A stretch of 64,000 nt of DNA, from positions 310,001 to 374,000 of the IMG/VR virus record IMGVR_UViG_3300034072_000926, one strand, 5' to 3'. Of the stretch, positions 1 through 64,000 are shown one piece after another. Each line of letters begins with the position of its first letter. Within the stretch, counting starts at the first letter, position 1. The notes under the pieces are model-generated. The model searched no databases. It saw only the letters and a list, made by a program, of their open reading frames with translations, and was not told where the DNA came from. The translations under genes were made by a program, and so were the position numbers.

Positions 1-484
1 GTAGATCCAAGTATTCAACTGGAAGGCTGACTGACTTTGTTCCGTAGACGTATGTTGCAGGAGGCTGAACGAAACGGAAGTCCTTGAGGTTCAGCATTTC
101 TTCAATCATTGCGCGAACAAGATCATAGTCTACTACACCAGCAGGACCCTGCGGGCCAGCTGGTCCAGCTGGACCCTGTGGTCCAGTATCGCCGCGATCG
201 CCCTTAGGACCCTGTTCGCCAACGGTTACTGGAATTTCTTTGATGATAGTAGCAGCCGGAACGCTAGTTACTGACTTACCTGCACCAGTATAGAGTTTAC
301 CATCGTTGGCTGTTGGATTAACAACAATCTCATTCGAGGTTGCTGCTGCCTGGCTCTGCGAGGTATTCTTCGTGGTGATCTTGGTAGAATTTTCCGCATC
401 CTTGTTGGAAGGATCGGTATTTGTAGGTTGACCTGGAACGGGAAGATACGTTCCTGGATTGCTCGGAGTTGGGGTGTCAGCCAT
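1..484 (-). CDS. Collagen-like (Gly-X-Y) repeat protein, probably virion/fibre; partial, runs off the left edge
   Basis: Hand-translated from ATG 484 (RBS AGGAGATCG, TAAATA at 512-517): MADTPTPSNPG...GEQGPKGDRGDTGPQGPAGPAGPQGPAG; frame open to base 1. Confidence 0.7.
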   Translation of the reverse strand, partial: MADTPTPSNPGTYLPVPGQPTNTDPSNKDAENSTKITTKNTSQSQAAATSNEIVVNPTANDGKLYTGAGKSVTSVPAATIIKEIPVTVGEQGPKGDRGDTGPQGPAGPAGPQGPAGVVDYDLVRAMIEEMLNLKDFRFVQPPATYVYGTKSVSLPVEYLDL

Positions 485-511
485 ATCGATCTCCTGGATG
501 AGGATTTCTGA

Positions 512-517
512 TATTTA
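512..517 (-). promoter_or_regulatory. T4-like late promoter motif TAAATA
   Basis: cTAAATA about 28 nt upstream of ATG 484; same motif precedes other virion/lysis-type genes. Confidence 0.55.
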
Positions 518-523
518 GCTGTC

Positions 524-787
524 TTACTTCTTTGGGGTCACGCTCGAGAATGCGGGATTGGTTACCTTGTGCATTGCCCCACAAGTCGCGCAATAAAACT
601 CCACCTGTCGGAAAATCATGTTCTCAGACTCGAATGAGGTCTTTGTATTGCACTTCTGGCATGTGAAAACCCAAGGCCCTAAAAGCATCTGCGGATTGTT
701 TTTGACCGTCGAAACGGCGGGCTTCATGGCTAAATCGCCCCTTGATGCTTGAACAGCATTAGGAAAATGGATAATATTGTTGTCCAT
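524..787 (-). CDS. Zn-ribbon protein
   Basis: CQKC...CATC pairs; RBS AGGAG; TAAATA at 827-832. Confidence 0.65.
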   Translation of the reverse strand: MDNNIIHFPNAVQASRGDLAMKPAVSTVKNNPQMLLGPWVFTCQKCNTKTSFESENMIFRQVEFYCATCGAMHKVTNPAFSSVTPKK

Positions 788-826
788 AGCCTAAATCACT
801 CTTTACTCCTACTGGCTGCTCCCAGA

Positions 827-832
827 TATTTA
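827..832 (-). promoter_or_regulatory. T4-like late promoter motif TAAATA
   Basis: cTAAATA upstream of 787. Confidence 0.5.
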
Positions 833-935
833 GTGAGTGATTTCCAAAAGATTTCCATACACTTTTATTCCCAATCTAGGTGCTATAGGAATATTGCAAT
901 CCTGAGATACGCTCGCTAACAAGGTATCGGAAAGG

Positions 936-1187
936 ATGTTTATGGAAGTCTTTATCAAACTCGGAGTGCTCTTCGGTTGCCTATTCACTTCGGCACTCTT
1001 TGTCGTTATGGTAGGCTGCATTCTGGTCCTAATTCTACTCCAGTGGCCTATATGGCGAGACAAAGCATCGCCGCTTTGGGCACGCTGTCTGATCTCCGTT
1101 GGTCTATTGGCTTCAACGTCAATGGGCGGCTTTTTGACCTACAAGACAGCACTCGTGATCTGGGATATGATGCAATATCTCCGATAG
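936..1187 (+). CDS. Small membrane protein (2 TM)
   Basis: Two hydrophobic stretches; AAGGA before ATG. Confidence 0.6.
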   Translation: MFMEVFIKLGVLFGCLFTSALFVVMVGCILVLILLQWPIWRDKASPLWARCLISVGLLASTSMGGFLTYKTALVIWDMMQYLR

Positions 1188-1193
1188 TCTGAC

Positions 1194-1221
1194 TTGACAA
1201 CAGGTCATTAGGCTTTATAGT
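1194..1221 (+). promoter_or_regulatory. Sigma70-type promoter
   Basis: TTGAC-N17-TATAGT upstream of GTG 1240. Confidence 0.7.
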
Positions 1222-1239
1222 CGATTGAACACTTAACAG

Positions 1240-2475
1240 GTGAGATCGACTTTGGACCTTTTGAACCTTATATGGCGTGATCTTCATAACGCCCGTATCT
1301 GGAAAGATGCTCCGGTTCTCGCCCGAGATATCTATAAGGATCATTACGCTAACTATCGGCGCATCTTCCATCGTGCTCGTCCTTTTAACCTCGATTCTAA
1401 GGCGCTTCGGGTCGCCATCGAATTGTCGATGGAAGGCCCGGAGAAGATGGCGGATCGTCTCCTTCTTGCACGACTACCCTTTCCCGAAATGTGGATCGAA
1501 TTTGATCTACACGACAAGCTATTCATCGGCAACGAACTAGGCATCAGTCCCGGTCCGGCCGAAGACACCCCAAGTCGTATTGGCTACCTCTTGCAGGAAG
1601 ATCCTGGTGATCATCTTCGCTGGACTGCAACCACATGGGTGAGTGTAGATAGCATCCGTCAACCGGTCCATAAAGCGCATCGTGATGAAATGCTCACAAG
1701 TGTGGCCATGAATGCGTGGATGATCGACACTGAGAAGCGAGCAATCCCTGAACGAATTGGCGCGATCAATGGTGTAACTCGCCAAGAGATCGAGAGCGCA
1801 ATCAGTCTCAATATCAAGAACGGCGACTATACCAAGGATGATGCTTGGAGGGCTTTTGCTCATCTGGGATGGGGTTATGGCTCCACAATGGATGATGTTA
1901 AGGAAGCCTATGATGGTATTGATCCTATGCGCGTTTTGGGACAGGTCCCTCTGCTTCAGAACTCGATCAACGTCGGATGGGAGCCACTGAGCTATCAGAT
2001 TCGTCCTATCTCAACCGGACGTATCAACGAGCAGTTCGCTAATTCGTGTGTGGAAAGCCGTGGTGATATGCGGACACTGGTTTCCATCCTCGCTCTCATC
2101 AATGAAGTGCCAATTATCGAGACTCCTGTGGAACGCAAAGGCAGTTTCATCGGGGCAGGTGGCGTGATCAAGAAATACCTGACCAACAAAACCGTCACGA
2201 TCAACATTCCAAGCCGCAAGCCCTTGAAGCAAATTCAGAGATTGCTGGCAAAGAAAGTGAAAAGCCACAAGGCTCGACATGAGGTTCGCGGTCACTGGCG
2301 CACGATTATTCACAAGAATGATCACTGGCGTAAGGACAATATGCCAGATGGAACGATCGTCAGGACTTTCATTGCGGCTGGGCAATTGGAGCGAGTCTGG
2401 GTTGAAAGCCACGAACGCGGGGATGCTTCTTATGGCTACGTGAAGCACGATTACAAGATTGAGAAGCGTAAATGA
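1240..2475 (+). CDS. Phage hypothetical protein with C-terminal HxVRGHWR motif
   Basis: 411-aa ORF with its own promoter; KARHEVRGHWRT resembles a motif recurrent in uncharacterised phage proteins. Confidence 0.75.
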   Translation: MRSTLDLLNLIWRDLHNARIWKDAPVLARDIYKDHYANYRRIFHRARPFNLDSKALRVAIELSMEGPEKMADRLLLARLPFPEMWIEFDLHDKLFIGNELGISPGPAEDTPSRIGYLLQEDPGDHLRWTATTWVSVDSIRQPVHKAHRDEMLTSVAMNAWMIDTEKRAIPERIGAINGVTRQEIESAISLNIKNGDYTKDDAWRAFAHLGWGYGSTMDDVKEAYDGIDPMRVLGQVPLLQNSINVGWEPLSYQIRPISTGRINEQFANSCVESRGDMRTLVSILALINEVPIIETPVERKGSFIGAGGVIKKYLTNKTVTINIPSRKPLKQIQRLLAKKVKSHKARHEVRGHWRTIIHKNDHWRKDNMPDGTIVRTFIAAGQLERVWVESHERGDASYGYVKHDYKIEKRK

Positions 2476-2675
2476 GCCTTCCAACTTTCTCAAAGATTTG
2501 GCCTCATGTCGTCAGGGTTCAGACTGAATTGAAGGACGATGCTTGGCTGTGGATCCAGCAATATTGCTGGGATAGTGATATTCCAGGCTATGACATCTTC
2601 ACCTCATTCAGCAATACTGAATTTGGCTTCAAAGACCCCAAACTAGCAATGGAATTCAAGCTCAGGTTTGGCTAA
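2472..2675 (+). CDS. FKLxW-motif array protein
   Basis: Ends FKDPKLAMEFKLRFG; ATGA overlap. Confidence 0.8.
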   Translation: MSLPTFSKIWPHVVRVQTELKDDAWLWIQQYCWDSDIPGYDIFTSFSNTEFGFKDPKLAMEFKLRFG

Positions 2676-2678
2676 ATA
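2673..2678 (+). promoter_or_regulatory. T4-like late promoter motif TAAATA
   Basis: Overlaps upstream TAA stop; followed by AGGAGG and ATG 2697. Confidence 0.5.
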
Positions 2679-2696
2679 CCTCTAGGAGGTATTCAT

Positions 2697-2969
2697 ATGT
2701 CCAAACAATTGAATCTCAAGAAGCAGCTAATCGACCAGGGTTCTCACGCTGGTGCAGCGATGGTTGCGCTTTCCCCACTTATTGCAAGTCCTTCGGTGTT
2801 TACCGCAGCAATTGCTGGCTTTGGTCTAGGCTTGGTTCGCGAAGTCACATCGCGAGGAACTCCTACCAAGTTGAGCAATTTTGTTGATACATTTAAGTCT
2901 CCATGGTCTTGCCTGGATATGTCTTTCTGGACACTAGGCGCTGTTTTGGCCTGGAGCATCTTCAACTAA
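2697..2969 (+). CDS. Small hydrophobic membrane protein (possible holin-like)
   Basis: Hydrophobic Gly/Ala-rich segments; late motif and strong RBS; lacks the array motif. Confidence 0.6.
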   Translation: MSKQLNLKKQLIDQGSHAGAAMVALSPLIASPSVFTAAIAGFGLGLVREVTSRGTPTKLSNFVDTFKSPWSCLDMSFWTLGAVLAWSIFN

Positions 2970-2970
2970 C

Positions 2971-3285
2971 GTGGATCGTCACGTTAGGCACTTAGAACCA
3001 TATTATCTGCAAAAGCAGAGTCTGCTTTTGCAATATCCACTTGTTTTGACTTTAGAGCAAGTGGATAGCATTACAGCCATATCCAATTGGATTGCCGGCG
3101 TTCACATTGATTGTAGGTGGCACGCCTTCCTCTTCAGGAACTTCGGCTTCGAAATTGGATATGACTTCTTCTTTCGTCAGCCTGGAGATGCCTCCCTATT
3201 CAAACTCGCTTGGGGAGGAATCATAGACGATAACATGCCTCCTATCCGTTCTGGATTCTTCCTCGGAGAGCAATGGACTCCTTGA
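2971..3285 (+). CDS. FKLxW-motif array protein
   Basis: FFRQPGDASLFKLAWGG. Confidence 0.75.
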   Translation: MDRHVRHLEPYYLQKQSLLLQYPLVLTLEQVDSITAISNWIAGVHIDCRWHAFLFRNFGFEIGYDFFFRQPGDASLFKLAWGGIIDDNMPPIRSGFFLGEQWTP

Positions 3286-3309
3286 CAAAAGGTTACTTTC
3301 TGCTACATT
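3282..3309 (+). promoter_or_regulatory. Sigma70-type promoter, probably leaderless transcript
   Basis: TTGAC(contains upstream TGA stop)-N17-TACATT, ATG 6 nt later. Confidence 0.65.
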
Positions 3310-3315
3310 GCGGTT

Positions 3316-3585
3316 ATGAAACCGATCGAGTCAAAATATAGAAAATTTCCTTTTGCCTTGGTATTACCCGACCTTATGCCTGTAGGACATGAGTCTCGTC
3401 ACATCGCAATCAAGGAATGGACCGATGCTCTCGATCTGGCTTTCAACACCCATTACGTCTGCTTTGAAGTTCAGAAGAGAGTTCAGTATCGGATAATCTC
3501 TCTCCACTGTTGGGCTTTTAGCGAAAAATGGATGTCACTCCAATTTAAGTTGAAGTTCGGTGGATGGTCGGATACAAATTCATAA
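3316..3585 (+). CDS. FKLxW-motif array protein
   Basis: FSEKWMSLQFKLKFGG. Confidence 0.75.
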   Translation: MKPIESKYRKFPFALVLPDLMPVGHESRHIAIKEWTDALDLAFNTHYVCFEVQKRVQYRIISLHCWAFSEKWMSLQFKLKFGGWSDTNS

Positions 3586-4055
3586 TTGATGGTCGCCCTC
3601 ATGCGACTTTCAACTGGTTCGATGGCGAAGTCAAGATGCAAAGCGCCCTACAGGACTGGTTGAATAGACATCGTTGCTGGGATGGAGCAGATCGAGGCTG
3701 GATGGGATGGACTGATCCATTGCAACTCCGTCCTCTCTGTAACTATAGCCAGATCGATAATACCTGGTTGGTTTTTGATTGGAATCATATCCATATCGGA
3801 AAAGCCTTTCGTGAGCGTTTCTCAAAATGGCGGGAAAGCATGGCTCATGAAGTTCGCTCTCATATTCCCTCTACGAGAACCGGCGAGCAAATTCTCGATC
3901 ATCATAGCAACTGGCTTCTTGCATTGTGTCAAATCGAAGGCCATGACTGGTCCAGGGCCCCATGTGAAAAATCATTTACGGATGATGACAATTGGGTGTA
4001 TAGCTTTGCTTCGAAGAAAGTCGCAGCGGCTTTCAAGATTGTCTTTGGAGTCTAG
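3564..4055 (+). CDS. FKLxW-motif array protein (probably two tandem domains)
   Basis: Internal FDWNHIHIGKAFRERF and terminal FASKKVAAAFKIVFGV. Confidence 0.75.
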   Translation: MVGYKFIIDGRPHATFNWFDGEVKMQSALQDWLNRHRCWDGADRGWMGWTDPLQLRPLCNYSQIDNTWLVFDWNHIHIGKAFRERFSKWRESMAHEVRSHIPSTRTGEQILDHHSNWLLALCQIEGHDWSRAPCEKSFTDDDNWVYSFASKKVAAAFKIVFGV

Positions 4056-4349
4056 ATGTTCAAGTCCCTGAAAGGCTTTGCCGATGATACTAAGCTTGGA
4101 ATGGGACTCCACGTGGATCTATTGCCTGCTGAATATCTCGCAATTGCCAAACGTGAGGATATAGGTCAGACTCCTTTTGCCGATACCCCTGCTTTGATTC
4201 GCGACCATCTGAAAAATTGGTGCGCAGATAATTCTCGCGGTCGATGGAAGTATTCTGACATCAACGTCGATAATCATTTGGCATTCCGCTTTGTCTTCCA
4301 GAAGAAGAGCGAAGCTGTTCGCTTCAAGCTCATATGGGGTGGCAAATGA
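4056..4349 (+). CDS. FKLxW-motif array protein
   Basis: FQKKSEAVRFKLIWGGK. Confidence 0.8.
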   Translation: MFKSLKGFADDTKLGMGLHVDLLPAEYLAIAKREDIGQTPFADTPALIRDHLKNWCADNSRGRWKYSDINVDNHLAFRFVFQKKSEAVRFKLIWGGK

Positions 4350-4546
4350 TCTTCCCTTATATGGTTAGAGTTCCTGATGAACGTGATCCCCGCAATGGTC
4401 ATGATACCATCGAATGGCTAAAAGAGCGCGGTAAGAATCCCGGTAAACATTATGACTTCCATATGCACGGCGGTCAATCGGGATATACGAGCTTCTGGTT
4501 TAAGAGCCGAACGATTGCTCGCTGGGTCGCGTTAGTCTGGACCTGA
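4346..4546 (+). CDS. FKLxW-motif array protein (divergent)
   Basis: FKSRTIARWVALVWT; ATGA overlap start 4346. Confidence 0.7.
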   Translation: MIFPYMVRVPDERDPRNGHDTIEWLKERGKNPGKHYDFHMHGGQSGYTSFWFKSRTIARWVALVWT

Positions 4547-4606
4547 TTTCTATTTTGCAAATTCTACCCTAACTCTGTTAATCCTTTTGGGTTAACGGAG
4601 GTCCTA

Positions 4607-4795
4607 GTGTTTGATCATTCAGTGTTTGTTACTAGCAATTCTCACAATATCAAACTCTTGAAGCAAATGAATTTGAAATTGGGTCGAGATTTCCGTTCCG
4701 AAAAAGGAGCGGTAGCTGCTGGTCGTCCCAATCAATTGCGTCTGCTATTCAAAGACAAAGATCAGGCAATGATCTTCAAGCTAAAGAGCAAATGA
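4607..4795 (+). CDS. FKLxW-motif array protein
   Basis: FKDKDQAMIFKLKSK; GGAGG RBS. Confidence 0.75.
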   Translation: MFDHSVFVTSNSHNIKLLKQMNLKLGRDFRSEKGAVAAGRPNQLRLLFKDKDQAMIFKLKSK

Positions 4796-5037
4796 CCCAT
4801 TACGTTTGGTTTGAAATGCCTGATGGGGTATTTGGTCCCAAGACCCTAGTTGTCAGGGGAGACATAGATGAATGGATTCTTATAAATGATCCACTCAACA
4901 CTATACAATTCAACTTCTTCTCAAAAGATAAGAGAACGCCAGTATTCTATACTAAGGATCTGTCAGACCTTAAATTCATGCGGTTCAAATTCGATTGCCT
5001 GAAAATGGCTCGTAGATTTGCCATAACATTTGTCTGA
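4792..5037 (+). CDS. FKLxW-motif array protein
   Basis: FDCLKMARRFAITFV; ATGA overlap. Confidence 0.7.
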   Translation: MTHYVWFEMPDGVFGPKTLVVRGDIDEWILINDPLNTIQFNFFSKDKRTPVFYTKDLSDLKFMRFKFDCLKMARRFAITFV

Positions 5038-5048
5038 TAAATTAACGT

Positions 5049-5279
5049 ATGGAAGAGATTTTCGTACGCACTCGCAAGCTCAGTATGACACAGCTTCTTG
5101 AAGTGTCTGCATGGTTGAAAGAACACCTAACTGGTTCGGCATCTATCCGACATGCTGATCCTACGATCTATATTCAGCAATATTGCGCTGAAATGGATTC
5201 AGGCAAAAGGATCCATAGGATCAAGGTCCGATTTTTCAACGAGACTGACGCTAGACGCTTCTTAATGGTTTGGGGTTGA
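5049..5279 (+). CDS. FKLxW-motif array protein
   Basis: FFNETDARRFLMVWG. Confidence 0.75.
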   Translation: MEEIFVRTRKLSMTQLLEVSAWLKEHLTGSASIRHADPTIYIQQYCAEMDSGKRIHRIKVRFFNETDARRFLMVWG

Positions 5280-5303
5280 CAAATCACCACTTTATGCTAG
5301 ACA
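5276..5303 (+). promoter_or_regulatory. Sigma70-type promoter
   Basis: TTGAC(contains upstream TGA stop)-N17-TAGACA. Confidence 0.6.
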
Positions 5304-5322
5304 GTAGCATAAGGAGGTGCAA

Positions 5323-5571
5323 ATGAATCAACTGCCAGATATTGAAGACCTGTTTCCCAACCTCGTTCGCGTCAAGCATAACGGGGATGCGTCCGGTGTT
5401 GCACTGAAGATTATGAAGTGGCTTGAAGGCCGTTCCATCATGATCCACAAGGACTTCTATCTGGATATGCAGACTGATTCAGAACGCATCGAGGTCCGCT
5501 TCCGCAAAAAGAAGCCCGCCAAGCTGTTCAAGGAAAACAAGAAAGCAATCCGCGATGAAGTCGAAGGTTGA
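5323..5571 (+). CDS. FKLxW-motif array protein (divergent)
   Basis: EVRFRKKKPAKLFKENK; AAGGAGG RBS supports ATG 5323. Confidence 0.7.
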   Translation: MNQLPDIEDLFPNLVRVKHNGDASGVALKIMKWLEGRSIMIHKDFYLDMQTDSERIEVRFRKKKPAKLFKENKKAIRDEVEG

Positions 5572-5851
5572 TCCTCTCGTCGAGCATGGTTTCAAGATTT
5601 TCATTCCCTACTCGAATACCCGTGCGTTCGAGACTCGTAAACTCACGCACACTGGTGGCAAATACAGCGATCGGAAATATTCCTATGAGCGGGATAATGT
5701 GCCTTCCAAAGAGCTGTCGGCTTGGCTGAAGGAACAGTGCGGGACTCATGGTGTTCTGTGGCTTTGTAAGAAGACCAGTGAGGGCTTCAACATATACTTC
5801 GCGCGCAAAGATGTTGCTATGTTTGCCAAGCTCACGTGGGGCGGGGTGTGA
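5555..5851 (+). CDS. FKLxW-motif array protein
   Basis: FARKDVAMFAKLTWGGV. Confidence 0.75.
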   Translation: MKSKVDPLVEHGFKIFIPYSNTRAFETRKLTHTGGKYSDRKYSYERDNVPSKELSAWLKEQCGTHGVLWLCKKTSEGFNIYFARKDVAMFAKLTWGGV

Positions 5852-6132
5852 CTCATATCTGCATAAAGGCAACCGACGACATCTATGACGGTTTCGGATT
5901 GCGCCTAGAGATCCACGACTGGCTGACAGAAAATGTCGGCTGGGCGGCAAGCGATATGACTGATTATACTTGGGGTAAGAAAGTCGGATATTATGTGCGC
6001 CCATCTGAGAGCGCACTTAATCCGATGTATCAGTCCTCAGGGGATAGACAAACCGGTGGAAATTATCTACACTTCTTGTTCAAAGATCCCGCAAAAGCAA
6101 TGTTGTTCAAACTTAGATGGGGTGGTAAATGA
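5848..6132 (+). CDS. FKLxW-motif array protein
   Basis: FKDPAKAMLFKLRWGGK; GTGA overlap. Confidence 0.8.
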   Translation: MTHICIKATDDIYDGFGLRLEIHDWLTENVGWAASDMTDYTWGKKVGYYVRPSESALNPMYQSSGDRQTGGNYLHFLFKDPAKAMLFKLRWGGK

Positions 6133-6383
6133 CCAATAAGGAAAAGGCCCTCGCCGCTCTGCTCTATGTAAGCCTGATCAAATGGGCCGAGTCGACCATT
6201 GATGTCCTGGAGCGAGTTCGTGCAACTGGCGTCCATGACGATATGATCGATGATCTGATCCACAACGTCAATGACCTCATTGATAAGAAGCTGGCCGAGC
6301 ATCATGACTCTGATGATGTCATGGACGAGATCGAAAAGGTCAATGCCCATATAGTGAAGATGAAAGCTGTCTATGGCGTTTGA
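6129..6383 (+). CDS. Hypothetical helical protein
   Basis: 84 aa, ATGA overlap, acidic/helical; lacks the array motif. Confidence 0.65.
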   Translation: MTNKEKALAALLYVSLIKWAESTIDVLERVRATGVHDDMIDDLIHNVNDLIDKKLAEHHDSDDVMDEIEKVNAHIVKMKAVYGV

Positions 6384-6714
6384 GTGTATCTGGAATGATG
6401 ATGGCACGGTGACTATCCTTGAGGCATTCTCGGATAATCGCTATGCGGGTTCTCCACCTCAAACTGAGGACGAACGTCATGCAGCTCGTGAGAAGAGAAA
6501 TCGTCAAACTGGCTTCGAGAACCTTCGTGACCTCATGAAGGAAATGCAAGACAAGAAGTGGCAAGCATCTCCTCTCTATCACTGGTTCGAAGACCACTGC
6601 CCTGGCTATAAAGTCTTCCTCTCGCATCCCGCAAACTCGATGCCAAAGGAAGCAGCAAAGATCACATTCGCTGATCCTAAACATGCGATGCATTTCAAGC
6701 TAGTCTGGGCGTGA
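6373..6714 (+). CDS. FKLxW-motif array protein
   Basis: FADPKHAMHFKLVWA. Confidence 0.8.
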   Translation: MAFECIWNDDGTVTILEAFSDNRYAGSPPQTEDERHAAREKRNRQTGFENLRDLMKEMQDKKWQASPLYHWFEDHCPGYKVFLSHPANSMPKEAAKITFADPKHAMHFKLVWA

Positions 6715-6974
6715 TCAAGATCACCAATAATGATTATATCGTAATTGTCGATCGCAGTCTTGCGATTATTCAAACCCCTAGTGCAACCTGTCTTAACAAT
6801 GACATGCTCGATTGGCTAACAGTAAACATTGGTCAGCAATCTATGATGGCATTATCTACATCAAACGATGCTGCATGGTTTATGCGGATATGGGATTTTG
6901 CTGGTGATATGAAACAGGGCTTTTTCTTTAAGACGAGGAAGCATGCCTTGTTATTTGCTGCGCGGTGGCTATGA
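6711..6974 (+). CDS. FKLxW-motif array protein
   Basis: FKTRKHALLFAARWL; GTGA overlap. Confidence 0.75.
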   Translation: MIKITNNDYIVIVDRSLAIIQTPSATCLNNDMLDWLTVNIGQQSMMALSTSNDAAWFMRIWDFAGDMKQGFFFKTRKHALLFAARWL

Positions 6975-7195
6975 CTGAGATCATGGTCCAGTTCGATATA
7001 GTGGCTACGAACAATCTCTGGCGAACTCCTAAGATCCTCCTGAATCCTGATGTCAAGGAATTCCTTGATCGCTATAGAGCAACCTTTGAATACCTACTTG
7101 CCGGAGTCTATACGCCACATACCGAGCAATGGCAAGTTCTCTTCACATTCAGAAACAGAGCAGATGCAATCGCATTCAAATTGACATTCTGCTAA
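6971..7195 (+). CDS. FKLxW-motif array protein
   Basis: FRNRADAIAFKLTFC; ATGA overlap. Confidence 0.8.
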   Translation: MTEIMVQFDIVATNNLWRTPKILLNPDVKEFLDRYRATFEYLLAGVYTPHTEQWQVLFTFRNRADAIAFKLTFC

Positions 7196-7210
7196 CCTAT
7201 CCCACATAAC

Positions 7211-7639
7211 GTGGGAATGAAGATCATCACACCCACCGTCGTTTCCATTTCTGGCACGGGCGAAATCCATACTAATCACACCTTTTGGATTGAAAACGAC
7301 GATGGTAGTCGTTTTTCTGTGGATATTCCAAATCACCCTGCAATCATAGAGCAATTTGTATGGCTGAGTGACAATGACTGTCTTCGTCATCTGAAATCAG
7401 TATCGCCTGTTCTTCAAACCAATAACTATGAAATTCAACATGCGATAGATCATAATACTATGATTGATGAGCATTTTTATCTAGCAAAATCATATAAATC
7501 CAAGACTAGTCCTTTTGATCTACTCAGCCCATATGGTAATAGGGTGGAAATCCCTTCCCCGACTTGGGAAGTCCTTTGGTCATTCTGGTCTAAGGAACAT
7601 GCAATCCTATTCAAGATTGCAGTCGGTGGTTCGATTTGA
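7211..7639 (+). CDS. FKLxW-motif array protein
   Basis: FWSKEHAILFKIAVGG. Confidence 0.75.
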   Translation: MGMKIITPTVVSISGTGEIHTNHTFWIENDDGSRFSVDIPNHPAIIEQFVWLSDNDCLRHLKSVSPVLQTNNYEIQHAIDHNTMIDEHFYLAKSYKSKTSPFDLLSPYGNRVEIPSPTWEVLWSFWSKEHAILFKIAVGGSI

Positions 7640-8028
7640 AAATCTTTCAATACAACACCATGTGGGTCCTTATAGGAGATAAGTCTTCTATCTGGCAACA
7701 TGAAGGATCAGTTTCTCGAAAGCCTGAGCTTAAACCTGTCCTGGCCGAGTGGCTTCGTCTAGCATACCCTGATCAGTGGACGACTGTTAACACCTCTAAA
7801 CGAGGTAAATTAATCTCTAGGAACATGAGAGTTCTGAGGGCTTTTAAGCTTCGCTGGGAAGACACGCCAGAGACGACTTTCAGAGCTATAGACACAAGTG
7901 CATTCTATGCACCATATATTCCCTTGCAGATGGTGTCTGCAAATCATCTTCCACCGCCCAAGTTCTTGACAAGATACGACTATTCCTATACCAGTCCTAC
8001 AAGCCCGCTAAAGCCCGACAATTCCTGA
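7636..8028 (+). CDS. FKLxW-motif array protein with C-terminal extension
   Basis: Internal LRAFKLRWED; TTGA overlap. Confidence 0.6.
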   Translation: MKIFQYNTMWVLIGDKSSIWQHEGSVSRKPELKPVLAEWLRLAYPDQWTTVNTSKRGKLISRNMRVLRAFKLRWEDTPETTFRAIDTSAFYAPYIPLQMVSANHLPPPKFLTRYDYSYTSPTSPLKPDNS

Positions 8029-8104
8029 GGGTGTCTGCGGTGCTAACAGGACTTATAGACGCTCATAGGGAGCCGTAGGGCATCTGAGGGTATAGGAAAG
8101 AGTT

Positions 8105-8329
8105 ATGGCACTAGGTGATCGTTATTATAGCGTTGAAGTGCCAAGAGACAATGTCTTGGACGTTGACGGCGACTATTATCGTCCACAATATACTCTTCAC
8201 CGCAAGGTAAAAGACTGGGCCGATGATTATGATATTGATCTCGACTGGTCCTTCGATGATCTCGGCAATGTCTGGTTCGAATTCGATAACCGCGGGGTAG
8301 CGGCTATCTTCCTCCTAAACTGGGCTTGA
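8105..8329 (+). CDS. FKLxW-motif array protein
   Basis: FDNRGVAAIFLLNWA. Confidence 0.75.
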   Translation: MALGDRYYSVEVPRDNVLDVDGDYYRPQYTLHRKVKDWADDYDIDLDWSFDDLGNVWFEFDNRGVAAIFLLNWA

Positions 8330-8353
8330 CATCTAGGCATAATGCCTTAGTCT
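8326..8353 (+). promoter_or_regulatory. Sigma70-type promoter, probably leaderless transcript
   Basis: TTGAC(contains upstream TGA stop)-N17-TAGTCT, ATG 6 nt later. Confidence 0.65.
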
Positions 8354-8359
8354 GCTGAT

Positions 8360-8689
8360 ATGAAATCCGCAGGCACTTATTTTGGATCACATCTACTGGT
8401 TCCCGGTCCGCCCCTAGCTGATTGGGCTGCATCCACGTATGCCTTGATGCAGGATGACTTCGTTGAATGGCTGCGAGAAAACGTAGGCAATGGAGTTGCG
8501 GCTCCCCGAAAGAGCATGGACGACTTCTCTGACTGGTTCTGGCTCGATAATCGGCGTTCAACTCTTGATACGGCTAAATGGCAGAAAAACGGCTTCGTGC
8601 TAGTCTTTCGAGACTCACGCAAAGCCGTTTTCACTAAGATGATATGGGGTGGACGAGACCACCCGTTCTTACTTGACGAGACCGGGTAG
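8360..8689 (+). CDS. FKLxW-motif array protein
   Basis: FRDSRKAVFTKMIWGG. Confidence 0.75.
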   Translation: MKSAGTYFGSHLLVPGPPLADWAASTYALMQDDFVEWLRENVGNGVAAPRKSMDDFSDWFWLDNRRSTLDTAKWQKNGFVLVFRDSRKAVFTKMIWGGRDHPFLLDETG

Positions 8690-9109
8690 GTAACGTCCAC
8701 CCTGCGGTGGCAAGGTCAGAACCTGCTGGCGATTCGAGATGCCGGTCCTTAGGCCGAAACCAATGTGAACCCAACGACGTTTCTCATGAATGAGTTGGTC
8801 AAACTTCATACCAGCAGCAATGAGCTTGGCGCAGATTTCGTATGGAGTGCCGAACTTAGGCGACACAAAGTCAACAGCAAAGCCGTATGAGTGAGCCGAA
8901 GTCGTTACACCACCGACTGCACGATTAACAGCATCGCTCCTGTAGGCCGAGTTGATCTGAATTGGGGTGCCAAGAATCTGACGAACCTTCTCCATCTGTT
9001 GAGCAGTATAGTTTAAGTTCTGTAGAAGCTGACCAGTTGGGATATTGGGAATACCAGTCGAAGTGGTAGTCATTTCTGCAAGGGAGAAATGTGGTGTTAG
9101 CTGAGTCAT
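8669..9109 (-). CDS. Peptidase M15 family (Zn D-Ala-D-Ala peptidase fold) cell-wall hydrolase, probable endolysin
   Basis: LTPHFSLAEM...INSAYRS..VNRAVGG...SAHSYGFAVDF...WVHIG (Zn ligands H-x6-D...H); GGAGG RBS; TAAGTA at 9129-9134. Confidence 0.9.
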   Translation of the reverse strand: MTQLTPHFSLAEMTTTSTGIPNIPTGQLLQNLNYTAQQMEKVRQILGTPIQINSAYRSDAVNRAVGGVTTSAHSYGFAVDFVSPKFGTPYEICAKLIAAGMKFDQLIHEKRRWVHIGFGLRTGISNRQQVLTLPPQGGRYLPGLVK

Positions 9110-9128
9110 AGTCGATCCTCCTTCACCC

Positions 9129-9144
9129 TACTTATCAGTAAATA
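9129..9144. promoter_or_regulatory. Back-to-back late promoter motifs (TAAGTA minus, TAAATA plus)
   Basis: tactta 9129-9134 and taaata 9139-9144 between divergent genes. Confidence 0.5.
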
Positions 9145-9148
9145 GGAG

Positions 9149-9385
9149 GTGGAAAGTGATTTGTTTTCTCCTTTATTCGATGAGCGTCCTTATCGAGTAA
9201 CTTTGCCTCAGGTCATCCACGCTCATCAGCATTATCAGGTTCGACTTTTTCTACTCGATCTCAAGTGGGAAGAATATCAGGACTGGATGATCTGTCCCTA
9301 TACCTATACGGTTGCAGGACAATATGAGGTGTGGTTTAAAGATATTGGCAAAGCCACCTACTTTAAGCTATCCTTTGTCCTATGA
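9149..9385 (+). CDS. FKLxW-motif array protein
   Basis: FKDIGKATYFKLSFVL. Confidence 0.75.
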   Translation: MESDLFSPLFDERPYRVTLPQVIHAHQHYQVRLFLLDLKWEEYQDWMICPYTYTVAGQYEVWFKDIGKATYFKLSFVL

Positions 9386-9609
9386 CACACATGATAAGCT
9401 ATCCTTTGATCTGTGATAATGACATGGACTTCTGTGTCGAGTCATATAATCTCAAGAACGAAATAGCAGCCCACTTCGAAGTGCCTGCTCGTTTTGAGAC
9501 TGAGCATTATGTGATCAAGTGCGGAAGGGAATATGACAAGTTCTACTTCGACGTTTATTTCCCAGATAAGGAAAAGGCTCTCATGTTCAAATTGGCATTT
9601 ATCCGATGA
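9382..9609 (+). CDS. FKLxW-motif array protein
   Basis: FPDKEKALMFKLAFIR; ATGA overlap. Confidence 0.8.
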   Translation: MTHMISYPLICDNDMDFCVESYNLKNEIAAHFEVPARFETEHYVIKCGREYDKFYFDVYFPDKEKALMFKLAFIR

Positions 9610-9851
9610 AGACCGTTCGCATCTCTTATAACTATGAACCGCCTGAACATGACGATTTATTCGTCAGGGCACATCTTGTTGAACAAGCAGACAAGAAGAT
9701 CAGGATCATTACGAGGACGTTCGAGACGTTCACGGAAATGAAGCTAGACCCCGATAGTTACGAGGTCAGACTCGGGGACGAGTGTTTGGAGATTACCTTC
9801 ACCAAGCTCTCTGATGCACTCTTGTTCAAGCTCACGTTTCGATCTGTGTAA
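9606..9851 (+). CDS. FKLxW-motif array protein (last of plus arm)
   Basis: FTKLSDALLFKLTFRSV; ATGA overlap. Confidence 0.8.
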   Translation: MKTVRISYNYEPPEHDDLFVRAHLVEQADKKIRIITRTFETFTEMKLDPDSYEVRLGDECLEITFTKLSDALLFKLTFRSV

Positions 9852-10133
9852 CATCCAATATCGAGATTCATATTGGGCAACGAGTTCTTCTCGTTCAAGC
9901 GTGTCGAAGGCACGAATCAAGAGATCATGAAAGCAAGCCTTGAAATGAAGGGCGTATCGTCTTGGTAAGACGACGGTGTAGAACTCCTGCCCCTTACGCT
10001 CCGATTGGCTGACATGATAATCCCAACCTTGCTCCAAGCCATACATGTCAAAAATCTTCTTAATCACGACATGAAAGGTTACCCCGCGTTTCGTGAAGTT
10101 CAGGAATGATTCGTTGACTTCTATGCCGATCAA
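9744..10133 (-). CDS. FKLxW-motif array protein (divergent, extended; last of minus arm)
   Basis: YALHFKACF followed by a tail overlapping the convergent gene; TTGA overlap start. Confidence 0.6.
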   Translation of the reverse strand: MIGIEVNESFLNFTKRGVTFHVVIKKIFDMYGLEQGWDYHVSQSERKGQEFYTVVLPRRYALHFKACFHDLLIRAFDTLEREELVAQYESRYWMLHRSKRELEQECIRELGEGNLQTLVPESDLVTIGV

Positions 10134-10432
10134 TTGCCACCCCACAAGGTCTTGAAATAGACGGCGTGCTTTGGATCTCTGAACCAGAGCGTTAATGGAT
10201 ATTCATCCTCTTTGAGCATTTTGTCAAAGTCAATGGCCCAACCCCATGGATCTCCACTCTCGATGAAATCCTCATGGGTATTGTCAGACGACCACCAACG
10301 ACATTCATCATCCTCGGGCAATATGCCAGCGATCTTGATAAGATGTTCTCGAGCGTCTGGACGAAGCTCTATGACTGAACCCCAGATTGCCACCTTACCG
10401 GGTCGGAGTGAGAAACTATAGATCATCACCAT
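10130..10432 (-). CDS. FKLxW-motif array protein
   Basis: FRDPKHAVYFKTLWGGN. Confidence 0.8.
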   Translation of the reverse strand: MVMIYSFSLRPGKVAIWGSVIELRPDAREHLIKIAGILPEDDECRWWSSDNTHEDFIESGDPWGWAIDFDKMLKEDEYPLTLWFRDPKHAVYFKTLWGGN

Positions 10433-10803
10433 GTCAATTTGAAATGAACTGCCTCCATCTTGTTCAGGAAACCAACGAACCAGCCAAGCTCGTCATTCTG
10501 TTGATCACGATAGAACGCATACTGGTAGCCGTTTGCTGTAATCCAGTCGTGGATTGGACGAATCAGGCGATAGTTCAATCCACCCGCTTTGAAGGTAACA
10601 TAGTCCTTTTCTACTACCTGTGATAATCCATCTTTGATCCAAGGAACCATTTCGATATTCAGAGGTTCAGGTGGCATACTGCTACGTCGAATAAGACTGA
10701 TATGGTCGTCAAAATTGGCAACTTTTACCCAATAGATCACAGGGAAACGACAGCCGATCCCGTCTTTTGTCTTATAGGTAATTGGAGCCGTGATATCTTT
10801 CAT
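10426..10803 (-). CDS. FKLxW-motif array protein
   Basis: FLNKMEAVHFKLTW; start moved to ATG 10803, 7 nt after a -10 box. Confidence 0.75.
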   Translation of the reverse strand: MKDITAPITYKTKDGIGCRFPVIYWVKVANFDDHISLIRRSSMPPEPLNIEMVPWIKDGLSQVVEKDYVTFKAGGLNYRLIRPIHDWITANGYQYAFYRDQQNDELGWFVGFLNKMEAVHFKLTW

Positions 10804-10809
10804 ACCACA

Positions 10810-10837
10810 TTCATACGACCTTTTACCCAAATGTCAA
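10810..10837 (-). promoter_or_regulatory. Sigma70-type promoter built on an orphan KLT codon run
   Basis: TTGAC-N17-TATGAA. Confidence 0.55.
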
Positions 10838-10855
10838 CTTGAATAGCATCCCATT

Positions 10856-11101
10856 CTAGAGCCATGCTAGGACAAACCGCATAGAATCAATCCTGTTATG
10901 GATCCTAAGAAAGGTGTATTGACCACATCGTTCACTTAATTGGTATTGGACGCCATTTTCCTCAAACCAATGTTGTAGAGGCGGAGACAATAATATCTCA
11001 TCTGGACCGAAGGCATTGAAGGGATGATTTCTAGGCCGTCTCATAAGTTCTGGGGCACCAAAGCCCCAGATGGGCAATTTTACACTAACACCTAGAGCCA
11101 T
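10856..11101 (-). CDS. FKLxW-motif array protein
   Basis: IHNRIDSMRFVLAWL. Confidence 0.75.
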   Translation of the reverse strand: MALGVSVKLPIWGFGAPELMRRPRNHPFNAFGPDEILLSPPLQHWFEENGVQYQLSERCGQYTFLRIHNRIDSMRFVLAWL

Positions 11102-11373
11102 GATAGTTTGAACAACATAGCGGCATTTGCATCATCCTTATGGAATGCAATACCTGGAACAATACTGTAGCGATTAGGACGATAGTCCAAAATCTCGACG
11201 AAACTAGGTTCAGGTTCGAAGTTGCTCATTCGCAATTGGTTTTGATCGAACCATTCGACTCCCTCTGCGGAAATCCACATAGGCTGGGATGGATCCCAAA
11301 ACGCATGACCCCATGGCAGAGGTATGAAATATGTCTGCATACGTTCTATATAGTAGATTCGGTAGTCAGCCAT
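11092..11373 (-). CDS. FKLxW-motif array protein
   Basis: DANAAMLFKLSWL. Confidence 0.8.
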   Translation of the reverse strand: MADYRIYYIERMQTYFIPLPWGHAFWDPSQPMWISAEGVEWFDQNQLRMSNFEPEPSFVEILDYRPNRYSIVPGIAFHKDDANAAMLFKLSWL

Positions 11374-11680
11374 ATTTCAACTTCAAGAGAGTGGCTTCTG
11401 AATGATCCGAGAAGAAGAAAGCCAATCCACTTACCCTACTAGGTTTGCCATCGCCCCATACCCAATCATAGTAGGGTTCAATGCGAATCAGACTCTTGTA
11501 GGCTATGATCTCTTTGGAGAACTCATCATTGGGCCATACCTCACCAATATGTCGTCCACCTGTTATAATAGATTCGAATCCCATTCTCGATTTCTGGACG
11601 ATTTGCTTTGGCCGAAGATAGAGGTGTTCAAAGACCTCGCTACTTCGAGGTATCTTGACTTCGTATTCCATCACTTCCAC
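11366..11680 (-). CDS. FKLxW-motif array protein
   Basis: FSDHSEATLLKLKYG. Confidence 0.75.
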   Translation of the reverse strand: MEVMEYEVKIPRSSEVFEHLYLRPKQIVQKSRMGFESIITGGRHIGEVWPNDEFSKEIIAYKSLIRIEPYYDWVWGDGKPSRVSGLAFFFSDHSEATLLKLKYG

Positions 11681-12033
11681 GCGAGCTTGAACCGGAGAGC
11701 ATCATCCATGTCAGTGAAGCGGAACTGAACACCTAGGGCACGATAGGGTTTCAGTTCTTCCGGATTCTCTAGAGTGAGATTACCAGGAATGAAAGCCTTC
11801 TCATCGCGATACTTGGGCCAGAGAAAATCGAAGCCATATTTGCCACGACAGTTATCAACTAGCCAAGAGGCCATCTCTGGGGAGATTGCCCAGAGCGCTT
11901 CGCCCCTAATACGGAAGAGAATACTTTCTGCACCTTTACCAGCATCCCGACGAGTAAAGGGACCATCCTTGAATTCAAGGTTCACTCGAATCAAGCTAGG
12001 CGCAACCTCTTCCTTTTTCTTTCGCCACCACAT
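11671..12033 (-). CDS. FKLxW-motif array protein
   Basis: FTDMDDALRFKLAWK; AAGAGG RBS. Confidence 0.8.
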   Translation of the reverse strand: MWWRKKKEEVAPSLIRVNLEFKDGPFTRRDAGKGAESILFRIRGEALWAISPEMASWLVDNCRGKYGFDFLWPKYRDEKAFIPGNLTLENPEELKPYRALGVQFRFTDMDDALRFKLAWK

Positions 12034-12057
12034 ATTTGACCTCTTTTGTTACAAAAA

Positions 12058-12085
12058 TCATAACGCGGTTAACTCACAAGGTCAA
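12058..12085 (-). promoter_or_regulatory. Sigma70-type promoter
   Basis: TTGAC(contains upstream TGA stop)-N17-TTATGA. Confidence 0.55.
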
Positions 12086-12363
12086 GAATTACCGCCCCAA
12101 GTGAGCTTGAAAAGAACTGCGACCTTAGGATTCTTGATAGAAATCCTAACGATGCGCTTTGTCATGTATGTTCGAGGGATGCCCTCAACGAATGTGTCCA
12201 CATAATAGTCACGACCTAGCTTCAATTCATGGTCTTTCAACCATGAACCAACAAACTTCTCCGCAAGAGCACGTCGCTCATTTGCGGTCAATTTGTCATA
12301 CATCTGATTCATGCCATGGTCGAAGTCTCGATAAGCAACAACATCTGGTCGAACTTCTCTCAT
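12082..12363 (-). CDS. FKLxW-motif array protein
   Basis: IKNPKVAVLFKLTWGGNS; ATGA overlap. Confidence 0.8.
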   Translation of the reverse strand: MREVRPDVVAYRDFDHGMNQMYDKLTANERRALAEKFVGSWLKDHELKLGRDYYVDTFVEGIPRTYMTKRIVRISIKNPKVAVLFKLTWGGNS

Positions 12364-12587
12364 GCCCACCTCATCTTAAACAACATCGCGGACTTTCGAT
12401 CTAGGAAACGAAACGATATCTCCCACTCATCGACCGTCCGATTCAAAGTGCAGAAAGAGCGACTACAGGAGATGTTTGAATCACGCAACCAGGAAAAGAT
12501 CTCCTTCCTGACTTGGATACCGCGATTGCCTTTGTTGTCTTCCCACCAGCATCCAGCTTTAGAGAAAGGTATCATGATCTCAATCAT
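12360..12587 (-). CDS. FKLxW-motif array protein
   Basis: FLDRKSAMLFKMRWA; ATGA overlap. Confidence 0.8.
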   Translation of the reverse strand: MIEIMIPFSKAGCWWEDNKGNRGIQVRKEIFSWLRDSNISCSRSFCTLNRTVDEWEISFRFLDRKSAMLFKMRWA

Positions 12588-12877
12588 TCGCCGCCCCACG
12601 TGAGTTTGAACAACATAGCCTTATCCAAGTCCTCGATATCAACAGAGAACTTCTGAGTTTGTGGACTGTCATCCCACAGATACAAAAATCGATACTGGAT
12701 ATCATGGTCCGTCATCCATTGATGAACTTCGTCATTCAAGCCTACGATTGCGTTGATACTGTTCCATTCCTTAGACACCGGCTTGCCATTAAAGATCTGC
12801 GGGCCTCTAGGTAGAACAGGTTGATCACTGTTGAGAACAGTGAACTCGCAGATGGTATAACTGACATCGAAGATCAT
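12584..12877 (-). CDS. FKLxW-motif array protein
   Basis: IEDLDKAMLFKLTWGGE. Confidence 0.8.
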   Translation of the reverse strand: MIFDVSYTICEFTVLNSDQPVLPRGPQIFNGKPVSKEWNSINAIVGLNDEVHQWMTDHDIQYRFLYLWDDSPQTQKFSVDIEDLDKAMLFKLTWGGE

Positions 12878-13125
12878 ACGCCACCCCAGACAAGCTTGAA
12901 CATCATAGCTTCCTCTTTGGTCAAGAAAGCAACCCGAGAATGTTTGAAAGGCATGTTATCGTCTGACATTATGATCTGAGGCCCAGCAAACTGAAAACGA
13001 GCATGATCATCACCAAGCTTCTGACAGTTCTCTTTGATCCACTGCGATACCTCAGTCTTGATTGGAGATGTCGTGGTCCTTGGATATTCGCAAATGTTAC
13101 GATATGGAACTTCAACCCAGATCAT
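12874..13125 (-). CDS. FKLxW-motif array protein
   Basis: FLTKEEAMMFKLVWGGV. Confidence 0.8.
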   Translation of the reverse strand: MIWVEVPYRNICEYPRTTTSPIKTEVSQWIKENCQKLGDDHARFQFAGPQIIMSDDNMPFKHSRVAFLTKEEAMMFKLVWGGV

Positions 13126-13150
13126 TGTCCACCCCAGACAAGCTTGAACA
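12881..13150. repeat. Perfect 22-bp direct repeat at the 3' ends of two adjacent array genes
   Basis: ccaccccagacaagcttgaaca at 12881-12902 and 13129-13150. Confidence 0.9.
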
Positions 13151-13352
13151 ATAGAGCGACTTTGGGATCAGAGAGCGTCACGACACAATCTCGTCCATTA
13201 GTATGGAAATCATGATCCCATCCACTAGGAGTGGCATGGACATCGAGCCACTGATAGAGCGCACTGTTGAACACCTCAACATTTCCCCAAGGGGATTCGT
13301 TGCAGCGTTCTAGCCGATAAGCCAAACTAGCAGGGATAACCACATTGGACAT
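13122..13352 (-). CDS. FKLxW-motif array protein
   Basis: LSDPKVALLFKLVWGGQ. Confidence 0.8.
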   Translation of the reverse strand: MSNVVIPASLAYRLERCNESPWGNVEVFNSALYQWLDVHATPSGWDHDFHTNGRDCVVTLSDPKVALLFKLVWGGQ

Positions 13353-13361
13353 CTGGTTTGC

Positions 13362-13601
13362 TTAACACCACTTTATCTTAAAGTAAATGGCTTCCTTGCG
13401 AGCCGTAGAAGGAAATTCCACATAGAAGGAACCATAGACTTGACCACGCGGGAGAAGCTTTACCTTGTGGAGACCTCGACTCTTGAGCCACTCGGTGATT
13501 TCAGGAATGAAGACATACCCTTCATCTAGAAAGATGGAATGCTTCCTAAAGCTGAACATGCCAACGTCGTATGAATTAACATCAATCCTATACATCACCA
13601 C
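13362..13601 (-). CDS. FKLxW-motif array protein
   Basis: KEAIYFKIKWC. Confidence 0.75.
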   Translation of the reverse strand: MVMYRIDVNSYDVGMFSFRKHSIFLDEGYVFIPEITEWLKSRGLHKVKLLPRGQVYGSFYVEFPSTARKEAIYFKIKWC

Positions 13602-13974
13602 ACCATAAAAGTTTGAAGATCAAAGCGTCATTCTTGTTCGTGAAGGCAATCTCACGAGTAGAGGTTGCACGACGTAGAACTTCTTGGTCAATATTGGGCT
13701 GATTGTTCGTTTTGGCGACCCGAACTTCTCTGAATAGATTCTTTGTCTCTGTGCTCATGAAGATATCCTCCATGGCATGTTTGCGATTGATGACTTCATA
13801 CCATCGTCCAACACAATTAGAGTCTAACCATTCCATAAGCGACTCGGATAAAGGAAAACCGTAGACGTGTGGACGATCATTACTAGCATGCCAACGAAGC
13901 ACAATCTTTGGAAGCATTGGAGTACGATCAAATGCCTTCCGTATCCATCGGAGATCCACAAAGAACATTTCCAT
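13588..13974 (-). CDS. FKLxW-motif array protein
   Basis: FTNKNDALIFKLLWC; TAATG overlap start 13974. Confidence 0.75.
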   Translation of the reverse strand: MEMFFVDLRWIRKAFDRTPMLPKIVLRWHASNDRPHVYGFPLSESLMEWLDSNCVGRWYEVINRKHAMEDIFMSTETKNLFREVRVAKTNNQPNIDQEVLRRATSTREIAFTNKNDALIFKLLWCGDV

Positions 13975-14222
13975 TAGTGTATCCAAGCAAGAACGAAATG
14001 AATGAGACGAATCCGAGTCTTGAAACTGACATAACACCCGCCAGAGAACGGCTCATAGGAGATCAATCCCTTGAAATCATCTAACCACTCATAAGCATAG
14101 ATGGAGACCTGTTTGTCATTAAGCCAGATTCCATATGGTCGTCGGTTGATCTTATGGTCAGCCTCTATGCGACTCTTCCGCCTTACCTGCTCACGCTTGA
14201 TACCCTCTAACAAAGACGTCAT
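13974..14222 (-). CDS. FKLxW-motif array protein
   Basis: FKTRIRLIHFVLAWIH; ATGA overlap. Confidence 0.7.
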   Translation of the reverse strand: MTSLLEGIKREQVRRKSRIEADHKINRRPYGIWLNDKQVSIYAYEWLDDFKGLISYEPFSGGCYVSFKTRIRLIHFVLAWIH

Positions 14223-14500
14223 TTCCACCTCAATGCAAACTTGATCGCATCAACCCGATTCTCGAACGTATATCGAAATGCAACCAATTCACTCTTAACT
14301 GAAACCATCTGACGCCCAGATGGATGAGAACCAGCAGGAGTCTTGATTATGTTCTGATCAATACCACGAACAAAATCATAGATGTCCTCTTCCTCAAACC
14401 AATCCTGAAACATAGATATGATTGTTCGCATATCTCCACGACCTACAACAGCACGTCGTATAGTAGGCGTATCAAGGACAACAGTGTAGGTCATCACCAA
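14219..14500 (-). CDS. FKLxW-motif array protein
   Basis: FENRVDAIKFALRWK. Confidence 0.8.
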   Translation of the reverse strand: MVMTYTVVLDTPTIRRAVVGRGDMRTIISMFQDWFEEEDIYDFVRGIDQNIIKTPAGSHPSGRQMVSVKSELVAFRYTFENRVDAIKFALRWK

Positions 14501-14736
14501 TTCAACCTGAATAGTAGGGCATCCTCACGATCATCAAAACAGAATCGAACACCCATATTGATAAAACGAGCACATTTCCTATCAAAGATGGTCCAACTAT
14601 GAACAGAGTAGGCCGCCCGACTATGGTCCACTAACCATATCTCAACCTCTTTCCTCAAATGAGGAATAGGAACACCGTGGAGGACGAGTTCCTCCATGAC
14701 AGACGTATTGGTCCAGGGGATCTTAACCTCTATCAT
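14494..14736 (-). CDS. FKLxW-motif array protein
   Basis: FDDREDALLFRLNW; start moved to ATG 14736 (MIEVKIPW, like the MIEIMIPF paralogue). Confidence 0.8.
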   Translation of the reverse strand: MIEVKIPWTNTSVMEELVLHGVPIPHLRKEVEIWLVDHSRAAYSVHSWTIFDRKCARFINMGVRFCFDDREDALLFRLNW

Positions 14737-14980
14737 ACGTCCCCCACAAAAGCTTGAACAACATTGCGTGATTCCGATCCTCAAAATGAAAGGTGGTCGA
14801 TTCACGACGAACCCGCCCATAAGCATTCTGCTTATGGCAATCAGTAACCTCATATGGAAACTGACTTTCCGCTAACCATTCCCGAAGGTCAGTCCACCAC
14901 TCTCTATAGCGCATCATATACTCAGCACGACCACCAAAAGGATAAGGATTCATGACTACAACCTGGTAACTCATAACCAC
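14723..14980 (-). CDS. FKLxW-motif array protein
   Basis: FEDRNHAMLFKLLWG. Confidence 0.8.
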   Translation of the reverse strand: MVMSYQVVVMNPYPFGGRAEYMMRYREWWTDLREWLAESQFPYEVTDCHKQNAYGRVRRESTTFHFEDRNHAMLFKLLWGTYDRG

Positions 14981-15186
14981 TCCAGAGTGAACATCATTGC
15001 TTGACCACGAGACTCGAAAACAAAGAACAACACATCCTCATTTGCAGACGTCCCACTCTCCCACTTGAACACAATCCCACGGTCGAGCAACCAATCCTTT
15101 ATCGAACCCGTTCGCGCCGGACAACCCATCCGACGCGCATAAGCAGCTAAGGCTTCCATAGGTCTGACTAAGGCAACTCTATACAT
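14971..15186 (-). CDS. FKLxW-motif array protein (first of minus arm)
   Basis: FESRGQAMMFTLEWL; start uncertain (ATG 15186 or GTG 15222). Confidence 0.7.
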   Translation of the reverse strand: MYRVALVRPMEALAAYARRMGCPARTGSIKDWLLDRGIVFKWESGTSANEDVLFFVFESRGQAMMFTLEWL

Positions 15187-15189
15187 CTC

Positions 15190-15750
15190 CCCTCTATAGC
15201 GAACCCTAGACCCATATGTCACTATAGAGCAAGACTCTCCTCTTTAGAGAGTAAACCTTTGGTTAACCCTTTCCGTTAGGGTTAACGGTTAACTATGTGG
15301 TAAACCAGGTGAAGACTAACACCTGAATAATAGGTGATATTATGACACATTTTTCACCTATTTTATGAGCAGAATAGGACACAAAGACACGCAGATTTGC
15401 TGGACTTTAGGGAGACCGGAGACAAGAGAATGGAAATAATAATTCAGACAATAGACGCCGAGATTTTGGCGTTTTTCGTGCCTTTATTATAAGAGCCACT
15501 ATAGAGTTCTAGTATAGCTCTACTATATGGGTCACTATAGGAGTCTGAGTTATCTATAGTGTTCTACTCTCTTGTACGGGAGAGTGTCTTCTACTATGCT
15601 GTTGTATAGCTTTATACTGTATGGGATACTATAGAGTCCATTATGTCCAGAGAAGCCCCGGCATGACGCGAGCGTTTATATTCTGCTACTATAATTGTCA
15701 CTAAGGTCGGGGTGGTTCTCAAGCGGATTCCTCTTCGGATTATCTGGGCG
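15190..15750. repeat. Non-coding region with CTATAG repeats and several hairpins (candidate origin or other cis site)
   Basis: CTATAG at 15194, 15222, 15499, 15535, 15554, 15629; inverted repeats gttaaccct/agggttaac (15262-15286) and aataggtga/tcacctatt (15329-15362); no convincing ORF. Confidence 0.55.
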
Positions 15751-15751
15751 A

Positions 15752-16078
15752 TTACTTATGGGAAGTTGCAAGTTGCTCTATAGTGACATTCTGGGAGAAG
15801 TCTTGTTGTGCCATTTTGGCGCGGAGAGTTTGGCTCATAACTACCGATTGTGCGCGGAGGTCTTGGAGGGTTTTCTCAATAGTCTTGAGGTATTGCTGTC
15901 CAAATGCCAAGGGATTCTCGCGGAGGTAGTCTGCCACTATAGAGAGTTCCTGGACTGTAGGGCGCATAAGATCTGCCCAAGTCTCATGGCCCCTCTCGAC
16001 TGTGTTGGCATAATGAAGGACTCTGGATATTCTGAGGCGCGTCTGTGTCTCTTGATCTGCTTTTGCTTCCGGGGTCAT
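15752..16078 (-). CDS. Hypothetical protein (late)
   Basis: 108 aa; GAGGAG RBS; TAAGTA at 16102-16107. Confidence 0.65.
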   Translation of the reverse strand: MTPEAKADQETQTRLRISRVLHYANTVERGHETWADLMRPTVQELSIVADYLRENPLAFGQQYLKTIEKTLQDLRAQSVVMSQTLRAKMAQQDFSQNVTIEQLATSHK

Positions 16079-16191
16079 AACTGTTCTCCTCTAGGATGCT
16101 TTACTTAGTGGGCGCTGTCGCGCATCAAATCGTGGAGGAGGCTTTTCGGGTTTCTTTATTCTTTGGCCATTTCTCGGTTGATCAGTTGAAC

Positions 16192-16220
16192 AAAAACCCG
16201 AAGCCTCTAGTGCCTCGGGT
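16192..16220 (-). terminator. Rho-independent terminator after the fibre operon
   Basis: acccgaggc-N7-gcttcgggt followed by TTTTT on the minus strand. Confidence 0.7.
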
Positions 16221-16248
16221 CCCTGTTCTTTTAATTCTGAGGCGCGTT

Positions 16249-17466
16249 TTAGTTCCTCAGCACAAAGGCAATTCTTGCCAGTGTTGCGTCTGGACTTCCA
16301 GGGGCAACAAACTCCACTACATCGCCTAGCACAAAATTGCGGTCGCCTGCGTTACCAATGACAATCGTTCCAGTCACACTCGATGCCGCGAAAGTAACCG
16401 TGCCAATCGTTACATCGTTCTTCCTAATATTGAAGACCGTGCTGGCAGTTGCGGCCACGCCTGCTACCGCGATGGAGTTCGCGACCACTACAGTGAAGCT
16501 AGTATCCACTACATCAACCACCCTCGAGTTCGCCTCAGGAGTTGCCTCGAATGCCCTAATGCTGTGGACCAATTGTGCGGCCAGTCCAGTGACATCAGAG
16601 ATCGCATGAGTGTGACTTGCATCAGCTTTAGTTGCCATCGCTGCCGCGTAGCCAGTCAGGGTAGTGATATCGTGGTTATGAGTGGTTGCCGACTTACCAT
16701 CTAGTTCAGTCTGGAGACCCGTTACTTGACTGATAGTATGGGTGTGGTTAGTGGCTGCCTTGCCATTTAGTGCCGTCTGGGTTGCATCGCTCACAGGCTT
16801 ATCGGCGTCACTGGTATTGTCCACATTATTCAGTGCCAACAGTGTCTTCACTTGCGTGGTCGTCAGTTCTAGTGCCGCGCCAGCACCTGTGGTATTCTTA
16901 CCAAGTAAAACCTGGCCTGCTGCCAATGAAATATCTGCGGCCACATGAGTGTGGATAGTATTTGCCTTACCATCAAGGGCAGTCTGCTGAGCAGTCGAGA
17001 CCGGCTTCGAGGCATCGCTAGTATTCGAGACGTTTGCGAGACCCACAGCACTCTTATCCAGTGTCTGCCAGCTCTTATCACCCCTCCAATACTGACCAGT
17101 CGTGCCAGCCGTAATGCTGTTCTCCTTGGCAGCAATTGCACTCGCCTGCGCGGTGGAAACTGGCTTATTGGCGTCCGAGGTATTATCCACGTTTCCAAGA
17201 CCAACATCGCCCTTTGTGAGGGTGAGGAAAGTCTTAGCCGTCGAGGCATCAAGTAGAGTTAAGGCGCCGCCGCCTGAATCACGGCCAATAAAGCCCGCGC
17301 CAGTCTGCGTTAGTCCGCTACCGATAATATTACCCTTAGCTACCTTCTCATCTAGTCCAGTATAGAGTTCGTCGAAGTTGCCCTTCGTCTTTTGGAACGC
17401 TGACCTGATAGTGTCGCCAGTGCCGTCATTGGCGGCGGTTCCAACATTGATTACTTGCTTTGCCAT
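16249..17466 (-). CDS. Tail/whisker fibre protein
   Basis: N-terminus KQVINVGTAANDGTGDTIRSAF.K..GNFDELY like T4 gp9/gp10 N-termini; three VGLGNVDNTSDA.KPVS.A repeats; HTH.ISDVTGL phage-tail repeats. Confidence 0.85.
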   Translation of the reverse strand: MAKQVINVGTAANDGTGDTIRSAFQKTKGNFDELYTGLDEKVAKGNIIGSGLTQTGAGFIGRDSGGGALTLLDASTAKTFLTLTKGDVGLGNVDNTSDANKPVSTAQASAIAAKENSITAGTTGQYWRGDKSWQTLDKSAVGLANVSNTSDASKPVSTAQQTALDGKANTIHTHVAADISLAAGQVLLGKNTTGAGAALELTTTQVKTLLALNNVDNTSDADKPVSDATQTALNGKAATNHTHTISQVTGLQTELDGKSATTHNHDITTLTGYAAAMATKADASHTHAISDVTGLAAQLVHSIRAFEATPEANSRVVDVVDTSFTVVVANSIAVAGVAATASTVFNIRKNDVTIGTVTFAASSVTGTIVIGNAGDRNFVLGDVVEFVAPGSPDATLARIAFVLRN

Positions 17467-17477
17467 ATTGGTTCTCC

Positions 17478-20400
17478 TTAGCCGTTGTCGGCGGTCACAT
17501 CATCGGAATCAACAGTGATAGAATCCGAGTCAATTGTTGTCGCACCACTTGGAGTATCTGTGACATCTAGGTCACCAGTTAAGTCCCAGGTGTTATTGGA
17601 AATCTTCGTCAAGAGAACTCGACTCATCTTTCCCCTTAGTTCAAAGCCGTAAGGCGTATTGATCGTTACACCTGCGGCCGGAAGGATTGAAGTCTTACCA
17701 TTTCCTGCTTGGATGACTTGAATCTGTGTGCCAACCGCAAAACGAACACTTGATGCTGTGGGCACTGTGACAGTGTTGGCTGCATCATTATTTCGCCTCA
17801 CATAGCTATTCGCATCATTGGCCGTTAGGATATAGTTCACGTTATTTGCAGTCGTGATCCTAACCACACTATCATCGACTTGCTTCCAAGCAATCCACTT
17901 CCTAGACTTTGAGAAGTAGCGGAAGAGGAAGAATGTTGATGCATCTGCGGTATTGTTGGCATCACTTGCACCAATCCAAGTGATCCCCTGTGACAAGTCG
18001 TCCTGGAACATCACATTGCGTCCGCCAGTGGCGTCCTGCTTGATAACAACCAAGACTTCAGCATACATTTCGCCACTTGTCAGTATTGGACCAGGTGAAT
18101 ACGCAGAAACCTCAGGTGTCTTAATCCTGATATTCGCACTACCAGTCAACTGAACATGGAAACACTTGCCTGCGTTAGGGTCAATTACACCACCATTAAC
18201 CACACTATTGTCGTCTGCATAACGTAGATTGTTACCGCTCGCAGTATAGTGGGCTAGGAACTGTCCCTCGTCGGGCTGAACGTCATATGCAATGCGAGGG
18301 CCAGCAATGAAGTCCTGGTCAGAACGCCTCTTAACTCGGTTGAACGACCATTTGCAACTTCCGCTCTTATACAACTTAGTGAATTCACCGTTATGGTAGA
18401 ATATCACATTGTTGAGCTCAAGTAGAGTGTCCTCACCAGAGGTTTCGTCGGCGGTGCTATAAAGGCCCACGTCATAGGTGACTTCAGTATCAGGCTGACT
18501 CTGTAAGACCTGAACATAATGAGTTGTTAGGATTTCGCCTTCATTGTCAGGGTCTTCAATGGTATCACCATTCTCGTCAAGAAGAGCGACTTCCTGAATA
18601 TTACCATTTCCATCCATGTAGTCGATTGGATCGCCGTTTTCGTCTAGGACGAATACAGGTTCGCCATTCTCCCAAACAGGTAGGCTTGGGTTTTCCAAGT
18701 AGACTGTGTAGGTCTCCGACATGATTGCGCCGATATTCTCCATATTGAGAACACCACCGTCATGACGAATACCCTTCATCAATGGCGCACCACTAATAAA
18801 GGTGTTGGTTCGATTGGTTACTTCGAGACCTAGCCAACCATTAGTTGGAAGACCGCAGTTCTGCAATACTAGGCGACCACCGTCGTCGCTATTCATGTTA
18901 TTGACAATTCTACCTTGAATAGTAGAGTTGTAGAAGGTTACATCTCCTACAATAATACCGGCCAGATTCATAACCGGCATGTTGGACTTGTCGCCCTGAC
19001 CTCGCAGGAATTCACAGTCTCGGAACTCAGCCGATTCAAGACCTGCGAAGATTGCGAATGTAGGCTGGAAGTTATCAAGTTCGTCATCACTTGTATCAAC
19101 CGAAATATTGCTCATCAGGAATCGGTTAACATTGAACTGGACTTGGAAATGTCCCTTAATGATGCTCTTAGTTGACCCGAAGAAACCCTCGAATGCAATA
19201 TTGCTGATGTTACTGATTGCGACTTCTTCAGTATAGGTTCCGCCCAATAGCATAACGGTATAGATGTTGTTCGTGTCATTTGTTGGAATGACACTTAGAG
19301 CTTTTGCAATGGTCTGGTATGGATTATTGAGCGATCCGTTACCATCAGTATCATTGCCCGCTCCGCCTACAAAGATTGTATTTGGAATGATCTGGTAGAA
19401 TTGCGCCGGAGTCGTCCAAACCAGCGTTCCGCTTGGACCCTTGGTCAGATACTGACCATCCGTTCCAACAGTGGTTGGCCAAGAAAGACCATTGAGCGCG
19501 ATAGAGGGTGCCGTGAGAACAATAGGCGCGCCTGCGCTACCCGACAACGTGATGCCGTCTTCTTTAACGCTGACGGTGCTCTTAGGGGAGGCTAGAGCGC
19601 TCTGGAGTTTGACACCTGCTGCATTGCTGGAGTAGATGATGAAATTCTTGAGGTCTAGGTTGCCGCCGAGTTCTGGCGAAGTATCCTTGACGACCTCAAT
19701 ATCAGTTGCGAACATCGTCGACAATGCACCTGCAGTAATCTTCTTGGGAAGATTATCAGTATTGTCGTGCCACACAAAGAAGTCGCCAGCTTCAATAGCG
19801 GAACTCGTCTGGGTGTTATTGATGTTCAGCTGAACAGTTGGTGCATTAGGATCGTTAATTACTTCAATACCGGCGCCCGCGACAATACCTGTCATAGTTC
19901 CAGTCGAGACCGCTGCCCAATTTAGAGCACCGCCACTAAAGACTAGACTATAGGATCCGTTACCAGTCGGTGCAGCAAAGCTAGTCGACCTATTATTTGT
20001 TCCACCTACAAGCAGACTGCCAGTAGGAAGGGTCATATCAAAGAGACCGTAATTGATTGTCTGCTTACCAGTTGCTACCAACCTGCCCATGGCATTGAAG
20101 GTGAAGGTAGGAAGTTCAATCGAACCAGTTCCCGAACCAATATTCAGTCCCTCGGGTGCAATTGGATTATTGATTGAGTGTCCAGTTGCAAAGTTGATAG
20201 AATGGTCGGTCAGAGTAGTGGAAATTACTCGTCCCTTAGAATCCAAAGTGATTTGGACGTCCTTCGACCTAGTATCAAGTGTCATTGTACCAGTATAGAC
20301 TGATGCTAAAGTAACGCTGACGTCTAGGACTGGGTTAGCGGAGCCAACGACTACGGCCTGTCCAATAACAGGAGAGGAACCAGCAGCATCCCCAGAGAAA

Positions 20401-20567
20401 CGCAAGTAAGTCTTCTGGATTTTATCCAGTTCGTCACTTGCCTGAAAGAGAGCCTGTTGGTTCAGGTTAGTAATATCCCTGAAACCTTGCGATGAATTAT
20501 TGGCGCCAGGGAATGGCCAGCCCAGGTATGGGCTGAGATTATTGGCTTTATTGCGAACTTCGCTCAT
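17478..20567 (-). CDS. Large virion/tail fibre protein with probable beta-helix domain
   Basis: 1029 aa; N-terminal FPGANNSSQGFRD; IFVGGAGNDTDGNGSLNNPYQTIAKAL typical start of pectin-lyase-like domains; fibre-type C-terminal domain. Confidence 0.75.
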   Translation of the reverse strand: MSEVRNKANNLSPYLGWPFPGANNSSQGFRDITNLNQQALFQASDELDKIQKTYLRFSGDAAGSSPVIGQAVVVGSANPVLDVSVTLASVYTGTMTLDTRSKDVQITLDSKGRVISTTLTDHSINFATGHSINNPIAPEGLNIGSGTGSIELPTFTFNAMGRLVATGKQTINYGLFDMTLPTGSLLVGGTNNRSTSFAAPTGNGSYSLVFSGGALNWAAVSTGTMTGIVAGAGIEVINDPNAPTVQLNINNTQTSSAIEAGDFFVWHDNTDNLPKKITAGALSTMFATDIEVVKDTSPELGGNLDLKNFIIYSSNAAGVKLQSALASPKSTVSVKEDGITLSGSAGAPIVLTAPSIALNGLSWPTTVGTDGQYLTKGPSGTLVWTTPAQFYQIIPNTIFVGGAGNDTDGNGSLNNPYQTIAKALSVIPTNDTNNIYTVMLLGGTYTEEVAISNISNIAFEGFFGSTKSIIKGHFQVQFNVNRFLMSNISVDTSDDELDNFQPTFAIFAGLESAEFRDCEFLRGQGDKSNMPVMNLAGIIVGDVTFYNSTIQGRIVNNMNSDDGGRLVLQNCGLPTNGWLGLEVTNRTNTFISGAPLMKGIRHDGGVLNMENIGAIMSETYTVYLENPSLPVWENGEPVFVLDENGDPIDYMDGNGNIQEVALLDENGDTIEDPDNEGEILTTHYVQVLQSQPDTEVTYDVGLYSTADETSGEDTLLELNNVIFYHNGEFTKLYKSGSCKWSFNRVKRRSDQDFIAGPRIAYDVQPDEGQFLAHYTASGNNLRYADDNSVVNGGVIDPNAGKCFHVQLTGSANIRIKTPEVSAYSPGPILTSGEMYAEVLVVIKQDATGGRNVMFQDDLSQGITWIGASDANNTADASTFFLFRYFSKSRKWIAWKQVDDSVVRITTANNVNYILTANDANSYVRRNNDAANTVTVPTASSVRFAVGTQIQVIQAGNGKTSILPAAGVTINTPYGFELRGKMSRVLLTKISNNTWDLTGDLDVTDTPSGATTIDSDSITVDSDDVTADNG

Positions 20568-20575
20568 TCGATCCT

Positions 20576-23413
20576 TTACCTTTCCCCTGGTGGAAATTTG
20601 TAGTATTTAATCTCCGACTGAAGAGATCGGTCGAAAGTTGTTGGATTAGTTGTCGGCGTGTCTGGGTTCTCTGGACCATCAAAAGTGATAATATTGAGGA
20701 AGTCCATATCCATCGAATCGTCATCATTCCAAATGCCGTCAGTATCATCATAGAATGTTGTCGAAGAGAAGCCGTCACTCGACAGTAGATATCTATCTAC
20801 TTCGATTGAACTACCCTGGAGGTCAGTATTCATACCCGAAGTTGAAAGAGTCCTCACAATAGCAGGACCACTACCCGCTCTCACATACGCAAGTTCAATC
20901 GCGCACTGATATCCAATAACGGTCGATGGCTTACCAAGTTCTTGTTCGCACATCATCCACAATGGAAGACCTTCTCGTCCCAAAATGCCAATGCCTTGCT
21001 GACCCTGAAGTCGGTTGAACTTGTTGATAAGGTCGAGACGCAGGTTATTCACACTGTTGGGGAAATATTGATCCATTTCCTTAGTGAGATTCCACTGTTC
21101 AATCGCCCTTGGGACTTGTCCCACCACATAGCGAGGTAGTCGTTCCTCAACGCCATTCGAGTCAAAACCACCTGCTCCCTCCATGGGATCATTCACAGTC
21201 AAGTAAATGACATCATAGAGGTGAGTTCCTTCTGGTGAACGCGCCCTTGCGCTCCTGACCTCACCTACCCTGAGAGTGGTAGGATGGTGATAGTCCTTAA
21301 GGAAATCTAGGAAGTTTCCACCAGTGAAGTTCAATCCATTTGTAATCAAAATCCTGTATTCTCGCTTCTTACCAAAGTAAGAATCTGCGCGCCTGAATAG
21401 ATTGTCCCAACCCAATACTGTGAGTTTATTTGAGGTCGCTCCTGGGGCCTGATTGATGTAGCGGATTACTTTGATCTGAACACCGTTTGGAGGCGCCAGA
21501 TAAGTAGAAGCCACACCTGCGTAGGTAACACCACTTTGTGAATTATTGTAGAATCCAAATCGACCATCCGAAAAGGTTCCATTCACATCACACTGTAGAA
21601 CGCCATCCACCCAAACCTTAAGATTTGTAGCAGTGAATTCAATGTCAAAGGTATAGGACTGGCCATGTTGCCAACCCACGCTGCCAAGTGTTGATCCACG
21701 CGCCAACTCAGTAACACCGCCAGAAGGAACATGGTTCCAACTTGCACTGGTGCTAGACAATCCCTTCTTTACTTGAGAAACGGCAAATCCTGGAGGAGTT
21801 GCATCCTGCTGACCTTTCTTCCAGTCAATCATTAGGAAGTCAGTCGTAGTGGACGCAATATCACCTGGTTTGAAACCGACCACAAATCCAATAAAGTCAT
21901 CATCGCCGGCATTTGCAGCGACTTGAATGGTTCCCGAGAGCTTCTTACCAAACGCCAAATAATCACTATAGAATACGGTCGCGGTGCCATTGATAGACTG
22001 GCGAACAGTAGAGTTGCCAGCTTGGACCGTCCAGTTACCGTTGCCTTCCGCAGTCCAACCAGTCAGGTCGGTATAGGTATTGTCAACACCTGTTACAAAT
22101 TCCACATAATCTTTGTCACCCTCGTTGAGTTCATTGTAGGGACGATTAGTAACCTGGTCGTCAATGAGGACGACAATTGTGTCGTCAGTCTTACCAGTTA
22201 CCCTAGACGGAGCAAGGAACTTAGTCGTAACGCCATTACCAGTATAGATCAGAGAATTTTCAGTATAGTCGGGACGGACTTCTGCTTTGTTACCCCAAAT
22301 CCAGCGCGCAATCTTTGACCTTACCTGTGGAGGAACATTGACATGCAGACTGGTTGTTGCATCGGAAGTGAAAATGTTCCTGATGGTGATACTAAAGGTG
22401 CGCTCACCAGCAATACTAGATAGACGAACTGCACCAGTATCATTGTGAACAAAGACAACGCGAGCCTCAACAGTGAACTCGGAAGTCTTGTTGATAGTCA
22501 CGTAGGGACAACGTCCAATAATCATTCCGGACATAGGATCGAGAATCAAGCCGTCTGGAAGTGGTTTGCTCTTAGCGGTCAGACTATACTGAATGGACTG
22601 AGTCTCACTCGAAGTCACGCCATTCACTTCATACTGTGGCACCGCCTTGACTGCAAAGTGACTGGGATATGTCTCATAAGTCGACCCTAGACTTCCCGCT
22701 GGCGTCTCCCAACGCACCGCGTCTGATAGTCGGGCGTCAAGCACAATCTCCTCACCAATAGTTAGGCGATAGATCTTCTCAGAAGTCCTGGGCGCACCTT
22801 CTTTGCGTGGATTGCTGATTAGATCGTCAGGGTCTCGCGCATAGACTCGGAAATAATAGTCACCAGGACTGTTTCCAGTAATGGTGGGTGATCCTACCAG
22901 TCGTCCCTGTGTATCAACTTCAAGTCCAAGAGGGAGACCCTGAAATGTTCCAACTGGTCCCACATACCCGACTGCCTTATAGACAAGTGGATCCTGGTCA
23001 GGATTGACAATGTCTAGCTGAACGGTAAGACCTGACCCTCTATTGAACGTGCCGAGATACTGGATTCCGGTCGGAATGTTCCAGTGCTGTTCTTCATCAA
23101 CAGGATCGACAATTAGATTAAAGGATCGGTCGTAAGTCCTAGTTGAGTTCTGGAAGTTAACACGGAAGACAACAGGGTATTCAGTCTGTCCCTTGGGAAG
23201 TTGTTCAATCGTTCCCATGATCTTACGAGTTCCACCATTATAGTAGAGTCCCTGTGGTAAAATGCCACCAATCAAGTCGATTGAGTTGAAATCTCCATAG
23301 AGAGGATGAAGGGTATTGAGCTGCAAAGTAATGTTCGCAGTATCACCTCGTAGCCATGGGTTACCGTCATTTAGCAACGCTCCAGATGTGGGTGATGCCC
23401 AAATAGATGCCAT
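20576..23413 (-). CDS. Large virion structural protein with Ig-like repeats and an inserted thrombospondin C-terminal-like domain
   Basis: Start moved to ATG 23413 (AGGAGG RBS, TAAATA); LPxGL.L..G.I.G Ig repeats; DDDFIGFVVGF...MIDWK...GRFGFYNNSQ; C-terminal LPLWM...IEVDRY. Confidence 0.8.
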   Translation of the reverse strand: MASIWASPTSGALLNDGNPWLRGDTANITLQLNTLHPLYGDFNSIDLIGGILPQGLYYNGGTRKIMGTIEQLPKGQTEYPVVFRVNFQNSTRTYDRSFNLIVDPVDEEQHWNIPTGIQYLGTFNRGSGLTVQLDIVNPDQDPLVYKAVGYVGPVGTFQGLPLGLEVDTQGRLVGSPTITGNSPGDYYFRVYARDPDDLISNPRKEGAPRTSEKIYRLTIGEEIVLDARLSDAVRWETPAGSLGSTYETYPSHFAVKAVPQYEVNGVTSSETQSIQYSLTAKSKPLPDGLILDPMSGMIIGRCPYVTINKTSEFTVEARVVFVHNDTGAVRLSSIAGERTFSITIRNIFTSDATTSLHVNVPPQVRSKIARWIWGNKAEVRPDYTENSLIYTGNGVTTKFLAPSRVTGKTDDTIVVLIDDQVTNRPYNELNEGDKDYVEFVTGVDNTYTDLTGWTAEGNGNWTVQAGNSTVRQSINGTATVFYSDYLAFGKKLSGTIQVAANAGDDDFIGFVVGFKPGDIASTTTDFLMIDWKKGQQDATPPGFAVSQVKKGLSSTSASWNHVPSGGVTELARGSTLGSVGWQHGQSYTFDIEFTATNLKVWVDGVLQCDVNGTFSDGRFGFYNNSQSGVTYAGVASTYLAPPNGVQIKVIRYINQAPGATSNKLTVLGWDNLFRRADSYFGKKREYRILITNGLNFTGGNFLDFLKDYHHPTTLRVGEVRSARARSPEGTHLYDVIYLTVNDPMEGAGGFDSNGVEERLPRYVVGQVPRAIEQWNLTKEMDQYFPNSVNNLRLDLINKFNRLQGQQGIGILGREGLPLWMMCEQELGKPSTVIGYQCAIELAYVRAGSGPAIVRTLSTSGMNTDLQGSSIEVDRYLLSSDGFSSTTFYDDTDGIWNDDDSMDMDFLNIITFDGPENPDTPTTNPTTFDRSLQSEIKYYKFPPGER

Positions 23414-23433
23414 GGTTTTCCTCCTACTCGCTA

Positions 23434-23463
23434 TATTTATTGGGTAGTCAAACCATATAAATA
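23434..23463. promoter_or_regulatory. Divergent T4-like late promoters
   Basis: AATAAATA on minus (around 23434-23441) and a perfect TATAAATA on plus (23456-23463), matching the T4 gp55 late consensus. Confidence 0.8.
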
Positions 23464-23488
23464 CGCTACAGAACAAGGAGAGAACACC

Positions 23489-24463
23489 ATGGGAATCAGA
23501 ATTACAGGTCGATATATTCCTAGTGGCAAGTTGAGGTTTAGGCGCTCTCTTATCGCTCCTATCTTTGCTTCCCTGCCAAGCATCACTCATCCAGATCTAC
23601 TTGCTACGAGCACCTTTACCGCAGTAACGGGAACGGTTCTTCCGGCCAATGCTGTGATTACTCGTCGCTGGCTACTTGACGGTCAAGTGATTGGAACAGG
23701 TGAGACTGTTGTGCCAAATGCAACCGGTTCTCTTGTACTTGAGGTTACTGCAACAAATGGTGCAGGCTCAGTCACCGAAACTACCGCTCCACTTGTTTTG
23801 ACTTTCCCAGTTCCAACCTTCACTGTCAATCCAAGTATCAGTCCAAATGGTGGTCCGATGGATTCGCTCTTTACTGGTAATGACGGAACCTTTGCAAATG
23901 GAACGGTGACTTCGAGGTTGTGGTTGTTGAATGGCGAAGTAATCAACGGCGCAACCGAGAATACCTATATCCCAGATGGTATGGGTCCTCTGATCTACCG
24001 CGTGACCATCACTGGTCCAGGTGGCACTCTTACTCGTTCATCCTCTCCTGTCACAGTAACGGCAGTTCCTGAGAAGTTGAATCCACCTACTTGGAATATG
24101 CAGACTGGTAACTTGGGCACCTTCGCAGAAGGCACCTCTATCAGTATTCCACTATTGGCAGTTGACTCGGAAAACAATATTCAGAAGTATGAAGTAACGA
24201 GCGGTGCTCTTCCAAACGGAACGTCCTTGAACCTGATGACTGGTCTGATTACCGGTGAATTGGCAGAAGTTGTCGCCGACACCGTTTACACCTTTACTAT
24301 CAGGGTTACTGACCGAACCAATTTGACATTGACAGGAACGTTCTCGATCAACGTCGCAAACGTGAAGACCACTGTTTTGTGGGAAACTGATAATGAAACG
24401 ACTCTTGCAGAACCTGCACCAGGTGAGCCTGTAAGTGTTACCTTGGAGGCATCAAGTAACTAA
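23489..24463 (+). CDS. Virion Ig-like domain protein (He_PIG-type), ends with an incomplete Ig repeat
   Basis: Two T..W..G..I Ig-like units, one complete GALPNGTSLNLMTGLITG...YTFTIRVTD repeat; AGGAGAG RBS. Confidence 0.8.
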   Translation: MGIRITGRYIPSGKLRFRRSLIAPIFASLPSITHPDLLATSTFTAVTGTVLPANAVITRRWLLDGQVIGTGETVVPNATGSLVLEVTATNGAGSVTETTAPLVLTFPVPTFTVNPSISPNGGPMDSLFTGNDGTFANGTVTSRLWLLNGEVINGATENTYIPDGMGPLIYRVTITGPGGTLTRSSSPVTVTAVPEKLNPPTWNMQTGNLGTFAEGTSISIPLLAVDSENNIQKYEVTSGALPNGTSLNLMTGLITGELAEVVADTVYTFTIRVTDRTNLTLTGTFSINVANVKTTVLWETDNETTLAEPAPGEPVSVTLEASSN

Positions 24464-25614
24464 TGGCTAAAATACTTTCCATCCGTTACACTATTGTCGG
24501 CGGAAGCTTGCCTAATGGCATGAAGCTGAATCCTGATACTGGTAATATCACAGGTTCTCCTGGTTTTGATGCTTTAGGACAAGGTCCTGCTTGGCAAGGA
24601 CCAGCTAGTGGAAGTTTGGGTTCTTACAATGAGGGCGATGCGTTTAGTTCTGTCACGCTCTCTGCAAATACTGATAAGACTCCGGTAATATTCAGTCTTC
24701 CCACTACTAAGGATGTTCTTCCTTGGGGCATTCAGATCAATCCAACAACTGGCGTGATTAGTGGAACTTTCTCCCCTCTTCTATTACGAGTTAAAGAAGA
24801 AGGTAGCACAAGTGATGGTCCGGTCTGGAATACACCGTTTGGTAAACTTGCAGGATATGATGAGGACTTTGTTGCCAGCGTAAGTCTGTCAGCGACGCCG
24901 ATCCTTAATAGGACTCTAAAGTATTACGAACTGGTATCGGGTTATCTTCCTTGGGGATTGAAACTGAATACACAGACTGGCGTAATTTCGGGATCTGTAG
25001 GTCGACTAAAGACTCCGGGTGTATTCGTAGACGTTCCCAAATTGCCAATCCCTGTTTGGGTTACTGCAACAAATATGGGAACCTTTCATGAAGGTGAGGC
25101 ATTCAATACTTCACTTGTCGCAACACCTGATGCGGGCAGATCCCTTGTCAAATATACCGTGAGAGAAGGTTATTTGCCCTGGGGGTTGAAACTGAATACC
25201 CAGAATGGCAATATTGCAGGCACTCTTGTTGATATCTTCAAGCGAAATGAAGCCAACTATTATGATGCAACTAAGGATCCAGTATTCAGCAATACTGTGA
25301 GCTTGAATGGATCGAATACAACAGTTGGTGAGGGCGGTAGTCTTGGATCCTATGCTAAGGGAGCCAGTATGACTGCTACCGTGACCGCAGCACCGACAAG
25401 TGGTAGAACAATAAGAAACTATTCGGTGACTATTGGAGCGCTTCCATTCGGTCTAAAGCTGAATAAACTCACAGGTGAGGTTTCAGGAACCATTGTAAAT
25501 ACGACAATGGTTCAGAGTAAAAGTTACTCATTCACAATTACGGCATACGATCAGGGTGGTAGTTTTAATCTAGTCAACCACGCAAGCCGTTCCTATACAA
25601 TTACGGTCCAATAA
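24463..25614 (+). CDS. Putative-Ig (He_PIG-type) repeat virion protein, copy A1
   Basis: Five LP[WF]GL.LN..TG.ISG repeats; TAATG overlap. Confidence 0.85.
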   Translation: MAKILSIRYTIVGGSLPNGMKLNPDTGNITGSPGFDALGQGPAWQGPASGSLGSYNEGDAFSSVTLSANTDKTPVIFSLPTTKDVLPWGIQINPTTGVISGTFSPLLLRVKEEGSTSDGPVWNTPFGKLAGYDEDFVASVSLSATPILNRTLKYYELVSGYLPWGLKLNTQTGVISGSVGRLKTPGVFVDVPKLPIPVWVTATNMGTFHEGEAFNTSLVATPDAGRSLVKYTVREGYLPWGLKLNTQNGNIAGTLVDIFKRNEANYYDATKDPVFSNTVSLNGSNTTVGEGGSLGSYAKGASMTATVTAAPTSGRTIRNYSVTIGALPFGLKLNKLTGEVSGTIVNTTMVQSKSYSFTITAYDQGGSFNLVNHASRSYTITVQ

Positions 25615-25625
25615 GGGGTAAAACA

Positions 25626-26801
25626 ATGGCAGTATTTCCTTTCACCGTCCGAGCAACCGACAGCGAAGGCTCTTACTCGGATCGTCAATTCAATATTACG
25701 GTTCGAAACAGTCGAGTAGAACGTTTCATGGTTATTGACTCGTCCGACGCATGGACTAGTCCTGACGGCACTACCTGGACTCAGAGACTTGGCCAGGGCG
25801 GAGTCGCTTGTGCTTATGGCAACGGCTTTTGGCTAATTGTTAAGTCTGGAACTTTCAGTATTTCTAAGAGCTCCGATGGTATCAATTATAACTCTATTCT
25901 TTCAGCCAACATGACTTATTTGGATGAAGGCGGCGCCACAGTGACAGCACCAGTAACAACTGGTGTAACGCGCCTTAAGTTCTTCAATGGTAAGTTCTAT
26001 ATGGTTGCACCTATGTCAACTTCCTATTTTTTATGGACAACAGTTGATGGTATTACTTGGAATCGAAAGACTCTATTTGCATCAGTGAATACTGATTTGG
26101 GATCGGCTATGGCCGCAGGTTCTAATTTTTCTCGTTTCGAGTTCTGCGAAGATGGAGACACTCTGATCATTCCTTTCAGTGTTCGAGGATCAACAAACGT
26201 GGCAAGCGGATATTCTACTTGCTTGGGTTGGACTACCACTGATGGTGTGACTTTTAATCAGATCAAGAATATTTCCAATACCACAGCTACGATTGCAGGA
26301 TGTTCTTACTTGAGTCGAGTAAATGGCATGTATATTGCTCAAGGCGGTAGCCATAACAATACGGTTCAAGCGGCTAATAACTATATCTATAGTTCAGATG
26401 GTATCAACTGGACAGTAGGTACCTATCCAGGTAATGCTGGCACAACGTCAGCGACTGCAAATACTAGGATTTTCTATTCTAATGGTCAGCTATACTTGTT
26501 CACAGGTAAAGGAACAACAGCAGGACCAGGGTATTATTACACCAGTCTTGATGGTATTACTTGGACAGAGAATAGCTACAAGAAGTTCCAGACCTCGAAT
26601 AGTGCTCAATATACCTATGCGTTGTATAAGAATGGTATCTATCTTGTAACCGCAAGTCTTGCTAGTGGTGTAGACACCACTACTGACTTTTCTGCTCCAA
26701 ATAACGGTTTTCGACTTTCAGTCGACGGTGTAAACTGGACATACGTGAATACAAGAGCTGTTGGCACAACCTATTCCTATAATGATATTGCAGCAATGTA
26801 A
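25626..26801 (+). CDS. BNR/Asp-box beta-propeller putative receptor-binding protein, copy B1
   Basis: Repeated S.DG.[TN]W motifs; N-terminal FTVRATDSEG...RQFNITV hairpin. Confidence 0.8.
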   Translation: MAVFPFTVRATDSEGSYSDRQFNITVRNSRVERFMVIDSSDAWTSPDGTTWTQRLGQGGVACAYGNGFWLIVKSGTFSISKSSDGINYNSILSANMTYLDEGGATVTAPVTTGVTRLKFFNGKFYMVAPMSTSYFLWTTVDGITWNRKTLFASVNTDLGSAMAAGSNFSRFEFCEDGDTLIIPFSVRGSTNVASGYSTCLGWTTTDGVTFNQIKNISNTTATIAGCSYLSRVNGMYIAQGGSHNNTVQAANNYIYSSDGINWTVGTYPGNAGTTSATANTRIFYSNGQLYLFTGKGTTAGPGYYYTSLDGITWTENSYKKFQTSNSAQYTYALYKNGIYLVTASLASGVDTTTDFSAPNNGFRLSVDGVNWTYVNTRAVGTTYSYNDIAAM

Positions 26802-27955
26802 TGGCAACTAAAAAGATCCTCTCAATCCGCTATACCTTGGTAGCAGGACAGCTACCAAATGGTATAACTCTAAACCCTGATACTGGGGCGCTTTCGGGCT
26901 CTCCAGGCTCGGATGCTCTTGGTCTTGGTCCAACCTGGAACACCACTGCTGGTAGCATCGGAACATATGATGAAGGTAATACCATTACCACCGTGACCTT
27001 TAATACTACCTCAAATAAAGGACCAGTATCCTATGGTCTAGCGAGCGATGACGACAAACTTCCTTGGGGACTTGAACTTAATCCGGTGTCTGGAACAATA
27101 TCGGGAACCATTGCACCACTTCTACTTCGTGTCGCCGAAGCAGGAGTTACCTTTGATGGCCCGACCTGGACGACACCTTTTGGTCGTCTAGCAGCTTACG
27201 ATGAGGATTTTGTTTCAAGTATCAGCCTGACTGCCGCACCGCGCGGAAGCAGAACAATCAAGCATTACCAAGTGATTGACGGAGCTCTTCCTTGGGGTCT
27301 TGAATTGAATGGACCGACTGGTGTCATTTCGGGCAAGGTTGGACGACTAAAGAATCCAGGTGCGTTCGTTGACGTTCCTAAGTTGCCGATTCCAGTTTGG
27401 ACTAATAGTGCGGCTCTTGGAACTATTTGCGAATATGAAAGTGCCACCTATACTTTGATTGCGACTCCTGATACTGGTCGTTCGATGGCTAAGTATTCGA
27501 TTCGTGAAGGTGCCTTACCATTCGGCCTAACAATCAATTCTCAGACCGGTGTTATTTCCGGATCAGCCGTCGAGCTGAAGAAGCGAAACGAACCAGTGTA
27601 TTATGATGCGACAAATGATCCAACCTTCTCAAATACTGTGAAGATCAATAATGTTGATACCACAGTTCAGGACGGTGGTTCTATTGGATCGTATGCCAAG
27701 GGAGCGACCGTTTCTGCAATTTTCTCGGCGACTGCGGTTTCCGGAAGAGCTATCAGGAATTATGCGATAACTAATGGTGTTCTACCGTTTGGCTTATCAC
27801 TTAATAGTATGACTGGTGAGATCTCAGGAACCATTCTTAATACTGTTCGTGTTCAATCAAAGACTTATACTTTCACAGTAACGGCTATTGATAAGAATGC
27901 GAATTACTTCTTACAAAATAAGACCAGTAGGTCTTTCACTCTAACTGTTCAGTAA
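26801..27955 (+). CDS. Putative-Ig repeat virion protein, copy A2
   Basis: Colinear paralogue of 24463-25614. Confidence 0.85.
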   Translation: MATKKILSIRYTLVAGQLPNGITLNPDTGALSGSPGSDALGLGPTWNTTAGSIGTYDEGNTITTVTFNTTSNKGPVSYGLASDDDKLPWGLELNPVSGTISGTIAPLLLRVAEAGVTFDGPTWTTPFGRLAAYDEDFVSSISLTAAPRGSRTIKHYQVIDGALPWGLELNGPTGVISGKVGRLKNPGAFVDVPKLPIPVWTNSAALGTICEYESATYTLIATPDTGRSMAKYSIREGALPFGLTINSQTGVISGSAVELKKRNEPVYYDATNDPTFSNTVKINNVDTTVQDGGSIGSYAKGATVSAIFSATAVSGRAIRNYAITNGVLPFGLSLNSMTGEISGTILNTVRVQSKTYTFTVTAIDKNANYFLQNKTSRSFTLTVQ

Positions 27956-27967
27956 AGGACTCAAAAG

Positions 27968-29146
27968 ATGGCAGTATTCAATTTTACAGTTCGCGCAACG
28001 GATAGTGAGGGTTCCTACGCGGATCGTCAATTCAATATCACTGTTCGCAATAGTCGTGTCGAGCGCTTCATGATCGTCGATAATAATGACGCCTGGACTT
28101 CGCCAGATGGAACCACTTGGACCCAACGAGTAGGTCAGGGCGGAGTTACTTGTGAATATGGTAACGGTTTCTGGTTGATTAAGGCCGGTGCCGCTTACAA
28201 TGCTGGTTTTCGTAAAAGCACAGATGGTATCAACTACAATTTCATCCCTTACTCTTCTTTGATTTGTTTAGAAGCAGACGGATCTACTGCTACAAGCAAT
28301 CCTCTTTCGTCAGTAGGCACATCACAAGCGAGACTGAAGTTTTGGAATGGAATGTTTTGGCTTGTCGCATTAAGCCCTAGCTACTATCATATTTGGGCTT
28401 CCGTTGATGGTATCACTTGGGTAAGGAAATTTTCTCAAACATGGACTACAACTTCCGCAAGCTTGACGACTGCAACTGTACCAAGTATTGAACCAACTGT
28501 GGATGGTGATACTATGTTCTTTCCATCATTTTATGGTAACATTACGATTAGTGGAGCAAATGCTCCAGCTGGATGGTCGACGACTGATGGAACTACATTC
28601 AATGTCATCCGAGATATTGCGATCACTACTGCGGCTGCCGGCGGTGCGCAGCAACTAATGCGAGTCAATGGTCTTTATATTGGTCGAGGAATGTCCTCGA
28701 CCACAACGGTAACTGCCGATTACAAATACTCGACTGATGGTGTGAACTGGACGACGGTAGCTAATCCAGGATCAATATTTGGTTCCGGTATCACAGCGGC
28801 GTCGTCGTTGATCTATGCTAATGGTAAATTGTATTGGTTTAACAGAAAGTCGGCCTCTAATGCCTACTCTGGTGAACAGTATTGGACATCAGTCGATGGT
28901 ATAAATTGGACGCTCAAATACATGAAATTGTTCAACTCAACCACATCCGAACGCTACACCAAAGTTATCTTTAAGAACGGTTTGTTCATTGCAATCGGTA
29001 GTGTAGGTCAGGCAGCAGGAACTGACGAATCATCGGATTTGACGGCTATCAATAATGGTTTCCGAGTATCACTCGATGGAGAAACATGGACCTGGGTCAA
29101 CGCGCGAGCAATCGTCACTTTATATAACGATGTCGCAGCAATGTGA
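27968..29146 (+). CDS. BNR/Asp-box beta-propeller putative receptor-binding protein, copy B2
   Basis: Paralogue of 25626-26801 with near-identical N-terminus and divergent body. Confidence 0.8.
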   Translation: MAVFNFTVRATDSEGSYADRQFNITVRNSRVERFMIVDNNDAWTSPDGTTWTQRVGQGGVTCEYGNGFWLIKAGAAYNAGFRKSTDGINYNFIPYSSLICLEADGSTATSNPLSSVGTSQARLKFWNGMFWLVALSPSYYHIWASVDGITWVRKFSQTWTTTSASLTTATVPSIEPTVDGDTMFFPSFYGNITISGANAPAGWSTTDGTTFNVIRDIAITTAAAGGAQQLMRVNGLYIGRGMSSTTTVTADYKYSTDGVNWTTVANPGSIFGSGITAASSLIYANGKLYWFNRKSASNAYSGEQYWTSVDGINWTLKYMKLFNSTTSERYTKVIFKNGLFIAIGSVGQAAGTDESSDLTAINNGFRVSLDGETWTWVNARAIVTLYNDVAAM

Positions 29147-29149
29147 TAC

Positions 29150-29182
29150 AAAAATGGACCGGGAAGTTCTCCCGGTCCATTT
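29150..29182. terminator. Probable bidirectional terminator
   Basis: 13-bp stem aaatggaccggga/tcccggtccattt between convergent genes. Confidence 0.8.
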
Positions 29183-29257
29183 ACCGCTCTGCTAGAGCTT
29201 CTTAGAACTTTTCCGACCTCTGAGCAGTCCGACTACCCAATGCCCGCACGACCTAGT

Positions 29258-29893
29258 TCATTGGTCGTCTGCGGGCTTTTCTATCTCGTCAATGAGAGTT
29301 ATCCGTTCAGTGACATGGATCTCATCATGCGACAATTTGAACATCATCACATCTTTGGGATCGTTGAAGAAGTAGGTCGCGTTGAAATGAACATTGGCCG
29401 AGTAATCGTTGGGACGATCCTTAAAATAATCCCTGCACCATTCTGACATCTCACGAATATGTTCAGTAGAATAGGATCCATTCCTGAGCCTGGCCTTAAC
29501 TCGCACCGCATAACGGAACTTGTCGAAGAATAGCTTCTTGCGAATGATTACCTTCTCGGAGTCGAGAACTTTCGCATGGTTGCTGTTCAGGGGTTTCTCA
29601 TATTCGACAAAGTTCTCCTCACCGATAACAGACTTGAGGTATTCAAAGACTTGCTCGTCTTTGAAGAACACAGTGAAGTGAATCGAGTTAGTCTTCCAGC
29701 TGAAATGGGTGTGCCATTGTCCGCTCGAAGTCTGAATACCGCGCCAATCAGCTTTGCTATACTTTCTATTCATCAGCCAAGTAATGACTTCCTGAGTTGG
29801 AAGTTTCTTGTCCTTTTCTGTGATTTGGCAGTTGACAACTAGGCGTCGGTCGAATACTTTATAGTAGAGTTTCTTTGTAGCCAGTTCTTTCAT
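29258..29893 (-). CDS. Two-domain FKLxW-related protein
   Basis: FFKDEQVFEYLK and FFNDPKDVMMFKLSH. Confidence 0.75.
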   Translation of the reverse strand: MKELATKKLYYKVFDRRLVVNCQITEKDKKLPTQEVITWLMNRKYSKADWRGIQTSSGQWHTHFSWKTNSIHFTVFFKDEQVFEYLKSVIGEENFVEYEKPLNSNHAKVLDSEKVIIRKKLFFDKFRYAVRVKARLRNGSYSTEHIREMSEWCRDYFKDRPNDYSANVHFNATYFFNDPKDVMMFKLSHDEIHVTERITLIDEIEKPADDQ

Positions 29894-29901
29894 AATACTT
29901 C

Positions 29902-30141
29902 CTAAAAGCGAAGCCTAATCATCATTGCATCGCGATCTGAATATGCAGTGATTACGATTGACAGCCTGGAAGTGTTTACAGTTGGACCGGGAACGACTGA
30001 CGGATGAGCAGATACGACTCCGTGCCATTCTACTTCGTTAACCCATTCCTTAAACCCTTTATAGTCCATATCTCCCAAGAGGATTTGGAAGCGATGCCGA
30101 CCGTCCTCAAAGAAATAGGTTAGGATTCGAGCGTCATTCAC
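29902..30141 (-). CDS. FKLxW-motif protein (third cluster)
   Basis: AYSDRDAMMIRLRF. Confidence 0.7.
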   Translation of the reverse strand: MNDARILTYFFEDGRHRFQILLGDMDYKGFKEWVNEVEWHGVVSAHPSVVPGPTVNTSRLSIVITAYSDRDAMMIRLRF

Positions 30142-30443
30142 CAGAACCTCGCTTTGAAAAGCCTTGCCTTTTTCTTTTCAAAAATTCGGATAGTGACGAA
30201 GTAAAATGTATTACCACACATTGTGAATGATTTATCAAATTCTGGTTTACTGCGACGCTCAGGGACTTTTGCAAACTCGTAAGAACCTGCAAAAGCATCG
30301 AGCCAATCCTTCATCAGATCAACATCGTTTACAAGGATTTCAAATACATAAGCATGTGGTCGAACGAGCGGATCGCCTTGGTAAGAAGACACCCAAGCGT
30401 CTTCTTCTCCAAAATATTCTGCGAATGAGATAAGGTCTTCCAT
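30138..30443 (-). CDS. FKLxW-motif protein (third cluster)
   Basis: IFEKKKARLFKARFW. Confidence 0.7.
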   Translation of the reverse strand: MEDLISFAEYFGEEDAWVSSYQGDPLVRPHAYVFEILVNDVDLMKDWLDAFAGSYEFAKVPERRSKPEFDKSFTMCGNTFYFVTIRIFEKKKARLFKARFW

Positions 30444-30481
30444 TGCCCTACAATAAAGGCAAGGTCACGCGGAAGTCATTA

Positions 30482-30718
30482 TTAGTGTGACATGCGACAC
30501 CAAAGAGCGCTTGACTTCTCGATGAAATGGAAACTGCACGACCAGTTCTGGTCATCGACCTGCATGACTTCACCGGCGGTCCAGGTCTTGTCCTCTAGGT
30601 GATCCATGCACCAATGTTTGACATATGCCAGTTCAAGCAAAGTGCCGCGATACACAAGCACGAATGGGAGAGGGTATTCCTCTTTCCCTGTAAAGTCGTG
30701 GTAATACTTGAGTTTCAT
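30482..30718 (-). CDS. FKLxW-motif protein (third cluster)
   Basis: VKHWC...FHFIEKSSALWCRMSH. Confidence 0.7.
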   Translation of the reverse strand: MKLKYYHDFTGKEEYPLPFVLVYRGTLLELAYVKHWCMDHLEDKTWTAGEVMQVDDQNWSCSFHFIEKSSALWCRMSH

Positions 30719-30987
30719 ATCGCGCTCAGCTTGAACCTGAGGGCATCTGAGGGCGACTTGAATGCGAACTTTGTCTGCACTTCAGCAGTCGTAAGACCTT
30801 TTGCGAAATTAACCCTGTTCTGAATACCGAGTGGGGTTCCAGCATTGGTGGGTTCATTCGCGCTGTAGATGACCCACATGGTTTTGTTTTTGTCGCACCA
30901 TTGCCGTGCCCGTTCCACTTCGTCGACAGTGCCGGTGAAGTAGATCCAGGTCAGGCCGTTAACGACTAGGGTTTTATCAAATCTCAT
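30715..30987 (-). CDS. FKLxW-motif protein (third cluster)
   Basis: FKSPSDALRFKLSAI. Confidence 0.75.
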   Translation of the reverse strand: MRFDKTLVVNGLTWIYFTGTVDEVERARQWCDKNKTMWVIYSANEPTNAGTPLGIQNRVNFAKGLTTAEVQTKFAFKSPSDALRFKLSAI

Positions 30988-31226
30988 GTCACACTCAACT
31001 TGAACATCATTGCGTCATTTTTGGATTGAAAGGTCACGACCATGTAATGGGCATCTTTCAATCCACTATCCGGGAGGACACAGATCGGACCAATCGATAC
31101 ATCTTTGCCATATCGCTCGAAGGTTTCAAGAGATATTAGGCGTAGACTTTGCGGAGTGGCAGATACCCAAACGGATACCTGTCCACTACTTGGCCAATTG
31201 TCAAGTGATCGGAGGTGTTTCGTCAT
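30984..31226 (-). CDS. FKLxW-motif protein (third cluster)
   Basis: FQSKNDAMMFKLSVT. Confidence 0.75.
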   Translation of the reverse strand: MTKHLRSLDNWPSSGQVSVWVSATPQSLRLISLETFERYGKDVSIGPICVLPDSGLKDAHYMVVTFQSKNDAMMFKLSVT

Positions 31227-31238
31227 AGTGGATAGGGC

Positions 31239-32201
31239 TTACCAATCGGAGCCACCGCCTCCGCCACCGCCCGAGCCACCATCGCCGGAGAATGAATCCG
31301 AAGAGGAGGAACCAGAGGATGAACCCCAGTCATAAGAGGGCGGGCTAGGAGGGGGAGAAGACCGCATCCAAGAATCGTCATAGGACGGAGCAGGTGGAGG
31401 TGGCGGAGGTGAATAGGTCGACTTTGGTGCCGGGATGGTCGGGACAGGTTTGATCGGGACAGTGGGTCGATACGTCGTATGCTGACGCACGATTTCCTCA
31501 GCCTTTGGGCGATCCTTTGCGACTGCCTTTCTTGCTTCTTCGTATTGAGCCTCGCGTTCCGCGGCTTCCTTCCTTTCATTTCGTATTGAAAAGATTAGGA
31601 CAAGGATACTGCCTCCTGCAAGGGCACCAAGGAACAAGAGCAGAACAAAGCCCGCCGAATCACTGCCGTTTTGTTCTGCTGCGCGGCGTTTGTCCGAAGT
31701 GGCAACCTGTTGAGCGGTCACAACTTCCTTTGTGATTTGCTTTTCGATGCCGGAGATACCCGTGAGGATTGCCGTCCCAGGGTATCCGTTCCGCATATAG
31801 GACTTCATTGACTCGGTGATTTCCACGCTCTTCGCGTCGGTGAGTTCACCTTCCAGGCCATAACCAACAGCGATTTGGAGACGCCGAGGGTTGCTCATGC
31901 TGACGATGAGTAGAACGCCGTCATTGCGTTCCTTGCTGCCCAGCTTATAGTGGCGCAGAGCTTTCACGCCATAGTCCGCAGGGTCCTGACCACCCATATC
32001 TTTCAGGGTCAGAACTGCGACTTGGTGATGAGTCTCTTTGTAGATACGGCGGAGTTCACCGTCGATCGTTGCCTTCTGGATCGGCCCGAGAATATCTGCC
32101 TGGTCGATCACAGGACTTCCGTTCATCGCCGGAAAGTTATCAGCGGCCAATGCTGGGACTGAACAGGTCAGCGCAGCCAAGGCCAGGATCAGCCGTTTCA
32201 T
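31239..32201 (-). CDS. TPM-domain (YgcG/DUF477-type) membrane protein
   Basis: Signal peptide; VIDQADIL...QVAVLT...LGSKERNDGVLLIVS...IAVGYGLEGELTD; TM helix; Gly/Ser tail SFSGDGGSGGGGGGGSDW. Confidence 0.9.
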   Translation of the reverse strand: MKRLILALAALTCSVPALAADNFPAMNGSPVIDQADILGPIQKATIDGELRRIYKETHHQVAVLTLKDMGGQDPADYGVKALRHYKLGSKERNDGVLLIVSMSNPRRLQIAVGYGLEGELTDAKSVEITESMKSYMRNGYPGTAILTGISGIEKQITKEVVTAQQVATSDKRRAAEQNGSDSAGFVLLLFLGALAGGSILVLIFSIRNERKEAAEREAQYEEARKAVAKDRPKAEEIVRQHTTYRPTVPIKPVPTIPAPKSTYSPPPPPPAPSYDDSWMRSSPPPSPPSYDWGSSSGSSSSDSFSGDGGSGGGGGGGSDW

Positions 32202-32255
32202 TGTGATCTCCCTATTGAGTTACCACCTTAATAGCTGATCCTAGCCCATTGTCAA
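32202..32255 (-). promoter_or_regulatory. Sigma70-type promoter plus GGGAGATC RBS
   Basis: TTGAC-N17-TATTAA. Confidence 0.7.
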
Positions 32256-32263
32256 CAGAAAGG

Positions 32264-32677
32264 TTAGATGGAGGTTGGAAAGCTATGAGCGTAGAATACT
32301 GCGCCCGTGCCGTAGACTTCGCCATCCTCGAGGATCTTGAACTTCCCGTGTGGGAGAGTGGTCACGACTTGGAAGCCATCCTCAAAGTCAGTTTCGATGA
32401 ATGGCGTGCCCCTCAGAAGTTTTTGGAAGTAGGGACATTCGCTTCCCTCTTCACAATCGCTAGTCGCGAGACCAGCTTGTGTGACGTAGATGCGACCGTT
32501 TTCCACTTCATCACTGAAGATGCCGCGGAACTCAGTCATATCATCACTGTAACCGAAGACGACCAGGAGGTTATTTGCCTTGAGAACCTCCTCGAAACCC
32601 TCAGGCAATTCGTCACCATATTCACGACCATTCAGTTGAGCGGCCGCCTCGGTGATTGTCATTCCAATCTCAATCAT
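32264..32677 (-). CDS. Hypothetical phage protein
   Basis: 137 aa, LVVFGYSDD..EF.G motif, coherent codon use. Confidence 0.7.
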   Translation of the reverse strand: MIEIGMTITEAAAQLNGREYGDELPEGFEEVLKANNLLVVFGYSDDMTEFRGIFSDEVENGRIYVTQAGLATSDCEEGSECPYFQKLLRGTPFIETDFEDGFQVVTTLPHGKFKILEDGEVYGTGAVFYAHSFPTSI

Positions 32678-32684
32678 AAAGACC

Positions 32685-32972
32685 TCAGATATTGAACATG
32701 AGAGCAGTGAACCACAGTGGCAGATAGTCGACCACGCTGTAGCCCAAGTTCTGACCGAGCCAAATAGGCCAGATCAGACTAATGAAGATCATGCCGAAAG
32801 CAGAAGTCGCTGCAAGAGCGGCCTTGAGCGGAACAGCGAGACAAAACCAGCCCGCGAAGAAGTAGGATAGGAACGCCAGTCCATACTTCTTCTTCACAAT
32901 AGAATAGATCATCGAGGCAGACATTACGGCAGCAACCGCAAGACTGGTATAAAGGATAGGAGCAGTCAGCAT
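32685..32972 (-). CDS. Membrane protein (about 3 TM)
   Basis: Hydrophobic segments throughout. Confidence 0.7.
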   Translation of the reverse strand: MLTAPILYTSLAVAAVMSASMIYSIVKKKYGLAFLSYFFAGWFCLAVPLKAALAATSAFGMIFISLIWPIWLGQNLGYSVVDYLPLWFTALMFNI

Positions 32973-33179
32973 TTATATTCCTCCGAAGAGCCTCGCAAAG
33001 AAGCCCTGGTTGTTTCGTTTCTCATATTCCCGCTGATGATCACTCGCGTAACAATTGCAGGATTGCGTATTGTGACTTAGCCATCCCACACAGGGAGGCA
33101 CAGGTCGTCTCAGGGGATAACCTCGTTCGCCGGTGACCGGCTTAGAGGTTTTCTGACCAGGGTATTCGTAACCGGGCAT
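32973..33179 (-). CDS. Hypothetical protein
   Basis: TGATG overlap; tiles the operon. Confidence 0.55.
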   Translation of the reverse strand: MPGYEYPGQKTSKPVTGERGYPLRRPVPPCVGWLSHNTQSCNCYASDHQREYEKRNNQGFFARLFGGI

Positions 33180-33493
33180 CAGTGTTCCTCGTCAGGATAA
33201 CAGAATGGACAGCGATATTCTGGCTTCCAACCAGACGATGGATCTTTGTTGGAGAACACAACCGGAGGACCGCTCTTCAGTTTCCATTCAGTCGTGTAGG
33301 GTCCATCGGCCACTCGACCCTCGTCTAATAGTTTACATTCAAAATCCATGTATTCGCCAAAGTGAACATATGGTTCACTCCATGCGTCATAGTAGACATT
33401 GCGAGTGGCATAGATCATCGGAGTAGCATGACGTCGAATTTCAACAATAGTCTTCTGCGGAAGGCCGAAGACTTTGCGTATGAACGTGAACAT
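33179..33493 (-). CDS. Hypothetical protein
   Basis: Tiles the operon; C-terminal CPFC. Confidence 0.6.
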   Translation of the reverse strand: MFTFIRKVFGLPQKTIVEIRRHATPMIYATRNVYYDAWSEPYVHFGEYMDFECKLLDEGRVADGPYTTEWKLKSGPPVVFSNKDPSSGWKPEYRCPFCYPDEEH

Positions 33494-33502
33494 GACTGTC
33501 CT

Positions 33503-35593
33503 TTACTTGGCCGGGAACCAGCCCTTGCTCTTCAGCAAAGGTTCGATTTCGGCCCAGAGATTCTGCGACGAATAGCTGAATCCAGTCTCAGGATCCTCGC
33601 CCTTCCTCTTATTGATCATCTGGACATTCTCGTCATCATTCCAGTCGCCGCCGAAGTCAACGAACAGTTCGTCAAATACTGCGCCGGGAAGGTCGATGTC
33701 GTTGATGATCTCGAACTTGTCATTGAGGTAGCCCATCTGGACAAGAATACCAGTGAACTCGACGCGCTTGAACTTGTATCCAAGTCCAATGATGCGCGCA
33801 TGACGAAGACGGAAACGATCCGACCAAGAGATTGCACCTGCGCCATTCTGCGAATAGTTGTCCCATACTTCGCCACAGAACTCCGGCCACTGATCGCCGG
33901 CGTCGTGACGAATATAGGTTGCATCGACAGGAGTATCGTCGACGTCAGCCTTTGCAACAGGGCCGCTCGATACTGGAGCAAAGCTTCCGCTACCAGTCAC
34001 TGGACCCTTGAAGGACGGACGAGGGGCGTTTGCGGGCTGGCTTTTCGGCGGAACCTTGCTGGTCTGGATGGCCGGTGGGATGACCTGCACTGGAGGCGGA
34101 ACATAGGCCGGAACTGGCAGATCATAGGGGGCAGGATAGGACTGATGATCGTCAATGATCACAATCGGATGCTCTGCCCCGTCGCTATAATCCTCTTCCC
34201 ATTCTCCATCACCAAGATCAAGGTCCATGATCTTGAAGAGCTCAGAGGCGACACGAATGTTATCCATGCCGAAGAAGTTAGGCCAAGCAAGTCCCGAACC
34301 ATTGTCATAATGTTCGTAGAGCAACCAGAGCGCATGACTACGTTCCAGTTCAATGAAACCATCATAGTTATTCAGGTAGTAGGACTTCTCCCACTTTTCC
34401 TCAATCTCTTCCTGATCGTCCCACTTGCCCTCTTGTTCCAGACCTTTGACGCCCAGCGCGCGAGCAGCTTCGAGGGCGGTCTGAACAGCCGGCTCCTGTC
34501 CGGTTAGTTCGATGAAGTTGGCATTTTGTGGACCAACCGGAATGGGATTGTGATGATGCTGGACAGCGACTGTCTGAGGATTGGCGATTGCAGCCAAGTT
34601 TGCTTGGTGCTGGGCCAGTGTCACATCGTAGACGTCGATGTGATTAGCAGCTTCGCGCTTATATTCGGGCCAATCGACTTGGAAACCGGCCTTGAGGAGG
34701 TAGTCGAACGCTTCGACCATCGAGAGCGATCCGACCTCGAAAGTCTGTTCCGAAGCTTCCTGCCATTCAGCCGGGAGAAGATGATCGACCAGTCCACCGA
34801 CATGCGAATCGAACGGATCTTTTCGCGCATAGGCCATCATCGGCGTGATCCAGACCTGAACCTCGCCGTCATCTTCGCCCACGACCGCGAGGAAGTCGCT
34901 GGCCTTCGCAGAGCCATCCTCTTCCAGCCCGGTGCCATAGTAACCTCCGAGCGGACCATTGTTCTGAGGAGGAGCCTGAGGGGTTGGAGCAGCAGGTGCA
35001 GGGGTGGAATTGCTCGTCGGACTCGCTCCGAAGATCGTTGGCTGCGGAGGATTGGACGGTGAGGTCGGAGGCAGTGGAGCACCTGGATTGCCCGTCCGAT
35101 TGAGGAAGTCCGTGATCTCCTGGCTGTGGACAAAGCCGGCCTTTTTCAGCGCCATGTGGATCGTCATGCTATTGTAGGCGGAAATCTCATAGGAGAAAGA
35201 GTTCTCCATGTCTTCGCCGATTGCTGGGAAGTTGGCGAAGAAAGCCTCGAGGAGGTGCTGCTGATGCTGGTCGTAGATGTGCTTGTTCCGGTTCCAGCGA
35301 TCCTGAGGCTCGAACGAGAACATCAAATCGCCGATGACACCGGGGAACATTTCCTCACCGGGCTGGACGTTGTAGACGCCGTAGAGCCAGACATCCTTCT
35401 CCAGAATGTAAGTGGTCTCTTCCTCATCGCCAAGGCAATAGACAGTCCGATCCACTACCGCGTTGTAGAATTCTCGGTAGGTTTCACCGTTCGGGAGACG
35501 AGCCTTTTTAACTCGTTTCCAGTCATTTGCGTTGGTCTTGATGTTATAGTGGAAATAATCCACGATCGCATCTTTCCAGTCAGCACTTGCCAT
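33503..35593 (-). CDS. Large acidic multi-domain hypothetical protein with Pro-rich linkers
   Basis: 696 aa; GAAGGAG RBS; two internal P....YD.H...E..E..F...L.KAGF units. Confidence 0.8.
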   Translation of the reverse strand: MASADWKDAIVDYFHYNIKTNANDWKRVKKARLPNGETYREFYNAVVDRTVYCLGDEEETTYILEKDVWLYGVYNVQPGEEMFPGVIGDLMFSFEPQDRWNRNKHIYDQHQQHLLEAFFANFPAIGEDMENSFSYEISAYNSMTIHMALKKAGFVHSQEITDFLNRTGNPGAPLPPTSPSNPPQPTIFGASPTSNSTPAPAAPTPQAPPQNNGPLGGYYGTGLEEDGSAKASDFLAVVGEDDGEVQVWITPMMAYARKDPFDSHVGGLVDHLLPAEWQEASEQTFEVGSLSMVEAFDYLLKAGFQVDWPEYKREAANHIDVYDVTLAQHQANLAAIANPQTVAVQHHHNPIPVGPQNANFIELTGQEPAVQTALEAARALGVKGLEQEGKWDDQEEIEEKWEKSYYLNNYDGFIELERSHALWLLYEHYDNGSGLAWPNFFGMDNIRVASELFKIMDLDLGDGEWEEDYSDGAEHPIVIIDDHQSYPAPYDLPVPAYVPPPVQVIPPAIQTSKVPPKSQPANAPRPSFKGPVTGSGSFAPVSSGPVAKADVDDTPVDATYIRHDAGDQWPEFCGEVWDNYSQNGAGAISWSDRFRLRHARIIGLGYKFKRVEFTGILVQMGYLNDKFEIINDIDLPGAVFDELFVDFGGDWNDDENVQMINKRKGEDPETGFSYSSQNLWAEIEPLLKSKGWFPAK

Positions 35594-35644
35594 AAAATTC
35601 TCCTTCCACGCACCTTTAACATGGTTACAGGAAAGAGCAAGAGC

Positions 35645-35914
35645 TTAGGAAGAATATCGTATCTGAATCTGTATTGCGGCTTTTCTATCAGTAAAGATGG
35701 AAAGGGCCCACCTTACTGCCCCGTTAATGTCCCAGCCAACTTCCTGAATGGTAGTCGTGCAAGAGAATTGCTTCTCTATTTCATTACGGATGAATATAAG
35801 TTCAGGAAGAATACCATGTAAAAGAATGAAGTAGTCGAAACCAGGATCTTCTAAGAGTCCGAAGTCGCGTTGGTTTAATTGTCCGCAAGCAACAAAGTCG
35901 AGGGGAGGCTTCAT
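35645..35914 (-). CDS. Solitary FKLxW-related protein
   Basis: IFTDRKAAIQIQIRY; ATGA overlap. Confidence 0.55.
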   Translation of the reverse strand: MKPPLDFVACGQLNQRDFGLLEDPGFDYFILLHGILPELIFIRNEIEKQFSCTTTIQEVGWDINGAVRWALSIFTDRKAAIQIQIRYSS

Positions 35915-36276
35915 ACTCTGATTTCCAACTTACCAGGTTCATGGAAACAGAGCTTTAACGGTATAACAACTTCGGTCGGCATACGTATATTACAAATCGG
36001 TAACATCAAACCCACGTCTGCCATCAATACTGTCCGAATCTTCTCGTTAGTGGTATCAATGGACATACTATTCATAGAATAGTTCATAGCTATCCCAAAG
36101 TCAAACAAAGGTTGAACTAGATATCCTACCAGTTCTAATCCCCAAATATACATCATAACTGATTCGGGTTTGCTATGATCCGGCTGCGGGAGTGCAGGCG
36201 CTGCTGCTCCTAGGACTAATGAATTAGTCCATACTTCAAAATCGATATATTGATCGATTTTAGGAACAATGGTCAT
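35911..36276 (-). CDS. Hypothetical protein
   Basis: ATGA-coupled, 121 aa. Confidence 0.6.
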   Translation of the reverse strand: MTIVPKIDQYIDFEVWTNSLVLGAAAPALPQPDHSKPESVMMYIWGLELVGYLVQPLFDFGIAMNYSMNSMSIDTTNEKIRTVLMADVGLMLPICNIRMPTEVVIPLKLCFHEPGKLEIRV

Positions 36277-37061
36277 TTGCTCTTATCCGTCTTCTTCCTG
36301 AACGACCATTGATCAAAGCCGTGTTTAGCGACCTTGATCTTATCGTCAGTGATTTCAACGGTGTTCGGCCCAGCACTCGAAAGAGTCCCACCAACCCACA
36401 TTGAGAGTTCCTGGAAGGCTGTAACTGGATCGATTGCGCTCTGGAATCCAATATCTTTCAGACCATCGAAGTTCACACGATATCCAGAGTCAGCATCAGC
36501 ATAACCGGGCTGACGATATTGCATCGCAGGTTGTTCACGCTGCATCACAATACTTGCCTGATACTTGACAAGGGCTTGAATGACAGCTTCGTTGACTTCA
36601 GTGACTCGGAAGCCATCTTCAACAGTTGAACCGGTGAATTGACTCTGCGCCCAGAGGTTATGTGTATCGCACCACTTGGCGAGCTTCTCCGCAGACCAGA
36701 AATGGGTGCGGTCGATTTCGATATAGGTGCGAGCAGCGAGACGAACAATGGTCAGGCCGCGATAGATTTTCCCACAGAAAATCAAGGCATAAGGGTGGCA
36801 TTGGAAGACCACATCGTCGATGGAATCGTTCTTCCGCCAATAATCATCGGTATAGAAGCGACGACGATGACGATCCTTCCAATAGTCGTGTTCTTTCTGC
36901 TCGGCATCTTCCCAAAAGATCAGACTGGGTCCCTTCCAATGCCCGATCTCATCAATCTGACTATTAGTTAGAGCACGATTGTCTCGCACGAAAGTAATAC
37001 CAGGGTCAATGCCGTAAGCAGACGCGCTGTCATAGTAATCTTTCCCGCCGACGATCCTCAT
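36273..37061 (-). CDS. Hypothetical phage protein
   Basis: MRIVGGKDYYDS...DPVTAFQELSMWV...KHGFD..SFRK; GAGGA RBS. Confidence 0.8.
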   Translation of the reverse strand: MRIVGGKDYYDSASAYGIDPGITFVRDNRALTNSQIDEIGHWKGPSLIFWEDAEQKEHDYWKDRHRRRFYTDDYWRKNDSIDDVVFQCHPYALIFCGKIYRGLTIVRLAARTYIEIDRTHFWSAEKLAKWCDTHNLWAQSQFTGSTVEDGFRVTEVNEAVIQALVKYQASIVMQREQPAMQYRQPGYADADSGYRVNFDGLKDIGFQSAIDPVTAFQELSMWVGGTLSSAGPNTVEITDDKIKVAKHGFDQWSFRKKTDKSK

Positions 37062-37210
37062 GGGGTTTCCTCTTTATTGATGTAGACGGGCTGCGAGACA
37101 TACCCGTCCTTTTTGTTTTCTTCAGTCAACGGAGTGGTCGTGAACCGTTTGGAATTAGGATTCATCTTATTCCAGAACAGCCATCCAATCACTTCATAGG
37201 AATCACTCAT
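37058..37210 (-). CDS. Small hypothetical protein
   Basis: Start moved to ATG 37210 (MSDSYEVIGWLF). Confidence 0.5.
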   Translation of the reverse strand: MSDSYEVIGWLFWNKMNPNSKRFTTTPLTEENKKDGYVSQPVYINKEETP

Positions 37211-37385
37211 AGCCGTCTTCTCCAAGATTCCAATCACATGGTCGCTCTTCGCCGCAGCGACTGCACTTCTCATAAGCAAACGAGACTGGTGCCTTTACCA
37301 CATTGCTGGTAAAACCACCTACGCGATATGACCATGTTCCTGGCCACTTATGACCGGACCACAAACATTTCAACCAGTTAATCAC
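37203..37385 (-). CDS. Small Cys/His (Zn-binding-like) protein
   Basis: CLWSGHKW...KCSRCG. Confidence 0.6.
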   Translation of the reverse strand: MINWLKCLWSGHKWPGTWSYRVGGFTSNVVKAPVSFAYEKCSRCGEERPCDWNLGEDGYE

Positions 37386-37582
37386 ATTCTTTCCTTTGAA
37401 TCCCAGATTATAGACTCATTAACTACTCGAATGATATGACGTGAACTAGTTTCCAGGGTCAGTCGCTCAGCAGTTTCAATAGCTTTCTCTTTAGAGGATT
37501 CGGACAAAATATAGATCGGAATCCCTACTTTCCGGTTCTCATCTACGACTGTCAGGATCCAATATTGAGCCGAAGACTTCAT
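37382..37582 (-). CDS. Hypothetical protein
   Basis: ATGA overlaps at both ends. Confidence 0.6.
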   Translation of the reverse strand: MKSSAQYWILTVVDENRKVGIPIYILSESSKEKAIETAERLTLETSSRHIIRVVNESIIWDSKERM

Positions 37583-38142
37583 AAGCCCTCCGAGAGTTGT
37601 TCATATCGACTCTCGGAGATGCCGAGGGCATTCAGCCAATACTTGAAATAGAAGTCCAGTTCAAGACTTCTCGCGTGACTGTCTTTATGGTAGCGAATGA
37701 AGTCCTTCCGATTCTGAACCTTATCAGCGACCAGCATCTCATTCACGGATTGAAGAGGACTGAGCTTAATCGTTTCTATCGGATAAGCTTCCCAATCACA
37801 TTGATCTGAGGGATCTCCCCATCCAGAAATGCGCTTCCGCTGGACCTTGCCAGATAGGAAGCTATTGGCAATGTTACGATATTCCATTGCGTAGAGCACG
37901 ACAAGCGGATGCAAGTCATCACAGAGATAGAAATTCTTTTCGAGGTCAGGATTGGCCTGGAAGAGTGGATGAACAGCATAGGCTTCCATCACAACTTCAT
38001 CCGACCCGTAACGACGCAGAATTTCAATACCCTGGTCGATATGGTCGATGAGCAGAACCTGAGAACGTTCAGCTCGCCGATCGCCGTAGAACCGCTCGAT
38101 TGCTTGGTATCCGGGTGTTTCTTTGATCATATCTTTGAGCAA
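37579..38142 (-). CDS. Hypothetical protein, possible HD-like metal-dependent phosphohydrolase
   Basis: IDHID...AVHP...LVADKVQN resembles H...HD...DK..N spacing; function tentative. Confidence 0.55.
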   Translation of the reverse strand: MLKDMIKETPGYQAIERFYGDRRAERSQVLLIDHIDQGIEILRRYGSDEVVMEAYAVHPLFQANPDLEKNFYLCDDLHPLVVLYAMEYRNIANSFLSGKVQRKRISGWGDPSDQCDWEAYPIETIKLSPLQSVNEMLVADKVQNRKDFIRYHKDSHARSLELDFYFKYWLNALGISESRYEQLSEGL

Positions 38143-38435
38143 TCCTCGGTGGAGTTGAAATCGGGAACCAATTCGATTGAAACGATATGGAGATCCTTGT
38201 AGGGAATAGGCCAGATCGAGCGAATATTGGATGTGGCGTTGAAGAGTTCCATGTGACTAGGGTAGCCACTTGTCTTATCGTATTTCTTCCATACCCGAAG
38301 AGCTTTCTTTATGTTATCCGGAGAGGCATAAAGAGTCGGATCAAATGACGCGGCATGAAATGAGCGATGGCCGATAGACGAACAGAAATATCTATCCTGT
38401 GTCTCGGGATCGATATAGGCGAGGGCATACATCAT
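38127..38435 (-). CDS. Hypothetical protein
   Basis: ATGA overlap with GluRS stop. Confidence 0.6.
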   Translation of the reverse strand: MMYALAYIDPETQDRYFCSSIGHRSFHAASFDPTLYASPDNIKKALRVWKKYDKTSGYPSHMELFNATSNIRSIWPIPYKDLHIVSIELVPDFNSTEDCSKI

Positions 38436-39709
38436 AGGACGTCTCGAATCCTCATAACGGTTTCTTTCATGCCCAGCAGCAACATGACATCAAAGATGGG
38501 AGGGCTGATTGTAGAACCCGTGAGGGCAGAGCGAAGGGCTCCTGCGACCACACCCAACTTCAAGCCTTCCTGTTCTGCATAAGCCTTGACCTGCAACTCG
38601 ATGGACTCCTTGTCCCACACAAGATAGGTCAGGATCTCTTCCAAATCCTTGAGGATTCGTTTGTCCAGTTTCGACTCGGCCTTTTCCTCAATCATGATGG
38701 GACGACTGCGCCAAAGAAAGAACGTTCCCTGTGCCAGCGCATTCAAGTCTGCGCTGCGCTCCATGAGAACAGGGATAGCACGCTCTAAGAGCTCCTTGTC
38801 GTAAGTGAAGCCCCAGCGGTCTAGTCGCGTAACGGATTCGTTTAAGAGAACGTCGACGGGACTCTGACGAATATAGTTGCCGTTGATATTGGCGAGCTTT
38901 TTCTTGTCGAGTCTTGCCGGATTGCGATTGACATCCTTGATGTCGAACCACTCAATGGCCTGCTCGATTGTGAAGAACTCGTCGTCGCCATGACCCCAGC
39001 CCAGCTTCGCGAGATAGTTGATCATCGCTTCGGGCAGGATACCAAGTTCATCCCGATAATCCTCGACCGCAGCCGCGCCAGTTCGCTTGCTGAGTTTCTT
39101 TCCATCCTCGCCGTGAATCAGAGGAATGTGACCGTAGGTTGGAAGGTCCCAGTCCATCGCTTTATAGATCGAGTTCTGACGGAAGGCATTGTTGAGGTGA
39201 TCGTCACCCCGAATCACATGAGTGATTCCCATGTCATAGTCGTCCACAACGACAGCCAGCATATAGGTAGGAGTGCCGTCGCCGCGCAAGATCACAAAGT
39301 CGTCAATGTCTTGGGGCCAGGTTACAGAACCCTGGACAAGGTCCTCGATGGTCTGGGAGCCTTTGATCCCACGAACACGAAGCGGCTGAGGACTTCCATC
39401 CTCCTTAATATCACTGTCGGAGTAATAGGCAAAGCCTCGCTCAAGCATCGCGTAGGCAACCTCGCGATGGCGATCTGCTCGCTCACTCTGCAAGACGACC
39501 TGTCCATCATGTTGGAGGCCCAGCCATTCCATCCCACCATAGATTGCCTGAACGGCTTCTGGCGTATTGCGGGCTTTGTCAGTATCTTCGATGCGAAGGA
39601 GGAATTCTCCACCCATATGCTTCGCATAGAGATAGTTGAATAGAGCCGTGCGAGCGCCTCCAATATGGAGATAGCCTGTAGGCGATGGTGCAAATCTTGT
39701 CCTAATCAT
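38432..39709 (-). CDS. gltX: Glutamate--tRNA ligase (class I aminoacyl-tRNA synthetase)
   Basis: RTRFAPSPTGYLHIGGARTALFN, LRIEDTD, ITHVIRGDDHLNN, KKLSKR, anticodon domain LRSALTG...SPPIFDV..LLG. Confidence 0.97.
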   Translation of the reverse strand: MIRTRFAPSPTGYLHIGGARTALFNYLYAKHMGGEFLLRIEDTDKARNTPEAVQAIYGGMEWLGLQHDGQVVLQSERADRHREVAYAMLERGFAYYSDSDIKEDGSPQPLRVRGIKGSQTIEDLVQGSVTWPQDIDDFVILRGDGTPTYMLAVVVDDYDMGITHVIRGDDHLNNAFRQNSIYKAMDWDLPTYGHIPLIHGEDGKKLSKRTGAAAVEDYRDELGILPEAMINYLAKLGWGHGDDEFFTIEQAIEWFDIKDVNRNPARLDKKKLANINGNYIRQSPVDVLLNESVTRLDRWGFTYDKELLERAIPVLMERSADLNALAQGTFFLWRSRPIMIEEKAESKLDKRILKDLEEILTYLVWDKESIELQVKAYAEQEGLKLGVVAGALRSALTGSTISPPIFDVMLLLGMKETVMRIRDVL

Positions 39710-39750
39710 AGGCACATTATTGCACCAAAGTGATTAGGTGTCTAGTCCTT

Positions 39751-39924
39751 TTAATGAAAGACTGAAGCGATCGTAACTGCCATTATGAGAGTGAATAGAG
39801 CAGAAAAGATCGCAAGGCCGCCACAAAGGTCAAAGCGAGGATAGGGTGCGCCGATAATCATCATGGCGTTAACGACTGTGGAGGCAAAGCCGAGATATAA
39901 TAGGATGAGACAGAATGTTTCCAT
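39751..39924 (-). CDS. Small 2-TM membrane protein (57 aa, below the ORF-track cutoff)
   Basis: Hand-translated METFCLILLYLGF...IASVFH; ATG directly after upstream TAA. Confidence 0.6.
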   Translation of the reverse strand: METFCLILLYLGFASTVVNAMMIIGAPYPRFDLCGGLAIFSALFTLIMAVTIASVFH

Positions 39925-40230
39925 TTACATTGCACTCTTTAGACGCCAAGCAATCCTACCATGATAATAGCCGGTGCCATCAGGTTCAAGTGTCACGGCA
40001 CCAATCTTGCTCGTCGGATAACGATATGCAATCCGCTTACCGTTAATTGGGGAGATTTCTACATAGCTGCACCAGGACTCGCCTCTCTCATCTTCGATGA
40101 TGATAATGTCCTCACCGCACATCTCACGAACCCAGCAGTGAAACCTTTCTGAGGTCGAATAGACACCGAAGAAAACGACAGAGCCGACAACGGTGAAGAA
40201 GAAAGTGAAGAAGATAAGAAAGCCGAGCAT
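39925..40230 (-). CDS. Membrane-anchored hypothetical protein
   Basis: N-terminal TM helix; TAATG overlap. Confidence 0.65.
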   Translation of the reverse strand: MLGFLIFFTFFFTVVGSVVFFGVYSTSERFHCWVREMCGEDIIIIEDERGESWCSYVEISPINGKRIAYRYPTSKIGAVTLEPDGTGYYHGRIAWRLKSAM

Positions 40231-40613
40231 TATTCAGACACCTGGATTGCCTTGGGACGACCATCTTCGCCAATGTGGACAAAGATATACATCGCTTCAC
40301 AGACCTTGGTTGCCTCGCCCGTGCAACCGGCCATCGCATAGGTGCAGACCATGACGTGCATCGAAGTCGTGCCTTGCTTCTTGATGTCTGCGTAGATCAC
40401 GACTTCGTCACCGACATGAACAGGAGCGAGAAACTTGAATCCCTCAACTGCAACTGTTACCGTGCGGCCGCCTGCTCGACGCTTAGAGACTGCGCCAGCG
40501 GCCAAGTCCATCTGGCTCATTAGCCATCCACCGAAGATATCACCGTCAGGATTGGTATCACTGGGCATTGCGGTGAGGATGCGAACGGGCTTGCGGTCTG
40601 TGATTTGTGTCAT
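40230..40613 (-). CDS. Acyl-CoA thioesterase (hotdog fold, YciA-like)
   Basis: AMPSDTNPDGDIFGGWLMSQMDLAAG...TVTVAVEGFKFLAPVHVGD. Confidence 0.92.
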   Translation of the reverse strand: MTQITDRKPVRILTAMPSDTNPDGDIFGGWLMSQMDLAAGAVSKRRAGGRTVTVAVEGFKFLAPVHVGDEVVIYADIKKQGTTSMHVMVCTYAMAGCTGEATKVCEAMYIFVHIGEDGRPKAIQVSE

Positions 40614-40660
40614 AGAGCGACAATGCGATGCCTAGCAGCACCGCGTCAATAAATATGGGC

Positions 40661-40981
40661 ATGGACAGGAAAGATAATCGCACCGCGCTTCGTGAATCTA
40701 TGGACCAGCTCGATGAGCTCATGGGATTCAAGTCACCACTCTCATTTGGTAAGAAGACAGAACCATCTGATACTGAAGTAGAAGTTGCAAAGGATCGTCG
40801 TCTTGCCGCGGCAACAAGTCGAGCAAACGATGAAAAGAAAAGCTACGGATTCCTCCGTAGCCTTAAGTCCAAGGTCTTTGGTAAGAAAGAAGTCGAGCAG
40901 GAACCAGAGTTCAAGCATGAACCAAGGTCGTTCGATGATCGCCTAGCTGATCTTAAGAATAGGGCGAACAAGGGAGTATGA
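40661..40981 (+). CDS. Hypothetical protein (late, possibly leaderless)
   Basis: TAAATA at 40650-40655, ATG 6 nt later; charged helical sequence. Confidence 0.6.
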   Translation: MDRKDNRTALRESMDQLDELMGFKSPLSFGKKTEPSDTEVEVAKDRRLAAATSRANDEKKSYGFLRSLKSKVFGKKEVEQEPEFKHEPRSFDDRLADLKNRANKGV

Positions 40982-40994
40982 TTCCCTTTAACCT

Positions 40995-41198
40995 TCACTC
41001 TTTCTTATTCTGGATCGCTTCCCGAATGTCATCCAGGTAACCCACAATAATCAGCAGGATGCCGACCATTAGCGACGGCGAGAATTCAAGGACAGCCTTG
41101 ATGGACTGCTCAGTATTGAGTTGGTGAAGAACCAACGTGACGAGTATGATGTAAAGGAAGCCGAATACTCGACTGATTTGAGCCGCCCAACTAATCAT
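40995..41198 (-). CDS. Small 2-TM membrane protein
   Basis: Two hydrophobic segments. Confidence 0.65.
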   Translation of the reverse strand: MISWAAQISRVFGFLYIILVTLVLHQLNTEQSIKAVLEFSPSLMVGILLIIVGYLDDIREAIQNKKE

Positions 41199-41535
41199 TA
41201 TATTTCCTCTTCAGGACTTCGAGCAATGCTCGCTCACGCCGTTCGATTTCCTTCGGCGTCTTCATCGTTCGTTCCTGTGGGATTGCCATGAGGAACAGAA
41301 ACAGCCAGAGAATGATCGCAACAATAGGCATGGCATAAAATGCCGTGTCGTGTGCTGCCTGATAGTCCGCAATAGCCTGAGGTGTTGCCTTGGGCCCTGG
41401 TTCGATCAAGAGAACCTTGACCATTGCCCAACTCATAAGCGGAGTAACAGGGACGATAAAGAGCAGCCATCGCCAGAACTTCCATGCCCTCTTGACGCAT
41501 TCGCCCCAGCTTGGAACATCATCGGGGCGGCTCAT
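41191..41535 (-). CDS. 2-TM membrane protein
   Basis: Two hydrophobic segments; ATGA overlap. Confidence 0.7.
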   Translation of the reverse strand: MSRPDDVPSWGECVKRAWKFWRWLLFIVPVTPLMSWAMVKVLLIEPGPKATPQAIADYQAAHDTAFYAMPIVAIILWLFLFLMAIPQERTMKTPKEIERRERALLEVLKRKYND

Positions 41536-41747
41536 AGCTTGAATCCCATCCTTGCCATCACGGCCATTGGATTCTCGGCAGGGAACCAGTCGATTCCAGT
41601 GTTGCCGGCGGCTTTTTCCACGGCATTGCGACGTTTTGCCTCGGCAACCGCTTCCTCTTCAGTCAAGTCGACCGCGTTGGAAGTGAAACTGGTGCCGTTA
41701 TTCTTGGCAACATCGACGCCGGACATTACGATCCAGTCCTTGTTCAT
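41532..41747 (-). CDS. Hypothetical protein
   Basis: Start moved to ATG 41747 (TGATG overlap). Confidence 0.65.
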   Translation of the reverse strand: MNKDWIVMSGVDVAKNNGTSFTSNAVDLTEEEAVAEAKRRNAVEKAAGNTGIDWFPAENPMAVMARMGFKL

Positions 41748-41929
41748 CAGTTCTTCTCCCTGATCTCTTCCTCGGTCAACGGTGCCTCGGCAAGACACTG
41801 AAGCGCACGATGCAGATCGCCTGCCATGCTCATCGGATTCTGCGCAGGGTCTCGTTTGAGCGCAGCGCGAATATAAGCCGCTGCGCTCTCGAGGCTATCC
41901 TGGCTAACGGTGATCTGCCGTTCAACCAT
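41747..41929 (-). CDS. Hypothetical protein
   Basis: 60 aa, tiles the operon. Confidence 0.6.
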   Translation of the reverse strand: MVERQITVSQDSLESAAAYIRAALKRDPAQNPMSMAGDLHRALQCLAEAPLTEEEIREKN

Positions 41930-42290
41930 GACTGGGCATCACGGTGTCGGCGAGCTTGGCGAAGACCAGCTGCTTCTGGAAGCTCTTGGTGAAGTTGGGA
42001 TAGATCTTTTCGATCTCGGGATACTGGTCGTCCTGATGATCACAGGAAACACGAGCATATCCGCGCTTGCGGATCTTGTCGAGAGCCTTGTCGCTCAGTT
42101 CATCGTCAGCATACCGACCCTCGTGGATCTGGAATCGGAGGAACTTCTTCTCGTCCGATTCAGCACGTCGACCCCAGAAACTATAGAGTCGACCCTCGAC
42201 CTCACCATAGCCCCAGATCTTGTCCGAGCCACGCTTGCCGGCTTTTTCGTCCTTGCACCAGAGGTAGGCGCGAATGGTAAACTTTGCCAT
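41922..42290 (-). CDS. WGR-like domain protein
   Basis: SDKIWG...YSFWGR...K.RKRGY resembles the WGR domain; own promoter cassette. Confidence 0.6.
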   Translation of the reverse strand: MAKFTIRAYLWCKDEKAGKRGSDKIWGYGEVEGRLYSFWGRRAESDEKKFLRFQIHEGRYADDELSDKALDKIRKRGYARVSCDHQDDQYPEIEKIYPNFTKSFQKQLVFAKLADTVMPSHG

Positions 42291-42340
42291 AAACGATCTC
42301 CTTTACCGCGCCAGTATAGCAGAATAAAGGAGACAGTCTA
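42291..42340 (-). promoter_or_regulatory. Early promoter/RBS cassette with dyad around -10
   Basis: TAGAC-N17-TATACT; arms tctccttta/taaaggaga (9 bp, includes RBS). Confidence 0.75.
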
Positions 42341-42347
42341 CCACTTT

Positions 42348-42647
42348 TTAGGCATCTTTCAATTCTGCCTTTGCTGCGCGGATTGCAGAAACAATGTCGA
42401 GGCCAGCGGCTTTATGCTTCTTGACCAGTTCGGTCAACTTCTGCGCGGCTTCGGGATCGTGAGGTTCGAACTCCCGATACTCAACATTATGTTCATGTGC
42501 CCAGAGGCGACCGTGTTCCTCTGCATAGAGCAGCACAGAGAAGCTCGTATAGTAGGCTTCGCGGTCACCGCCGTCTGGGCCTGGGAAATACATGGTAGGG
42601 AGATAGCCGCCTGCAGTCTCTTCGATCTTCACAAATGCCTTGCACAT
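42348..42647 (-). CDS. Hypothetical protein
   Basis: Own cassette promoter and RBS. Confidence 0.75.
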   Translation of the reverse strand: MCKAFVKIEETAGGYLPTMYFPGPDGGDREAYYTSFSVLLYAEEHGRLWAHEHNVEYREFEPHDPEAAQKLTELVKKHKAAGLDIVSAIRAAKAELKDA

Positions 42648-42702
42648 CTTTGATCTCCCGTTGTCTACCTACCCACTTTAGCAGAATAGGTGACAACGTC
42701 AA
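42648..42702 (-). promoter_or_regulatory. Early promoter/RBS cassette with dyad around -10
   Basis: TTGAC-N17-TAAAGT; arms cgttgtc+accta/taggt+gacaacg. Confidence 0.8.
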
Positions 42703-42708
42703 CCACTT

Positions 42709-42897
42709 TTATTGCAAGTCATTCATTTGCTGTTCGAGGGCAACGGCAGATGCTTCGAACTTGACTGCGAGTCGCTGGTCAGCGGCAATGCGCCAGTCAC
42801 CGGGTTGATGGAGTTTCGCTTCCAGAATATGGAACGCAGCTTGGCGACGAAAGTTTGCGATGGCGGTTTCGAACTGTTCTCGAGTTGCGTGGGCCAT
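42709..42897 (-). CDS. Hypothetical protein
   Basis: AGGAGG RBS and own promoter inside the upstream ORF. Confidence 0.7.
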   Translation of the reverse strand: MAHATREQFETAIANFRRQAAFHILEAKLHQPGDWRIAADQRLAVKFEASAVALEQQMNDLQ

Positions 42898-43403
42898 ATC
42901 GTTTCCTCCTGCTGTTGTGCATCCACTTTACAGGAAACTGGATCCGTGTCAACAGAATAGGTGAGATCCAGGGCGATAAGATCGTTGAGATCATAGAAGC
43001 AGAACGACTGACCCGGTTTATCGGGGAAGGATACTTGGAAACAGGGCGTGTCATTCTTCCCCTGAGATCCAATCCAACGCTGACGTTCCTCCCATCCAAG
43101 TGTTGTGTGCTCATAGGGAATTGGAAACTCGTCCTTAGGCGCACGATCAAAGAAGATGACGCTCTTGATCATCCCTACCTTACCCTTGTGTAGCCAAGAC
43201 CAATGTTTGTGCTGCTCGCTTACAACGACATAGGCACCGACAACCAAACCCTCAAGGGCTGCTCGACCGCGATCATTGATCTCAACGTCGTAGAGATTGC
43301 GGGTCACGTGATTGCCAAGACCCGCGACATCATTTGTGAAACGATGTTTGCCAGTCTTCTGAATCTGCATGAGAAGCGAGATTTGGTCCGGAGATAGTGT
43401 CAT
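42723..43403 (-). CDS. Hypothetical protein with a read-through tail across the next cassette
   Basis: ATGA-coupled start; the last ~75 aa run over a promoter and out of frame over 42709-42897. Confidence 0.6.
   Translation of the reverse strand: MTLSPDQISLLMQIQKTGKHRFTNDVAGLGNHVTRNLYDVEINDRGRAALEGLVVGAYVVVSEQHKHWSWLHKGKVGMIKSVIFFDRAPKDEFPIPYEHTTLGWEERQRWIGSQGKNDTPCFQVSFPDKPGQSFCFYDLNDLIALDLTYSVDTDPVSCKVDAQQQEETIWPTQLENSSKPPSQTFVAKLRSIFWKRNSINPVTGALPLTSDSQSSSKHLPLPSNSK
42898..42952 (-). promoter_or_regulatory. Early promoter/RBS cassette inside an ORF
   Basis: TTGAC-N17-TAAAGT; arms atcca/tggat; AGGAGG. Confidence 0.75.
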
Positions 43404-43708
43404 GTCATATCACTCTTGCTGATCTTCTTGGGTTCGGCTTTCTTGTTCTGATACTGGAATTCTCCAGAGCCGTCAAGATGCTCAGTCTTCGAACCATCAT
43501 CCCAGGTCGTGTAAACCATTCCAGTCGAGGCAACCTTTCGGCTCACCACAAAACGAATGTTCGTCCACTCGTTTGCAGTCAAGTGAGCCTTAGCTTCTTC
43601 CTTCGACTTGTAGGGAACGCCCTGTTTGTCCTGGACGCGACCCACAATCATATGTTCGCCGCCAGCTTTACTCTTAGCCAGAACCCTGATTATTTCTTTT
43701 TCTTCCAT
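43400..43708 (-). CDS. Hypothetical protein
   Basis: 102 aa, tiles the operon. Confidence 0.65.
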   Translation of the reverse strand: MEEKEIIRVLAKSKAGGEHMIVGRVQDKQGVPYKSKEEAKAHLTANEWTNIRFVVSRKVASTGMVYTTWDDGSKTEHLDGSGEFQYQNKKAEPKKISKSDMT

Positions 43709-43857
43709 GCGTCACCGTGAATTGGATGTTCCCACCAAGGGCCTTCGTGATACCAAGTGAAAGGCTTCTTGCTCTGCTCGAGAATCTCTTCTACTCGCTT
43801 GGAACGTCTCGGCCAAATGCCGAAGATACTCATGAAGCCTTCCCAGAATTCTTTCAC
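43690..43857 (-). CDS. Small Trp-rich hypothetical protein (55 aa)
   Basis: Hand-translated MKEFWEGFMSIFGIW...WKKKK; GTGA overlap. Confidence 0.5.
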   Translation of the reverse strand: MKEFWEGFMSIFGIWPRRSKRVEEILEQSKKPFTWYHEGPWWEHPIHGDAWKKKK

Positions 43858-44078
43858 CTTGCGAGTTCCTGAGCCAGTTCCTCAGCGGTCATGCCGCTGT
43901 CATAGTCCAGACCAAGCTGACGCAAAGTGCGATTGTGGAGACGCATCGCTGCATCATCCTGCCCCAGTCCGGTCAGCTCTGCGATTCGATCCATTGCGAG
44001 AACGCGCCACTTTGTGAACGTGGTCTCGGCTTTGCCTTGTCCGTAGGTATTGGATTCCTTGGATTCCCAGATGTTCAT
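43854..44078 (-). CDS. Hypothetical protein
   Basis: GAGGAGG RBS; ATGA overlap. Confidence 0.7.
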   Translation of the reverse strand: MNIWESKESNTYGQGKAETTFTKWRVLAMDRIAELTGLGQDDAAMRLHNRTLRQLGLDYDSGMTAEELAQELAR

Positions 44079-44347
44079 CGTTTCCTCCTCTTTCCGAATA
44101 GCTTGTCGAACGGTCCGTCCATCCCAAAGGGGTTCTCGAACTTCTCCTCAAACTTTCCAAACGGATCGTTCTCGGCCTCTTCTTCGAGAATACGGATTCG
44201 TTCCTTCAAACGAGCATTGTCCTCTCGCACCCTCTGAACGTCAACGAGCGCATGATAGACTGCGGTAAGCCAAGCGCGCTTGACCTCGACTTTCTTGGCC
44301 TGATCGCCCGATATGGCTGCTCTCAGGGCGGTTAGGTCGACTTTCAT
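44075..44347 (-). CDS. Coiled-coil hypothetical protein
   Basis: Start moved to ATG 44347 (ATGA overlap). Confidence 0.65.
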   Translation of the reverse strand: MKVDLTALRAAISGDQAKKVEVKRAWLTAVYHALVDVQRVREDNARLKERIRILEEEAENDPFGKFEEKFENPFGMDGPFDKLFGKRRKR

Positions 44348-44502
44348 TTGATCTTCCTTCCCATGAGGAACATATGGACCAACATAGCTATCATACAAGC
44401 AAGAATCGCAAATACAAAGAAGCCTTCCATCGGGCCGATTTCCTTGTCACGGCGACGATGATAAGGATTAGAAGAGATTGCGACTATGGAGACCGGATTC
44501 AT
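44344..44502 (-). CDS. Small single-TM protein (52 aa)
   Basis: Hand-translated; ATGA overlaps at both ends. Confidence 0.55.
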   Translation of the reverse strand: MNPVSIVAISSNPYHRRRDKEIGPMEGFFVFAILACMIAMLVHMFLMGRKIK

Positions 44503-44609
44503 TTGATCTTCGCTGCCTGATATTCGGGAGACTTTGGACCAAAGGTCTCATAGGTGTATTGCACCCAATCGTCCATGAAATCCTGTTCATCAGTCTCGCA
44601 CTCTGGCAT
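44499..44609 (-). CDS. Small acidic protein (36 aa)
   Basis: MPECETDEQDF...KIK fills the gap in a coupled operon. Confidence 0.45.
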   Translation of the reverse strand: MPECETDEQDFMDDWVQYTYETFGPKSPEYQAAKIK

Positions 44610-44616
44610 GCGGTCG

Positions 44617-44943
44617 TCAGTCGATTGTTCGGTCGCCATCAACGCTATCCTTATACCGGCGGGCCCACTTCTCACACTTGGCGAGCAGAATGCTGTTGAT
44701 CTGTTCGTCCGTTGTCTCGGGCGCATGAAGGAAAATGATATCGAGAGCGCAAGCGATGACGTCAATGGCTTCACCCACGACACCATCCTTGCCTTCCTCG
44801 CCGCCTGCTCTAACGATTGCGATTTCCTCATTGAGTTCACGCAATTCATCCGAGGTGTGGCGACTTGCATCCTCGAGTTGGCGTCCATTCTCAATAAGAA
44901 ATGAGAAGTGACGCACGATGTCGATGGGGTTCTGTGTATCCAT
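44617..44943 (-). CDS. MazG-like (all-alpha) nucleotide pyrophosphohydrolase
   Basis: DELRELNEEI...GVVGEAIDVIACALD: ExxE...ExxD metal-binding pattern. Confidence 0.65.
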   Translation of the reverse strand: MDTQNPIDIVRHFSFLIENGRQLEDASRHTSDELRELNEEIAIVRAGGEEGKDGVVGEAIDVIACALDIIFLHAPETTDEQINSILLAKCEKWARRYKDSVDGDRTID

Positions 44944-44977
44944 ATCCTACCTTTAGCAGAATGTGGTTAGACGTCAA
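44944..44977 (-). promoter_or_regulatory. Early promoter with short leader
   Basis: TTGAC-N17-TAAAGG. Confidence 0.7.
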
Positions 44978-44983
44978 CCAGTT

Positions 44984-45400
44984 TTATGCCTCGGTCTTGA
45001 ACTGCGAATGGCGCTGCACATCAGTGTAGGCCCAGGTGCGGGGAGGGATGCCGCCGTTCTCAGCGACCATGCCGGCGATCCAGGGGTGGACCAGACCGTT
45101 CATCCGACAACGGAGATACATGAAGGGGAAGTATTCATCCCCGATGTTGACCTCGCGGGGATAGAAAGCACGGAGGGCCTGGGCAGCACCATAGTAGGTC
45201 TGCGCGATGTAGTGCATCCGGTGGTTAGCGCCGTGGACGACCTTCTCGCCGTCCTCATTCTCGTGAGGGAGATCGACCATGGAGTTCAGCGCATCAATGG
45301 CCTTCCAGACCAGATCCTCGAAGACCCGGTGCGAAGCCTGGCTATCGTCGAAGATCTTGATCTGTGCGTTGGTCGCGGGGTAGTTTCCGATCTTGGCCAT
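44984..45400 (-). CDS. Hypothetical protein
   Basis: Own cassette promoter and RBS. Confidence 0.75.
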   Translation of the reverse strand: MAKIGNYPATNAQIKIFDDSQASHRVFEDLVWKAIDALNSMVDLPHENEDGEKVVHGANHRMHYIAQTYYGAAQALRAFYPREVNIGDEYFPFMYLRCRMNGLVHPWIAGMVAENGGIPPRTWAYTDVQRHSQFKTEA

Positions 45401-45454
45401 TTGCTGTCTCCTGTTCCGTTATCGCTGTAATAACAGAACAGGAGAGCAAATCAA
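45401..45454 (-). promoter_or_regulatory. Early promoter/RBS cassette with dyad around -10
   Basis: TTGAT-N17-TATTAC; arms tctcctgttc+gttat/ataac+gaacaggaga (include RBS). Confidence 0.8.
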
Positions 45455-45963
45455 CCAGAAATTGAAGAAAAACGCCCTGATTCGATGTCATTGAAAAGAT
45501 TTTCAATGATCTGTTTGGCCGAAGTCAAATCGAGTGGTTGGATCGTTTGCACTTTTGCCGGAATGAGGCTCCGTGCAATGTTTAGCTGATTTCCGATATA
45601 GAGACCAACGATAAGCGAATCGCCGACTTTCTCTTGTTTGGTAATGATAGCAGGCGTAGAAGCAACCTGCAAATCCATTTCCCATCCGAGGTATTCTTGT
45701 TTGAAGCTCGTTGAGGTAACATTGACGAGATTGTTCACGTCAGACAGACCCCGCTCGCCGCCTATTTTGGGAGACTCGAAAGGCGTCCGAGGGTTGAGAG
45801 GATCGTTGGGTCCATAAACGAGTGTGAGATTTTCGCCGTCACTATCGAGTGAAACCCGAACTGAGTTATATCGATTTCGAACATTCTTGTTGAAGAACGT
45901 TGTCTCAATTCGAGTCTTCAACTCATCAAGGAAACCGATCTTCACCGACAAAACTTCAAACAT
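45451..45963 (-). CDS. Hypothetical protein
   Basis: 170 aa; GAGGTAGG RBS; promoter at 46022. Confidence 0.7.
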   Translation of the reverse strand: MFEVLSVKIGFLDELKTRIETTFFNKNVRNRYNSVRVSLDSDGENLTLVYGPNDPLNPRTPFESPKIGGERGLSDVNNLVNVTSTSFKQEYLGWEMDLQVASTPAIITKQEKVGDSLIVGLYIGNQLNIARSLIPAKVQTIQPLDLTSAKQIIENLFNDIESGRFSSISG

Positions 45964-46026
45964 ATCCTACCTCGTTAGTGTTTGTAATAATACAATTTAG
46001 ATAACGCTAAATTTTCACAATGTCAA
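45964..46026 (-). promoter_or_regulatory. Sigma70-type promoter
   Basis: TTGAC-N17-TTATCT; no clear dyad. Confidence 0.55.
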
Positions 46027-46045
46027 CCGACATTAGGAGCGAATC

Positions 46046-46345
46046 TCACCTACCCGGAAGATACCTCAGGATCCACTTGGGATAGCCCTCAGGCGTCATA
46101 ATGATGTCGGGAATTGCCACGGCATCATTGCCAGTTTCGACCCAACCGTTACCGAGACAGTGGTCACAGATCGACCGCTTGCTTCGCATACTGATCAGAC
46201 ATATCTCGCGGTTCCACTGCCCGTGCCCCTTGCATGTTGGACACTTTGCGTCGAGCGTCGCACCACGCGCCGCAAGTGGAATACAGGTGAACGCATGGGG
46301 ATCGTCGACCCCAGTAGTGATGTGAACTTTCGACGGGTGACTCAA
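46046..46345 (-). CDS. Zn-finger protein (CxxCxGxG pairs)
   Basis: CPTCKGHG...CDHCLGNG; TTGA overlap start. Confidence 0.65.
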   Translation of the reverse strand: MSHPSKVHITTGVDDPHAFTCIPLAARGATLDAKCPTCKGHGQWNREICLISMRSKRSICDHCLGNGWVETGNDAVAIPDIIMTPEGYPKWILRYLPGR

Positions 46346-46728
46346 TTTGTTTCCTCTTCGATAAATTCCTGCCAGAGCTCGCCGGTCCACTCATAGACGC
46401 CAGCAAGTGGTCCCTTTGGAATCGTCAGCGTGGCACCGCGGAACATTGCTCCCTGCGACCGAACCACCAGAAACGCCCATGAATGATCCGTTACCCTTAC
46501 ATGCTTGAGATGTTCAGGCATAGTGATGACGGTGCGGCCACAGTCGAACCCCAGACCCTGTTCGGGACCGATAGTGCGAGCCGGTATACGGGGCGGCGGG
46601 GGAGGTGGCGGGGGAGGAATGTATGGCGACCGCAGCCAAATGGGACGGTATTCAGGCGAGTCGGGATGATCCGCCGAACCGTTCGTCCATCGTGGATAGT
46701 TCCAGAAATCGAGGGGTTCGGGGGTCAT
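46342..46728 (-). CDS. Pro-rich hypothetical protein
   Basis: ATGA overlap; PPPPPPPP run. Confidence 0.65.
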   Translation of the reverse strand: MTPEPLDFWNYPRWTNGSADHPDSPEYRPIWLRSPYIPPPPPPPPPRIPARTIGPEQGLGFDCGRTVITMPEHLKHVRVTDHSWAFLVVRSQGAMFRGATLTIPKGPLAGVYEWTGELWQEFIEEETN

Positions 46729-47000
46729 TGCAGTTCAATGCCCAATTCGATCATCAGCGCATCCAATTCGGATTCGCCACCGATATAGAAGCCCGTCATG
46801 TTGCAGCCCAGGTCAGCCCAAACATTCACCTTGTCTGCGCTAATACGGAGCCCGTAGCCGCCATCGGTCATTGAAGACCGAACACCTTTGTATTCCCAGG
46901 AATCAACGCTGGGACTGGGCTTCTCAGCAAGGGAGCCTTCCCGCTTGATAAAGCGATGGATAGCTTCGACCTTTGCTGCAATGCCTGCGTCGGGAACCAT
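46725..47000 (-). CDS. Hypothetical protein
   Basis: Own cassette. Confidence 0.75.
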   Translation of the reverse strand: MVPDAGIAAKVEAIHRFIKREGSLAEKPSPSVDSWEYKGVRSSMTDGGYGLRISADKVNVWADLGCNMTGFYIGGESELDALMIELGIELQ

Positions 47001-47058
47001 GTTCGATCTCCTGTTTGTGCCTATATGTTCACAATAAAGGAAATAGGTGGAAAGTCAA
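47001..47058 (-). promoter_or_regulatory. Early promoter/RBS cassette
   Basis: TTGAC-N17-TATTGT; arms cctat/atagg; AGGAGATCG. Confidence 0.8.
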
Positions 47059-47063
47059 CACCT

Positions 47064-47282
47064 TTATTCAGTTTCTCCGAGGGCCCATTTGCTGTAAGAC
47101 ATGCCGCGAGCGCGGCGCATACGAGCAAGCTTGATGTCGGCTTCGGTCGGACCACGCGCAATTCGAGCAGCTTCGACCGCGTCCTGATGCTTCTGCAGAG
47201 CAGCAATTGCGCCATCTACGTCGCCGGTCATGATCGCATAATCCATTGCGCGAGAAATGGGGTTCCGAGTCCTACGTGCCAT
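47064..47282 (-). CDS. Basic hypothetical protein
   Basis: Own cassette. Confidence 0.75.
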   Translation of the reverse strand: MARRTRNPISRAMDYAIMTGDVDGAIAALQKHQDAVEAARIARGPTEADIKLARMRRARGMSYSKWALGETE

Positions 47283-47336
47283 TTGTTAACTCCTGCTGTT
47301 GTGTCTCCACTTTAGCAGAAACTGGAGAGGAGTCAA
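47283..47336 (-). promoter_or_regulatory. Early promoter/RBS cassette with dyad
   Basis: TTGAC-N17-TAAAGT; arms tctcca/tggaga. Confidence 0.8.
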
Positions 47337-47359
47337 CACCTATTCTCCATACATCCATA

Positions 47360-47758
47360 TTATACCGCGTAGTCGGGATCCAGAGTGCAGAGATCGTGGC
47401 CGAGGTCGCGAACATAGGAATCATTCCGATTCGCGCTGTTGATCAGCCGGGCGCAAGTCGTGCAATAATACCGCTGGGTGGAATGGTTATACCAATACGC
47501 ACCAGGGGCTTGACACGCCTCACGATTGCAGTTCTTCCCCTTCTCGCCCTTGCCTTCGCCGTGGGGCTTGTCGGTCTGCAGATTGTCAATATATTCGGCC
47601 GACATATAGACGCCTTCGGGCGAAGTATATCCCTGCGTCTTTTTTGGTTCAGGTTCGCGACCGAGCCGAACATCAGGGTAGATGAATTTGGCCTTGCGAT
47701 TGAGACGAGCAGCGCGCATCTGGTTGAAGGTCTTGGGCATCTTGCGAAGCTTGGCCAT
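47360..47758 (-). CDS. Cys-containing (Zn-binding-like) hypothetical protein
   Basis: CNREAC...YYCTTCA; start moved to ATG 47758 after AGGAGATCG. Confidence 0.75.
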   Translation of the reverse strand: MAKLRKMPKTFNQMRAARLNRKAKFIYPDVRLGREPEPKKTQGYTSPEGVYMSAEYIDNLQTDKPHGEGKGEKGKNCNREACQAPGAYWYNHSTQRYYCTTCARLINSANRNDSYVRDLGHDLCTLDPDYAV

Positions 47759-47815
47759 ACGATCTCCTGTTGTTTCCTGTTGTCTTACGTTTAACAGGTG
47801 TGACCCTGCTGTCAA
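47759..47815 (-). promoter_or_regulatory. Early promoter/RBS cassette with dyad
   Basis: TTGAC-N17-TAAACG; arms cctgtt/aacagg. Confidence 0.8.
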
Positions 47816-47821
47816 CCAGTA

Positions 47822-47989
47822 TTAGATACGGCTGATAACCAGTTTTGCACCCGGAGGGGCGACGCTCATTTGCTTATGGATAGGACGACCCATCGCGAAA
47901 TCAGTCGAGTTGTAGCGATAATCCCAAGTCCCCCAACGATGCACGTAGGTGACCTTGTAGCCGAACAGCCTGAGAATCTTACGAAACAT
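47822..47989 (-). CDS. Small hypothetical protein (55 aa)
   Basis: Hand-translated MFRKILRLFGYKVTY...; AGGAGA RBS and own promoter. Confidence 0.65.
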   Translation of the reverse strand: MFRKILRLFGYKVTYVHRWGTWDYRYNSTDFAMGRPIHKQMSVAPPGAKLVISRI

Positions 47990-48035
47990 AAAATCTCCTT
48001 TCCAGTTTTGATAACACAGGTGAGATTATAATCAA
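47990..48035 (-). promoter_or_regulatory. Early promoter/RBS cassette
   Basis: TTGAT-N17-TATCAA; arms aatctc/gagatt. Confidence 0.75.
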
Positions 48036-48079
48036 CCACATTATTGACTAGAGTAGAATGGAGGTTTTAGCAAAGATAT

Positions 48080-48466
48080 ATGAGTGATTCAAATGACCAA
48101 GCCCTAATCAAAGTCGCAATAGAACTGCGGCAAATTGAGAATGCCATTCAGGTGGCCGGATTAGTCAAGAACATCCAGGCAAGGATAAAATCGTGTGTTG
48201 ACCATATTAGGAACGGTCATGGCAATACACCGGCCGACAATAGGGACCCTAAGAAAGCCCTCACCGATATTGTGCTATCCGACAACTGCGCGGTGCCGAT
48301 GAAACACTACGTGGGCTTCCTACGTGGTTTACAAACTGATTTTGCTGAGGTGGACGAGTTTCTCGAGAAGTCGAAGGCGCGACAGCTAGAGTTGCAAAAG
48401 CTCGTAGATCTCTATACAGCAGGTCAAGATATCGTTGCTGCGAAGCTGAAAGGGCTTGACGAGTGA
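48080..48466 (+). CDS. Helical/coiled-coil hypothetical protein
   Basis: 128 aa, GGAGG upstream; opposite strand to its neighbours. Confidence 0.65.
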   Translation: MSDSNDQALIKVAIELRQIENAIQVAGLVKNIQARIKSCVDHIRNGHGNTPADNRDPKKALTDIVLSDNCAVPMKHYVGFLRGLQTDFAEVDEFLEKSKARQLELQKLVDLYTAGQDIVAAKLKGLDE

Positions 48467-48675
48467 ACTGGATCTATCGTGCAAATCGTTGGTATGATGA
48501 CCTCGATGATACACATCCGAATCTGCGTTTTCTCTTGTTCTTCATCCCCGCAGGCATTCTGCTAGGGATGATAACCCAATCCTATAGCATGACACTTACC
48601 TGGATTGGACTGACAGGTTTCGGTATTGGTTCAATCCTTCGTATCCTGTATTTCTACCGTCCTCGGAAGTCATAA
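48463..48675 (+). CDS. Small 2-TM membrane protein
   Basis: GTGA overlap; two hydrophobic segments. Confidence 0.65.
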   Translation: MNWIYRANRWYDDLDDTHPNLRFLLFFIPAGILLGMITQSYSMTLTWIGLTGFGIGSILRILYFYRPRKS

Positions 48676-48707
48676 GGAAACCGGGCCTAAGCCCGGTTCC
48701 CCTTTTT
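48676..48707 (+). terminator. Rho-independent terminator
   Basis: aaccgggc-ctaa-gcccggtt then CCCCTTTTT. Confidence 0.65.
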
Positions 48708-48709
48708 CC

Positions 48710-49030
48710 TTAGCGTTCCGAAACGCTGCCGCCGGCGGCCTGGGGCTTGCCCGGGACATTGATCTGCTGTTCGCAGGGGTTGAGGCGCAGCCAGCCGTGC
48801 TTGATGGGTTCGACCTTGAAGAAGCGCAGGTCACCGAGCGTTTCGGCGGACAGCGACACGCGCTTGCCGGGAATAGCCTGGCTCTTGTTGCGCAGGTCGA
48901 CCAGGTCACGACCGTTCACGCGGTTCGTGGGGCGGATTTCGATCACACCGTCGACAGTGCGGAGGCGGATCTTGGTCATGCCGGTCATCAGTTCCGAAGC
49001 GGCCTTGTTGAAGTTTACAACCTTGTTCAT
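48710..49030 (-). CDS. Basic hypothetical protein
   Basis: Own cassette. Confidence 0.75.
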   Translation of the reverse strand: MNKVVNFNKAASELMTGMTKIRLRTVDGVIEIRPTNRVNGRDLVDLRNKSQAIPGKRVSLSAETLGDLRFFKVEPIKHGWLRLNPCEQQINVPGKPQAAGGSVSER

Positions 49031-49091
49031 TTTCGATCTCCTGTTTGCGTTTCCGATAAAACAGTGATAACAGAAACTGGAAACCGATCAA
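49031..49091 (-). promoter_or_regulatory. Early promoter/RBS cassette with dyad
   Basis: TTGAT-N17-TATCAC; arms gtttcc/ggaaac; AGGAGATCG. Confidence 0.8.
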
Positions 49092-49151
49092 CCAGAAAAT
49101 CTCCAGTTATTCACTTTTATGGGTTAACTGAAAGGGTTAATAGAAAGGCCC

Positions 49152-49175
49152 AAAAGAAAAGGGCCCGAAGGCCCT
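49152..49175 (-). terminator. Rho-independent terminator (UUCG loop)
   Basis: agggcc-TTCG-ggccct then TTTCTTTT on minus. Confidence 0.8.
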
Positions 49176-49179
49176 CCCC

Positions 49180-49551
49180 TTACTTGCTGCCGAAAAGCTT
49201 GCGGAAGTTCTCCGCAGCATTGAGGCGCTTGATGATTTCCGTCTTGGTCAGGAAGCGGACGTTCTGGCTATGGTAAGCGTCACCATAGGGCAGATGGATG
49301 AGGAAGAACTTCTCGCGCAGGTTGCTGCCGCGCGGCGCCTCGAAGACCATATAGTCTGCGGAACCGTCTGCGACGCCCTCGCTATAGACTTTGCCACTGT
49401 TGGGCCCCGTGTAGCCCTGGTCGCCGTAGAACTTCTTCAGAGCCGCTTTGTGGGCAGCTTCGGCCGCCATTTCCTTCTCCCGATTGTAGTTCATGTAGTC
49501 CACCTTCGGGGCGGGCACTTCGTCGGGAAGCCGGTAAATCTTGACTGCCAT
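49180..49551 (-). CDS. Hypothetical protein
   Basis: Start moved to ATG 49551 after GGAGATCG. Confidence 0.8.
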   Translation of the reverse strand: MAVKIYRLPDEVPAPKVDYMNYNREKEMAAEAAHKAALKKFYGDQGYTGPNSGKVYSEGVADGSADYMVFEAPRGSNLREKFFLIHLPYGDAYHSQNVRFLTKTEIIKRLNAAENFRKLFGSK

Positions 49552-49613
49552 TTTTCGATCTCCACTTTGTTGTTCCGATAACTCTGTTCTAGCACCAACC
49601 AGAATAGAGTCAA
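49552..49613 (-). promoter_or_regulatory. Early promoter/RBS cassette with dyad around -10
   Basis: TTGAC-N17-TAGAAC; arms actctgttct/agaatagagt (10 bp, 1 G-T). Confidence 0.8.
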
Positions 49614-49617
49614 CCAC

Positions 49618-49839
49618 TCAGGCAAATTTATTTCGGATGATCCGACCGTCTTCGACCCCGGTATCATAGCGGATCGGTCGTTCATACATGCCATGTTCGT
49701 CCCGATTGACCACGATCCAAAGGCCTTGAGATGAAAGGCTCACCGACTCATTGTAGCCGATATTCACCCCAACTGGCCAATGACCAACAAGGTTTTCTGC
49801 TGCGAGTGCTTCGTTGAGGGTTGGGAACCAGTTTTTCAT
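49618..49839 (-). CDS. Hypothetical protein
   Basis: Own cassette. Confidence 0.75.
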   Translation of the reverse strand: MKNWFPTLNEALAAENLVGHWPVGVNIGYNESVSLSSQGLWIVVNRDEHGMYERPIRYDTGVEDGRIIRNKFA

Positions 49840-49900
49840 AAACAGTCTCCACTTTGTTGTTCTGATAAACAGACAATAGCAGAAACTGGATCCTAGTCAA
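49840..49900 (-). promoter_or_regulatory. Early promoter/RBS cassette
   Basis: TTGAC-N17-TATTGT; arms ttctg/cagaa. Confidence 0.8.
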
Positions 49901-49906
49901 CCAGTT

Positions 49907-50209
49907 CTACACCAGGATATAATCTTTTTCCCGATACTTCCGAGAATGCTTGGGATAGAGTTCAAGGAGGTCCCATTCTTCCTGGGTGAGAAGCGTCCGC
50001 AGTTTCTCCCATGCGGCTTCGGTCGGCGGATGGGTGCGGGTCTTCTTCTGTTCTGCGACGATTACCGCTTCTCGATAGTCCTCACAGAACTTTGTGCCAT
50101 AGGCCTGATAGTTGCTTGCCCCACAATGTTCGCAGTAGTCTGCAGGGTCATAGCCACAGCTAGAGGCGCGCCACTTGTGTTCTGTTTTGACTTCGATTTT
50201 ATCTACCAC
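49907..50209 (-). CDS. Cys-containing hypothetical protein
   Basis: YCEHCG; tiles the operon. Confidence 0.6.
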   Translation of the reverse strand: MVDKIEVKTEHKWRASSCGYDPADYCEHCGASNYQAYGTKFCEDYREAVIVAEQKKTRTHPPTEAAWEKLRTLLTQEEWDLLELYPKHSRKYREKDYILV

Positions 50210-50556
50210 TGTCCGTGACCCTCGCTGGAAAAGGGATGGATGGTCGCCTCATATTCGTGGCGAGCACAATACCATTCAATCCCGTCGGCGGTGTGAACAC
50301 CGTTGATCGCGGGTTCACCACAGGTATCGCAGACCTTGTGCTTCATCGGCGATCGACCATCGTGGCGGGGATATTTCTTGCTGGGCTTGCTGTTGCCCCT
50401 GTGACCGGGACCACTTGCGCCACCGCTCTGAACCTGTTTGATTGCTTTGCAGGACTTAGAGCAGAATAGCGCCCAACCGCGGGCACGGTCTGCTGTCCTT
50501 GCCGTGAAGGGCTTCTGACAACCCTTGCAGATATATTGTGCGGTTGCGCCGGCCAT
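50203..50556 (-). CDS. Zn-finger protein
   Basis: CKGC...FCSKSC, CDTC...C..H; TAATG overlap. Confidence 0.7.
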   Translation of the reverse strand: MAGATAQYICKGCQKPFTARTADRARGWALFCSKSCKAIKQVQSGGASGPGHRGNSKPSKKYPRHDGRSPMKHKVCDTCGEPAINGVHTADGIEWYCARHEYEATIHPFSSEGHGQW

Positions 50557-50738
50557 TACTTCTTCCCCTTCACTTCGACCCAGCGAATTTCGTAGCGGTC
50601 GCGGTTGATGGACTGGAGGAACTTTGCACCGGCGGTGCTGATCTCGTTGAATTTGTTGAAACCAAAGACCTGTTCGTCCTGCCAGGATGCTTCGTCCTGT
50701 GCGCCGAGTCTGTGTCTGGTTTGCAACATCTTCTTCAT
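50556..50738 (-). CDS. Hypothetical protein
   Basis: Own cassette. Confidence 0.7.
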   Translation of the reverse strand: MKKMLQTRHRLGAQDEASWQDEQVFGFNKFNEISTAGAKFLQSINRDRYEIRWVEVKGKK

Positions 50739-50796
50739 ATCGATCTCCGCGTTTGCTTTGTTGTTCTCTTGATAACAGAATTGGCGACTAAATCAA
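50739..50796 (-). promoter_or_regulatory. Early promoter/RBS cassette
   Basis: TTGAT-N17-TATCAA; GGAGATCG; dyad weak. Confidence 0.75.
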
Positions 50797-50805
50797 CCTG
50801 TTTCC

Positions 50806-51207
50806 TTAGAATCCCTCCAGATCTACCATCGAGATCCTGGTCTTGAACTTGGCGCAATCCGCTTCGTTCCAGCGTTCCCATGCCGTCAGTTCACATTCTT
50901 CTGCTTCGAACCAGGTCTTGGTCGGGAAGATCAGGATATTGCGGAAGCGCAGGGTAAAAAGCGCCTGCGAGAACCGGGACACGAAGCAAGCAAAGCCAGT
51001 CGGGCTGAGCTCTTCCATGCCGGAGACAACCGTTGCCATCTTGTCATCGAAGAGCGCGTCGTCATTGCAGTCGAGGACGCGGTGGGGAACCGAACCGAGG
51101 GCCTTGCTGATATCTTCGGGCTTCGCGCCGTCAATCGCAATCTGCATCGCGTGACCACTGGCCGTATCGGAAATCTTCTGCAGGACTTTAGCGTTGATGG
51201 TAACCAT
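50806..51207 (-). CDS. Hypothetical protein
   Basis: Own cassette. Confidence 0.75.
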   Translation of the reverse strand: MVTINAKVLQKISDTASGHAMQIAIDGAKPEDISKALGSVPHRVLDCNDDALFDDKMATVVSGMEELSPTGFACFVSRFSQALFTLRFRNILIFPTKTWFEAEECELTAWERWNEADCAKFKTRISMVDLEGF

Positions 51208-51267
51208 TTCTCGATCTCCAGTTTATTTCTGTTGTTCTCTTGATAACAGAAACAGGTGATATGTCAA
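51208..51267 (-). promoter_or_regulatory. Early promoter/RBS cassette with dyad around -10
   Basis: TTGAC-N17-TATCAA; arms tttctgtt/aacagaaa. Confidence 0.8.
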
Positions 51268-51279
51268 TGTCTATTTGAC

Positions 51280-51307
51280 AAAATAAAGCCGGGCAAGGCC
51301 CGGCTTT
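51280..51307 (-). terminator. Rho-independent terminator
   Basis: aaagccggg/cccggcttt stem followed by ATTTT on minus. Confidence 0.65.
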
Positions 51308-51323
51308 ACGCATGTTTAGAGCT

Positions 51324-51605
51324 TTAGTTGCAATGAGGAAGTGCAAAGCGCACAGTTTGGTAAGTGTGGTAGGGATAGAAGCAAGTTGCGTTAAAAATGC
51401 GCAAGTGAGTGAGATTCGGAATGTCGAGTGCTGCAATTGCTGCAATTGCAGCATTATTGTCGGTAAGCTTAGGAAGCTTATAGCTTTGGTATTGCTTGCA
51501 CTTGTCGGAAAAGATGCGATTGCTATACGAGCAATTGGGATATTTGAGAAACGGTGCAATTGCTTTGCGGATTTGCTTGATTGCTGCTGCGTTGCTGTTG
51601 CGCAT
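51324..51605 (-). CDS. Basic hypothetical protein
   Basis: Own cassette (GGAG RBS) and downstream terminator; AT-richer than neighbours. Confidence 0.65.
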   Translation of the reverse strand: MRNSNAAAIKQIRKAIAPFLKYPNCSYSNRIFSDKCKQYQSYKLPKLTDNNAAIAAIAALDIPNLTHLRIFNATCFYPYHTYQTVRFALPHCN

Positions 51606-51663
51606 TTTATTTCTCCGTTTGCTGTCTACTCACCTGTTTTAGCACAAACAGGTGAGCAATCAA
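51606..51663 (-). promoter_or_regulatory. Early promoter/RBS cassette with dyad around -10
   Basis: TTGAT-N17-TAAAAC; perfect 11-bp arms ctcacctgttt/aaacaggtgag, 6-nt loop. Confidence 0.85.
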
Positions 51664-51689
51664 CCAGTTTTTCACCTGGATGGAGATTA

Positions 51690-51900
51690 AATTGAAACAA
51701 CAATGGCTTCACATTTCTGTGAAGCCATTGGGCTAGAGTGCCAATTTTGCGACCTAGGAGGCTGCCATATAGGCGCCATTCCTACCCGCCTCGCCGTTTT
51801 ATCTACTCTCATATCAGGTTTCTAAATCAACGATTACAGCTTACGCACTCTTACCTCCTCTTTGTTGTTGATCCGCGTTATTGCGTTTGTGTCTACACCC
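51690..51900 (-). ncRNA. Candidate small RNA or minigene transcript (empty cassette)
   Basis: Promoter at 51904-51931, GAGGAGG RBS followed only by GTG-CGT-AAG-CTG-TAA, terminal 12-bp hairpin. Confidence 0.35.
51701..51730 (-). terminator. Hairpin, probable terminator
   Basis: Perfect caatggcttcac/gtgaagccattg then TTGTTTC on minus. Confidence 0.65.
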
Positions 51901-51931
51901 TGGACAATAAAGGTTTAGCCCAGGGTGTCAA
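51852..51931 (-). promoter_or_regulatory. Early promoter/RBS cassette with dyad around -10
   Basis: TTGAC-N17-TATTGT; arms acaccctgg/ccagggtgt. Confidence 0.8.
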
Positions 51932-51935
51932 CCAC

Positions 51936-52280
51936 TTAATTTGCCGTCTGTGAGAAAAATCGCAGGGTGCGCTGGAACTGGTCAGCCCAGTCCTTGTGGA
52001 CGACCAGTTCCTTGCGGAGAACCAGCACCAGCGTTTCCTGATCCTGCAAGCGGCGGATCCATGTGCGCGGGATACGAGCACCTGCCTGCGTCTTGCCGAT
52101 CATCTTCTTGATCAGGTCGTAGGTGTCGATGGCGGTCTGACGGAGTTCCTGGCTTTCCAGGCCGTTGTCCTTGACCATCTTGCCATCCTCGACCTTATAG
52201 TGGGGATAGTTTGCAACGACCGCAAAGCACATCTTGGCCTGGTTCAGCATGTAGGGAACGTAGGTGCCTTCGAACTGCAT
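51936..52280 (-). CDS. Hypothetical protein
   Basis: Start moved to ATG 52280 after GGAGATCG. Confidence 0.75.
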   Translation of the reverse strand: MQFEGTYVPYMLNQAKMCFAVVANYPHYKVEDGKMVKDNGLESQELRQTAIDTYDLIKKMIGKTQAGARIPRTWIRRLQDQETLVLVLRKELVVHKDWADQFQRTLRFFSQTAN

Positions 52281-52340
52281 TTTCGATCTCCGTATTGTGT
52301 TCCGATGTTCTGATCTTACACTCTGGTGAGATAATGTCAA
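52281..52340 (-). promoter_or_regulatory. Early promoter/RBS cassette with dyad
   Basis: TTGAC-N17-TAAGAT; arms atcttac/gtgagat. Confidence 0.8.
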
Positions 52341-52672
52341 CCAGAGTTACGACAGAAAGCGGGAAGTTTTTCCTTCAGCAGGTCGACCAGGACAGGGTCC
52401 ATGCGCTCATATTCATCAGGAACCCCGAGAACGACCTGTCGCTTGCCGTGCAGGGCCCTCTTCAAAGCCCGGCGACCGGTTGCAGTGTTGCGATGGTGCG
52501 TTTCCATGAACACTACCACGTCTGCCCATTCGACCAGATCAGGGGAAAGAACGACCACTGCATCGAGATCAGTGCCTGCACTTTTCGTTTCCACTTTTTC
52601 GGAGCGGAAAACCTCTTCACCAGTCTTGCTGCGAAGCTTGTTCTGGCTGCATACAAAGAGAAGTTTGGTCAT
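52337..52672 (-). CDS. Low-molecular-weight protein-tyrosine-phosphatase-like protein
   Basis: LLFVCSQNKLRS (CX5R P-loop), SAGT, ADVVVFME, VPDEY. Confidence 0.88.
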   Translation of the reverse strand: MTKLLFVCSQNKLRSKTGEEVFRSEKVETKSAGTDLDAVVVLSPDLVEWADVVVFMETHHRNTATGRRALKRALHGKRQVVLGVPDEYERMDPVLVDLLKEKLPAFCRNSG

Positions 52673-52730
52673 ACTTGCCTCCTGTTTTGTTCCGATAATC
52701 CTGGATTAGCAGAAACAGGAAAGGAGTCAA
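52673..52730 (-). promoter_or_regulatory. Early promoter/RBS cassette with dyad around -10
   Basis: TTGAC-N17-TAATCC; arms tcctgttt/aaacagga (overlap RBS). Confidence 0.8.
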
Positions 52731-52800
52731 CCAGTTTTCAGAAAAAGAAAGCTTCCCATTTTCACGAGAAGCTTTCTTTGACTTGAAAGGATCGTTGCCG

Positions 52801-53088
52801 TTAATCCTCCCGATGATACTTCCGGGTGAGGGCAATTGCAGCATCCAGATCGAGAACCTTTCCGACTTCCCAGCCCTCGATCGTGCCCTTGGAGAGGACG
52901 ACCTTCCGGTCAGGGGTAAAGTCGATATGGATGACCGGAGCGGTCATGTTGTAAATTTCAACATGACGGGCAATGCTGCCCTTGTCGAAATAGCTGCGGA
53001 GCATGAAGCGCATCGCTGCCGGGACAGTCTTGAACGAGCGATCCGAATAATCGCCGTAGGGGCTATTGGGTGCGGTCAGAATCTGCAT
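52801..53088 (-). CDS. Hypothetical protein
   Basis: GAGGAGATCG RBS. Confidence 0.75.
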   Translation of the reverse strand: MQILTAPNSPYGDYSDRSFKTVPAAMRFMLRSYFDKGSIARHVEIYNMTAPVIHIDFTPDRKVVLSKGTIEGWEVGKVLDLDAAIALTRKYHRED

Positions 53089-53105
53089 GTTTCGATCTCC
53101 TCTTT

Positions 53106-53219
53106 ACAGCGCATAATTGACTACCGAGAACCACGTGGACCCTAACCGAACGCATTGTCCAGTTCGTCTGCTTTACTCCGGACTCTAACCGGGCGTCTCG
53201 GTAGTCAACTATGCGCTGT
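53106..53219 (-). ncRNA. Structured 5' leader or small RNA closed by a 24-bp stem
   Basis: Arms 53106-53129 and 53196-53219 pair 23/24; the single mismatch is G-U on the transcribed strand; internal 12-nt direct repeat. Confidence 0.6.
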
Positions 53220-53222
53220 CTA

Positions 53223-53257
53223 CTCACCTGTTTTAGCACAAACAGGCGAGCAGTCAA
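53223..53257 (-). promoter_or_regulatory. Early promoter with dyad around -10
   Basis: TTGAC-N17-TAAAAC; arms ctcacctgttt/aaacaggcgag; near-identical to 51621-51670. Confidence 0.85.
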
Positions 53258-53269
53258 CCAGTTTTTGGA

Positions 53270-53974
53270 TTATTTCTCACCTGATTTTTCAGGTGACTTC
53301 CTTGGGTATTTGGCCAGCATCGCTTTCTGGAGGGCTTTGTGATGTTCCTGTCCAGCAAAGTCAGAATATTTGAAGGAAGCCTTATAGGCAACGCGATCCT
53401 CTTCGCTCATGCTTTCAAGCCAATCCTTGTAAACTTGAGCAGACTGAGCACGCAGGAATTGCTGATCCACAATTTCCTGCATCCACGCGGGGAGTTTGAC
53501 CTCAGGTGCTTTGTCCACATAAGTCTCGTAGATCTCCATCAGAACTGCACGACTGACATCCTTGTCGGAAATTCCACGCCAAATCTCGTATATGGATTTC
53601 TTGGCTGCATCACGGGCTGCACGTCTATCCTCTGGCGTGCTGTAACGCTCAGCAATAGACTTCATATCATGTTCTATAACGCAGATGCGTCGCAGGTCTT
53701 GGCCACCCTTAGAGGGCAGCGACGGGCGTCTGAGATGTGCTGGATTCTGACAGGCTTCTGTCTCGGTAAACGGGATGAAACTGTAGAGGCTTCCATCCAA
53801 ACGTGTGGCGAAAACAGTGTTCATACCATAATGATAGAACCTGCTACCAGGCTTGGTATGGTTTCGGAAAACCTCCTTCAAGGATTCCGGCTGAGCTTCC
53901 CATGAGGGCGGGGGACCACCGGGCTTGCCCGAGTCCCCACCCAATGCTTCGAAGAGTTTCTGTGCGCTTTCCAT
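53270..53974 (-). CDS. Hypothetical protein
   Basis: 234-aa ORF; 9-bp inverted repeat (53975-54005) directly upstream of the ATG. Confidence 0.7.
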   Translation of the reverse strand: MESAQKLFEALGGDSGKPGGPPPSWEAQPESLKEVFRNHTKPGSRFYHYGMNTVFATRLDGSLYSFIPFTETEACQNPAHLRRPSLPSKGGQDLRRICVIEHDMKSIAERYSTPEDRRAARDAAKKSIYEIWRGISDKDVSRAVLMEIYETYVDKAPEVKLPAWMQEIVDQQFLRAQSAQVYKDWLESMSEEDRVAYKASFKYSDFAGQEHHKALQKAMLAKYPRKSPEKSGEK

Positions 53975-54010
53975 AAACGTGGCTTAGCGACTTCTTGCCA
54001 CGTTTGCAAC

Positions 54011-54352
54011 TTACTTTGCGATAAGCTGGCAAGTCGGTTCGAGCATCAGCAGCGCGTCGGTCGGAGTTTCGACCATTGCCTTTGCCAGGGTGTAATTGTT
54101 CTTCTGCACCATGAACATCTGCTTCTTATAGTGGATGATCACCACCTTCTGACCGTTGACGAATTCGCCTTTGCAATCCTTGCTCACAAGGGTCTGCGGA
54201 CCATTCTTGCCGACCAGCGTGACCATGCCGAACTTGTAATCGATGATCGTAGCGTCCACTGCCCTTGCATCAGAAACTTTTGCTTCAGCGGCCTTGACAA
54301 CCGAGGGAGTGATCAGTGCGAGGGTTGCAATTGCGAGAGCCAGCTTCTTCAT
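54011..54352 (-). CDS. Exported protein with signal peptide
   Basis: MKKLALAIATLALITPSVVKA/AE; own cassette. Confidence 0.8.
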   Translation of the reverse strand: MKKLALAIATLALITPSVVKAAEAKVSDARAVDATIIDYKFGMVTLVGKNGPQTLVSKDCKGEFVNGQKVVIIHYKKQMFMVQKNNYTLAKAMVETPTDALLMLEPTCQLIAK

Positions 54353-54416
54353 TGTGTTCGATCTCCGTAGTGCGTTTGTCTTGTTCCCACACTAACAGGA
54401 TAGGTGAACATGTCAA
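54353..54416 (-). promoter_or_regulatory. Early promoter/RBS cassette
   Basis: TTGAC-N17-TAGTGT; arms tgttc/gaaca; GGAGATCG. Confidence 0.8.
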
Positions 54417-54643
54417 CCCTCTTTATCACCTGTTTGATATCTTTTCAGTTCGAACTCTAGGAGACGTCGTTGTTCCTCTAGACGTTCCGCATGGGTCCGA
54501 GTATCTGGTTCGTAGTCGGCCATCATGTCCCATTCATCAAGATAGCCTGGTCCATGGAACTCTCTATGGGTGAGCTGATGATAGACAATCAGCACGATAG
54601 CTATGAACAGGATACCGCCTAGGATGGATGCGACTATCTCCAC
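54413..54643 (-). CDS. Single-TM membrane protein
   Basis: N-terminal hydrophobic helix; GAGGA upstream of GTG. Confidence 0.65.
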   Translation of the reverse strand: MEIVASILGGILFIAIVLIVYHQLTHREFHGPGYLDEWDMMADYEPDTRTHAERLEEQRRLLEFELKRYQTGDKEG

Positions 54644-54801
54644 GAATGATCCTCTATATTAAAAGCTACTTTGCTTGTAACTAATTGGAATTATACAGAT
54701 ATGCAGGTTGTCTAGATGTACCCGCCCAGCGGGTATACCCAGATAACATGAATTTCGGAATATTTCAAATAAGAAACAAACCAAAGGCGCACGTTCTTCC
54801 C

Positions 54802-55344
54802 TCAGGACGGAAGAACGTACGAGAGAGGTAGGAGGAAATGCGGCGTCGGATCGAGCAAGGAAGCCGGTTTCTCGTCCAGCCATTCACTCGTCTGCCTCGT
54901 CCCATGCTCGTGCAATTCCAAATGTAGCATGGACATAGGGCGACCCTTATCCTTCTTCAACACTTGAATCACGTAGCCCAGCAGGTCGCCTGCTTTGACC
55001 TCATATCCGGGTTCTCGAATGCTTGTGATTTCCCCGTAGACGACCACTCCCGAGGCTCCCTCAACGAGTAGTGCCTCGGTATCCATCCACCATGGACTAG
55101 GTGGTGTGGCTTCTGTGCCGGTGAACTTTTCCAAGGCGACCACAATCCCATCCTCGACGGCACGAACAGGTGTGCCCTCAGGAACATAAAGGTCAATACC
55201 CTCATGTATGTGGTTCTTCCGCTTCACTCCGAAGGCTCCGGGATGGCTTCCGACAGGAAGACCCACTTCGTCTTCCTCCTCAAAGTTAAAGGAGTTTGGA
55301 TCCTCAGTTGGGACTATGCGATAGGGGAGAGGATTGCGCCACAT
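54802..55344 (-). CDS. Peptidase M23 family protein
   Basis: HEGIDLYVPEGTPVRAVEDG...GDLLG...LHLELH (HxxxD and HxE/HxH-like Zn motifs). Confidence 0.9.
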   Translation of the reverse strand: MWRNPLPYRIVPTEDPNSFNFEEEDEVGLPVGSHPGAFGVKRKNHIHEGIDLYVPEGTPVRAVEDGIVVALEKFTGTEATPPSPWWMDTEALLVEGASGVVVYGEITSIREPGYEVKAGDLLGYVIQVLKKDKGRPMSMLHLELHEHGTRQTSEWLDEKPASLLDPTPHFLLPLSYVLPS

Positions 55345-55364
55345 GCCCGCAATATAAGGCAGGC

Positions 55365-55727
55365 TTAGAAGAAATCAACCGATGGCGTGCGGTATTGCAT
55401 CACATAATATTTGTGGTCGAAGAACAGGCTGGTCATAAGGGGCGAGGCAAACTGCGGAATCCCACCAATGCTACGCTCTGCCCAACCCCGTCGCCGGTAG
55501 AGATTGGCAAGATCCTTATTGAGGACTTGCTCGGCGATGAATGGGATTGTGGCTTCATACTTCTTAAGGAAACGCCAATAACCCAGCCCCTTGTCAGCGG
55601 TCGCAGAGCAGTTGGCCAGCTCTATCACGCCAGGATATATGAACGATTTCCTGACGTAATAGGAGAGACCCGGTTCCTCAATGTAGAGGTTAGTCTCGTT
55701 GCTGTCGATGAATTCAAGAAGGTTCAA
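55365..55727 (-). CDS. Hypothetical protein, possibly GNAT-like
   Basis: TTG start after AGGAGATCG; E.VLN..L..LYRRRGW weakly GNAT-like. Confidence 0.6.
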   Translation of the reverse strand: MNLLEFIDSNETNLYIEEPGLSYYVRKSFIYPGVIELANCSATADKGLGYWRFLKKYEATIPFIAEQVLNKDLANLYRRRGWAERSIGGIPQFASPLMTSLFFDHKYYVMQYRTPSVDFF

Positions 55728-55775
55728 GTCGATCTCCTGTTTGTTCGACACTAACAGGATTCTCGACCCTTTCAA
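55728..55775 (-). promoter_or_regulatory. Early promoter/RBS cassette with dyad
   Basis: TTGAA-N17-TAGTGT; arms cctgtt/aacagg. Confidence 0.7.
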
Positions 55776-55776
55776 C

Positions 55777-56652
55777 CTAATTCTTGAGCTTCTCCATCAT
55801 AAGCTTTTGACTCAGGATTTCGTTCTTGTCGAATTTCATCAGCGCACGATTGACGCGATTGTTCTTTGTCTGACCAATGCTGTATTCGCCCTGCAGGCTA
55901 ACCTCACGACCCTCGACAATCAGCTTGCCCACAATATATCCAGACGCAGAGACACGAAGCAATTTAGCGATGATGAGTTCGTCCCTACGACTGTAGATGA
56001 ACAGATCACCTGCTGCCAGTTTGTTGCCGAACATGTCGATGGGTGTGTAGGCCATCTCACTCAGCTTGGCTTTCTTTTCCGCAGCTTTATCGGCGGCAGA
56101 TTTGCTGGTTGCCCGATTGAACACGAACACAGTTGGCCCAGTATAATCGGGAAGGATTTCCATATAGCCAACATCGTCATAGTTGGCCTTGACTGAATTG
56201 CGACCATCAAAGTCGAAATAAGGCAGATCGCTGCTACGTTCGATTTCGATCAATTCCTTAAAACCCACACAGATTTGGGTCATCCGTGACCCAAAAAGGC
56301 TATCAGTCCTGCGATAAGCCTTAGCGATCAGATTAGGTCGAGAGGGATCCGAATAGGTCGAAAGCACCTGGATGCTGAAACCGCCACGGGTCTCGTCATC
56401 GGAAACTTGCTTATCCGAGACGGTCTTTAGCTTTACTCGACCAGGATTGAGACGCGCAATCGAACCGGCACGGGCGCCGGTAGTGATCTTCACATAGATC
56501 TGGTTGCCCGCATGGTAGAGAGCAACCAGTTTATTCATTGCCTCAATAGCAGGCAAATAGTCATGGAGGGCTTGCTTGTAACATTGATCCAGAGAATTTC
56601 CATTGTGGAAATGAAAAATATTCTTAAGATCAGCAAACCGAATCGACATCAA
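55777..56652 (-). CDS. Hypothetical protein
   Basis: 291 aa; ATGA-type coupling to the upstream gene. Confidence 0.7.
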   Translation of the reverse strand: MMSIRFADLKNIFHFHNGNSLDQCYKQALHDYLPAIEAMNKLVALYHAGNQIYVKITTGARAGSIARLNPGRVKLKTVSDKQVSDDETRGGFSIQVLSTYSDPSRPNLIAKAYRRTDSLFGSRMTQICVGFKELIEIERSSDLPYFDFDGRNSVKANYDDVGYMEILPDYTGPTVFVFNRATSKSAADKAAEKKAKLSEMAYTPIDMFGNKLAAGDLFIYSRRDELIIAKLLRVSASGYIVGKLIVEGREVSLQGEYSIGQTKNNRVNRALMKFDKNEILSQKLMMEKLKN

Positions 56653-57350
56653 TCTTCGTCCTCATCATAACCGTTGTCGTTGCCGCCCTCATAATAGAGG
56701 TATGCGCGCATTTCTTCAAGACATTCCTGCAGGGTGCCAGTCAAGCGAGCAGTAGCGGTGCGCCAGGGCTTGCAGGAGTAGGAATCGAAGATGGTCCAGC
56801 GATCCTCGGAAATATATGCGAGGTTCCAGTTATAGGATTCACCGCATCCGCGATCGAAGATGTCGAAGACCTTGCAATCGTGCAGGTCGATTTCCTCATC
56901 CTTGCTCAGCTTGATCTTCGTGCCGGGCTTGAACTGGCCGCTCTTGATCACATCGATGATTTCGAGGATTTTCTCAGCTTGAACCTTGAGTTCAGCCTCA
57001 CCCCAGCGATAGTCGGACCAGACCGTCATCACGTATTGGTTGGTGTCAGACCACTGGCTGCCGTTGTGGCGCAGACCAGTCTTGTGCCAGTCGCCCTTCC
57101 AGGACTTTTCCTGGAGCCAGTTATATCCACGAGTGTTCTCGCCGGAAGCGATACGGGCAACCAGGGCGCTCTCGAGGGTCAACTCGGTGCGGCTCTCCAG
57201 TTCAATCTGAACCTTGCGATACTTTGCCAGGGCTGCATTACGCTTCTGGATTGCTGCCTCAGCAACCTTGATGGTTGCCTCATATGCTGCCAAGAGCTTT
57301 GCGCTCGAGGCTTCCAACTCTTCAGTTGTAATGGTCTTGAGGTTCTTCAT
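56649..57350 (-). CDS. Hypothetical protein with N-terminal coiled coil
   Basis: Own cassette; 233 aa. Confidence 0.8.
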   Translation of the reverse strand: MKNLKTITTEELEASSAKLLAAYEATIKVAEAAIQKRNAALAKYRKVQIELESRTELTLESALVARIASGENTRGYNWLQEKSWKGDWHKTGLRHNGSQWSDTNQYVMTVWSDYRWGEAELKVQAEKILEIIDVIKSGQFKPGTKIKLSKDEEIDLHDCKVFDIFDRGCGESYNWNLAYISEDRWTIFDSYSCKPWRTATARLTGTLQECLEEMRAYLYYEGGNDNGYDEDED

Positions 57351-57403
57351 GTCGATCTCCTGTTCTGTTGTCCTCTTGATAACAGGAAACAGGTGATTGT
57401 CAA
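57351..57403 (-). promoter_or_regulatory. Early promoter/RBS cassette with dyad
   Basis: TTGAC-N17-TATCAA; nested arms cctgtt+ctgtt/aacag+aacagg. Confidence 0.8.
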
Positions 57404-57417
57404 CACCTTATTCGAGG

Positions 57418-57627
57418 TTAATTGAAGTTCACTCCGACCGAGAAGGGAATGACCTTGAACATTGCGATGAAGCCGAAAACGGCGACGATGCAAATGCACC
57501 AGCAGATGATATGACCGGGCTTGCCGCGCCCGGTAAACATACGATCGACAATGGGCATGACAAAGGTCGCGAGAGCGATACACCCGATGATGGCCTGACA
57601 GAGGAGCCAACCAATAACTGCAAACAT
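57418..57627 (-). CDS. Small 2-TM membrane protein
   Basis: GGGAGATCG RBS; two hydrophobic segments. Confidence 0.75.
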   Translation of the reverse strand: MFAVIGWLLCQAIIGCIALATFVMPIVDRMFTGRGKPGHIICWCICIVAVFGFIAMFKVIPFSVGVNFN

Positions 57628-57639
57628 AGTCGATCTCCC

Positions 57640-57921
57640 TTAATCGTTGAAGATGATAATGCGGGGACCTTCAATGCCGCGCCCGAAGCCATCAACGGGG
57701 CGGAACTTCCAGCCCTGGATGTCACCGGTTTCGAACCGGCTCTCTTCGCGCATCAGTCCGTAGAAGCAATACTTCCGCGTCTCGCGTTCGCCGACCACTT
57801 CGAAGGTTTCGTAGTTGAGGAGGGGACCCATATTGATAAGGTGTCGCAGGTCCGACTCTTCGGCCGAGAGAACCTGGGTTTCTTTGTTCCAATGGAATGC
57901 TCGAACCGGAATCTGCTGCAT
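57640..57921 (-). CDS. Hypothetical protein
   Basis: GAGGAGATC RBS. Confidence 0.75.
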   Translation of the reverse strand: MQQIPVRAFHWNKETQVLSAEESDLRHLINMGPLLNYETFEVVGERETRKYCFYGLMREESRFETGDIQGWKFRPVDGFGRGIEGPRIIIFND

Positions 57922-57936
57922 CGTGATCTCCTCTGT

Positions 57937-58485
57937 TTACTCCACCAGTTTTAGCACCTTATTTCGGAGCGTCAACCAGAATCCATCCTGTTTTGGCGCG
58001 CGGTTGAGATATTCTCCAATTTCCTTCAGACGATCCTGGTCAGGGATAGGCCTCTCAACCTTCGTGAGATCGAAGCGAGTGCGGAAATGATCCTCGGTCT
58101 CCTCCCAAATCTCCCGGCCTTGCTTCAATTGCATCGCTCGGCTGATTGGGTTATTCTTTCGGAAGCCACTGCGGACTTCCTCGAAGTCCCATGACTTCCA
58201 AACCGATGTGCAGACTTCCCACAGAGCCCCGTAGATGCCCCTCCGACGCCACGCGGGTGCCGTGTAAGCCCCGACGATCGTAACGCGCTTGTCGTGGGCG
58301 ATAGGGGCATAGAAGACGCAACTGATCAGCTCATTGTCGAGGAAGAATGCTGCGTAATGATATTGTTCGCTGCGCGGCCATTTTGAGGACCGACCAACTC
58401 TGTCCAGTTCGGCCTTGTATTCATCCCAGACGCCAAGCATCTCAGGCTTTTTACGGATTTGTTGGGTTTGAAAGGTGAAGTCCAT
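57937..58485 (-). CDS. GNAT family N-acetyltransferase
   Basis: IVGAYTAPAWRRRGIYGAL (motif A, R/QxxGxG/A-like), N..SRAM. Confidence 0.75.
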   Translation of the reverse strand: MDFTFQTQQIRKKPEMLGVWDEYKAELDRVGRSSKWPRSEQYHYAAFFLDNELISCVFYAPIAHDKRVTIVGAYTAPAWRRRGIYGALWEVCTSVWKSWDFEEVRSGFRKNNPISRAMQLKQGREIWEETEDHFRTRFDLTKVERPIPDQDRLKEIGEYLNRAPKQDGFWLTLRNKVLKLVE

Positions 58486-58521
58486 AGCTACCCTATTAAG
58501 GCGACTATGGACTTGTGTCAA
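58486..58521 (-). promoter_or_regulatory. Sigma70-type promoter
   Basis: TTGAC-N17/18-T(T)AATA, short leader. Confidence 0.55.
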
Positions 58522-58524
58522 CAT

Positions 58525-59142
58525 TTAGAGAAAGGAAACGCTCACCTTTTTGTCCAAACCCGCAGCTTTCAGAGGAATTTCGAACAAGGATTGGATCGAC
58601 TGTCGGGCATTCTGTTCGGCTAGTCCACGTAGGTTTTCCGACTGTGACTTGAAGCTGGCTTGGATCTTGATCGTATTCGCCCTCATAAGCTCTGCACGGG
58701 TATCAGAGTTTACACTGAACAGCCACGAATTGTTATCGTAGGTCTCGTGGGTATTGGCCGGCATACGGTCGAGGATCATAAGATCACGTGGCAAAGTGAT
58801 TGAAAGACCCTGCTGATCACTCTTGACCATCCCAGCATTGACACGGCTCAGGTCAACGCGATACTGAATGTCGGCGGACACGATATCGGTTTGCTTTGCG
58901 TCCATTCCCATGCGCGAGACATCTGAGGTCGCAACACCGTTGAGCTTGCTCGTCATCACCAGCAATTGGTTCTGAGCTTGGATTGAGCTGATGCTCGTCC
59001 TGATCACAGTCTCGACATCTGGTCCTACAACCTTGGTCTTTGTGACGACCTTCTCCTCAGGAACTTTCATGCAACCTGAGAGTTGAAGCAACCCACAGAA
59101 GGTGACCGCTCCGAGTAGAGCAATCGTTGTGCGCTTGTTCAC
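58525..59142 (-). CDS. Lipoprotein-like/membrane-anchored protein, DUF4230-like
   Basis: GTG start after GAGGAG; signal with LSGC; ...YRVDLS...ITLP...AEQNARQSIQSLF pattern. Confidence 0.6.
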   Translation of the reverse strand: MNKRTTIALLGAVTFCGLLQLSGCMKVPEEKVVTKTKVVGPDVETVIRTSISSIQAQNQLLVMTSKLNGVATSDVSRMGMDAKQTDIVSADIQYRVDLSRVNAGMVKSDQQGLSITLPRDLMILDRMPANTHETYDNNSWLFSVNSDTRAELMRANTIKIQASFKSQSENLRGLAEQNARQSIQSLFEIPLKAAGLDKKVSVSFL

Positions 59143-60311
59143 AGCTTCTCCTCTAGGGCTTCGAGGTTGTTCTTCGTCTTGGACGCATATTCGCGAAGGT
59201 GCGGGCCCATGTAATCCACGATGGGCTTCTTGCAACCGGCCTTGATCCAGTTCTTCGCTCGCTTAATTGCCTCGCTGGGCATGTGATGTGCCGTTGCCAT
59301 AAACTGAGTGAGGTCAGTAGTCTGACATGCCCCGCTCTCCAACAGTTGCGCATCTTTCTTGTTGAGCTTCTTCATGAGTCGTGCCATATTGTAGGTCACG
59401 AAATAGAATGCTGCTCGATGATGTTCGGCGCCTTGAAGTGATACCACGCTGCCAGGAATCTTTGCCGCTGGGTCAACTACGAAGCGATTGACCATCGACG
59501 CGCCTTCATTGCTGTTCACGCTGTAGATCGCATAGCTGGTGAACTGATAAAACCCGAGACTCAACAACTTGTCGCCCAATGCCGGAATGCTCTGGATGTA
59601 AGATTCGCCAGCATTGCGAAGCAAGGTATCGAGCATCACATAATTGAACTTGCCGTTGAAACTCGGCATGATCTCGGTCATACCGTAAGCCGCCAACTGT
59701 CGACCTTTGATTCGACCCGTTACATCGCGCAGGACATAACACTGGAAATCGTCGACATTCAGCTTGTCGCACAAGCTGACAAAATCGATATTCGAGTGAG
59801 CGAATTGTGCCTGGGTATTGATTTCGGTTACGAAAGTCTTGATACCCTTGATGTCAGGATTGCCTTCCTGATAGCGATGGACGATATAGTCGGCGTTCTT
59901 CTGCGTGGCACCGCTCACACCCTTGATTGCCAGTTTCCGATCCCACAGAACTCGAAGATTCTGAACGAAATTGACCTCGGCGTTATCAGGCAGTGGGATG
60001 ATATTTCCCTTGTCATCCTTCGGCTTATGACCGAGCATCGTTGCCGCAAGACCGCCGACCTTGGCGTTATTGAGGTATTTGAAGTCCACGTTCATCGGCA
60101 TCGTTTTGGATAGGTTGGTCGCGAAGACCGGCACATCGTTAGCCGTTGAGATTGTGGTCGTGAGTGTCTTCGTTCCCATCGGTGCCGCTGCAACGGGCTG
60201 AACCGTCGGGGAGAGGAAGTATCCTGCGGGGATCGCCAGTGCAAAGACCGTGGTCATCACAGGGTTCCGCACCGCGTATGCCTTTATCTTATTCTGCAAA
60301 TTCGTAATCAA
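59139..60311 (-). CDS. Signal-anchored hypothetical protein, possibly lysozyme-like fold
   Basis: TTG start after GGGGGAG; N-terminal anchor; TEIMP...SLGFYQFT is reminiscent of lytic transglycosylases (tentative). Confidence 0.65.
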   Translation of the reverse strand: MITNLQNKIKAYAVRNPVMTTVFALAIPAGYFLSPTVQPVAAAPMGTKTLTTTISTANDVPVFATNLSKTMPMNVDFKYLNNAKVGGLAATMLGHKPKDDKGNIIPLPDNAEVNFVQNLRVLWDRKLAIKGVSGATQKNADYIVHRYQEGNPDIKGIKTFVTEINTQAQFAHSNIDFVSLCDKLNVDDFQCYVLRDVTGRIKGRQLAAYGMTEIMPSFNGKFNYVMLDTLLRNAGESYIQSIPALGDKLLSLGFYQFTSYAIYSVNSNEGASMVNRFVVDPAAKIPGSVVSLQGAEHHRAAFYFVTYNMARLMKKLNKKDAQLLESGACQTTDLTQFMATAHHMPSEAIKRAKNWIKAGCKKPIVDYMGPHLREYASKTKNNLEALEEKL

Positions 60312-60371
60312 AAGTGGTCTCCCCCTATTGCGTTCACATCCTGGATGTAAAGGGTTAAGAGTTAATGTCAA
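60312..60371 (-). promoter_or_regulatory. Sigma70-type promoter
   Basis: TTGAC-N17-TACATC. Confidence 0.65.
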
Positions 60372-60413
60372 CCACTTAGTTCACGGTATTGAAATCTTAG
60401 AGTAAAGAATAAG

Positions 60414-61184
60414 TTAATGGGCTTTTAACTTAAGGGCAACTTTTGATTGCACAATAATATTGCGCCAGCCCATCGAAACCTTCCAATCCTTGCTGAGGAT
60501 CTTTTCGATCTCCTCGAAGGTGTAGAGTTCCTTCTCTTTCGCGACAATCATCATTGCCCGCGATTCCTGATTGATAACCTCAGGAATATGGCTGCGCTTG
60601 TTCTTAACGTAACCGCGCCGGTTGAGGAACTTCTCGCGCCATTCCTCGGCTGCATCCCAGTCCTTTTGGAACTTGTGCTTATCGGTTGAGGTTATGACCA
60701 ATCGGACAGCCTTTTTACCCGACTTAACATCCTGATGACCGAATTGCCATCCGTGCTGTTTGGCGAGTTCCGTGAATGCTGCTAAATCGGCTTTATTCTG
60801 TTCCTTGAGGGATTTCTGCTGGTCTTTGAAGACATTAGCGTTCTGCAGAATATCGTCCTGGACCTTTTCGTCCCACCGCAGGAAGTCAGTCGTTTTGATC
60901 TTGCGTCCGTGAATGATCACGTGATTTTGACCGGCGCCGTAAGAGCCGCTTTCGTATTTGTGCCAGACCAAAGGTTCGGAGATTGCGCGAAAGGTAACAA
61001 ACTTCGCGTTGCTACCTTGATTGCGCTTGAATTTTGCGGGGACGACGCGGATCACCATTTCGGTGAACTTGAAGCCGTTCCTCAGGAGGGCCTTTGCAAT
61101 CCCTTGGAAGTTTTCGGTTTGACGTCCAAAATCGTGATGGAGGATCTCACCAACACTCAATACGCGCTCACCAAACTTTTCCAA
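60414..61184 (-). CDS. Basic hypothetical protein
   Basis: TTG start after AGGAGATCG; 256 aa. Confidence 0.75.
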   Translation of the reverse strand: MEKFGERVLSVGEILHHDFGRQTENFQGIAKALLRNGFKFTEMVIRVVPAKFKRNQGSNAKFVTFRAISEPLVWHKYESGSYGAGQNHVIIHGRKIKTTDFLRWDEKVQDDILQNANVFKDQQKSLKEQNKADLAAFTELAKQHGWQFGHQDVKSGKKAVRLVITSTDKHKFQKDWDAAEEWREKFLNRRGYVKNKRSHIPEVINQESRAMMIVAKEKELYTFEEIEKILSKDWKVSMGWRNIIVQSKVALKLKAH

Positions 61185-61238
61185 GGTCGATCTCCTGTTG
61201 CTACCTAGTCACAGTAGCAGAACAGGAGATCATGTCAA
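61185..61238 (-). promoter_or_regulatory. Early promoter/RBS cassette with dyad around -10
   Basis: TTGAC-N17-TACTGT; arms gatctcctgtt+gctac/gtagc+aacaggagatc (16 bp, include RBS). Confidence 0.85.
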
Positions 61239-61244
61239 CCAGTT

Positions 61245-61496
61245 TTAGAAGTGGAATTCGCCGATCTGTTGCTTGAGCTGCTGAATTCCCTGCGGGGTGA
61301 GCTTGTATTCGCGCCCCGTTTCAGCAATGCGAGTCACATAACCTTTTTCAAGGAGACAACCGAGCGCATTCTGATCTAGGGAAGCTCTATTGACAGCCCA
61401 GTGCCAATAGTTTTTCTTGGCCTTCATAGAAGTTCCGCGAAGGCCGATGATCCGCATAGCAAGCTTGACCTGCTCTTGATTCATGGTGTGGTTCAT
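61245..61496 (-). CDS. Small protein, possible winged-helix
   Basis: L..LLEKGYV......Y.LTPQGI; TAATG overlap. Confidence 0.65.
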   Translation of the reverse strand: MNHTMNQEQVKLAMRIIGLRGTSMKAKKNYWHWAVNRASLDQNALGCLLEKGYVTRIAETGREYKLTPQGIQQLKQQIGEFHF

Positions 61497-61917
61497 TAGA
61501 AGCCTTTCAGCTGGAGAGTGAAGTTGCGCTTCTTCTGATTGGCCTTTTCGACCATCGAAGCCGGGAGATCATAATAATGAGCAACCCAGTGACCACGACG
61601 GATAGTTTCCACCTTGCGCTCGATCTTGCCCTTGTCTTTGCCGCGGGTAATGGTGCGCGTAGTCACCTTGGTCTTGCGACGGAACTTCTCCAGCGTGAAC
61701 AGCCGAACCGCTTCCGATCCTTGCTCCGGATCTCGAAATGCTTGCTTTCATCCTGACGATTCTGTTCGTCATGTTCTTCCAGCTTTTGCTTGAGGGCATA
61801 GTAGAGAGGGCCGCACTTGTCCCAGCTGGCATCATATTCGATACGTGTGAGCAATTGACGAATCGCCCCGGCCGTTGCCTTGATTTCGAGGCTTGCCATA
61901 TCGCTGTCATGTGCCAT
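61496..61917 (-). pseudogene. Probable single gene split by a 1-nt frameshift near 61700, or two coupled ORFs 61663-61917 and 61496-61666
   Basis: Codon usage switches frame at ...cgg ttc ggc tg ttc acg ctg gag aag...; second frame ends in a TAATG overlap with the next gene. Confidence 0.45.
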
Positions 61918-61973
61918 CTTCGATCTCCTTATTGCCTATAACCCTGTTTTAACACATAGGTGGACAGCGTCAA
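61918..61973 (-). promoter_or_regulatory. Early promoter/RBS cassette
   Basis: TTGAC-N17-TAAAAC; arms cctat/atagg; AGGAGATCG. Confidence 0.8.
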
Positions 61974-61976
61974 CCA

Positions 61977-62375
61977 TTATTTCCGCATGCGAGCGATCAG
62001 GTCAGCCTTTGCCTGTGCGCTCTGTTGGCGACGCTCCTGCCAGGTCGGCTTGGGCTTTTGCTTTGCAGGAATAGGAACCAGATCCAACAAGCCGTCATCA
62101 TCGCGACTGAACAGCTTGTATTCGCCGACACGACGATCCATCAGCATTTGATGGAGGGCTTCATGACGGAGAGCGATCATCTTCGACTCGTCGCTCATTT
62201 CCTCGACCATCTCTCGAATGTTGACCGGGATCGAAATCGCCGACAACGTGATTGACATTGCGGGCTTGTAATAGTCAGTGAGGGCAAGGATCCGACCGAT
62301 CCGATCGTTTATTTTCGGATCCTTGAGCATTGCTTCCACTTGGGCGTCCATGGCCTTGTTGAATTCCTCGCTCAT
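61977..62375 (-). CDS. Hypothetical protein
   Basis: TAATG overlap start 62375. Confidence 0.7.
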   Translation of the reverse strand: MSEEFNKAMDAQVEAMLKDPKINDRIGRILALTDYYKPAMSITLSAISIPVNIREMVEEMSDESKMIALRHEALHQMLMDRRVGEYKLFSRDDDGLLDLVPIPAKQKPKPTWQERRQQSAQAKADLIARMRK

Positions 62376-62638
62376 TAGCACGACTCCCTCTGTTCGAATT
62401 GGATATAGTCCGCAGCATCGTAGAGGCCGAGGCGATTGAGCACCGCACGGGCATCAGCGAGCTGTTCATCCAGTGGGCGCTGCGTCTGTGCATATGCGGG
62501 AATGGACTTCAGATCTTCGAAGATCGAGAACGCCTTGTTTTCCGTGCCGAAAAGCGCACGAGCGACCATTCGATCCTTCGCTTGTGCGATGGCTTCGTCC
62601 TTGGATCCTGCTTCGTAGCTGCTGGGTGCGGTCTGCAT
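62375..62638 (-). CDS. Hypothetical protein
   Basis: Own cassette. Confidence 0.75.
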   Translation of the reverse strand: MQTAPSSYEAGSKDEAIAQAKDRMVARALFGTENKAFSIFEDLKSIPAYAQTQRPLDEQLADARAVLNRLGLYDAADYIQFEQRESC

Positions 62639-62696
62639 TTTCGATCTCCGTTTATTGCCTACTCACCTGTTTTAACAGATTACTGGGTAGGGTCAA
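62639..62696 (-). promoter_or_regulatory. Early promoter/RBS cassette with dyad
   Basis: TTGAC-N17-TAAAAC; arms cctactca/tgggtagg. Confidence 0.8.
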
Positions 62697-62901
62697 CCAG
62701 AATTTCACATTCTTTTGGCAAAACAAGGAATGTCTCTCCCTGATATTCGCCCTCGGTGATCCTTATGTAGAAATACCGCGTATCGTATTCTTCGCCATCC
62801 CAGAAGTAGCCATCGAATACTGCATTGGCTTCGACTGCACCGGTCCAAGGAGTAGAAAACGTGGCGCGCAGTTTGTCGCCCTTTTTGAGTTCATTCTGCA
62901 T
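62680..62901 (-). CDS. Small SH3/KOW-like beta protein (tentative)
   Basis: Start moved to ATG 62901 after GAGGAGG; LKKGDKLRATF...; stop lies inside the next promoter spacer. Confidence 0.65.
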   Translation of the reverse strand: MQNELKKGDKLRATFSTPWTGAVEANAVFDGYFWDGEEYDTRYFYIRITEGEYQGETFLVLPKECEILVDPTQ

Positions 62902-62911
62902 CACTGCCTCC

Positions 62912-63100
62912 TCAATATTCGACATGGAGTTCGACACTCTGCAGACTTCCCTTGATGTCATAGATGACATCAGTGACAGTGAAATATCCCTCAGGGGTTC
63001 TGATGCGTTCGCCGACACGAGGAACATGACAGCTCTGATACTGCGCGATTTCCGTCCAGCAGCTATACCGTTCCCGGTAGACAGTGATTGTCAGTTCCAT
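62912..63100 (-). CDS. Small beta protein
   Basis: Start moved to ATG 63100 after AGGAGATCG; VPRVGERI...FTVTDVIY. Confidence 0.75.
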   Translation of the reverse strand: MELTITVYRERYSCWTEIAQYQSCHVPRVGERIRTPEGYFTVTDVIYDIKGSLQSVELHVEY

Positions 63101-63155
63101 GTTCGATCTCCTGTTTCTGTTGTCCACAGTTTAGCAGGATAGGTGAACAAGTCAA
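63101..63155 (-). promoter_or_regulatory. Early promoter/RBS cassette with dyad
   Basis: TTGAC-N17-TAAACT; arms ttgtccac/gtgaacaa (7/8). Confidence 0.8.
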
Positions 63156-63160
63156 CCAAT

Positions 63161-63191
63161 AAAAAAGGGAAGTGTTTCCACTTCCCTTTTT
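63161..63191. terminator. Strong, probably bidirectional terminator
   Basis: aaaaagggaagtg-tttc-cacttcccttttt. Confidence 0.85.
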
Positions 63192-63365
63192 GATCTTTCA
63201 TCAGCTTCACGGCATTATCCCGTCTTCAGCACCCTTATCCGAGCCGTGTTAACTTCCTTGAGTATGCAATGATATCATAACAACGGAACACTCAAGGTTT
63301 GCAGCTGATGCTTCCTAGCCCATGATCTGCGGACTACAAAAGGAGCCGGGGGCACCGAATCTGTT
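63161..63365 (-). ncRNA. Candidate ~200-nt structured small RNA
   Basis: Own promoter (63371-63398), three nested stems, terminator, no ORF with an RBS. Confidence 0.55.
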
Positions 63366-63370
63366 TCTAG

Positions 63371-63398
63371 AACTTAACTCCTAACCATAAAGAGTCAA
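63371..63398 (-). promoter_or_regulatory. Sigma70-type promoter not followed by an RBS/ORF
   Basis: TTGAC-N17-TAAGTT. Confidence 0.6.
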
Positions 63399-63402
63399 GC
63401 TA

Positions 63403-63846
63403 TTATTTTGCGGATTTCAACAATTCCTCAAGGGAGATACGCTCCACAAACCGTGCGCTAGGCATGTGGAAGAGAATCTGGGTTTCGCCCTTCTTCGTCT
63501 TCTTGCCGTTGACCTCGTAGATGCTCAGAGCCATCGAATCATTTGCACGATCGGCCAAGACCTTCAAGTCCTCGATGGACTGTCTTGGGAACCATTCAAA
63601 GACCTGGGCCATTGATTCAAAACCGAAATACCATTCCCGGCGATCCCGATGAACCCATTCGTATGTGGCCTTCTTGCCCTTACCCTTGCCTTCCCACCAG
63701 TCCTTGAGCAGCGGATCCAGTTCCGGACCAACGTGAACAGTAGGAGGAACATCTCCGCGCTCGATAGCCGCTTCGCTGATCTTGAACCCAAAGCCCCGGC
63801 TGTAAATGCCTTCGTCCTTGTTGTTCTCGAACCGGAAAATGAGCAT
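63403..63846 (-). CDS. Hypothetical protein
   Basis: Own cassette; FRFEN...G.Y....H.GP..D...W.FGF.S pattern. Confidence 0.75.
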   Translation of the reverse strand: MLIFRFENNKDEGIYSRGFGFKISEAAIERGDVPPTVHVGPELDPLLKDWWEGKGKGKKATYEWVHRDRREWYFGFESMAQVFEWFPRQSIEDLKVLADRANDSMALSIYEVNGKKTKKGETQILFHMPSARFVERISLEELLKSAK

Positions 63847-63900
63847 TTCGATCTCCTCTTGCTTACCTGTTCATTTTAGCAGAATAGGTGAGCAAATCAA
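63847..63900 (-). promoter_or_regulatory. Early promoter/RBS cassette with dyad around -10
   Basis: TTGAT-N17-TAAAAT; arms ttgcttacctgttc/gaataggtgagcaa (14 bp, 2 G-T). Confidence 0.85.
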
Positions 63901-64000
63901 CCGATCTTTTTCAGTTTCAGAGCATTGATCTTGTCGGCCTCGATGCAGCCGACCCTGATCGAGAAGACGTCACTGTTCTCATATACCGCCAAGGTGAGCG

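What the first reader, a model, noticed from the sequence alone, without database searches (positions are those of the whole stretch)
24378..28050. Ig domains split across gene boundaries: possible strand-complementation sockets for swappable propeller heads
Seen: the complete repeat in 23489-24463 reads W..G.LG.F.EG..S..L.A...YEV..GALP.G.SLN..TG.ITG...YTFTIRVTD...FSINV. That gene ends after only the first third of another repeat (...GEPVSVTLEASSN*). The next gene starts with the middle (SIRYTIVGGSLPNGMKLNPDTGNITGSP). The missing last hairpin (FTVRATDSEG...RQFNITV) is the N-terminus of the propeller genes B1 and B2. In A1 and A2, four of five repeats lack this hairpin and only the last is complete. 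Established: pilus subunits complete Ig folds by donor-strand complementation. Inference: A proteins form a chain of open Ig sockets, each completed in trans by the N-terminal hairpin of a receptor-binding propeller, giving a branched modular adhesion fibre. I know of no such description for phage fibres.
Basis: partly seen in the sequence, partly recalled or inferred. Interest (0 to 1): 0.72.

Follow-up and report, generated by a model that had tools for sequence, protein, structure and literature searches.

The report
Ig domain split across phage fibre genes
In a 465-kb jumbo phage, an immunoglobulin-like repeat is cut into pieces carried by three neighbouring virion-fibre genes, which most likely lock together by lending each other beta-strands, a new form of a joint already seen in other phage fibres.

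Summary
G0 (23489-24463) ends with strands A-B of a He_PIG repeat. A1 and A2 begin with the middle strands. B1 and B2 begin with the F-G hairpin. Repeats 1-4 of A1/A2 lack that hairpin and only repeat 5 is complete. The split is conserved in every relative examined, including Atu_ph07, Phosso and the metagenomic jumbo phages, so it is not an error or a pseudogene. Other lineages encode G0 and A as one chain with the split repeat contiguous, yet hairpin-bearing B genes still follow. The first 35 residues of B are 76% identical across homologues, against 33% for the propeller. The Atu_ph07 homologues gp239, gp240 and gp241 are all virion proteins.

A complex prediction put the B1 hairpin against strands A and C of A1 repeat 4. 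The score was 0.42 against a best control of 0.18, which the tool rates as weak support.

The "four sockets, four heads" reading is unproven. Single chains carry up to 19 hairpin-less repeats with only two B genes seen. Strand-completion joints in phage fibres are already published (GP4, Bas63, A1002). Best reading: a G0-A-B fibril joined by trans strand complementation and tipped by a BNR propeller. This is a new variant of a known kind.

The parts
23489..23548 (+). G0 N-terminal ~20-residue conserved motif (M-G-I-R-x-x-G-R-Y-x-P-x-G-x-L-R-F). Presumed virion anchor.
   Evidence: Conserved in the G0 family and also at the N-terminus of the fused G0+A proteins of other lineages. Its function is inferred.
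23558..24073 (+). G0 spacer: two ~85-residue Ig-like modules, whose number varies from 0 to 3 among homologues.
   Evidence: G0 family alignment: homologues of about 150, 236, 324 and 408 aa differ by whole modules.
24083..24376 (+). G0 complete He_PIG repeat (residues 199-296).
   Evidence: Pfam He_PIG 41.5 bits. Family profile positions 1-98, 145.6 bits.
24377..24463 (+). G0 tail: strands A-B of a further repeat (residues 297-324) followed by the stop. The stop overlaps the A1 start as TAATG.
   Evidence: Maps to profile positions 7-28. A tail of this kind ends every G0 homologue. The stretch is contiguous with the next strands in fused relatives.
24463..24564 (+). A1 head: middle strands (C, C', E) of the split repeat, with no F-G hairpin.
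   Evidence: Profile positions 35-59, E 3e-8. All A homologues start here.
24586..25245 (+). A1 truncated repeats 2-4 (residues 42-103, 120-186, 197-261) with conserved linkers. Repeat 4 is the predicted docking site for the B hairpin.
   Evidence: Profile coverage stops at positions 60-67. In the AF2 monomer the C-strand segments are unpaired. In the ESMFold2 complex, A1 195-266 touches B1 2-33.
25333..25614 (+). A1 repeat 5, complete with its own F-G hairpin, followed by the stop.
   Evidence: Profile positions 8-91. pLDDT is 94-97.
25626..25712 (+). B1 N-terminal F-G hairpin (residues 1-29).
   Evidence: Profile positions 68-94. AF2 strands 2-11 and 17-26, with pLDDT 64-81 against >90 for the propeller. 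Mean pairwise identity is 76% over residues 1-35 against 33% for the rest.
25725..26801 (+). B1 six-bladed BNR/Asp-box beta-propeller. Presumed glycan-binding head.
   Evidence: AF2 pTM 0.86. Foldseek finds 6-bladed propellers. A profile search of PDB finds sialidases, E 1e-5. Seven Asp-box-like motifs. Similar propellers sit on phage tail-fibre proteins in BFVD.
26801..27955 (+). A2: paralogue of A1 (59% identity) with the same layout. Head is residues 1-36, truncated repeats are 44-105, 121-186 and 198-261, and the complete repeat is 291-384.
27968..29146 (+). B2: paralogue of B1 (about 52% identity) with a nearly identical hairpin (residues 1-29) plus a propeller.

Best explanation
G0, A1/A2 and B1/B2 are subunits of a thin, beads-on-a-string virion fibril (a whisker or side fibre) of a jumbo myophage. 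They are joined without covalent bonds by inter-chain beta-strand complementation of cadherin-like He_PIG domains.

Joint 1. The last 28 residues of a G0-type protein supply strands A-B. The first ~34 residues of an A protein supply strands C-C'-E. Together they make one repeat from two chains. The genome has two tail-bearing proteins, G0 and a second one 33 kb upstream.

Joint 2. The invariant N-terminal F-G hairpin of a B protein inserts next to strands A and C of a hairpin-less repeat of A. The best guess is the last such repeat, beside the terminal complete repeat. This hangs a six-bladed BNR/Asp-box propeller, the likely glycan-binding head, on the fibril.

Overlapping or closely spaced genes (TAATG overlaps, 11-12 nt gaps) suggest translational coupling, hence co-production.

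Shown: the split, its register and its conservation; the natural fusions; virion location in Atu_ph07; the propeller fold.

Inferred: that the pieces reassemble as a domain; which repeat receives the hairpin; the stoichiometry; receptor binding.
For: - The register of the three pieces on a family profile is exact.
- G0-A-B triplets with the same cut points occur in Atu_ph07, in Phosso at two loci, and in nine metagenomic jumbo-phage loci at 27-60% identity.
- Whole-genome census: two tails, two heads and two hairpins.
- Rosetta-stone fusions exist. P0129, P0130, P0131, P0135, P0144 and P0263 carry the G0 anchor, complete repeats, 4-11 truncated repeats and a final complete repeat in one chain. 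The G0-tail plus A1-head sequence aligns colinearly to their contiguous first truncated repeat, with z up to 9.5.
- Hairpin-bearing B genes follow these fused genes too.
- The B hairpin is 76% identical across homologues against 33% for the propeller.
- An almost identical hairpin occurs in cis in a complete repeat of P0162.
- In the AF2 model of B1 the hairpin is a long two-stranded ribbon with lower confidence than the propeller.
- In the ESMFold2 complex of G0(192-324)+A1+B1, the median score is 0.42 against a best control of 0.18. Runs 1 and 2 agree at 95%. B1 residues 2-33 touch A1 195-199 and 226-239, which are strands A and C of repeat 4.
- Atu_ph07 gp239, gp240 and gp241 were all found in virions by MS as separate gene products.
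- There is structural precedent for incomplete sandwiches completed in trans in phage whiskers and fibres.
Against: - The complex prediction is rated only 'weak support' by the tool. Run 3 put B elsewhere. The control with A replaced still scored 0.18.
- The tool scores only the partner chain, so the G0-A joint itself was never evaluated.
- AF2 gives the truncated repeats of A1 alone pLDDT of about 80-90, so they may fold without a donor.
- Arrays of 9-19 truncated repeats in single chains suggest a self-sufficient module.
- There is no experimental structure and no stoichiometry. The Atu_ph07 MS peptide counts show no clear excess of B.
Confidence: 0.55

Rival explanations
1. A is a rope of open Ig sockets, and every hairpin-less repeat (four per A, up to about 20 in relatives) is filled by the hairpin of a B propeller. 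The result is a multivalent bottle-brush adhesin.
For: - All truncated repeats lack the same two strands.
- The last truncated repeat does not differ visibly from internal ones of its type.
- Arrays longer than three internal truncated repeats are followed by two B genes (4 of 4). Arrays of three are followed by one.
- Long arrays alternate two repeat types.
- An A protein with its own LamG head still has a B gene.
- There is precedent: rope proteins with 5-11 tandem docking sites in GP4 and A1002.
Against: - Only one docking site was seen in the single prediction possible.
- AF2 folds the truncated repeats alone with fair confidence.
- Atu_ph07 peptide counts show no large excess of B over A.
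- The link between array length and number of B genes is confounded by shared ancestry.
Confidence: 0.22
2. Only the G0/A cut is a reassembling joint, or neither cut is. The 76-residue hairpin-less repeat is an autonomous domain whose conserved linker covers the core. The B hairpin serves another purpose: binding a different virion protein, or packing on its own propeller.
For: - Long single-chain arrays of truncated repeats exist.
- The linkers are conserved and partly hydrophobic.
- The AF2 monomer confidence is fair.
- The complex score is weak, and a control scored 0.18.
Against: - The hairpin carries the exact He_PIG F-G signature and is far more conserved than the propeller.
- B always lies directly downstream of A.
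- In the AF2 monomer the C-strand segments of the truncated repeats have no partner and parts of the linkers fall below pLDDT 50.
- The hairpin is the least confident part of the B1 model.
Confidence: 0.2
3. The split is an artefact or a pseudogene: a sequencing frameshift, a decaying gene, or pieces fused by programmed frameshifting at the TAATG overlaps.
For: Adjacent reading frames overlap by one base, and fused versions exist in other lineages.
Against: - The same cut points occur in independent genomes at 27-60% identity, with intact ORFs.
- Overlaps of 1, 4 or 8 nt give different frame offsets, and I saw no slippery heptamer.
- There are Shine-Dalgarno-like sequences before G0, A1 and B1.
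- The Atu_ph07 products were detected as separate gene products, each most abundant in a different gel band.
Confidence: 0.03

Closest known systems
Collar/rope-whisker assemblies of phages GP4 (Fiber-1 plus rope), Bas63 and Sf14 (PMC12609058)
   Same: The subunits of a thin phage appendage have incomplete beta-sandwiches that another polypeptide completes in trans, giving beads on a string.
   Different: There, an extended rope supplies the strands and the whisker dimers are the incomplete part. Here, the repeat string (A) is the incomplete part and the head (B) supplies a hairpin. Profile searches of PDB sequences with the A and B families found no such proteins. The domain family is also different (He_PIG).
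Podophage A1002 split nozzle and chain-like fibre (PMC13730344)
   Same: A domain is divided between two gene products that fill in each other's missing strands. A rope protein has 11 tandem docking sites that bind two kinds of fibre protein by beta-sheet augmentation.
   Different: The proteins and folds are different (nozzle propeller/platform). The fibre units there are dimers. Here the setting is a jumbo myophage, the repeats are Ig-like, and the heads are monomeric BNR propellers.
Donor-strand complementation/exchange in chaperone-usher pili (Fim, Pap, Caf1). Cited from my own knowledge.
   Same: An Ig-like fold lacks its C-terminal strand(s), and the N-terminal extension of the next subunit completes it.
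   Different: Pilins lack one strand (G). Here two strands (F-G) are missing and a hairpin is donated. Here the N-terminal A-B strands are also supplied in trans at a second joint. There is no chaperone or usher, and assembly is in the cytoplasm.
Ig-like strings on phage particles such as T4 Hoc and the Bas63 Hex-Dec protein (PMC10385173, PMC12609058)
   Same: A conserved anchor is followed by a variable number of Ig-like domains forming a flexible fibril.
   Different: Those are single chains of complete domains. They have no split domains and no separately encoded head.
Bead-chain neck fibre of Anabaena phage A-1(L), gp82-gp81-gp80 (PMC10966104)
   Same: Three adjacent genes encode the base, the repeating body and the distal carbohydrate-binding tip of one fibre.
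   Different: Those subunits are trimers in a ratio of about 1:14:1. No split Ig domain is described.
Branched receptor-binding complexes with conserved N-terminal anchor domains, such as the CBA120 tailspikes and G7C gp63.1/gp66. Cited from my own knowledge.
   Same: The N-terminus is conserved and the distal receptor-binding part is variable. Attachment can be lateral.
   Different: Those anchors are folded domains of about 100 or more residues. Here the anchor is a 26-residue fragment of the acceptor's own domain family.

Membership tests
He_PIG (Pfam PF05345) Ig/cadherin-like repeat proteins | Match to the Pfam model above its gathering score. | tested here: met
   G0 41.5 bits, A1 103.4 bits and A2 116.1 bits, against a cut-off of 24. 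B1 and B2 have no Pfam hit.
He_PIG (Pfam PF05345) Ig/cadherin-like repeat proteins | Each repeat is a complete sandwich, with profile coverage from end to end. | tested here: not met
   A1/A2 repeats 2-4 end at family-profile positions 60-67 of 98. The heads cover only 35-59, the G0 tail only 7-28, and the B heads only 68-94. The Foldseek hits of the A1 model are cadherin strings.
Chaperone-usher donor-strand complementation | An acceptor Ig fold that lacks its C-terminal strand. | tested here: inconclusive
   Two strands (F-G) are missing by profile coverage. Whether the fold is really open cannot be read from the AF2 summary.
Chaperone-usher donor-strand complementation | The N-terminal extension of another subunit occupies the missing position. 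| tested here: inconclusive
   ESMFold2 places B1 2-33 against strands A and C of A1 repeat 4. The score is 0.42 against a best control of 0.18, rated weak support.
Chaperone-usher donor-strand complementation | A dedicated periplasmic chaperone and an outer-membrane usher. | not tested
   I did not search the genome for them. They are not expected for a phage particle assembled in the cytoplasm.
Rope/whisker chain-like fibres (GP4, Bas63, Sf14, A1002) | Sequence relationship to the solved components. | tested here: not met
   Profile searches of PDB chain sequences with the A and B families returned only SraP (E 4.5e-4) and sialidase-type propellers.
Rope/whisker chain-like fibres (GP4, Bas63, Sf14, A1002) | Incomplete sandwiches completed in trans along a string. 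| tested here: inconclusive
   One site was predicted with weak support.
BNR/Asp-box six-bladed propellers (sialidase-like) | Repeated Asp-box motifs and a six-bladed propeller fold. | tested here: met
   Seven S/T-x-D-G-x-x-W/F/Y motifs in each of B1 and B2. AF2 pTM 0.86. Foldseek finds 6-bladed propellers. PDB profile hits to sialidases, E 1e-5.
BNR/Asp-box six-bladed propellers (sialidase-like) | Pfam BNR_2 above its gathering score, and sialidase catalytic residues present. | tested here: not met
   B1 and B2 have no hit. Homologues reach 26.6-28.5 bits, below the 31.4 cut-off. I did not examine catalytic residues.

The most novel reading that the evidence does not exclude
The hairpin-less He_PIG repeats are a programmable rope. 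Each of the 4 repeats here, and up to about 20 in relatives, is an open socket that captures the F-G hairpin of a propeller head. Alternating socket types would select between two head types. The phage would then display a multivalent, combinatorial bottle-brush adhesin built entirely from split Ig domains.
Probability: 0.2. Interest if true: 0.8.

Novelty: new variant of a known kind. Interest (0 to 1): 0.6.

Why it matters
If the pieces reassemble as proposed, jumbo phages of the Atu_ph07 / Rak2-related group build their hair-like appendages from a natural split-Ig system. One joint is cut between strands B and C. The other is cut before the F-G hairpin.

This would explain three things:
- Why three otherwise unannotated virion proteins always travel together.
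- How divergent propeller heads can be exchanged while a 26-residue plug stays invariant.
- How fibre length evolves by adding 76-residue units.

It would also extend the recently discovered rope-and-bead principle of phage fibres to a new fold and to the reverse polarity, where the head plugs into the rope. It could offer a small natural tag-and-socket pair for protein engineering, and it gives a testable annotation for dozens of hypothetical proteins in jumbo-phage genomes.

Tried and rejected
- Megablast of the locus against GenBank phages found nothing. Relatives appeared only at the protein level.
- PHROGs gave no function for G0, A or B.
- Sequencing error or pseudogene: rejected because of conservation across genomes.
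- Programmed frameshift at TAATG: rejected. The overlaps vary between loci, I saw no slippery site, and the MS detected separate products.
- A single three-chain domain (G0 tail + A head + B hairpin) as the universal solution: weakened. One relative's head has its own F-G hairpin, and fused G0-A genes are still followed by hairpin-bearing B genes. The prediction also placed the hairpin on repeat 4. It remains possible in this lineage.
- Covariation between the hairpin and the A repeats: not attempted in earnest. The hairpin is almost invariant, and the roughly 25 cassettes are too few and too closely related.
- Literature searches for donor-strand or strand complementation together with phage tail fibres found no paper using those words. 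The relevant precedents turned up under 'chain-like fiber' and 'rope'.

Full report
**What is in the window**

The window is positions 310001-374000 of a 465,259-bp IMG/VR virus record that CheckV rates as complete. Five co-directional genes cover the finding:
- G0, 23489-24463, 324 aa.
- A1, 24463-25614, 383 aa.
- B1, 25626-26801, 391 aa.
- A2, 26801-27955, 384 aa.
- B2, 27968-29146, 392 aa.

G0/A1 and B1/A2 overlap by one base (TAATG). A1/B1 and A2/B2 are 11 and 12 nt apart. Shine-Dalgarno-like sequences precede G0, A1 and B1.

On the other strand, directly upstream, lie fibre-type genes:
- A 1004-aa He_PIG/LamG-like protein.
- A 1029-aa protein with a pectinesterase-like stretch and tail-fibre PHROG matches.
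- A 405-aa protein with a T4 gp9/10-like N-terminus and phage tail repeats.

These place the locus in a tail-fibre or baseplate-periphery module.

**Checking the observation**

Pfam finds He_PIG in G0, A1 and A2 but nothing in B1 or B2. I built a 98-position profile from the complete repeats of the G0 family and scored the pieces against it.
- The G0 tail (residues 297-324) falls on positions 7-28.
- The A1 head (residues 8-32) falls on positions 35-59, E 3e-8.
- The B1 head (residues 3-28) falls on positions 68-93, E 1e-7.
- The three pieces laid end to end, inside the script only, match positions 7-93 as one domain at 50 bits, E 1e-16.
- A1 and A2 repeats 2-4 stop at positions 60-67. Repeat 5 is complete.

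**Conservation**

Protein searches found the same gene order in two cultured jumbo phages. In Agrobacterium phage Atu_ph07 (490 kb) it is gp239-gp240-gp241. Sinorhizobium phage Phosso (469 kb) has it at two loci. It also occurs in nine further metagenomic jumbo-phage loci. In every case:
- The upstream protein ends after strands A-B.
- The A protein begins at the middle strands.
- Every B protein begins M-x-x-F-x-F-T-V-R-A-x-D...F-x-I-x-V.

The deposited start of Atu_ph07 gp240 is 25 codons too late. An ATG that overlaps the gp239 stop as ATGA restores the head.

The G0/A overlap is 1, 4 or 8 nt in different loci, giving different frame offsets. Together with the start signals, this argues for translational coupling and against frameshift fusion.

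Residues 1-35 of B have a mean pairwise identity of 76%, against 33% for the rest of the protein.

**Census of the genome**

Searching the whole 465-kb genome with the pieces and with the family profile gives exactly two hairpins (B1, B2) and two heads (A1, A2). It also gives two tail-bearing proteins. One is G0. The other is a second protein, G0', at genome positions 300695-301741 on the minus strand, outside the window. G0' has an N-terminal part unrelated to G0's, a complete repeat and a tail 65% identical to those of G0. It sits among large structural-looking genes.

**Natural fusions and long arrays**

An exhaustive search with A1 found long relatives. P0129, P0130, P0131, P0135, P0144 and P0263 (891-1376 aa) begin with the same short N-terminal motif as G0. 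They continue with 4-5 complete repeats, then 4-11 hairpin-less repeats, and end with one complete repeat. They are G0 and A in one chain. The G0 tail plus A1 head aligns colinearly to their contiguous first truncated repeat, with z up to 9.5 against shuffles. This is Rosetta-stone evidence that the G0 tail and the A head belong to one domain.

The fused gene of locus L016 is still followed by two hairpin-bearing B genes.

In locus L015 an upstream protein of at least 913 aa ends in a tail. The next protein, P0128 (1705 aa), starts with a head that has its own F-G hairpin, followed by one complete repeat, 19 hairpin-less repeats with a 76-residue period and two alternating types, and one complete repeat. 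At least two hairpin-bearing B genes follow before the contig ends.

Three conclusions follow:
- The B hairpin is the constant feature.
- The G0/A cut is a lineage-specific state of a second joint.
- The target of the hairpin cannot be only the split repeat.

P0162 carries almost the same hairpin sequence in cis inside a complete repeat, which settles its homology.

A relative whose A protein is fused to a C-terminal LamG domain still has a hairpin-bearing B gene next to it. That fits lateral attachment.

**Structure predictions**

AlphaFold2 on A1 alone, with 32 sequences in the alignment, gave mean pLDDT 83 and pTM 0.42, a string of beads. In the truncated repeats the C-strand segments are not paired, and parts of the linkers (111-117, 185-190) fall below pLDDT 50. 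The truncated repeats themselves are at about 80-90. Foldseek finds cadherin strings.

B1 alone gave pLDDT 88.7 and pTM 0.86. It is a six-bladed propeller with a long N-terminal two-stranded ribbon (residues 2-11 and 17-26) of lower confidence, 64-81. Supporting evidence for the fold:
- Foldseek hits in PDB are 6-bladed propellers: designed and natural Kelch domains, plus the Vps10p domain of sortilin.
- A profile search of PDB sequences reaches sialidases at E 1e-5.
- B1 and B2 each have seven Asp-box-like motifs.
- Similar propellers end many phage tail-fibre proteins in BFVD, with Atu_ph07 gp241 on top.

The single complex prediction allowed was ESMFold2 on G0 192-324 + A1 + B1, with B1 as the partner. 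The median score was 0.42, the best control 0.18, and the tool's verdict was 'weak support'. The tool states that the mark was reached by 58 of 80 solved complexes and 2 of 110 mismatches, but that passes at or below 0.60 are more often wrong than right unless the guess was likely beforehand. Runs 1 and 2 agree at 95%; run 3 differs.

In the best run, B1 residues 2 and 4-31 plus one face of the propeller touch A1 195-199 and 226-239. These are strands A and C of repeat 4, the neighbours expected for strands G and F. They also touch repeat 5. The G0-A contact is not reported by the tool.

**Experimental anchor**

In the Atu_ph07 virion proteome (PMC6102473, Supplementary Table S5), three proteins were all detected:
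- gp239: 15.8 kDa, 3 peptides, 40.6% coverage, most abundant in band 11.
- gp240: 36.3 kDa as annotated, 2 peptides, band 5.
- gp241: 43.7 kDa, 6 peptides, band 6, the band of the 43.5-kDa capsid protein.

These are the homologues of G0, A and B. They are virion proteins, detected as separate gene products. The same paper describes tail fibres and thin 'hairy whiskers' on the particle.

**Precedents**

Searches for 'donor strand' or 'strand complementation' together with phage fibres found nothing. The principle is nonetheless published.
- In A1002 a nozzle is split between two proteins that fill in each other's missing strands. Eleven fibre dimers of two kinds bind a rope protein by augmented beta-sheets (PMC13730344).
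- Phage A-1(L) has a three-gene bead-chain neck fibre (PMC10966104).

**Mechanism**

Most likely, at confidence 0.55, a G0-type protein is fixed to the particle by its conserved N-terminus. Its C-terminal A-B strands and the C-C'-E strands of an A head form one repeat from two chains. A then extends the fibril by three hairpin-less repeats and one complete repeat. The F-G hairpin of a B protein plugs into a hairpin-less repeat, probably the last one, and anchors a BNR propeller that binds a host surface glycan.

Two tails, two heads and two nearly identical hairpins allow two fibre types, or mixing between them.

It now has a structural precedent in rope proteins. However, only one site was seen in the one prediction possible. 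The long arrays can be read either way.

**Verdict**

This is a new variant of a known kind of phage fibre joint, in an unannotated and widespread jumbo-phage module. Interest 0.6.

Noticed in passing
L001:8974-9048 (Atu_ph07, MF403008.1 around 187408-187482): [quoted passage not shown] An in-frame ATG overlapping the gp239 stop (ATGA) restores the conserved head found in all homologues.
   Followed up: yes
Outside the window: G000:C1:300695-301741, minus strand (L013:6696-7742): This is a second tail-bearing protein (348 aa, P0114). It has an N-terminal part unrelated to G0's, then a complete He_PIG repeat and an A-B tail that are 65% identical to those of G0. It lies among large structural-looking genes and has no A gene beside it.
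   Followed up: partly
window 23413-23590, minus strand: The 1004-aa ORF overlaps the G0 start by about 100 nt if it is read from its first ATG. The real start is probably Met60, near position 23413. That would leave a short divergent intergenic region at 23414-23488. Relatives have a 931-aa protein here (L014).
   Followed up: no
window 16249-17466, minus strand: A 405-aa protein with a T4 gp9/gp10-like N-terminal domain (24.1 bits, just under the cut-off of 25) and phage tail repeats. It is a likely baseplate-attached fibre next to the locus.
   Followed up: partly
window 29258-31226, minus strand: A run of six small genes (78-211 aa), most of whose products end with a similar motif (roughly F-x-S-x-x-D-A-M-M-F-K-L-S). 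This looks like a paralogous family of unknown function. Pfam found nothing in the three I scanned.
   Followed up: no
window 31239-32201, minus strand: A protein with a signal-peptide-like N-terminus, a TPM domain (101.6 bits) and a proline- and glycine/serine-rich tail. This is unusual cargo beside a fibre module.
   Followed up: no
L014:6001-7713 (P0076): An A homologue is fused at its C-terminus to a Laminin_G_3 (concanavalin-like) domain. A hairpin-bearing B gene and a second full G0-A-B triplet still follow it.
   Followed up: partly
window 23489-23548, and the N-termini of P0129, P0130, P0131, P0135, P0144 and P0263: The first ~20 residues of G0-type proteins, and of the fused proteins, share a motif that looks like another short beta-hairpin. 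It may be a further plug-in anchor to an unknown virion partner. No second copy exists in this genome.
   Followed up: partly
P0128, P0130, P0137 and P0138: Hairpin-less repeats in long arrays alternate between two sequence types with different linkers, so the true period is two repeats (about 152 aa). In these examples the arrays grow by such pairs.
   Followed up: partly

What the first reader, a model, noticed from the sequence alone, without database searches (positions are those of the whole stretch)
42291..63900. About 30 single-gene expression cassettes whose -10 box lies inside a sequence-variable, pairing-conserved inverted repeat
Seen: 30 minus-strand units read (A-rich)-TTGAY-N17-TAnnnn-leader-(A)GGAGATCG-start, with the 17-nt spacing in nearly all. 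In about 15 of them a dyad of 7-16 bp has one arm in the -35/-10 spacer and the other downstream of the -10; about 11 more have 5-6 bp. Arm sequences differ but pairing is kept: ctcacctgttt/aaacaggtgag (51629), acaccctgg/ccagggtgt (51895), gatctcctgtt/aacaggagatc (61189), actctgttct/agaatagagt (49581), tctccttta/taaaggaga (42297), ttgcttacctgttc/gaataggtgagcaa (63859), cgttgtc..gacaacg (42659). In several the downstream arm is the RBS. The upstream arm is not in the transcript made from that promoter. Established: T4 late genes (e, soc, 49, I-TevI) hide their RBS in hairpins on read-through RNA and free it by initiating inside the stem; N4 vRNAP and Frpo use DNA hairpin promoters; PeSL elements shuffle T4-type modules. 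Inference: either (a) a DNA cruciform that exposes or gates the -10 under supercoiling or on ssDNA during injection, or (b) an insulation code so each gene is translated only from its own promoter. Mismatches fall as G-T on both strands, so neither strand is clearly favoured. Systematic use across a whole early region appears undescribed to me.
Basis: partly seen in the sequence, partly recalled or inferred. Interest (0 to 1): 0.85.

Follow-up and report, generated by a model that had tools for sequence, protein, structure and literature searches.

The report
Promoter cassettes with built-in junction hairpins
An uncultured 465-kb phage puts nearly every small early gene behind the same host-type promoter, and where genes abut about 40% of these promoters carry a real but fast-evolving hairpin that most likely acts on RNA reading in from the upstream gene. 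This layout is a variant of the PeSL cassettes already described in T4-like phages.

Summary
The minus strand of 42.3-63.9 kb carries 32 near-identical promoter/SD cassettes. Promoter spacers pair with their own leaders better than with other cassettes' leaders (-14.0 vs -10.7 kcal/mol; 0 of 20000 permutations).

Only 12-14 dyads are strong. The 5-6 bp dyads are at chance level.

The window is IMG/VR contig 3300034072_000926, a 465-kb phage. Across 259 such promoters in about ten related contigs the signal repeats (z = -20).

Three results bear on function:
- Strong stems occur at 43% of promoters abutted by an upstream ORF and at 7% of promoters with a long or empty upstream region (p = 2e-6).
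- Interior mismatches favour G.T over A.C on the sense strand in SD-covering stems (33 vs 15).
- No stem has a U-tract, so none is a canonical terminator.

This favours hairpins on read-through RNA that insulate cassettes, half of them by burying the SD. It argues against a DNA cruciform gating the -10. Stems turn over quickly between orthologues, and SD coverage is not specifically enriched.

The architecture matches PeSLs of phages RB49 and phi1, so it is not undescribed. I call it a new variant of a known kind.

The parts
42290..63900 (-). Array of 32 promoter/SD cassettes serving about 50 small ORFs. It continues past the window end.
   Evidence: PWM scan gives 27 hits at score 14 or more; 5 weaker ones were found by eye.
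63859..63900 (-). Cassette 63900. -35 at 63900-63895, -10 at 63878-63873. Arms 63895-63882 / 63872-63859 (12 WC + 2 A.C). The SD starts at 63858.
   Evidence: Orthologues in two other genomes carry different strong dyads.
61189..61238 (-). Cassette 61238. Arms 61231-61221 / 61199-61189 (11 WC, extendable to 17 bp with one bulge). The 3' arm is the SD.
   Evidence: Duplex energy -24.5 kcal/mol. Predicted SD unpaired probability 0.00 on read-through RNA and 0.93 on the own transcript.
58478..58521 (-). Cassette 58521 (17-nt spacer). Perfect 10-bp arms 58514-58505 / 58487-58478. The 3' arm contains an in-frame ATG at 58485.
55735..55775 (-). Cassette 55775. Arms 55759-55753 / 55741-55735 plus an outer TCGA pairing. 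The 3' arm is the SD.
   Evidence: -18.9 kcal/mol.
53217..53257 (-). Cassette 53257. Arms 53256-53240 / 53233-53217. The 3' arm starts inside the -10, the loop is 6 nt, and the stem lies upstream of the inferred start site.
   Evidence: -23.1 kcal/mol.
52675..52730 (-). Cassette 52730, preceded by a terminator-like hairpin at about 52790-52750. Imperfect long dyad reaching the SD.
   Evidence: Predicted SD unpaired probability on read-through RNA is 0.01.
51895..51931 (-). Cassette 51931. Arms 51928-51918 / 51905-51895. The 5' arm includes the ACA of the -35, and the 3' arm starts in the -10.
   Evidence: -21.9 kcal/mol; fold z = -3.9.
51627..51663 (-). Cassette 51663. Arms 51658-51646 / 51639-51627 with a 6-nt loop. 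An outer helix pairs upstream CUCCA with the SD.
   Evidence: fold z = -4.6.
49033..49091 (-). Cassette 49091. A 19-position imperfect dyad (14 WC, 3 G.T) whose 3' arm is the SD.
49579..49613 (-). Cassette 49613. Arms 49612-49599 / 49592-49579, spanning -35 to spacer and -10 to leader.
47304..47336 (-). Cassette 47336. Arms 47328-47319 / 47313-47304. The 3' arm starts in the -10.
45407..45454 (-). Cassette 45454. The strongest dyad: arms 45445-45430 / 45422-45407 (15 WC + 1 G.T). The 3' arm is the SD and runs up to the ATG.
   Evidence: -27.4 kcal/mol; fold z = -5.0.
42659..42702 (-). Cassette 42702. Arms 42698-42692 / 42665-42659 plus an inner 5-bp helix. The 3' arm abuts the SD.
   Evidence: -22.3 kcal/mol; fold z = -5.9.
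42290..42340 (-). Cassette 42340 (-35 is TAGACT). The 3' arm is the SD.
   Evidence: The orthologue keeps the pairing through an A-T to T.G change.
32181..32255 (-). Outlying cassette of the same type. A 13-bp dyad runs from the spacer to just inside the ORF, enclosing the -10, the SD and the start codon.
63162..63191 (-). Canonical intrinsic terminator directly upstream of cassette 63155.
51701..51730 (-). Canonical intrinsic terminator upstream of cassette 51663.
54788..54821 (-). Canonical intrinsic terminator after the M23 peptidase gene.

Best explanation
These are PeSL-like composite regulatory cassettes. Each has an A-rich UP-like tract that often holds the upstream stop codon, a host sigma-70 promoter of the alphaproteobacterial RpoD type, a short purine-rich leader and a strong SD.

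Where the upstream ORF abuts the promoter there is no room for a separate terminator. About 40% of such cassettes instead carry a stem-loop built from the only free positions. The 5' arm lies in the pyrimidine-rich -35/-10 spacer. The 3' arm lies anywhere from inside the -10 to the SD.

The cassette's own transcription start is inferred to be a conserved A 12 nt after the first T of the -10. It lies between or after the arms, so the stem can form only on RNA that arrives from upstream. On that RNA the stem insulates the cassette. In about half the cases it buries the SD, so the gene is translated only from its own promoter's transcripts, as with T4 e, soc, 49 and I-TevI. In the rest it puts a stable hairpin directly 3' of the upstream stop codon, acting as an attenuator, 3'-end protector or ribosome barrier.

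Shown: the dyads exist, they exceed chance, they depend on an abutting ORF, and there is a sense-strand bias. Inferred: the start site, that the RNA folds in vivo, and which molecular outcome applies.
For: - Self-versus-cross pairing in the window: -13.97 vs -10.71 kcal/mol, 0 of 20000 permutations.
- The same test over 259 promoters in related contigs: -14.04 vs -10.96, z = -20; 45 duplexes at or below -20 kcal/mol against about 4 expected.
- Ungapped stems scoring 16 or more: 87 real against about 24-26 in chimeras.
- Dependence on context: 68 of 159 promoters with the upstream stop at -34..-21 have a strong stem, against 3 of 44 with the stop more than 60 nt away or no upstream ORF. Fisher p = 2e-6, with equal promoter scores. 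The same holds in four genomes and after dereplicating orthologues (42% vs 4%, p about 4e-5), and for both stem classes.
- Roomy junctions have canonical terminators instead: 41% vs 6%.
- Strand bias: interior G.T vs A.C is 33 vs 15 in SD-covering stems (p = 0.007; dereplicated 20 vs 9, p = 0.03). In strong dyads the sense RNA is 1.46 kcal/mol more stable than the antisense (p = 0.0008).
- Predicted SD unpaired probability: 0.62 on own transcripts, 0.30 on read-through RNA, 0.34 with another cassette's upstream half, and 0.41-0.42 with random or shuffled upstream sequence.
- Between orthologues, double-sided changes keep pairing in 57% of cases against 45% in the null. The orthologue set of cassette 63900 has three different strong dyads.
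- Precedent: PeSL stem-loops overlap the promoter, and one lowered downstream reporter expression as much as the rrnB T1 terminator (PMC2839356). T4 gene e is translated only from transcripts that start inside the hairpin (PMC3014915).
Against: - Only about 40% of tight junctions carry a strong stem.
- Dyad strength is barely conserved between orthologous promoters (Spearman 0.17), and single-sided breaking changes are common.
- There is no fixed register and no position-specific covariation.
- SD-covering and non-SD stems are equally enriched, about 3.3-fold each, so SD occlusion as such is not shown to be the selected property.
- -10-proximal stems show no significant strand bias (20 vs 16).
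- A predicted upstream terminator does not significantly lower the frequency of stems (9/30 vs 78/229).
- No transcription start site, RNA structure or expression data exist for this uncultured phage.
Confidence: 0.5

Rival explanations
1. The stems are only transcriptional attenuators or 3'-end stabilisers for the upstream gene's mRNA, the role proposed for PeSL stem-loops. Overlap with the SD is incidental, because the leader is one of the few places an arm can sit.
For: SD-covering and non-SD stems are equally enriched. Canonical terminators take the same junction position where there is room. The stems depend on an abutting upstream ORF. A PeSL stem-loop reduced downstream lacZ in a transcriptional fusion (PMC2839356).
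Against: Only 1% of stems are followed by a U-tract, and none is G/C-tract rich, so intrinsic termination is not expected. A stem that contains the SD must also block initiation if it forms. A predicted upstream terminator does not remove the stems.
Confidence: 0.2
2. The stem is a translational-coupling device. A ribosome terminating at the stop codon in or next to the -35 melts the stem and exposes the SD, so on read-through RNA the downstream gene is translated only when the upstream gene is.
For: Upstream stop codons cluster at -31 (TAA in the A-tract) and at -21 (the TGA inside TTGACA). The stems need an abutting ORF.
Against: Stem frequency is the same for stops at -21, where the ribosome would reach the 5' arm, and at about -31, where it would not (43% vs 42%; SD-covering stems 26% vs 23%). 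Half the stems do not involve the SD.
Confidence: 0.1
3. The stems have no direct function, or act at the DNA level. They could be by-products of templated (quasi-palindrome) mutation and of frequent recombination between cassettes. They could also be attC-like or PeSL-minicircle-like recombination hairpins on single-stranded DNA.
For: Turnover between orthologues is rapid. Some stems are long and perfect next to weak orthologues. Relatives differ by whole cassettes gained or lost, and one cassette is transposed. A G.T bias on one strand fits ssDNA of that strand as well as RNA.
Against: A purely mutational process should not depend on whether an ORF abuts the promoter. No conserved core site was found. 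No recombinase was seen among the proteins scanned, but I did not look for one across the window. Composition alone is excluded by the chimeric controls.
Confidence: 0.12
4. One reading: a DNA cruciform or single-strand hairpin that exposes or gates the -10 under supercoiling or during injection, as in N4 or Frpo hairpin promoters.
For: -10-proximal stems are centred on the TGnTA junction with 3-9 nt loops and show no significant strand bias.
Against: Promoters of equal quality without an abutting ORF almost never have stems (7%). Loops of 10-23 nt and imperfect arms do not favour extrusion. The promoters are ordinary duplex sigma-70 type with fixed spacing. The -35 and -10 are not paired to each other as in Frpo, and there is no 3-nt-loop, 5-7 bp hairpin as in N4.
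Confidence: 0.05
5. The dyad is an operator for a dimeric phage or host repressor that overlaps the -10.
For: Many arms share an ACCWGT-like core.
Against: Arm sequences, arm spacing (3 to more than 20 nt) and dyad centres (-4 to +10) all vary. Some arms are swapped in orientation. There is no palindromic signal in the logo. The dependence on upstream context is left unexplained.
Confidence: 0.03

Closest known systems
PeSL (promoter-early stem-loop) cassettes of T4-like phages RB49, phi1, T4/PST and KVP40/nt-1 (Arbiol et al. 2010, PMC2839356; Comeau et al. 2014, PMC4122927)
   Same: Dozens of repeated sigma-70-type early promoters sit in regions full of small orphan genes. The upstream stop codon lies in an A/T-rich tract before the -35. 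A stem-loop overlaps the promoter, most often between -35 and -10 or over the -10. An SD and start codon lie at the 3' end. Relatives differ by gain, loss or exchange of whole cassette-plus-gene units.
   Different: The stems here have no GGGG/CCCC tracts and no U-tail. The 5' arm is pyrimidine-rich spacer. In half the cases the 3' arm lies downstream of the start site and is the SD itself. The PeSL subclasses described all lie at or upstream of the start site. The phage is a roughly 465-kb uncultured lineage, distantly related to Agrobacterium phage Atu_ph07, and the promoter consensus is of the Caulobacter RpoD type. Only about 40% of tight junctions have a stem. Minicircles and terminator activity have not been tested.
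T4 genes e, soc, 49 and I-TevI: the SD is sequestered on read-through RNA and freed when transcription starts inside the hairpin (PMC3014915)
   Same: The promoter sits within the region encoding the 5' arm, so the cassette's own transcripts lack that arm and have a free SD. Longer transcripts are predicted to bury the SD.
   Different: In T4 the internal promoter is a late (gp55) promoter, so the device makes a temporal switch for a few genes. Here the internal and upstream promoters are of the same type, and the arrangement recurs at many junctions. Nothing has been tested experimentally.
Integron attC sites
   Same: Both are sequence-variable imperfect inverted repeats with kept pairing, lying at the junction after each mobile single-gene cassette.
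   Different: No conserved R/L core sites, no extrahelical bases and no integrase were identified. The dyads enclose a promoter and are much shorter. The resemblance is in layout only.
N4 vRNAP hairpin promoters and the F-plasmid Frpo single-strand promoter
   Same: An inverted repeat lies at a promoter.
   Different: Those promoters are themselves hairpin DNA. N4 has a 5-7 bp stem and 3-nt loop with conserved bases. Frpo forms its -35 and -10 by intrastrand pairing. Here the promoter is a normal duplex sigma-70 type and the arms are variable.

Membership tests
PeSL cassettes | Many copies of a sigma-70-like early promoter in a region rich in small orphan genes | tested here: met
   32 promoters in 21.6 kb, and 22 more in the next 26 kb, all on one strand. 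Five of the ten larger early-region and adjacent proteins scanned have no Pfam match.
PeSL cassettes | A/T-rich tract upstream of the -35 that holds the upstream gene's stop codon | tested here: met
   An A-tract at -31..-27 that was not part of the scoring matrix. The stop codon peaks at -31 and at -21.
PeSL cassettes | A stable stem-loop within or overlapping the promoter | tested here: met
   Significant against chimeric controls, but present in only about a third of all promoters and 43% of tight junctions.
PeSL cassettes | Stem frequently made of poly-G followed by poly-C | tested here: not met
   0 of 87 strong stems contain GGGG or CCCC.
PeSL cassettes | SD and start codon at the 3' end of the motif | tested here: met
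   GGAGATCGA followed by 3-5 nt and a start codon in most cassettes.
PeSL cassettes | The stem-loop terminates or attenuates upstream transcription | not testable with these tools
   No U-tract follows the stems (1%). This needs a reporter assay or Term-seq.
PeSL cassettes | Cassette-bounded indels and replacements between close relatives (modular shuffling) | tested here: inconclusive
   Compared with contig 3300049044_000033, about ten window genes have no counterpart there. Examples are 61184-58525, 53088-52801, 52672-52337 and 45963-45451. One gene (50738-50556) is transposed. Breakpoints were not mapped to the cassettes.
PeSL cassettes | The host phage is a T4-like myovirus | tested here: inconclusive
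   The tail protein at 17478-20567 is 25% identical to Atu_ph07 and Phosso proteins. Atu_ph07 has 16 T4 core proteins but lies outside the T4-like phages proper (PMC6102473). No core gene lies in the window.
T4 e/soc/49/I-TevI-type SD sequestration | The SD or AUG is paired in a helix on longer transcripts | tested here: met
   44 of 87 strong stems cover the SD. The predicted SD unpaired probability is below 0.2 on read-through RNA in 36% of cassettes, against 14-18% in controls. This is prediction only.
T4 e/soc/49/I-TevI-type SD sequestration | The start site of the proximal promoter lies between the arms | tested here: inconclusive
   The geometry and a conserved A at +12 support it. No start site has been mapped.
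T4 e/soc/49/I-TevI-type SD sequestration | The proximal promoter belongs to a later temporal class than the read-through promoters | tested here: not met
   All promoters in the array share one consensus.
N4 / Frpo hairpin promoters | The promoter is formed by, or recognised as, a DNA hairpin with a conserved short stem and loop | tested here: not met
   Loops of 3 to more than 20 nt, variable arms, and a duplex -35/-10 at fixed 16-nt spacing.

The most novel reading that the evidence does not exclude
Across a whole lineage of roughly 450-kb phages, the -35/-10 spacer doubles as an anti-SD or junction-hairpin arm. Each orphan-gene cassette is then translated only from its own promoter. This would make cassettes plug-and-play units that can be shuffled without inheriting expression from their neighbours. 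It would also mean that PeSL stem-loops in general are translational insulators rather than terminators.
Probability: 0.3. Interest if true: 0.65.

Novelty: new variant of a known kind. Interest (0 to 1): 0.45.

Why it matters
Arrays of tandem strong promoters without terminators should make expression pile up on downstream genes. A hairpin that exists only on RNA arriving from upstream would cancel that effect and let small accessory genes be swapped as self-contained units.

The context dependence found here (stems only where an ORF abuts the promoter), together with the sense-strand bias, gives the first comparative evidence on what promoter-embedded stem-loops of the PeSL type do. It also turns the question 'terminator or translational insulator?' into a simple reporter experiment.

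The work extends the PeSL design from T4-like coliphages to an uncultured giant-phage lineage that probably infects Alphaproteobacteria.

Tried and rejected
- Megablast of the region against GenBank phages found nothing.
- Rfam and tRNA scans of the window found nothing.
- Position-specific covariation across 259 anchored promoters gave no consistent register.
The single usable upstream region has a weak dyad, so a per-hairpin covariation test in the style of R-scape was not possible.
- tblastn of two early proteins against phages gave no Atu_ph07 or Phosso hit.
- The syntenic small-ORF array of Atu_ph07 (277-327 kb) lacks this cassette motif, so no cultured model was found.
- Comparing promoters with and without a predicted upstream terminator gave no significant difference in stem frequency.
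- The test for specific enrichment of SD coverage was negative.
- Stop-codon position (-21 vs -31) does not affect stem frequency. I rejected translational coupling as the main explanation on that basis.
- I rejected an operator reading, because arms and spacing vary.
- I rejected canonical termination, because the stems lack U-tracts.

Full report
WHAT IS THERE

On the minus strand between 42.3 and 63.9 kb I find 32 near-identical units, plus one at 32255. Each unit reads: an A-rich tract, CTGG, TTGAC(w), a 16-nt spacer ending in TGc, TAnnnn, a purine-rich leader of 15-30 nt, (A)GGAGATCGA, 3-5 nt, and a start codon. The spacing is identical in 31 of the 33 units. A simple gene call finds about 50 ORFs behind these promoters, so many units are two-gene or three-gene rather than single-gene. 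Only four or five convincing intrinsic terminators lie on this strand.

WHERE THE WINDOW COMES FROM

A pattern scan of IMG/VR for the cassette found it many times in a handful of very large viral contigs. The window is positions 310001-374000 of IMGVR_UViG_3300034072_000926, a 465-kb contig.

The array continues for at least another 26 kb with 22 more promoters, all on the same strand. A 462-kb relative, 3300049044_000033, is syntenic at about 70-77% nucleotide identity. Others are more distant.

Several results characterise the phage:
- Tail-fibre families match.
- There is no close relative in GenBank phages.
- The 1029-aa tail protein is 25% identical to proteins of Agrobacterium phage Atu_ph07 (490 kb) and Sinorhizobium phage Phosso (469 kb).
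- Atu_ph07 carries 16 T4 core proteins and lies near the Rak2-like group (PMC6102473).

The promoter logo over 259 family members reads TTGAC(a/g/t), then 16 nt ending in TG(C/T), then TA-n-A-w-C. This matches the Caulobacter RpoD consensus TTGaCgS / GCtANAWC quoted in PMC8144410. The likely host is therefore an alphaproteobacterium. That is an inference.

IS THE DYAD MORE THAN CHANCE?

I used a control that keeps composition and conserved motifs. Each promoter's spacer was paired with its own leader, and then with the leaders of the other cassettes.

In the window the own-leader mean is -13.97 kcal/mol, against -10.71 for other leaders. None of 20000 derangements reached the observed mean.

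I then built a scoring matrix from only the -35 and -10 regions, leaving out spacer and leader. This collected 259 distinct promoters from the family, where about 8 hits were expected by chance. In that set:
- The own-leader mean is -14.04, against -10.96 for other leaders (z = -20).
- 45 duplexes are at or below -20 kcal/mol, against about 4 expected.
- Shuffled spacers give -10.0.

A strand-symmetric ungapped stem finder gives 87 stems scoring 16 or more, against about 24-26 in chimeras.

The dyads are therefore real, but only in a subset. That subset is about 12-14 of the window's 33 promoters and roughly a third of the family. Stems of 5-6 bp are what the controls give too.

ANATOMY

- The spacer is only weakly conserved (0.05-0.66 bits per position). 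It is pyrimidine-rich, while the leader is purine-rich.
- Strong stems have a median of 13 positions and a median loop of 10 nt, with a range of 3 to more than 20 nt. There is no fixed register.
- In 44 of the 87 strong stems the 3' arm covers the SD.
- In 40 of the 87 the 3' arm starts inside or just after the -10, so the whole stem lies upstream of the probable start site.
- The probable start site is a conserved A 12 nt after the first T of the -10.
- No strong stem has a G or C tract, and only 1% are followed by a U-rich tail.

TESTS THAT SEPARATE THE HYPOTHESES

1. Context. The upstream ORF's stop codon clusters at -31, a TAA in the A-tract. It also clusters at -21, which is the TGA inside TTGACA.
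   - Promoters with the stop at -34..-21 have a strong stem in 68 of 159 cases.
   - Promoters with the stop more than 60 nt away, or with no same-strand ORF upstream, have one in 3 of 44 cases (p = 2e-6).
   - The duplex energy of this second group (-11.1) equals the chimeric baseline, although its promoter scores are identical.
   - The effect appears in each of four genomes and survives dereplication of orthologues (42% vs 4%). It holds for both stem classes.
   - Roomy junctions carry canonical terminators instead (41% vs 6%).
   - A promoter-intrinsic DNA device would not care what lies upstream.

2. Strand. With a scoring scheme that treats G.T and A.C alike, interior mismatches in SD-covering stems are G.T 33 vs A.C 15 on the sense strand (p = 0.007). 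After dereplication the counts are about 20 vs 9 (p = 0.03). Chimeras show no such bias. The -10-proximal stems give 20 vs 16, which is not significant. In strong dyads the sense RNA is 1.46 kcal/mol more stable than the antisense (p = 0.0008).

3. Consequence for the SD. The predicted unpaired probability of the SD is:
   - 0.62 on transcripts starting at the inferred start site;
   - 0.30 on read-through RNA;
   - 0.34 when the upstream half comes from another cassette;
   - 0.41-0.42 with random genomic or shuffled upstream sequence.
   Individual window cassettes go from about 0.0 to 0.6-0.98, for example 61238, 51663, 45454 and 42340. Folding six window junctions gave z-scores from -1.2 to -5.9, and four of the six were at or below -3.9. 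In some, an outer helix pairs the SD with sequence upstream of the -35.

4. Evolution. Orthologous promoters, defined by orthologous downstream proteins, share dyad strength only weakly (Spearman 0.17). Double-sided changes keep pairing in 57% of cases, against 45% in the null, but single-sided breaking changes are frequent. The orthologues of cassette 63900 show three different strong dyads in three genomes. The stems therefore turn over fast.

5. Specificity for the SD. SD-covering and other stems are equally enriched over chimeras, 44 vs 13 and 40 vs 13. What seems to be kept is a stable hairpin somewhere between the -35 and the start codon. It is not SD occlusion as such.

6. Translational coupling. 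Stem frequency does not differ between stops at -21 and stops at about -31.

INTERPRETATION

The simplest reading is that the stems act on RNA entering from the abutting upstream gene, and that they replace the terminator at junctions that have no room for one.

The geometry also explains why the -10 lies inside the dyad. The -35, the TGnTA and the SD are fixed, so only the spacer and the leader are free to form arms.

Where the 3' arm is the SD, translation from read-through RNA must be blocked if the stem forms. That is the T4 e/soc/49/I-TevI principle (PMC3014915). The molecular outcome for the other half is unresolved. It could be attenuation, 3'-end protection or a barrier to ribosomes.

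I put 0.5 on this RNA-level insulation reading. The remainder goes to:
- a pure attenuator or stabiliser role (0.2);
- a non-functional or recombination-linked origin (0.12);
- translational coupling (0.1);
- a DNA cruciform (0.05);
- an operator (0.03).

COMPARISON WITH WHAT IS KNOWN

Arbiol et al. 2010 described PeSLs in RB49 and phi1. These are repeated sigma-70 early promoters with an A/T-rich upstream tract that holds the upstream stop codon. A stem-loop lies most commonly between -35 and -10 or overlapping the -10, and an SD and start codon lie at the 3' end. The elements are concentrated in orphan-gene regions. They were proposed to attenuate upstream transcription and to mediate cassette shuffling (PMC2839356; PMC4122927).

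The present array shares that architecture. It also shares cassette-level gene gain, loss and transposition between relatives.

It differs in these respects:
- stem composition;
- the absence of a U-tail;
- frequent use of the SD as the 3' arm;
- the host type, as inferred from the promoter consensus;
- the phage lineage.

Systematic use across an early region is therefore not new. The variant and the comparative evidence on function are new.

LIMITS

Everything about RNA folding, start sites and function is inferred from sequence. The family sample is about ten contigs, with orthologue redundancy that is only partly removed. The host is unknown, so no host-promoter control was possible.

Noticed in passing
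window 63160-63398, minus strand; homologues at L005:4921-5151(-) and L074:7516-7745(-): A cassette-type promoter (-35 at 63398-63393) drives about 190 nt with no ORF or SD, ending in the terminator at 63191-63162. The three homologues are 73-75% identical. They fold into a shared structure of 68 pairs, 18 of which have both sides changed with the pair kept, and they share long invariant blocks. No Rfam family matches. An exact 21-nt search of IMG/VR finds only these three copies. This is a candidate new structured phage RNA.
   Followed up: partly
window 53120-53215, minus strand: An unusually long leader of about 140 nt lies between promoter 53257 and the gene starting at 53088. It contains a hairpin of about 20 bp whose stem includes a TTGACT. 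There is no Rfam match.
   Followed up: partly
family-wide; in the window e.g. cassettes 54416, 52730, 52340 and 45454: In 47 of 246 promoters the stop codon of the upstream gene is the TGA inside the -35 hexamer TTGACA. In another roughly 90 it is a TAA in the A-tract at -33..-29. Intergenic space is essentially nil.
   Followed up: yes
window 58478-58527, minus strand: Promoter 58521 has a perfect 10-bp dyad whose 3' arm holds an in-frame ATG 8 nt after the -10. This could be a leaderless start for the GNAT acetyltransferase gene. An alternative ATG at 58524 directly follows the upstream TAA.
   Followed up: no
window 23489-29146, plus strand: Five consecutive ORFs of 324-392 aa look like tandem paralogues next to the large tail genes. 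They were not analysed.
   Followed up: no
window 38432-39715, minus strand: A phage-encoded class I glutamyl/glutaminyl-tRNA synthetase-like gene (Pfam tRNA-synt_1c, E = 3e-79, plus an anticodon-binding domain).
   Followed up: partly
window 50556-50738 and 58525-61184, compared with contig 3300049044_000033 (L019, L056, L016): One small gene cassette sits at a different place in the relative's array. A three-gene block (256, 390 and 205 aa) and several single cassettes are absent from the relative. This fits cassette-wise shuffling.
   Followed up: partly
L091 (Agrobacterium phage Atu_ph07, 277-327 kb): The cultured distant relative has a syntenic one-strand array of about 90 small hypothetical genes. 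It does not use this cassette consensus and shows only a few ordinary TTGACA-N17-TATAAT-like sites.
   Followed up: partly
window 54802-55266 and 58525-59142, minus strand: Among the early-array genes are an M23 peptidase domain protein and a DUF4230 protein. Five of the ten larger proteins scanned have no Pfam match.
   Followed up: partly
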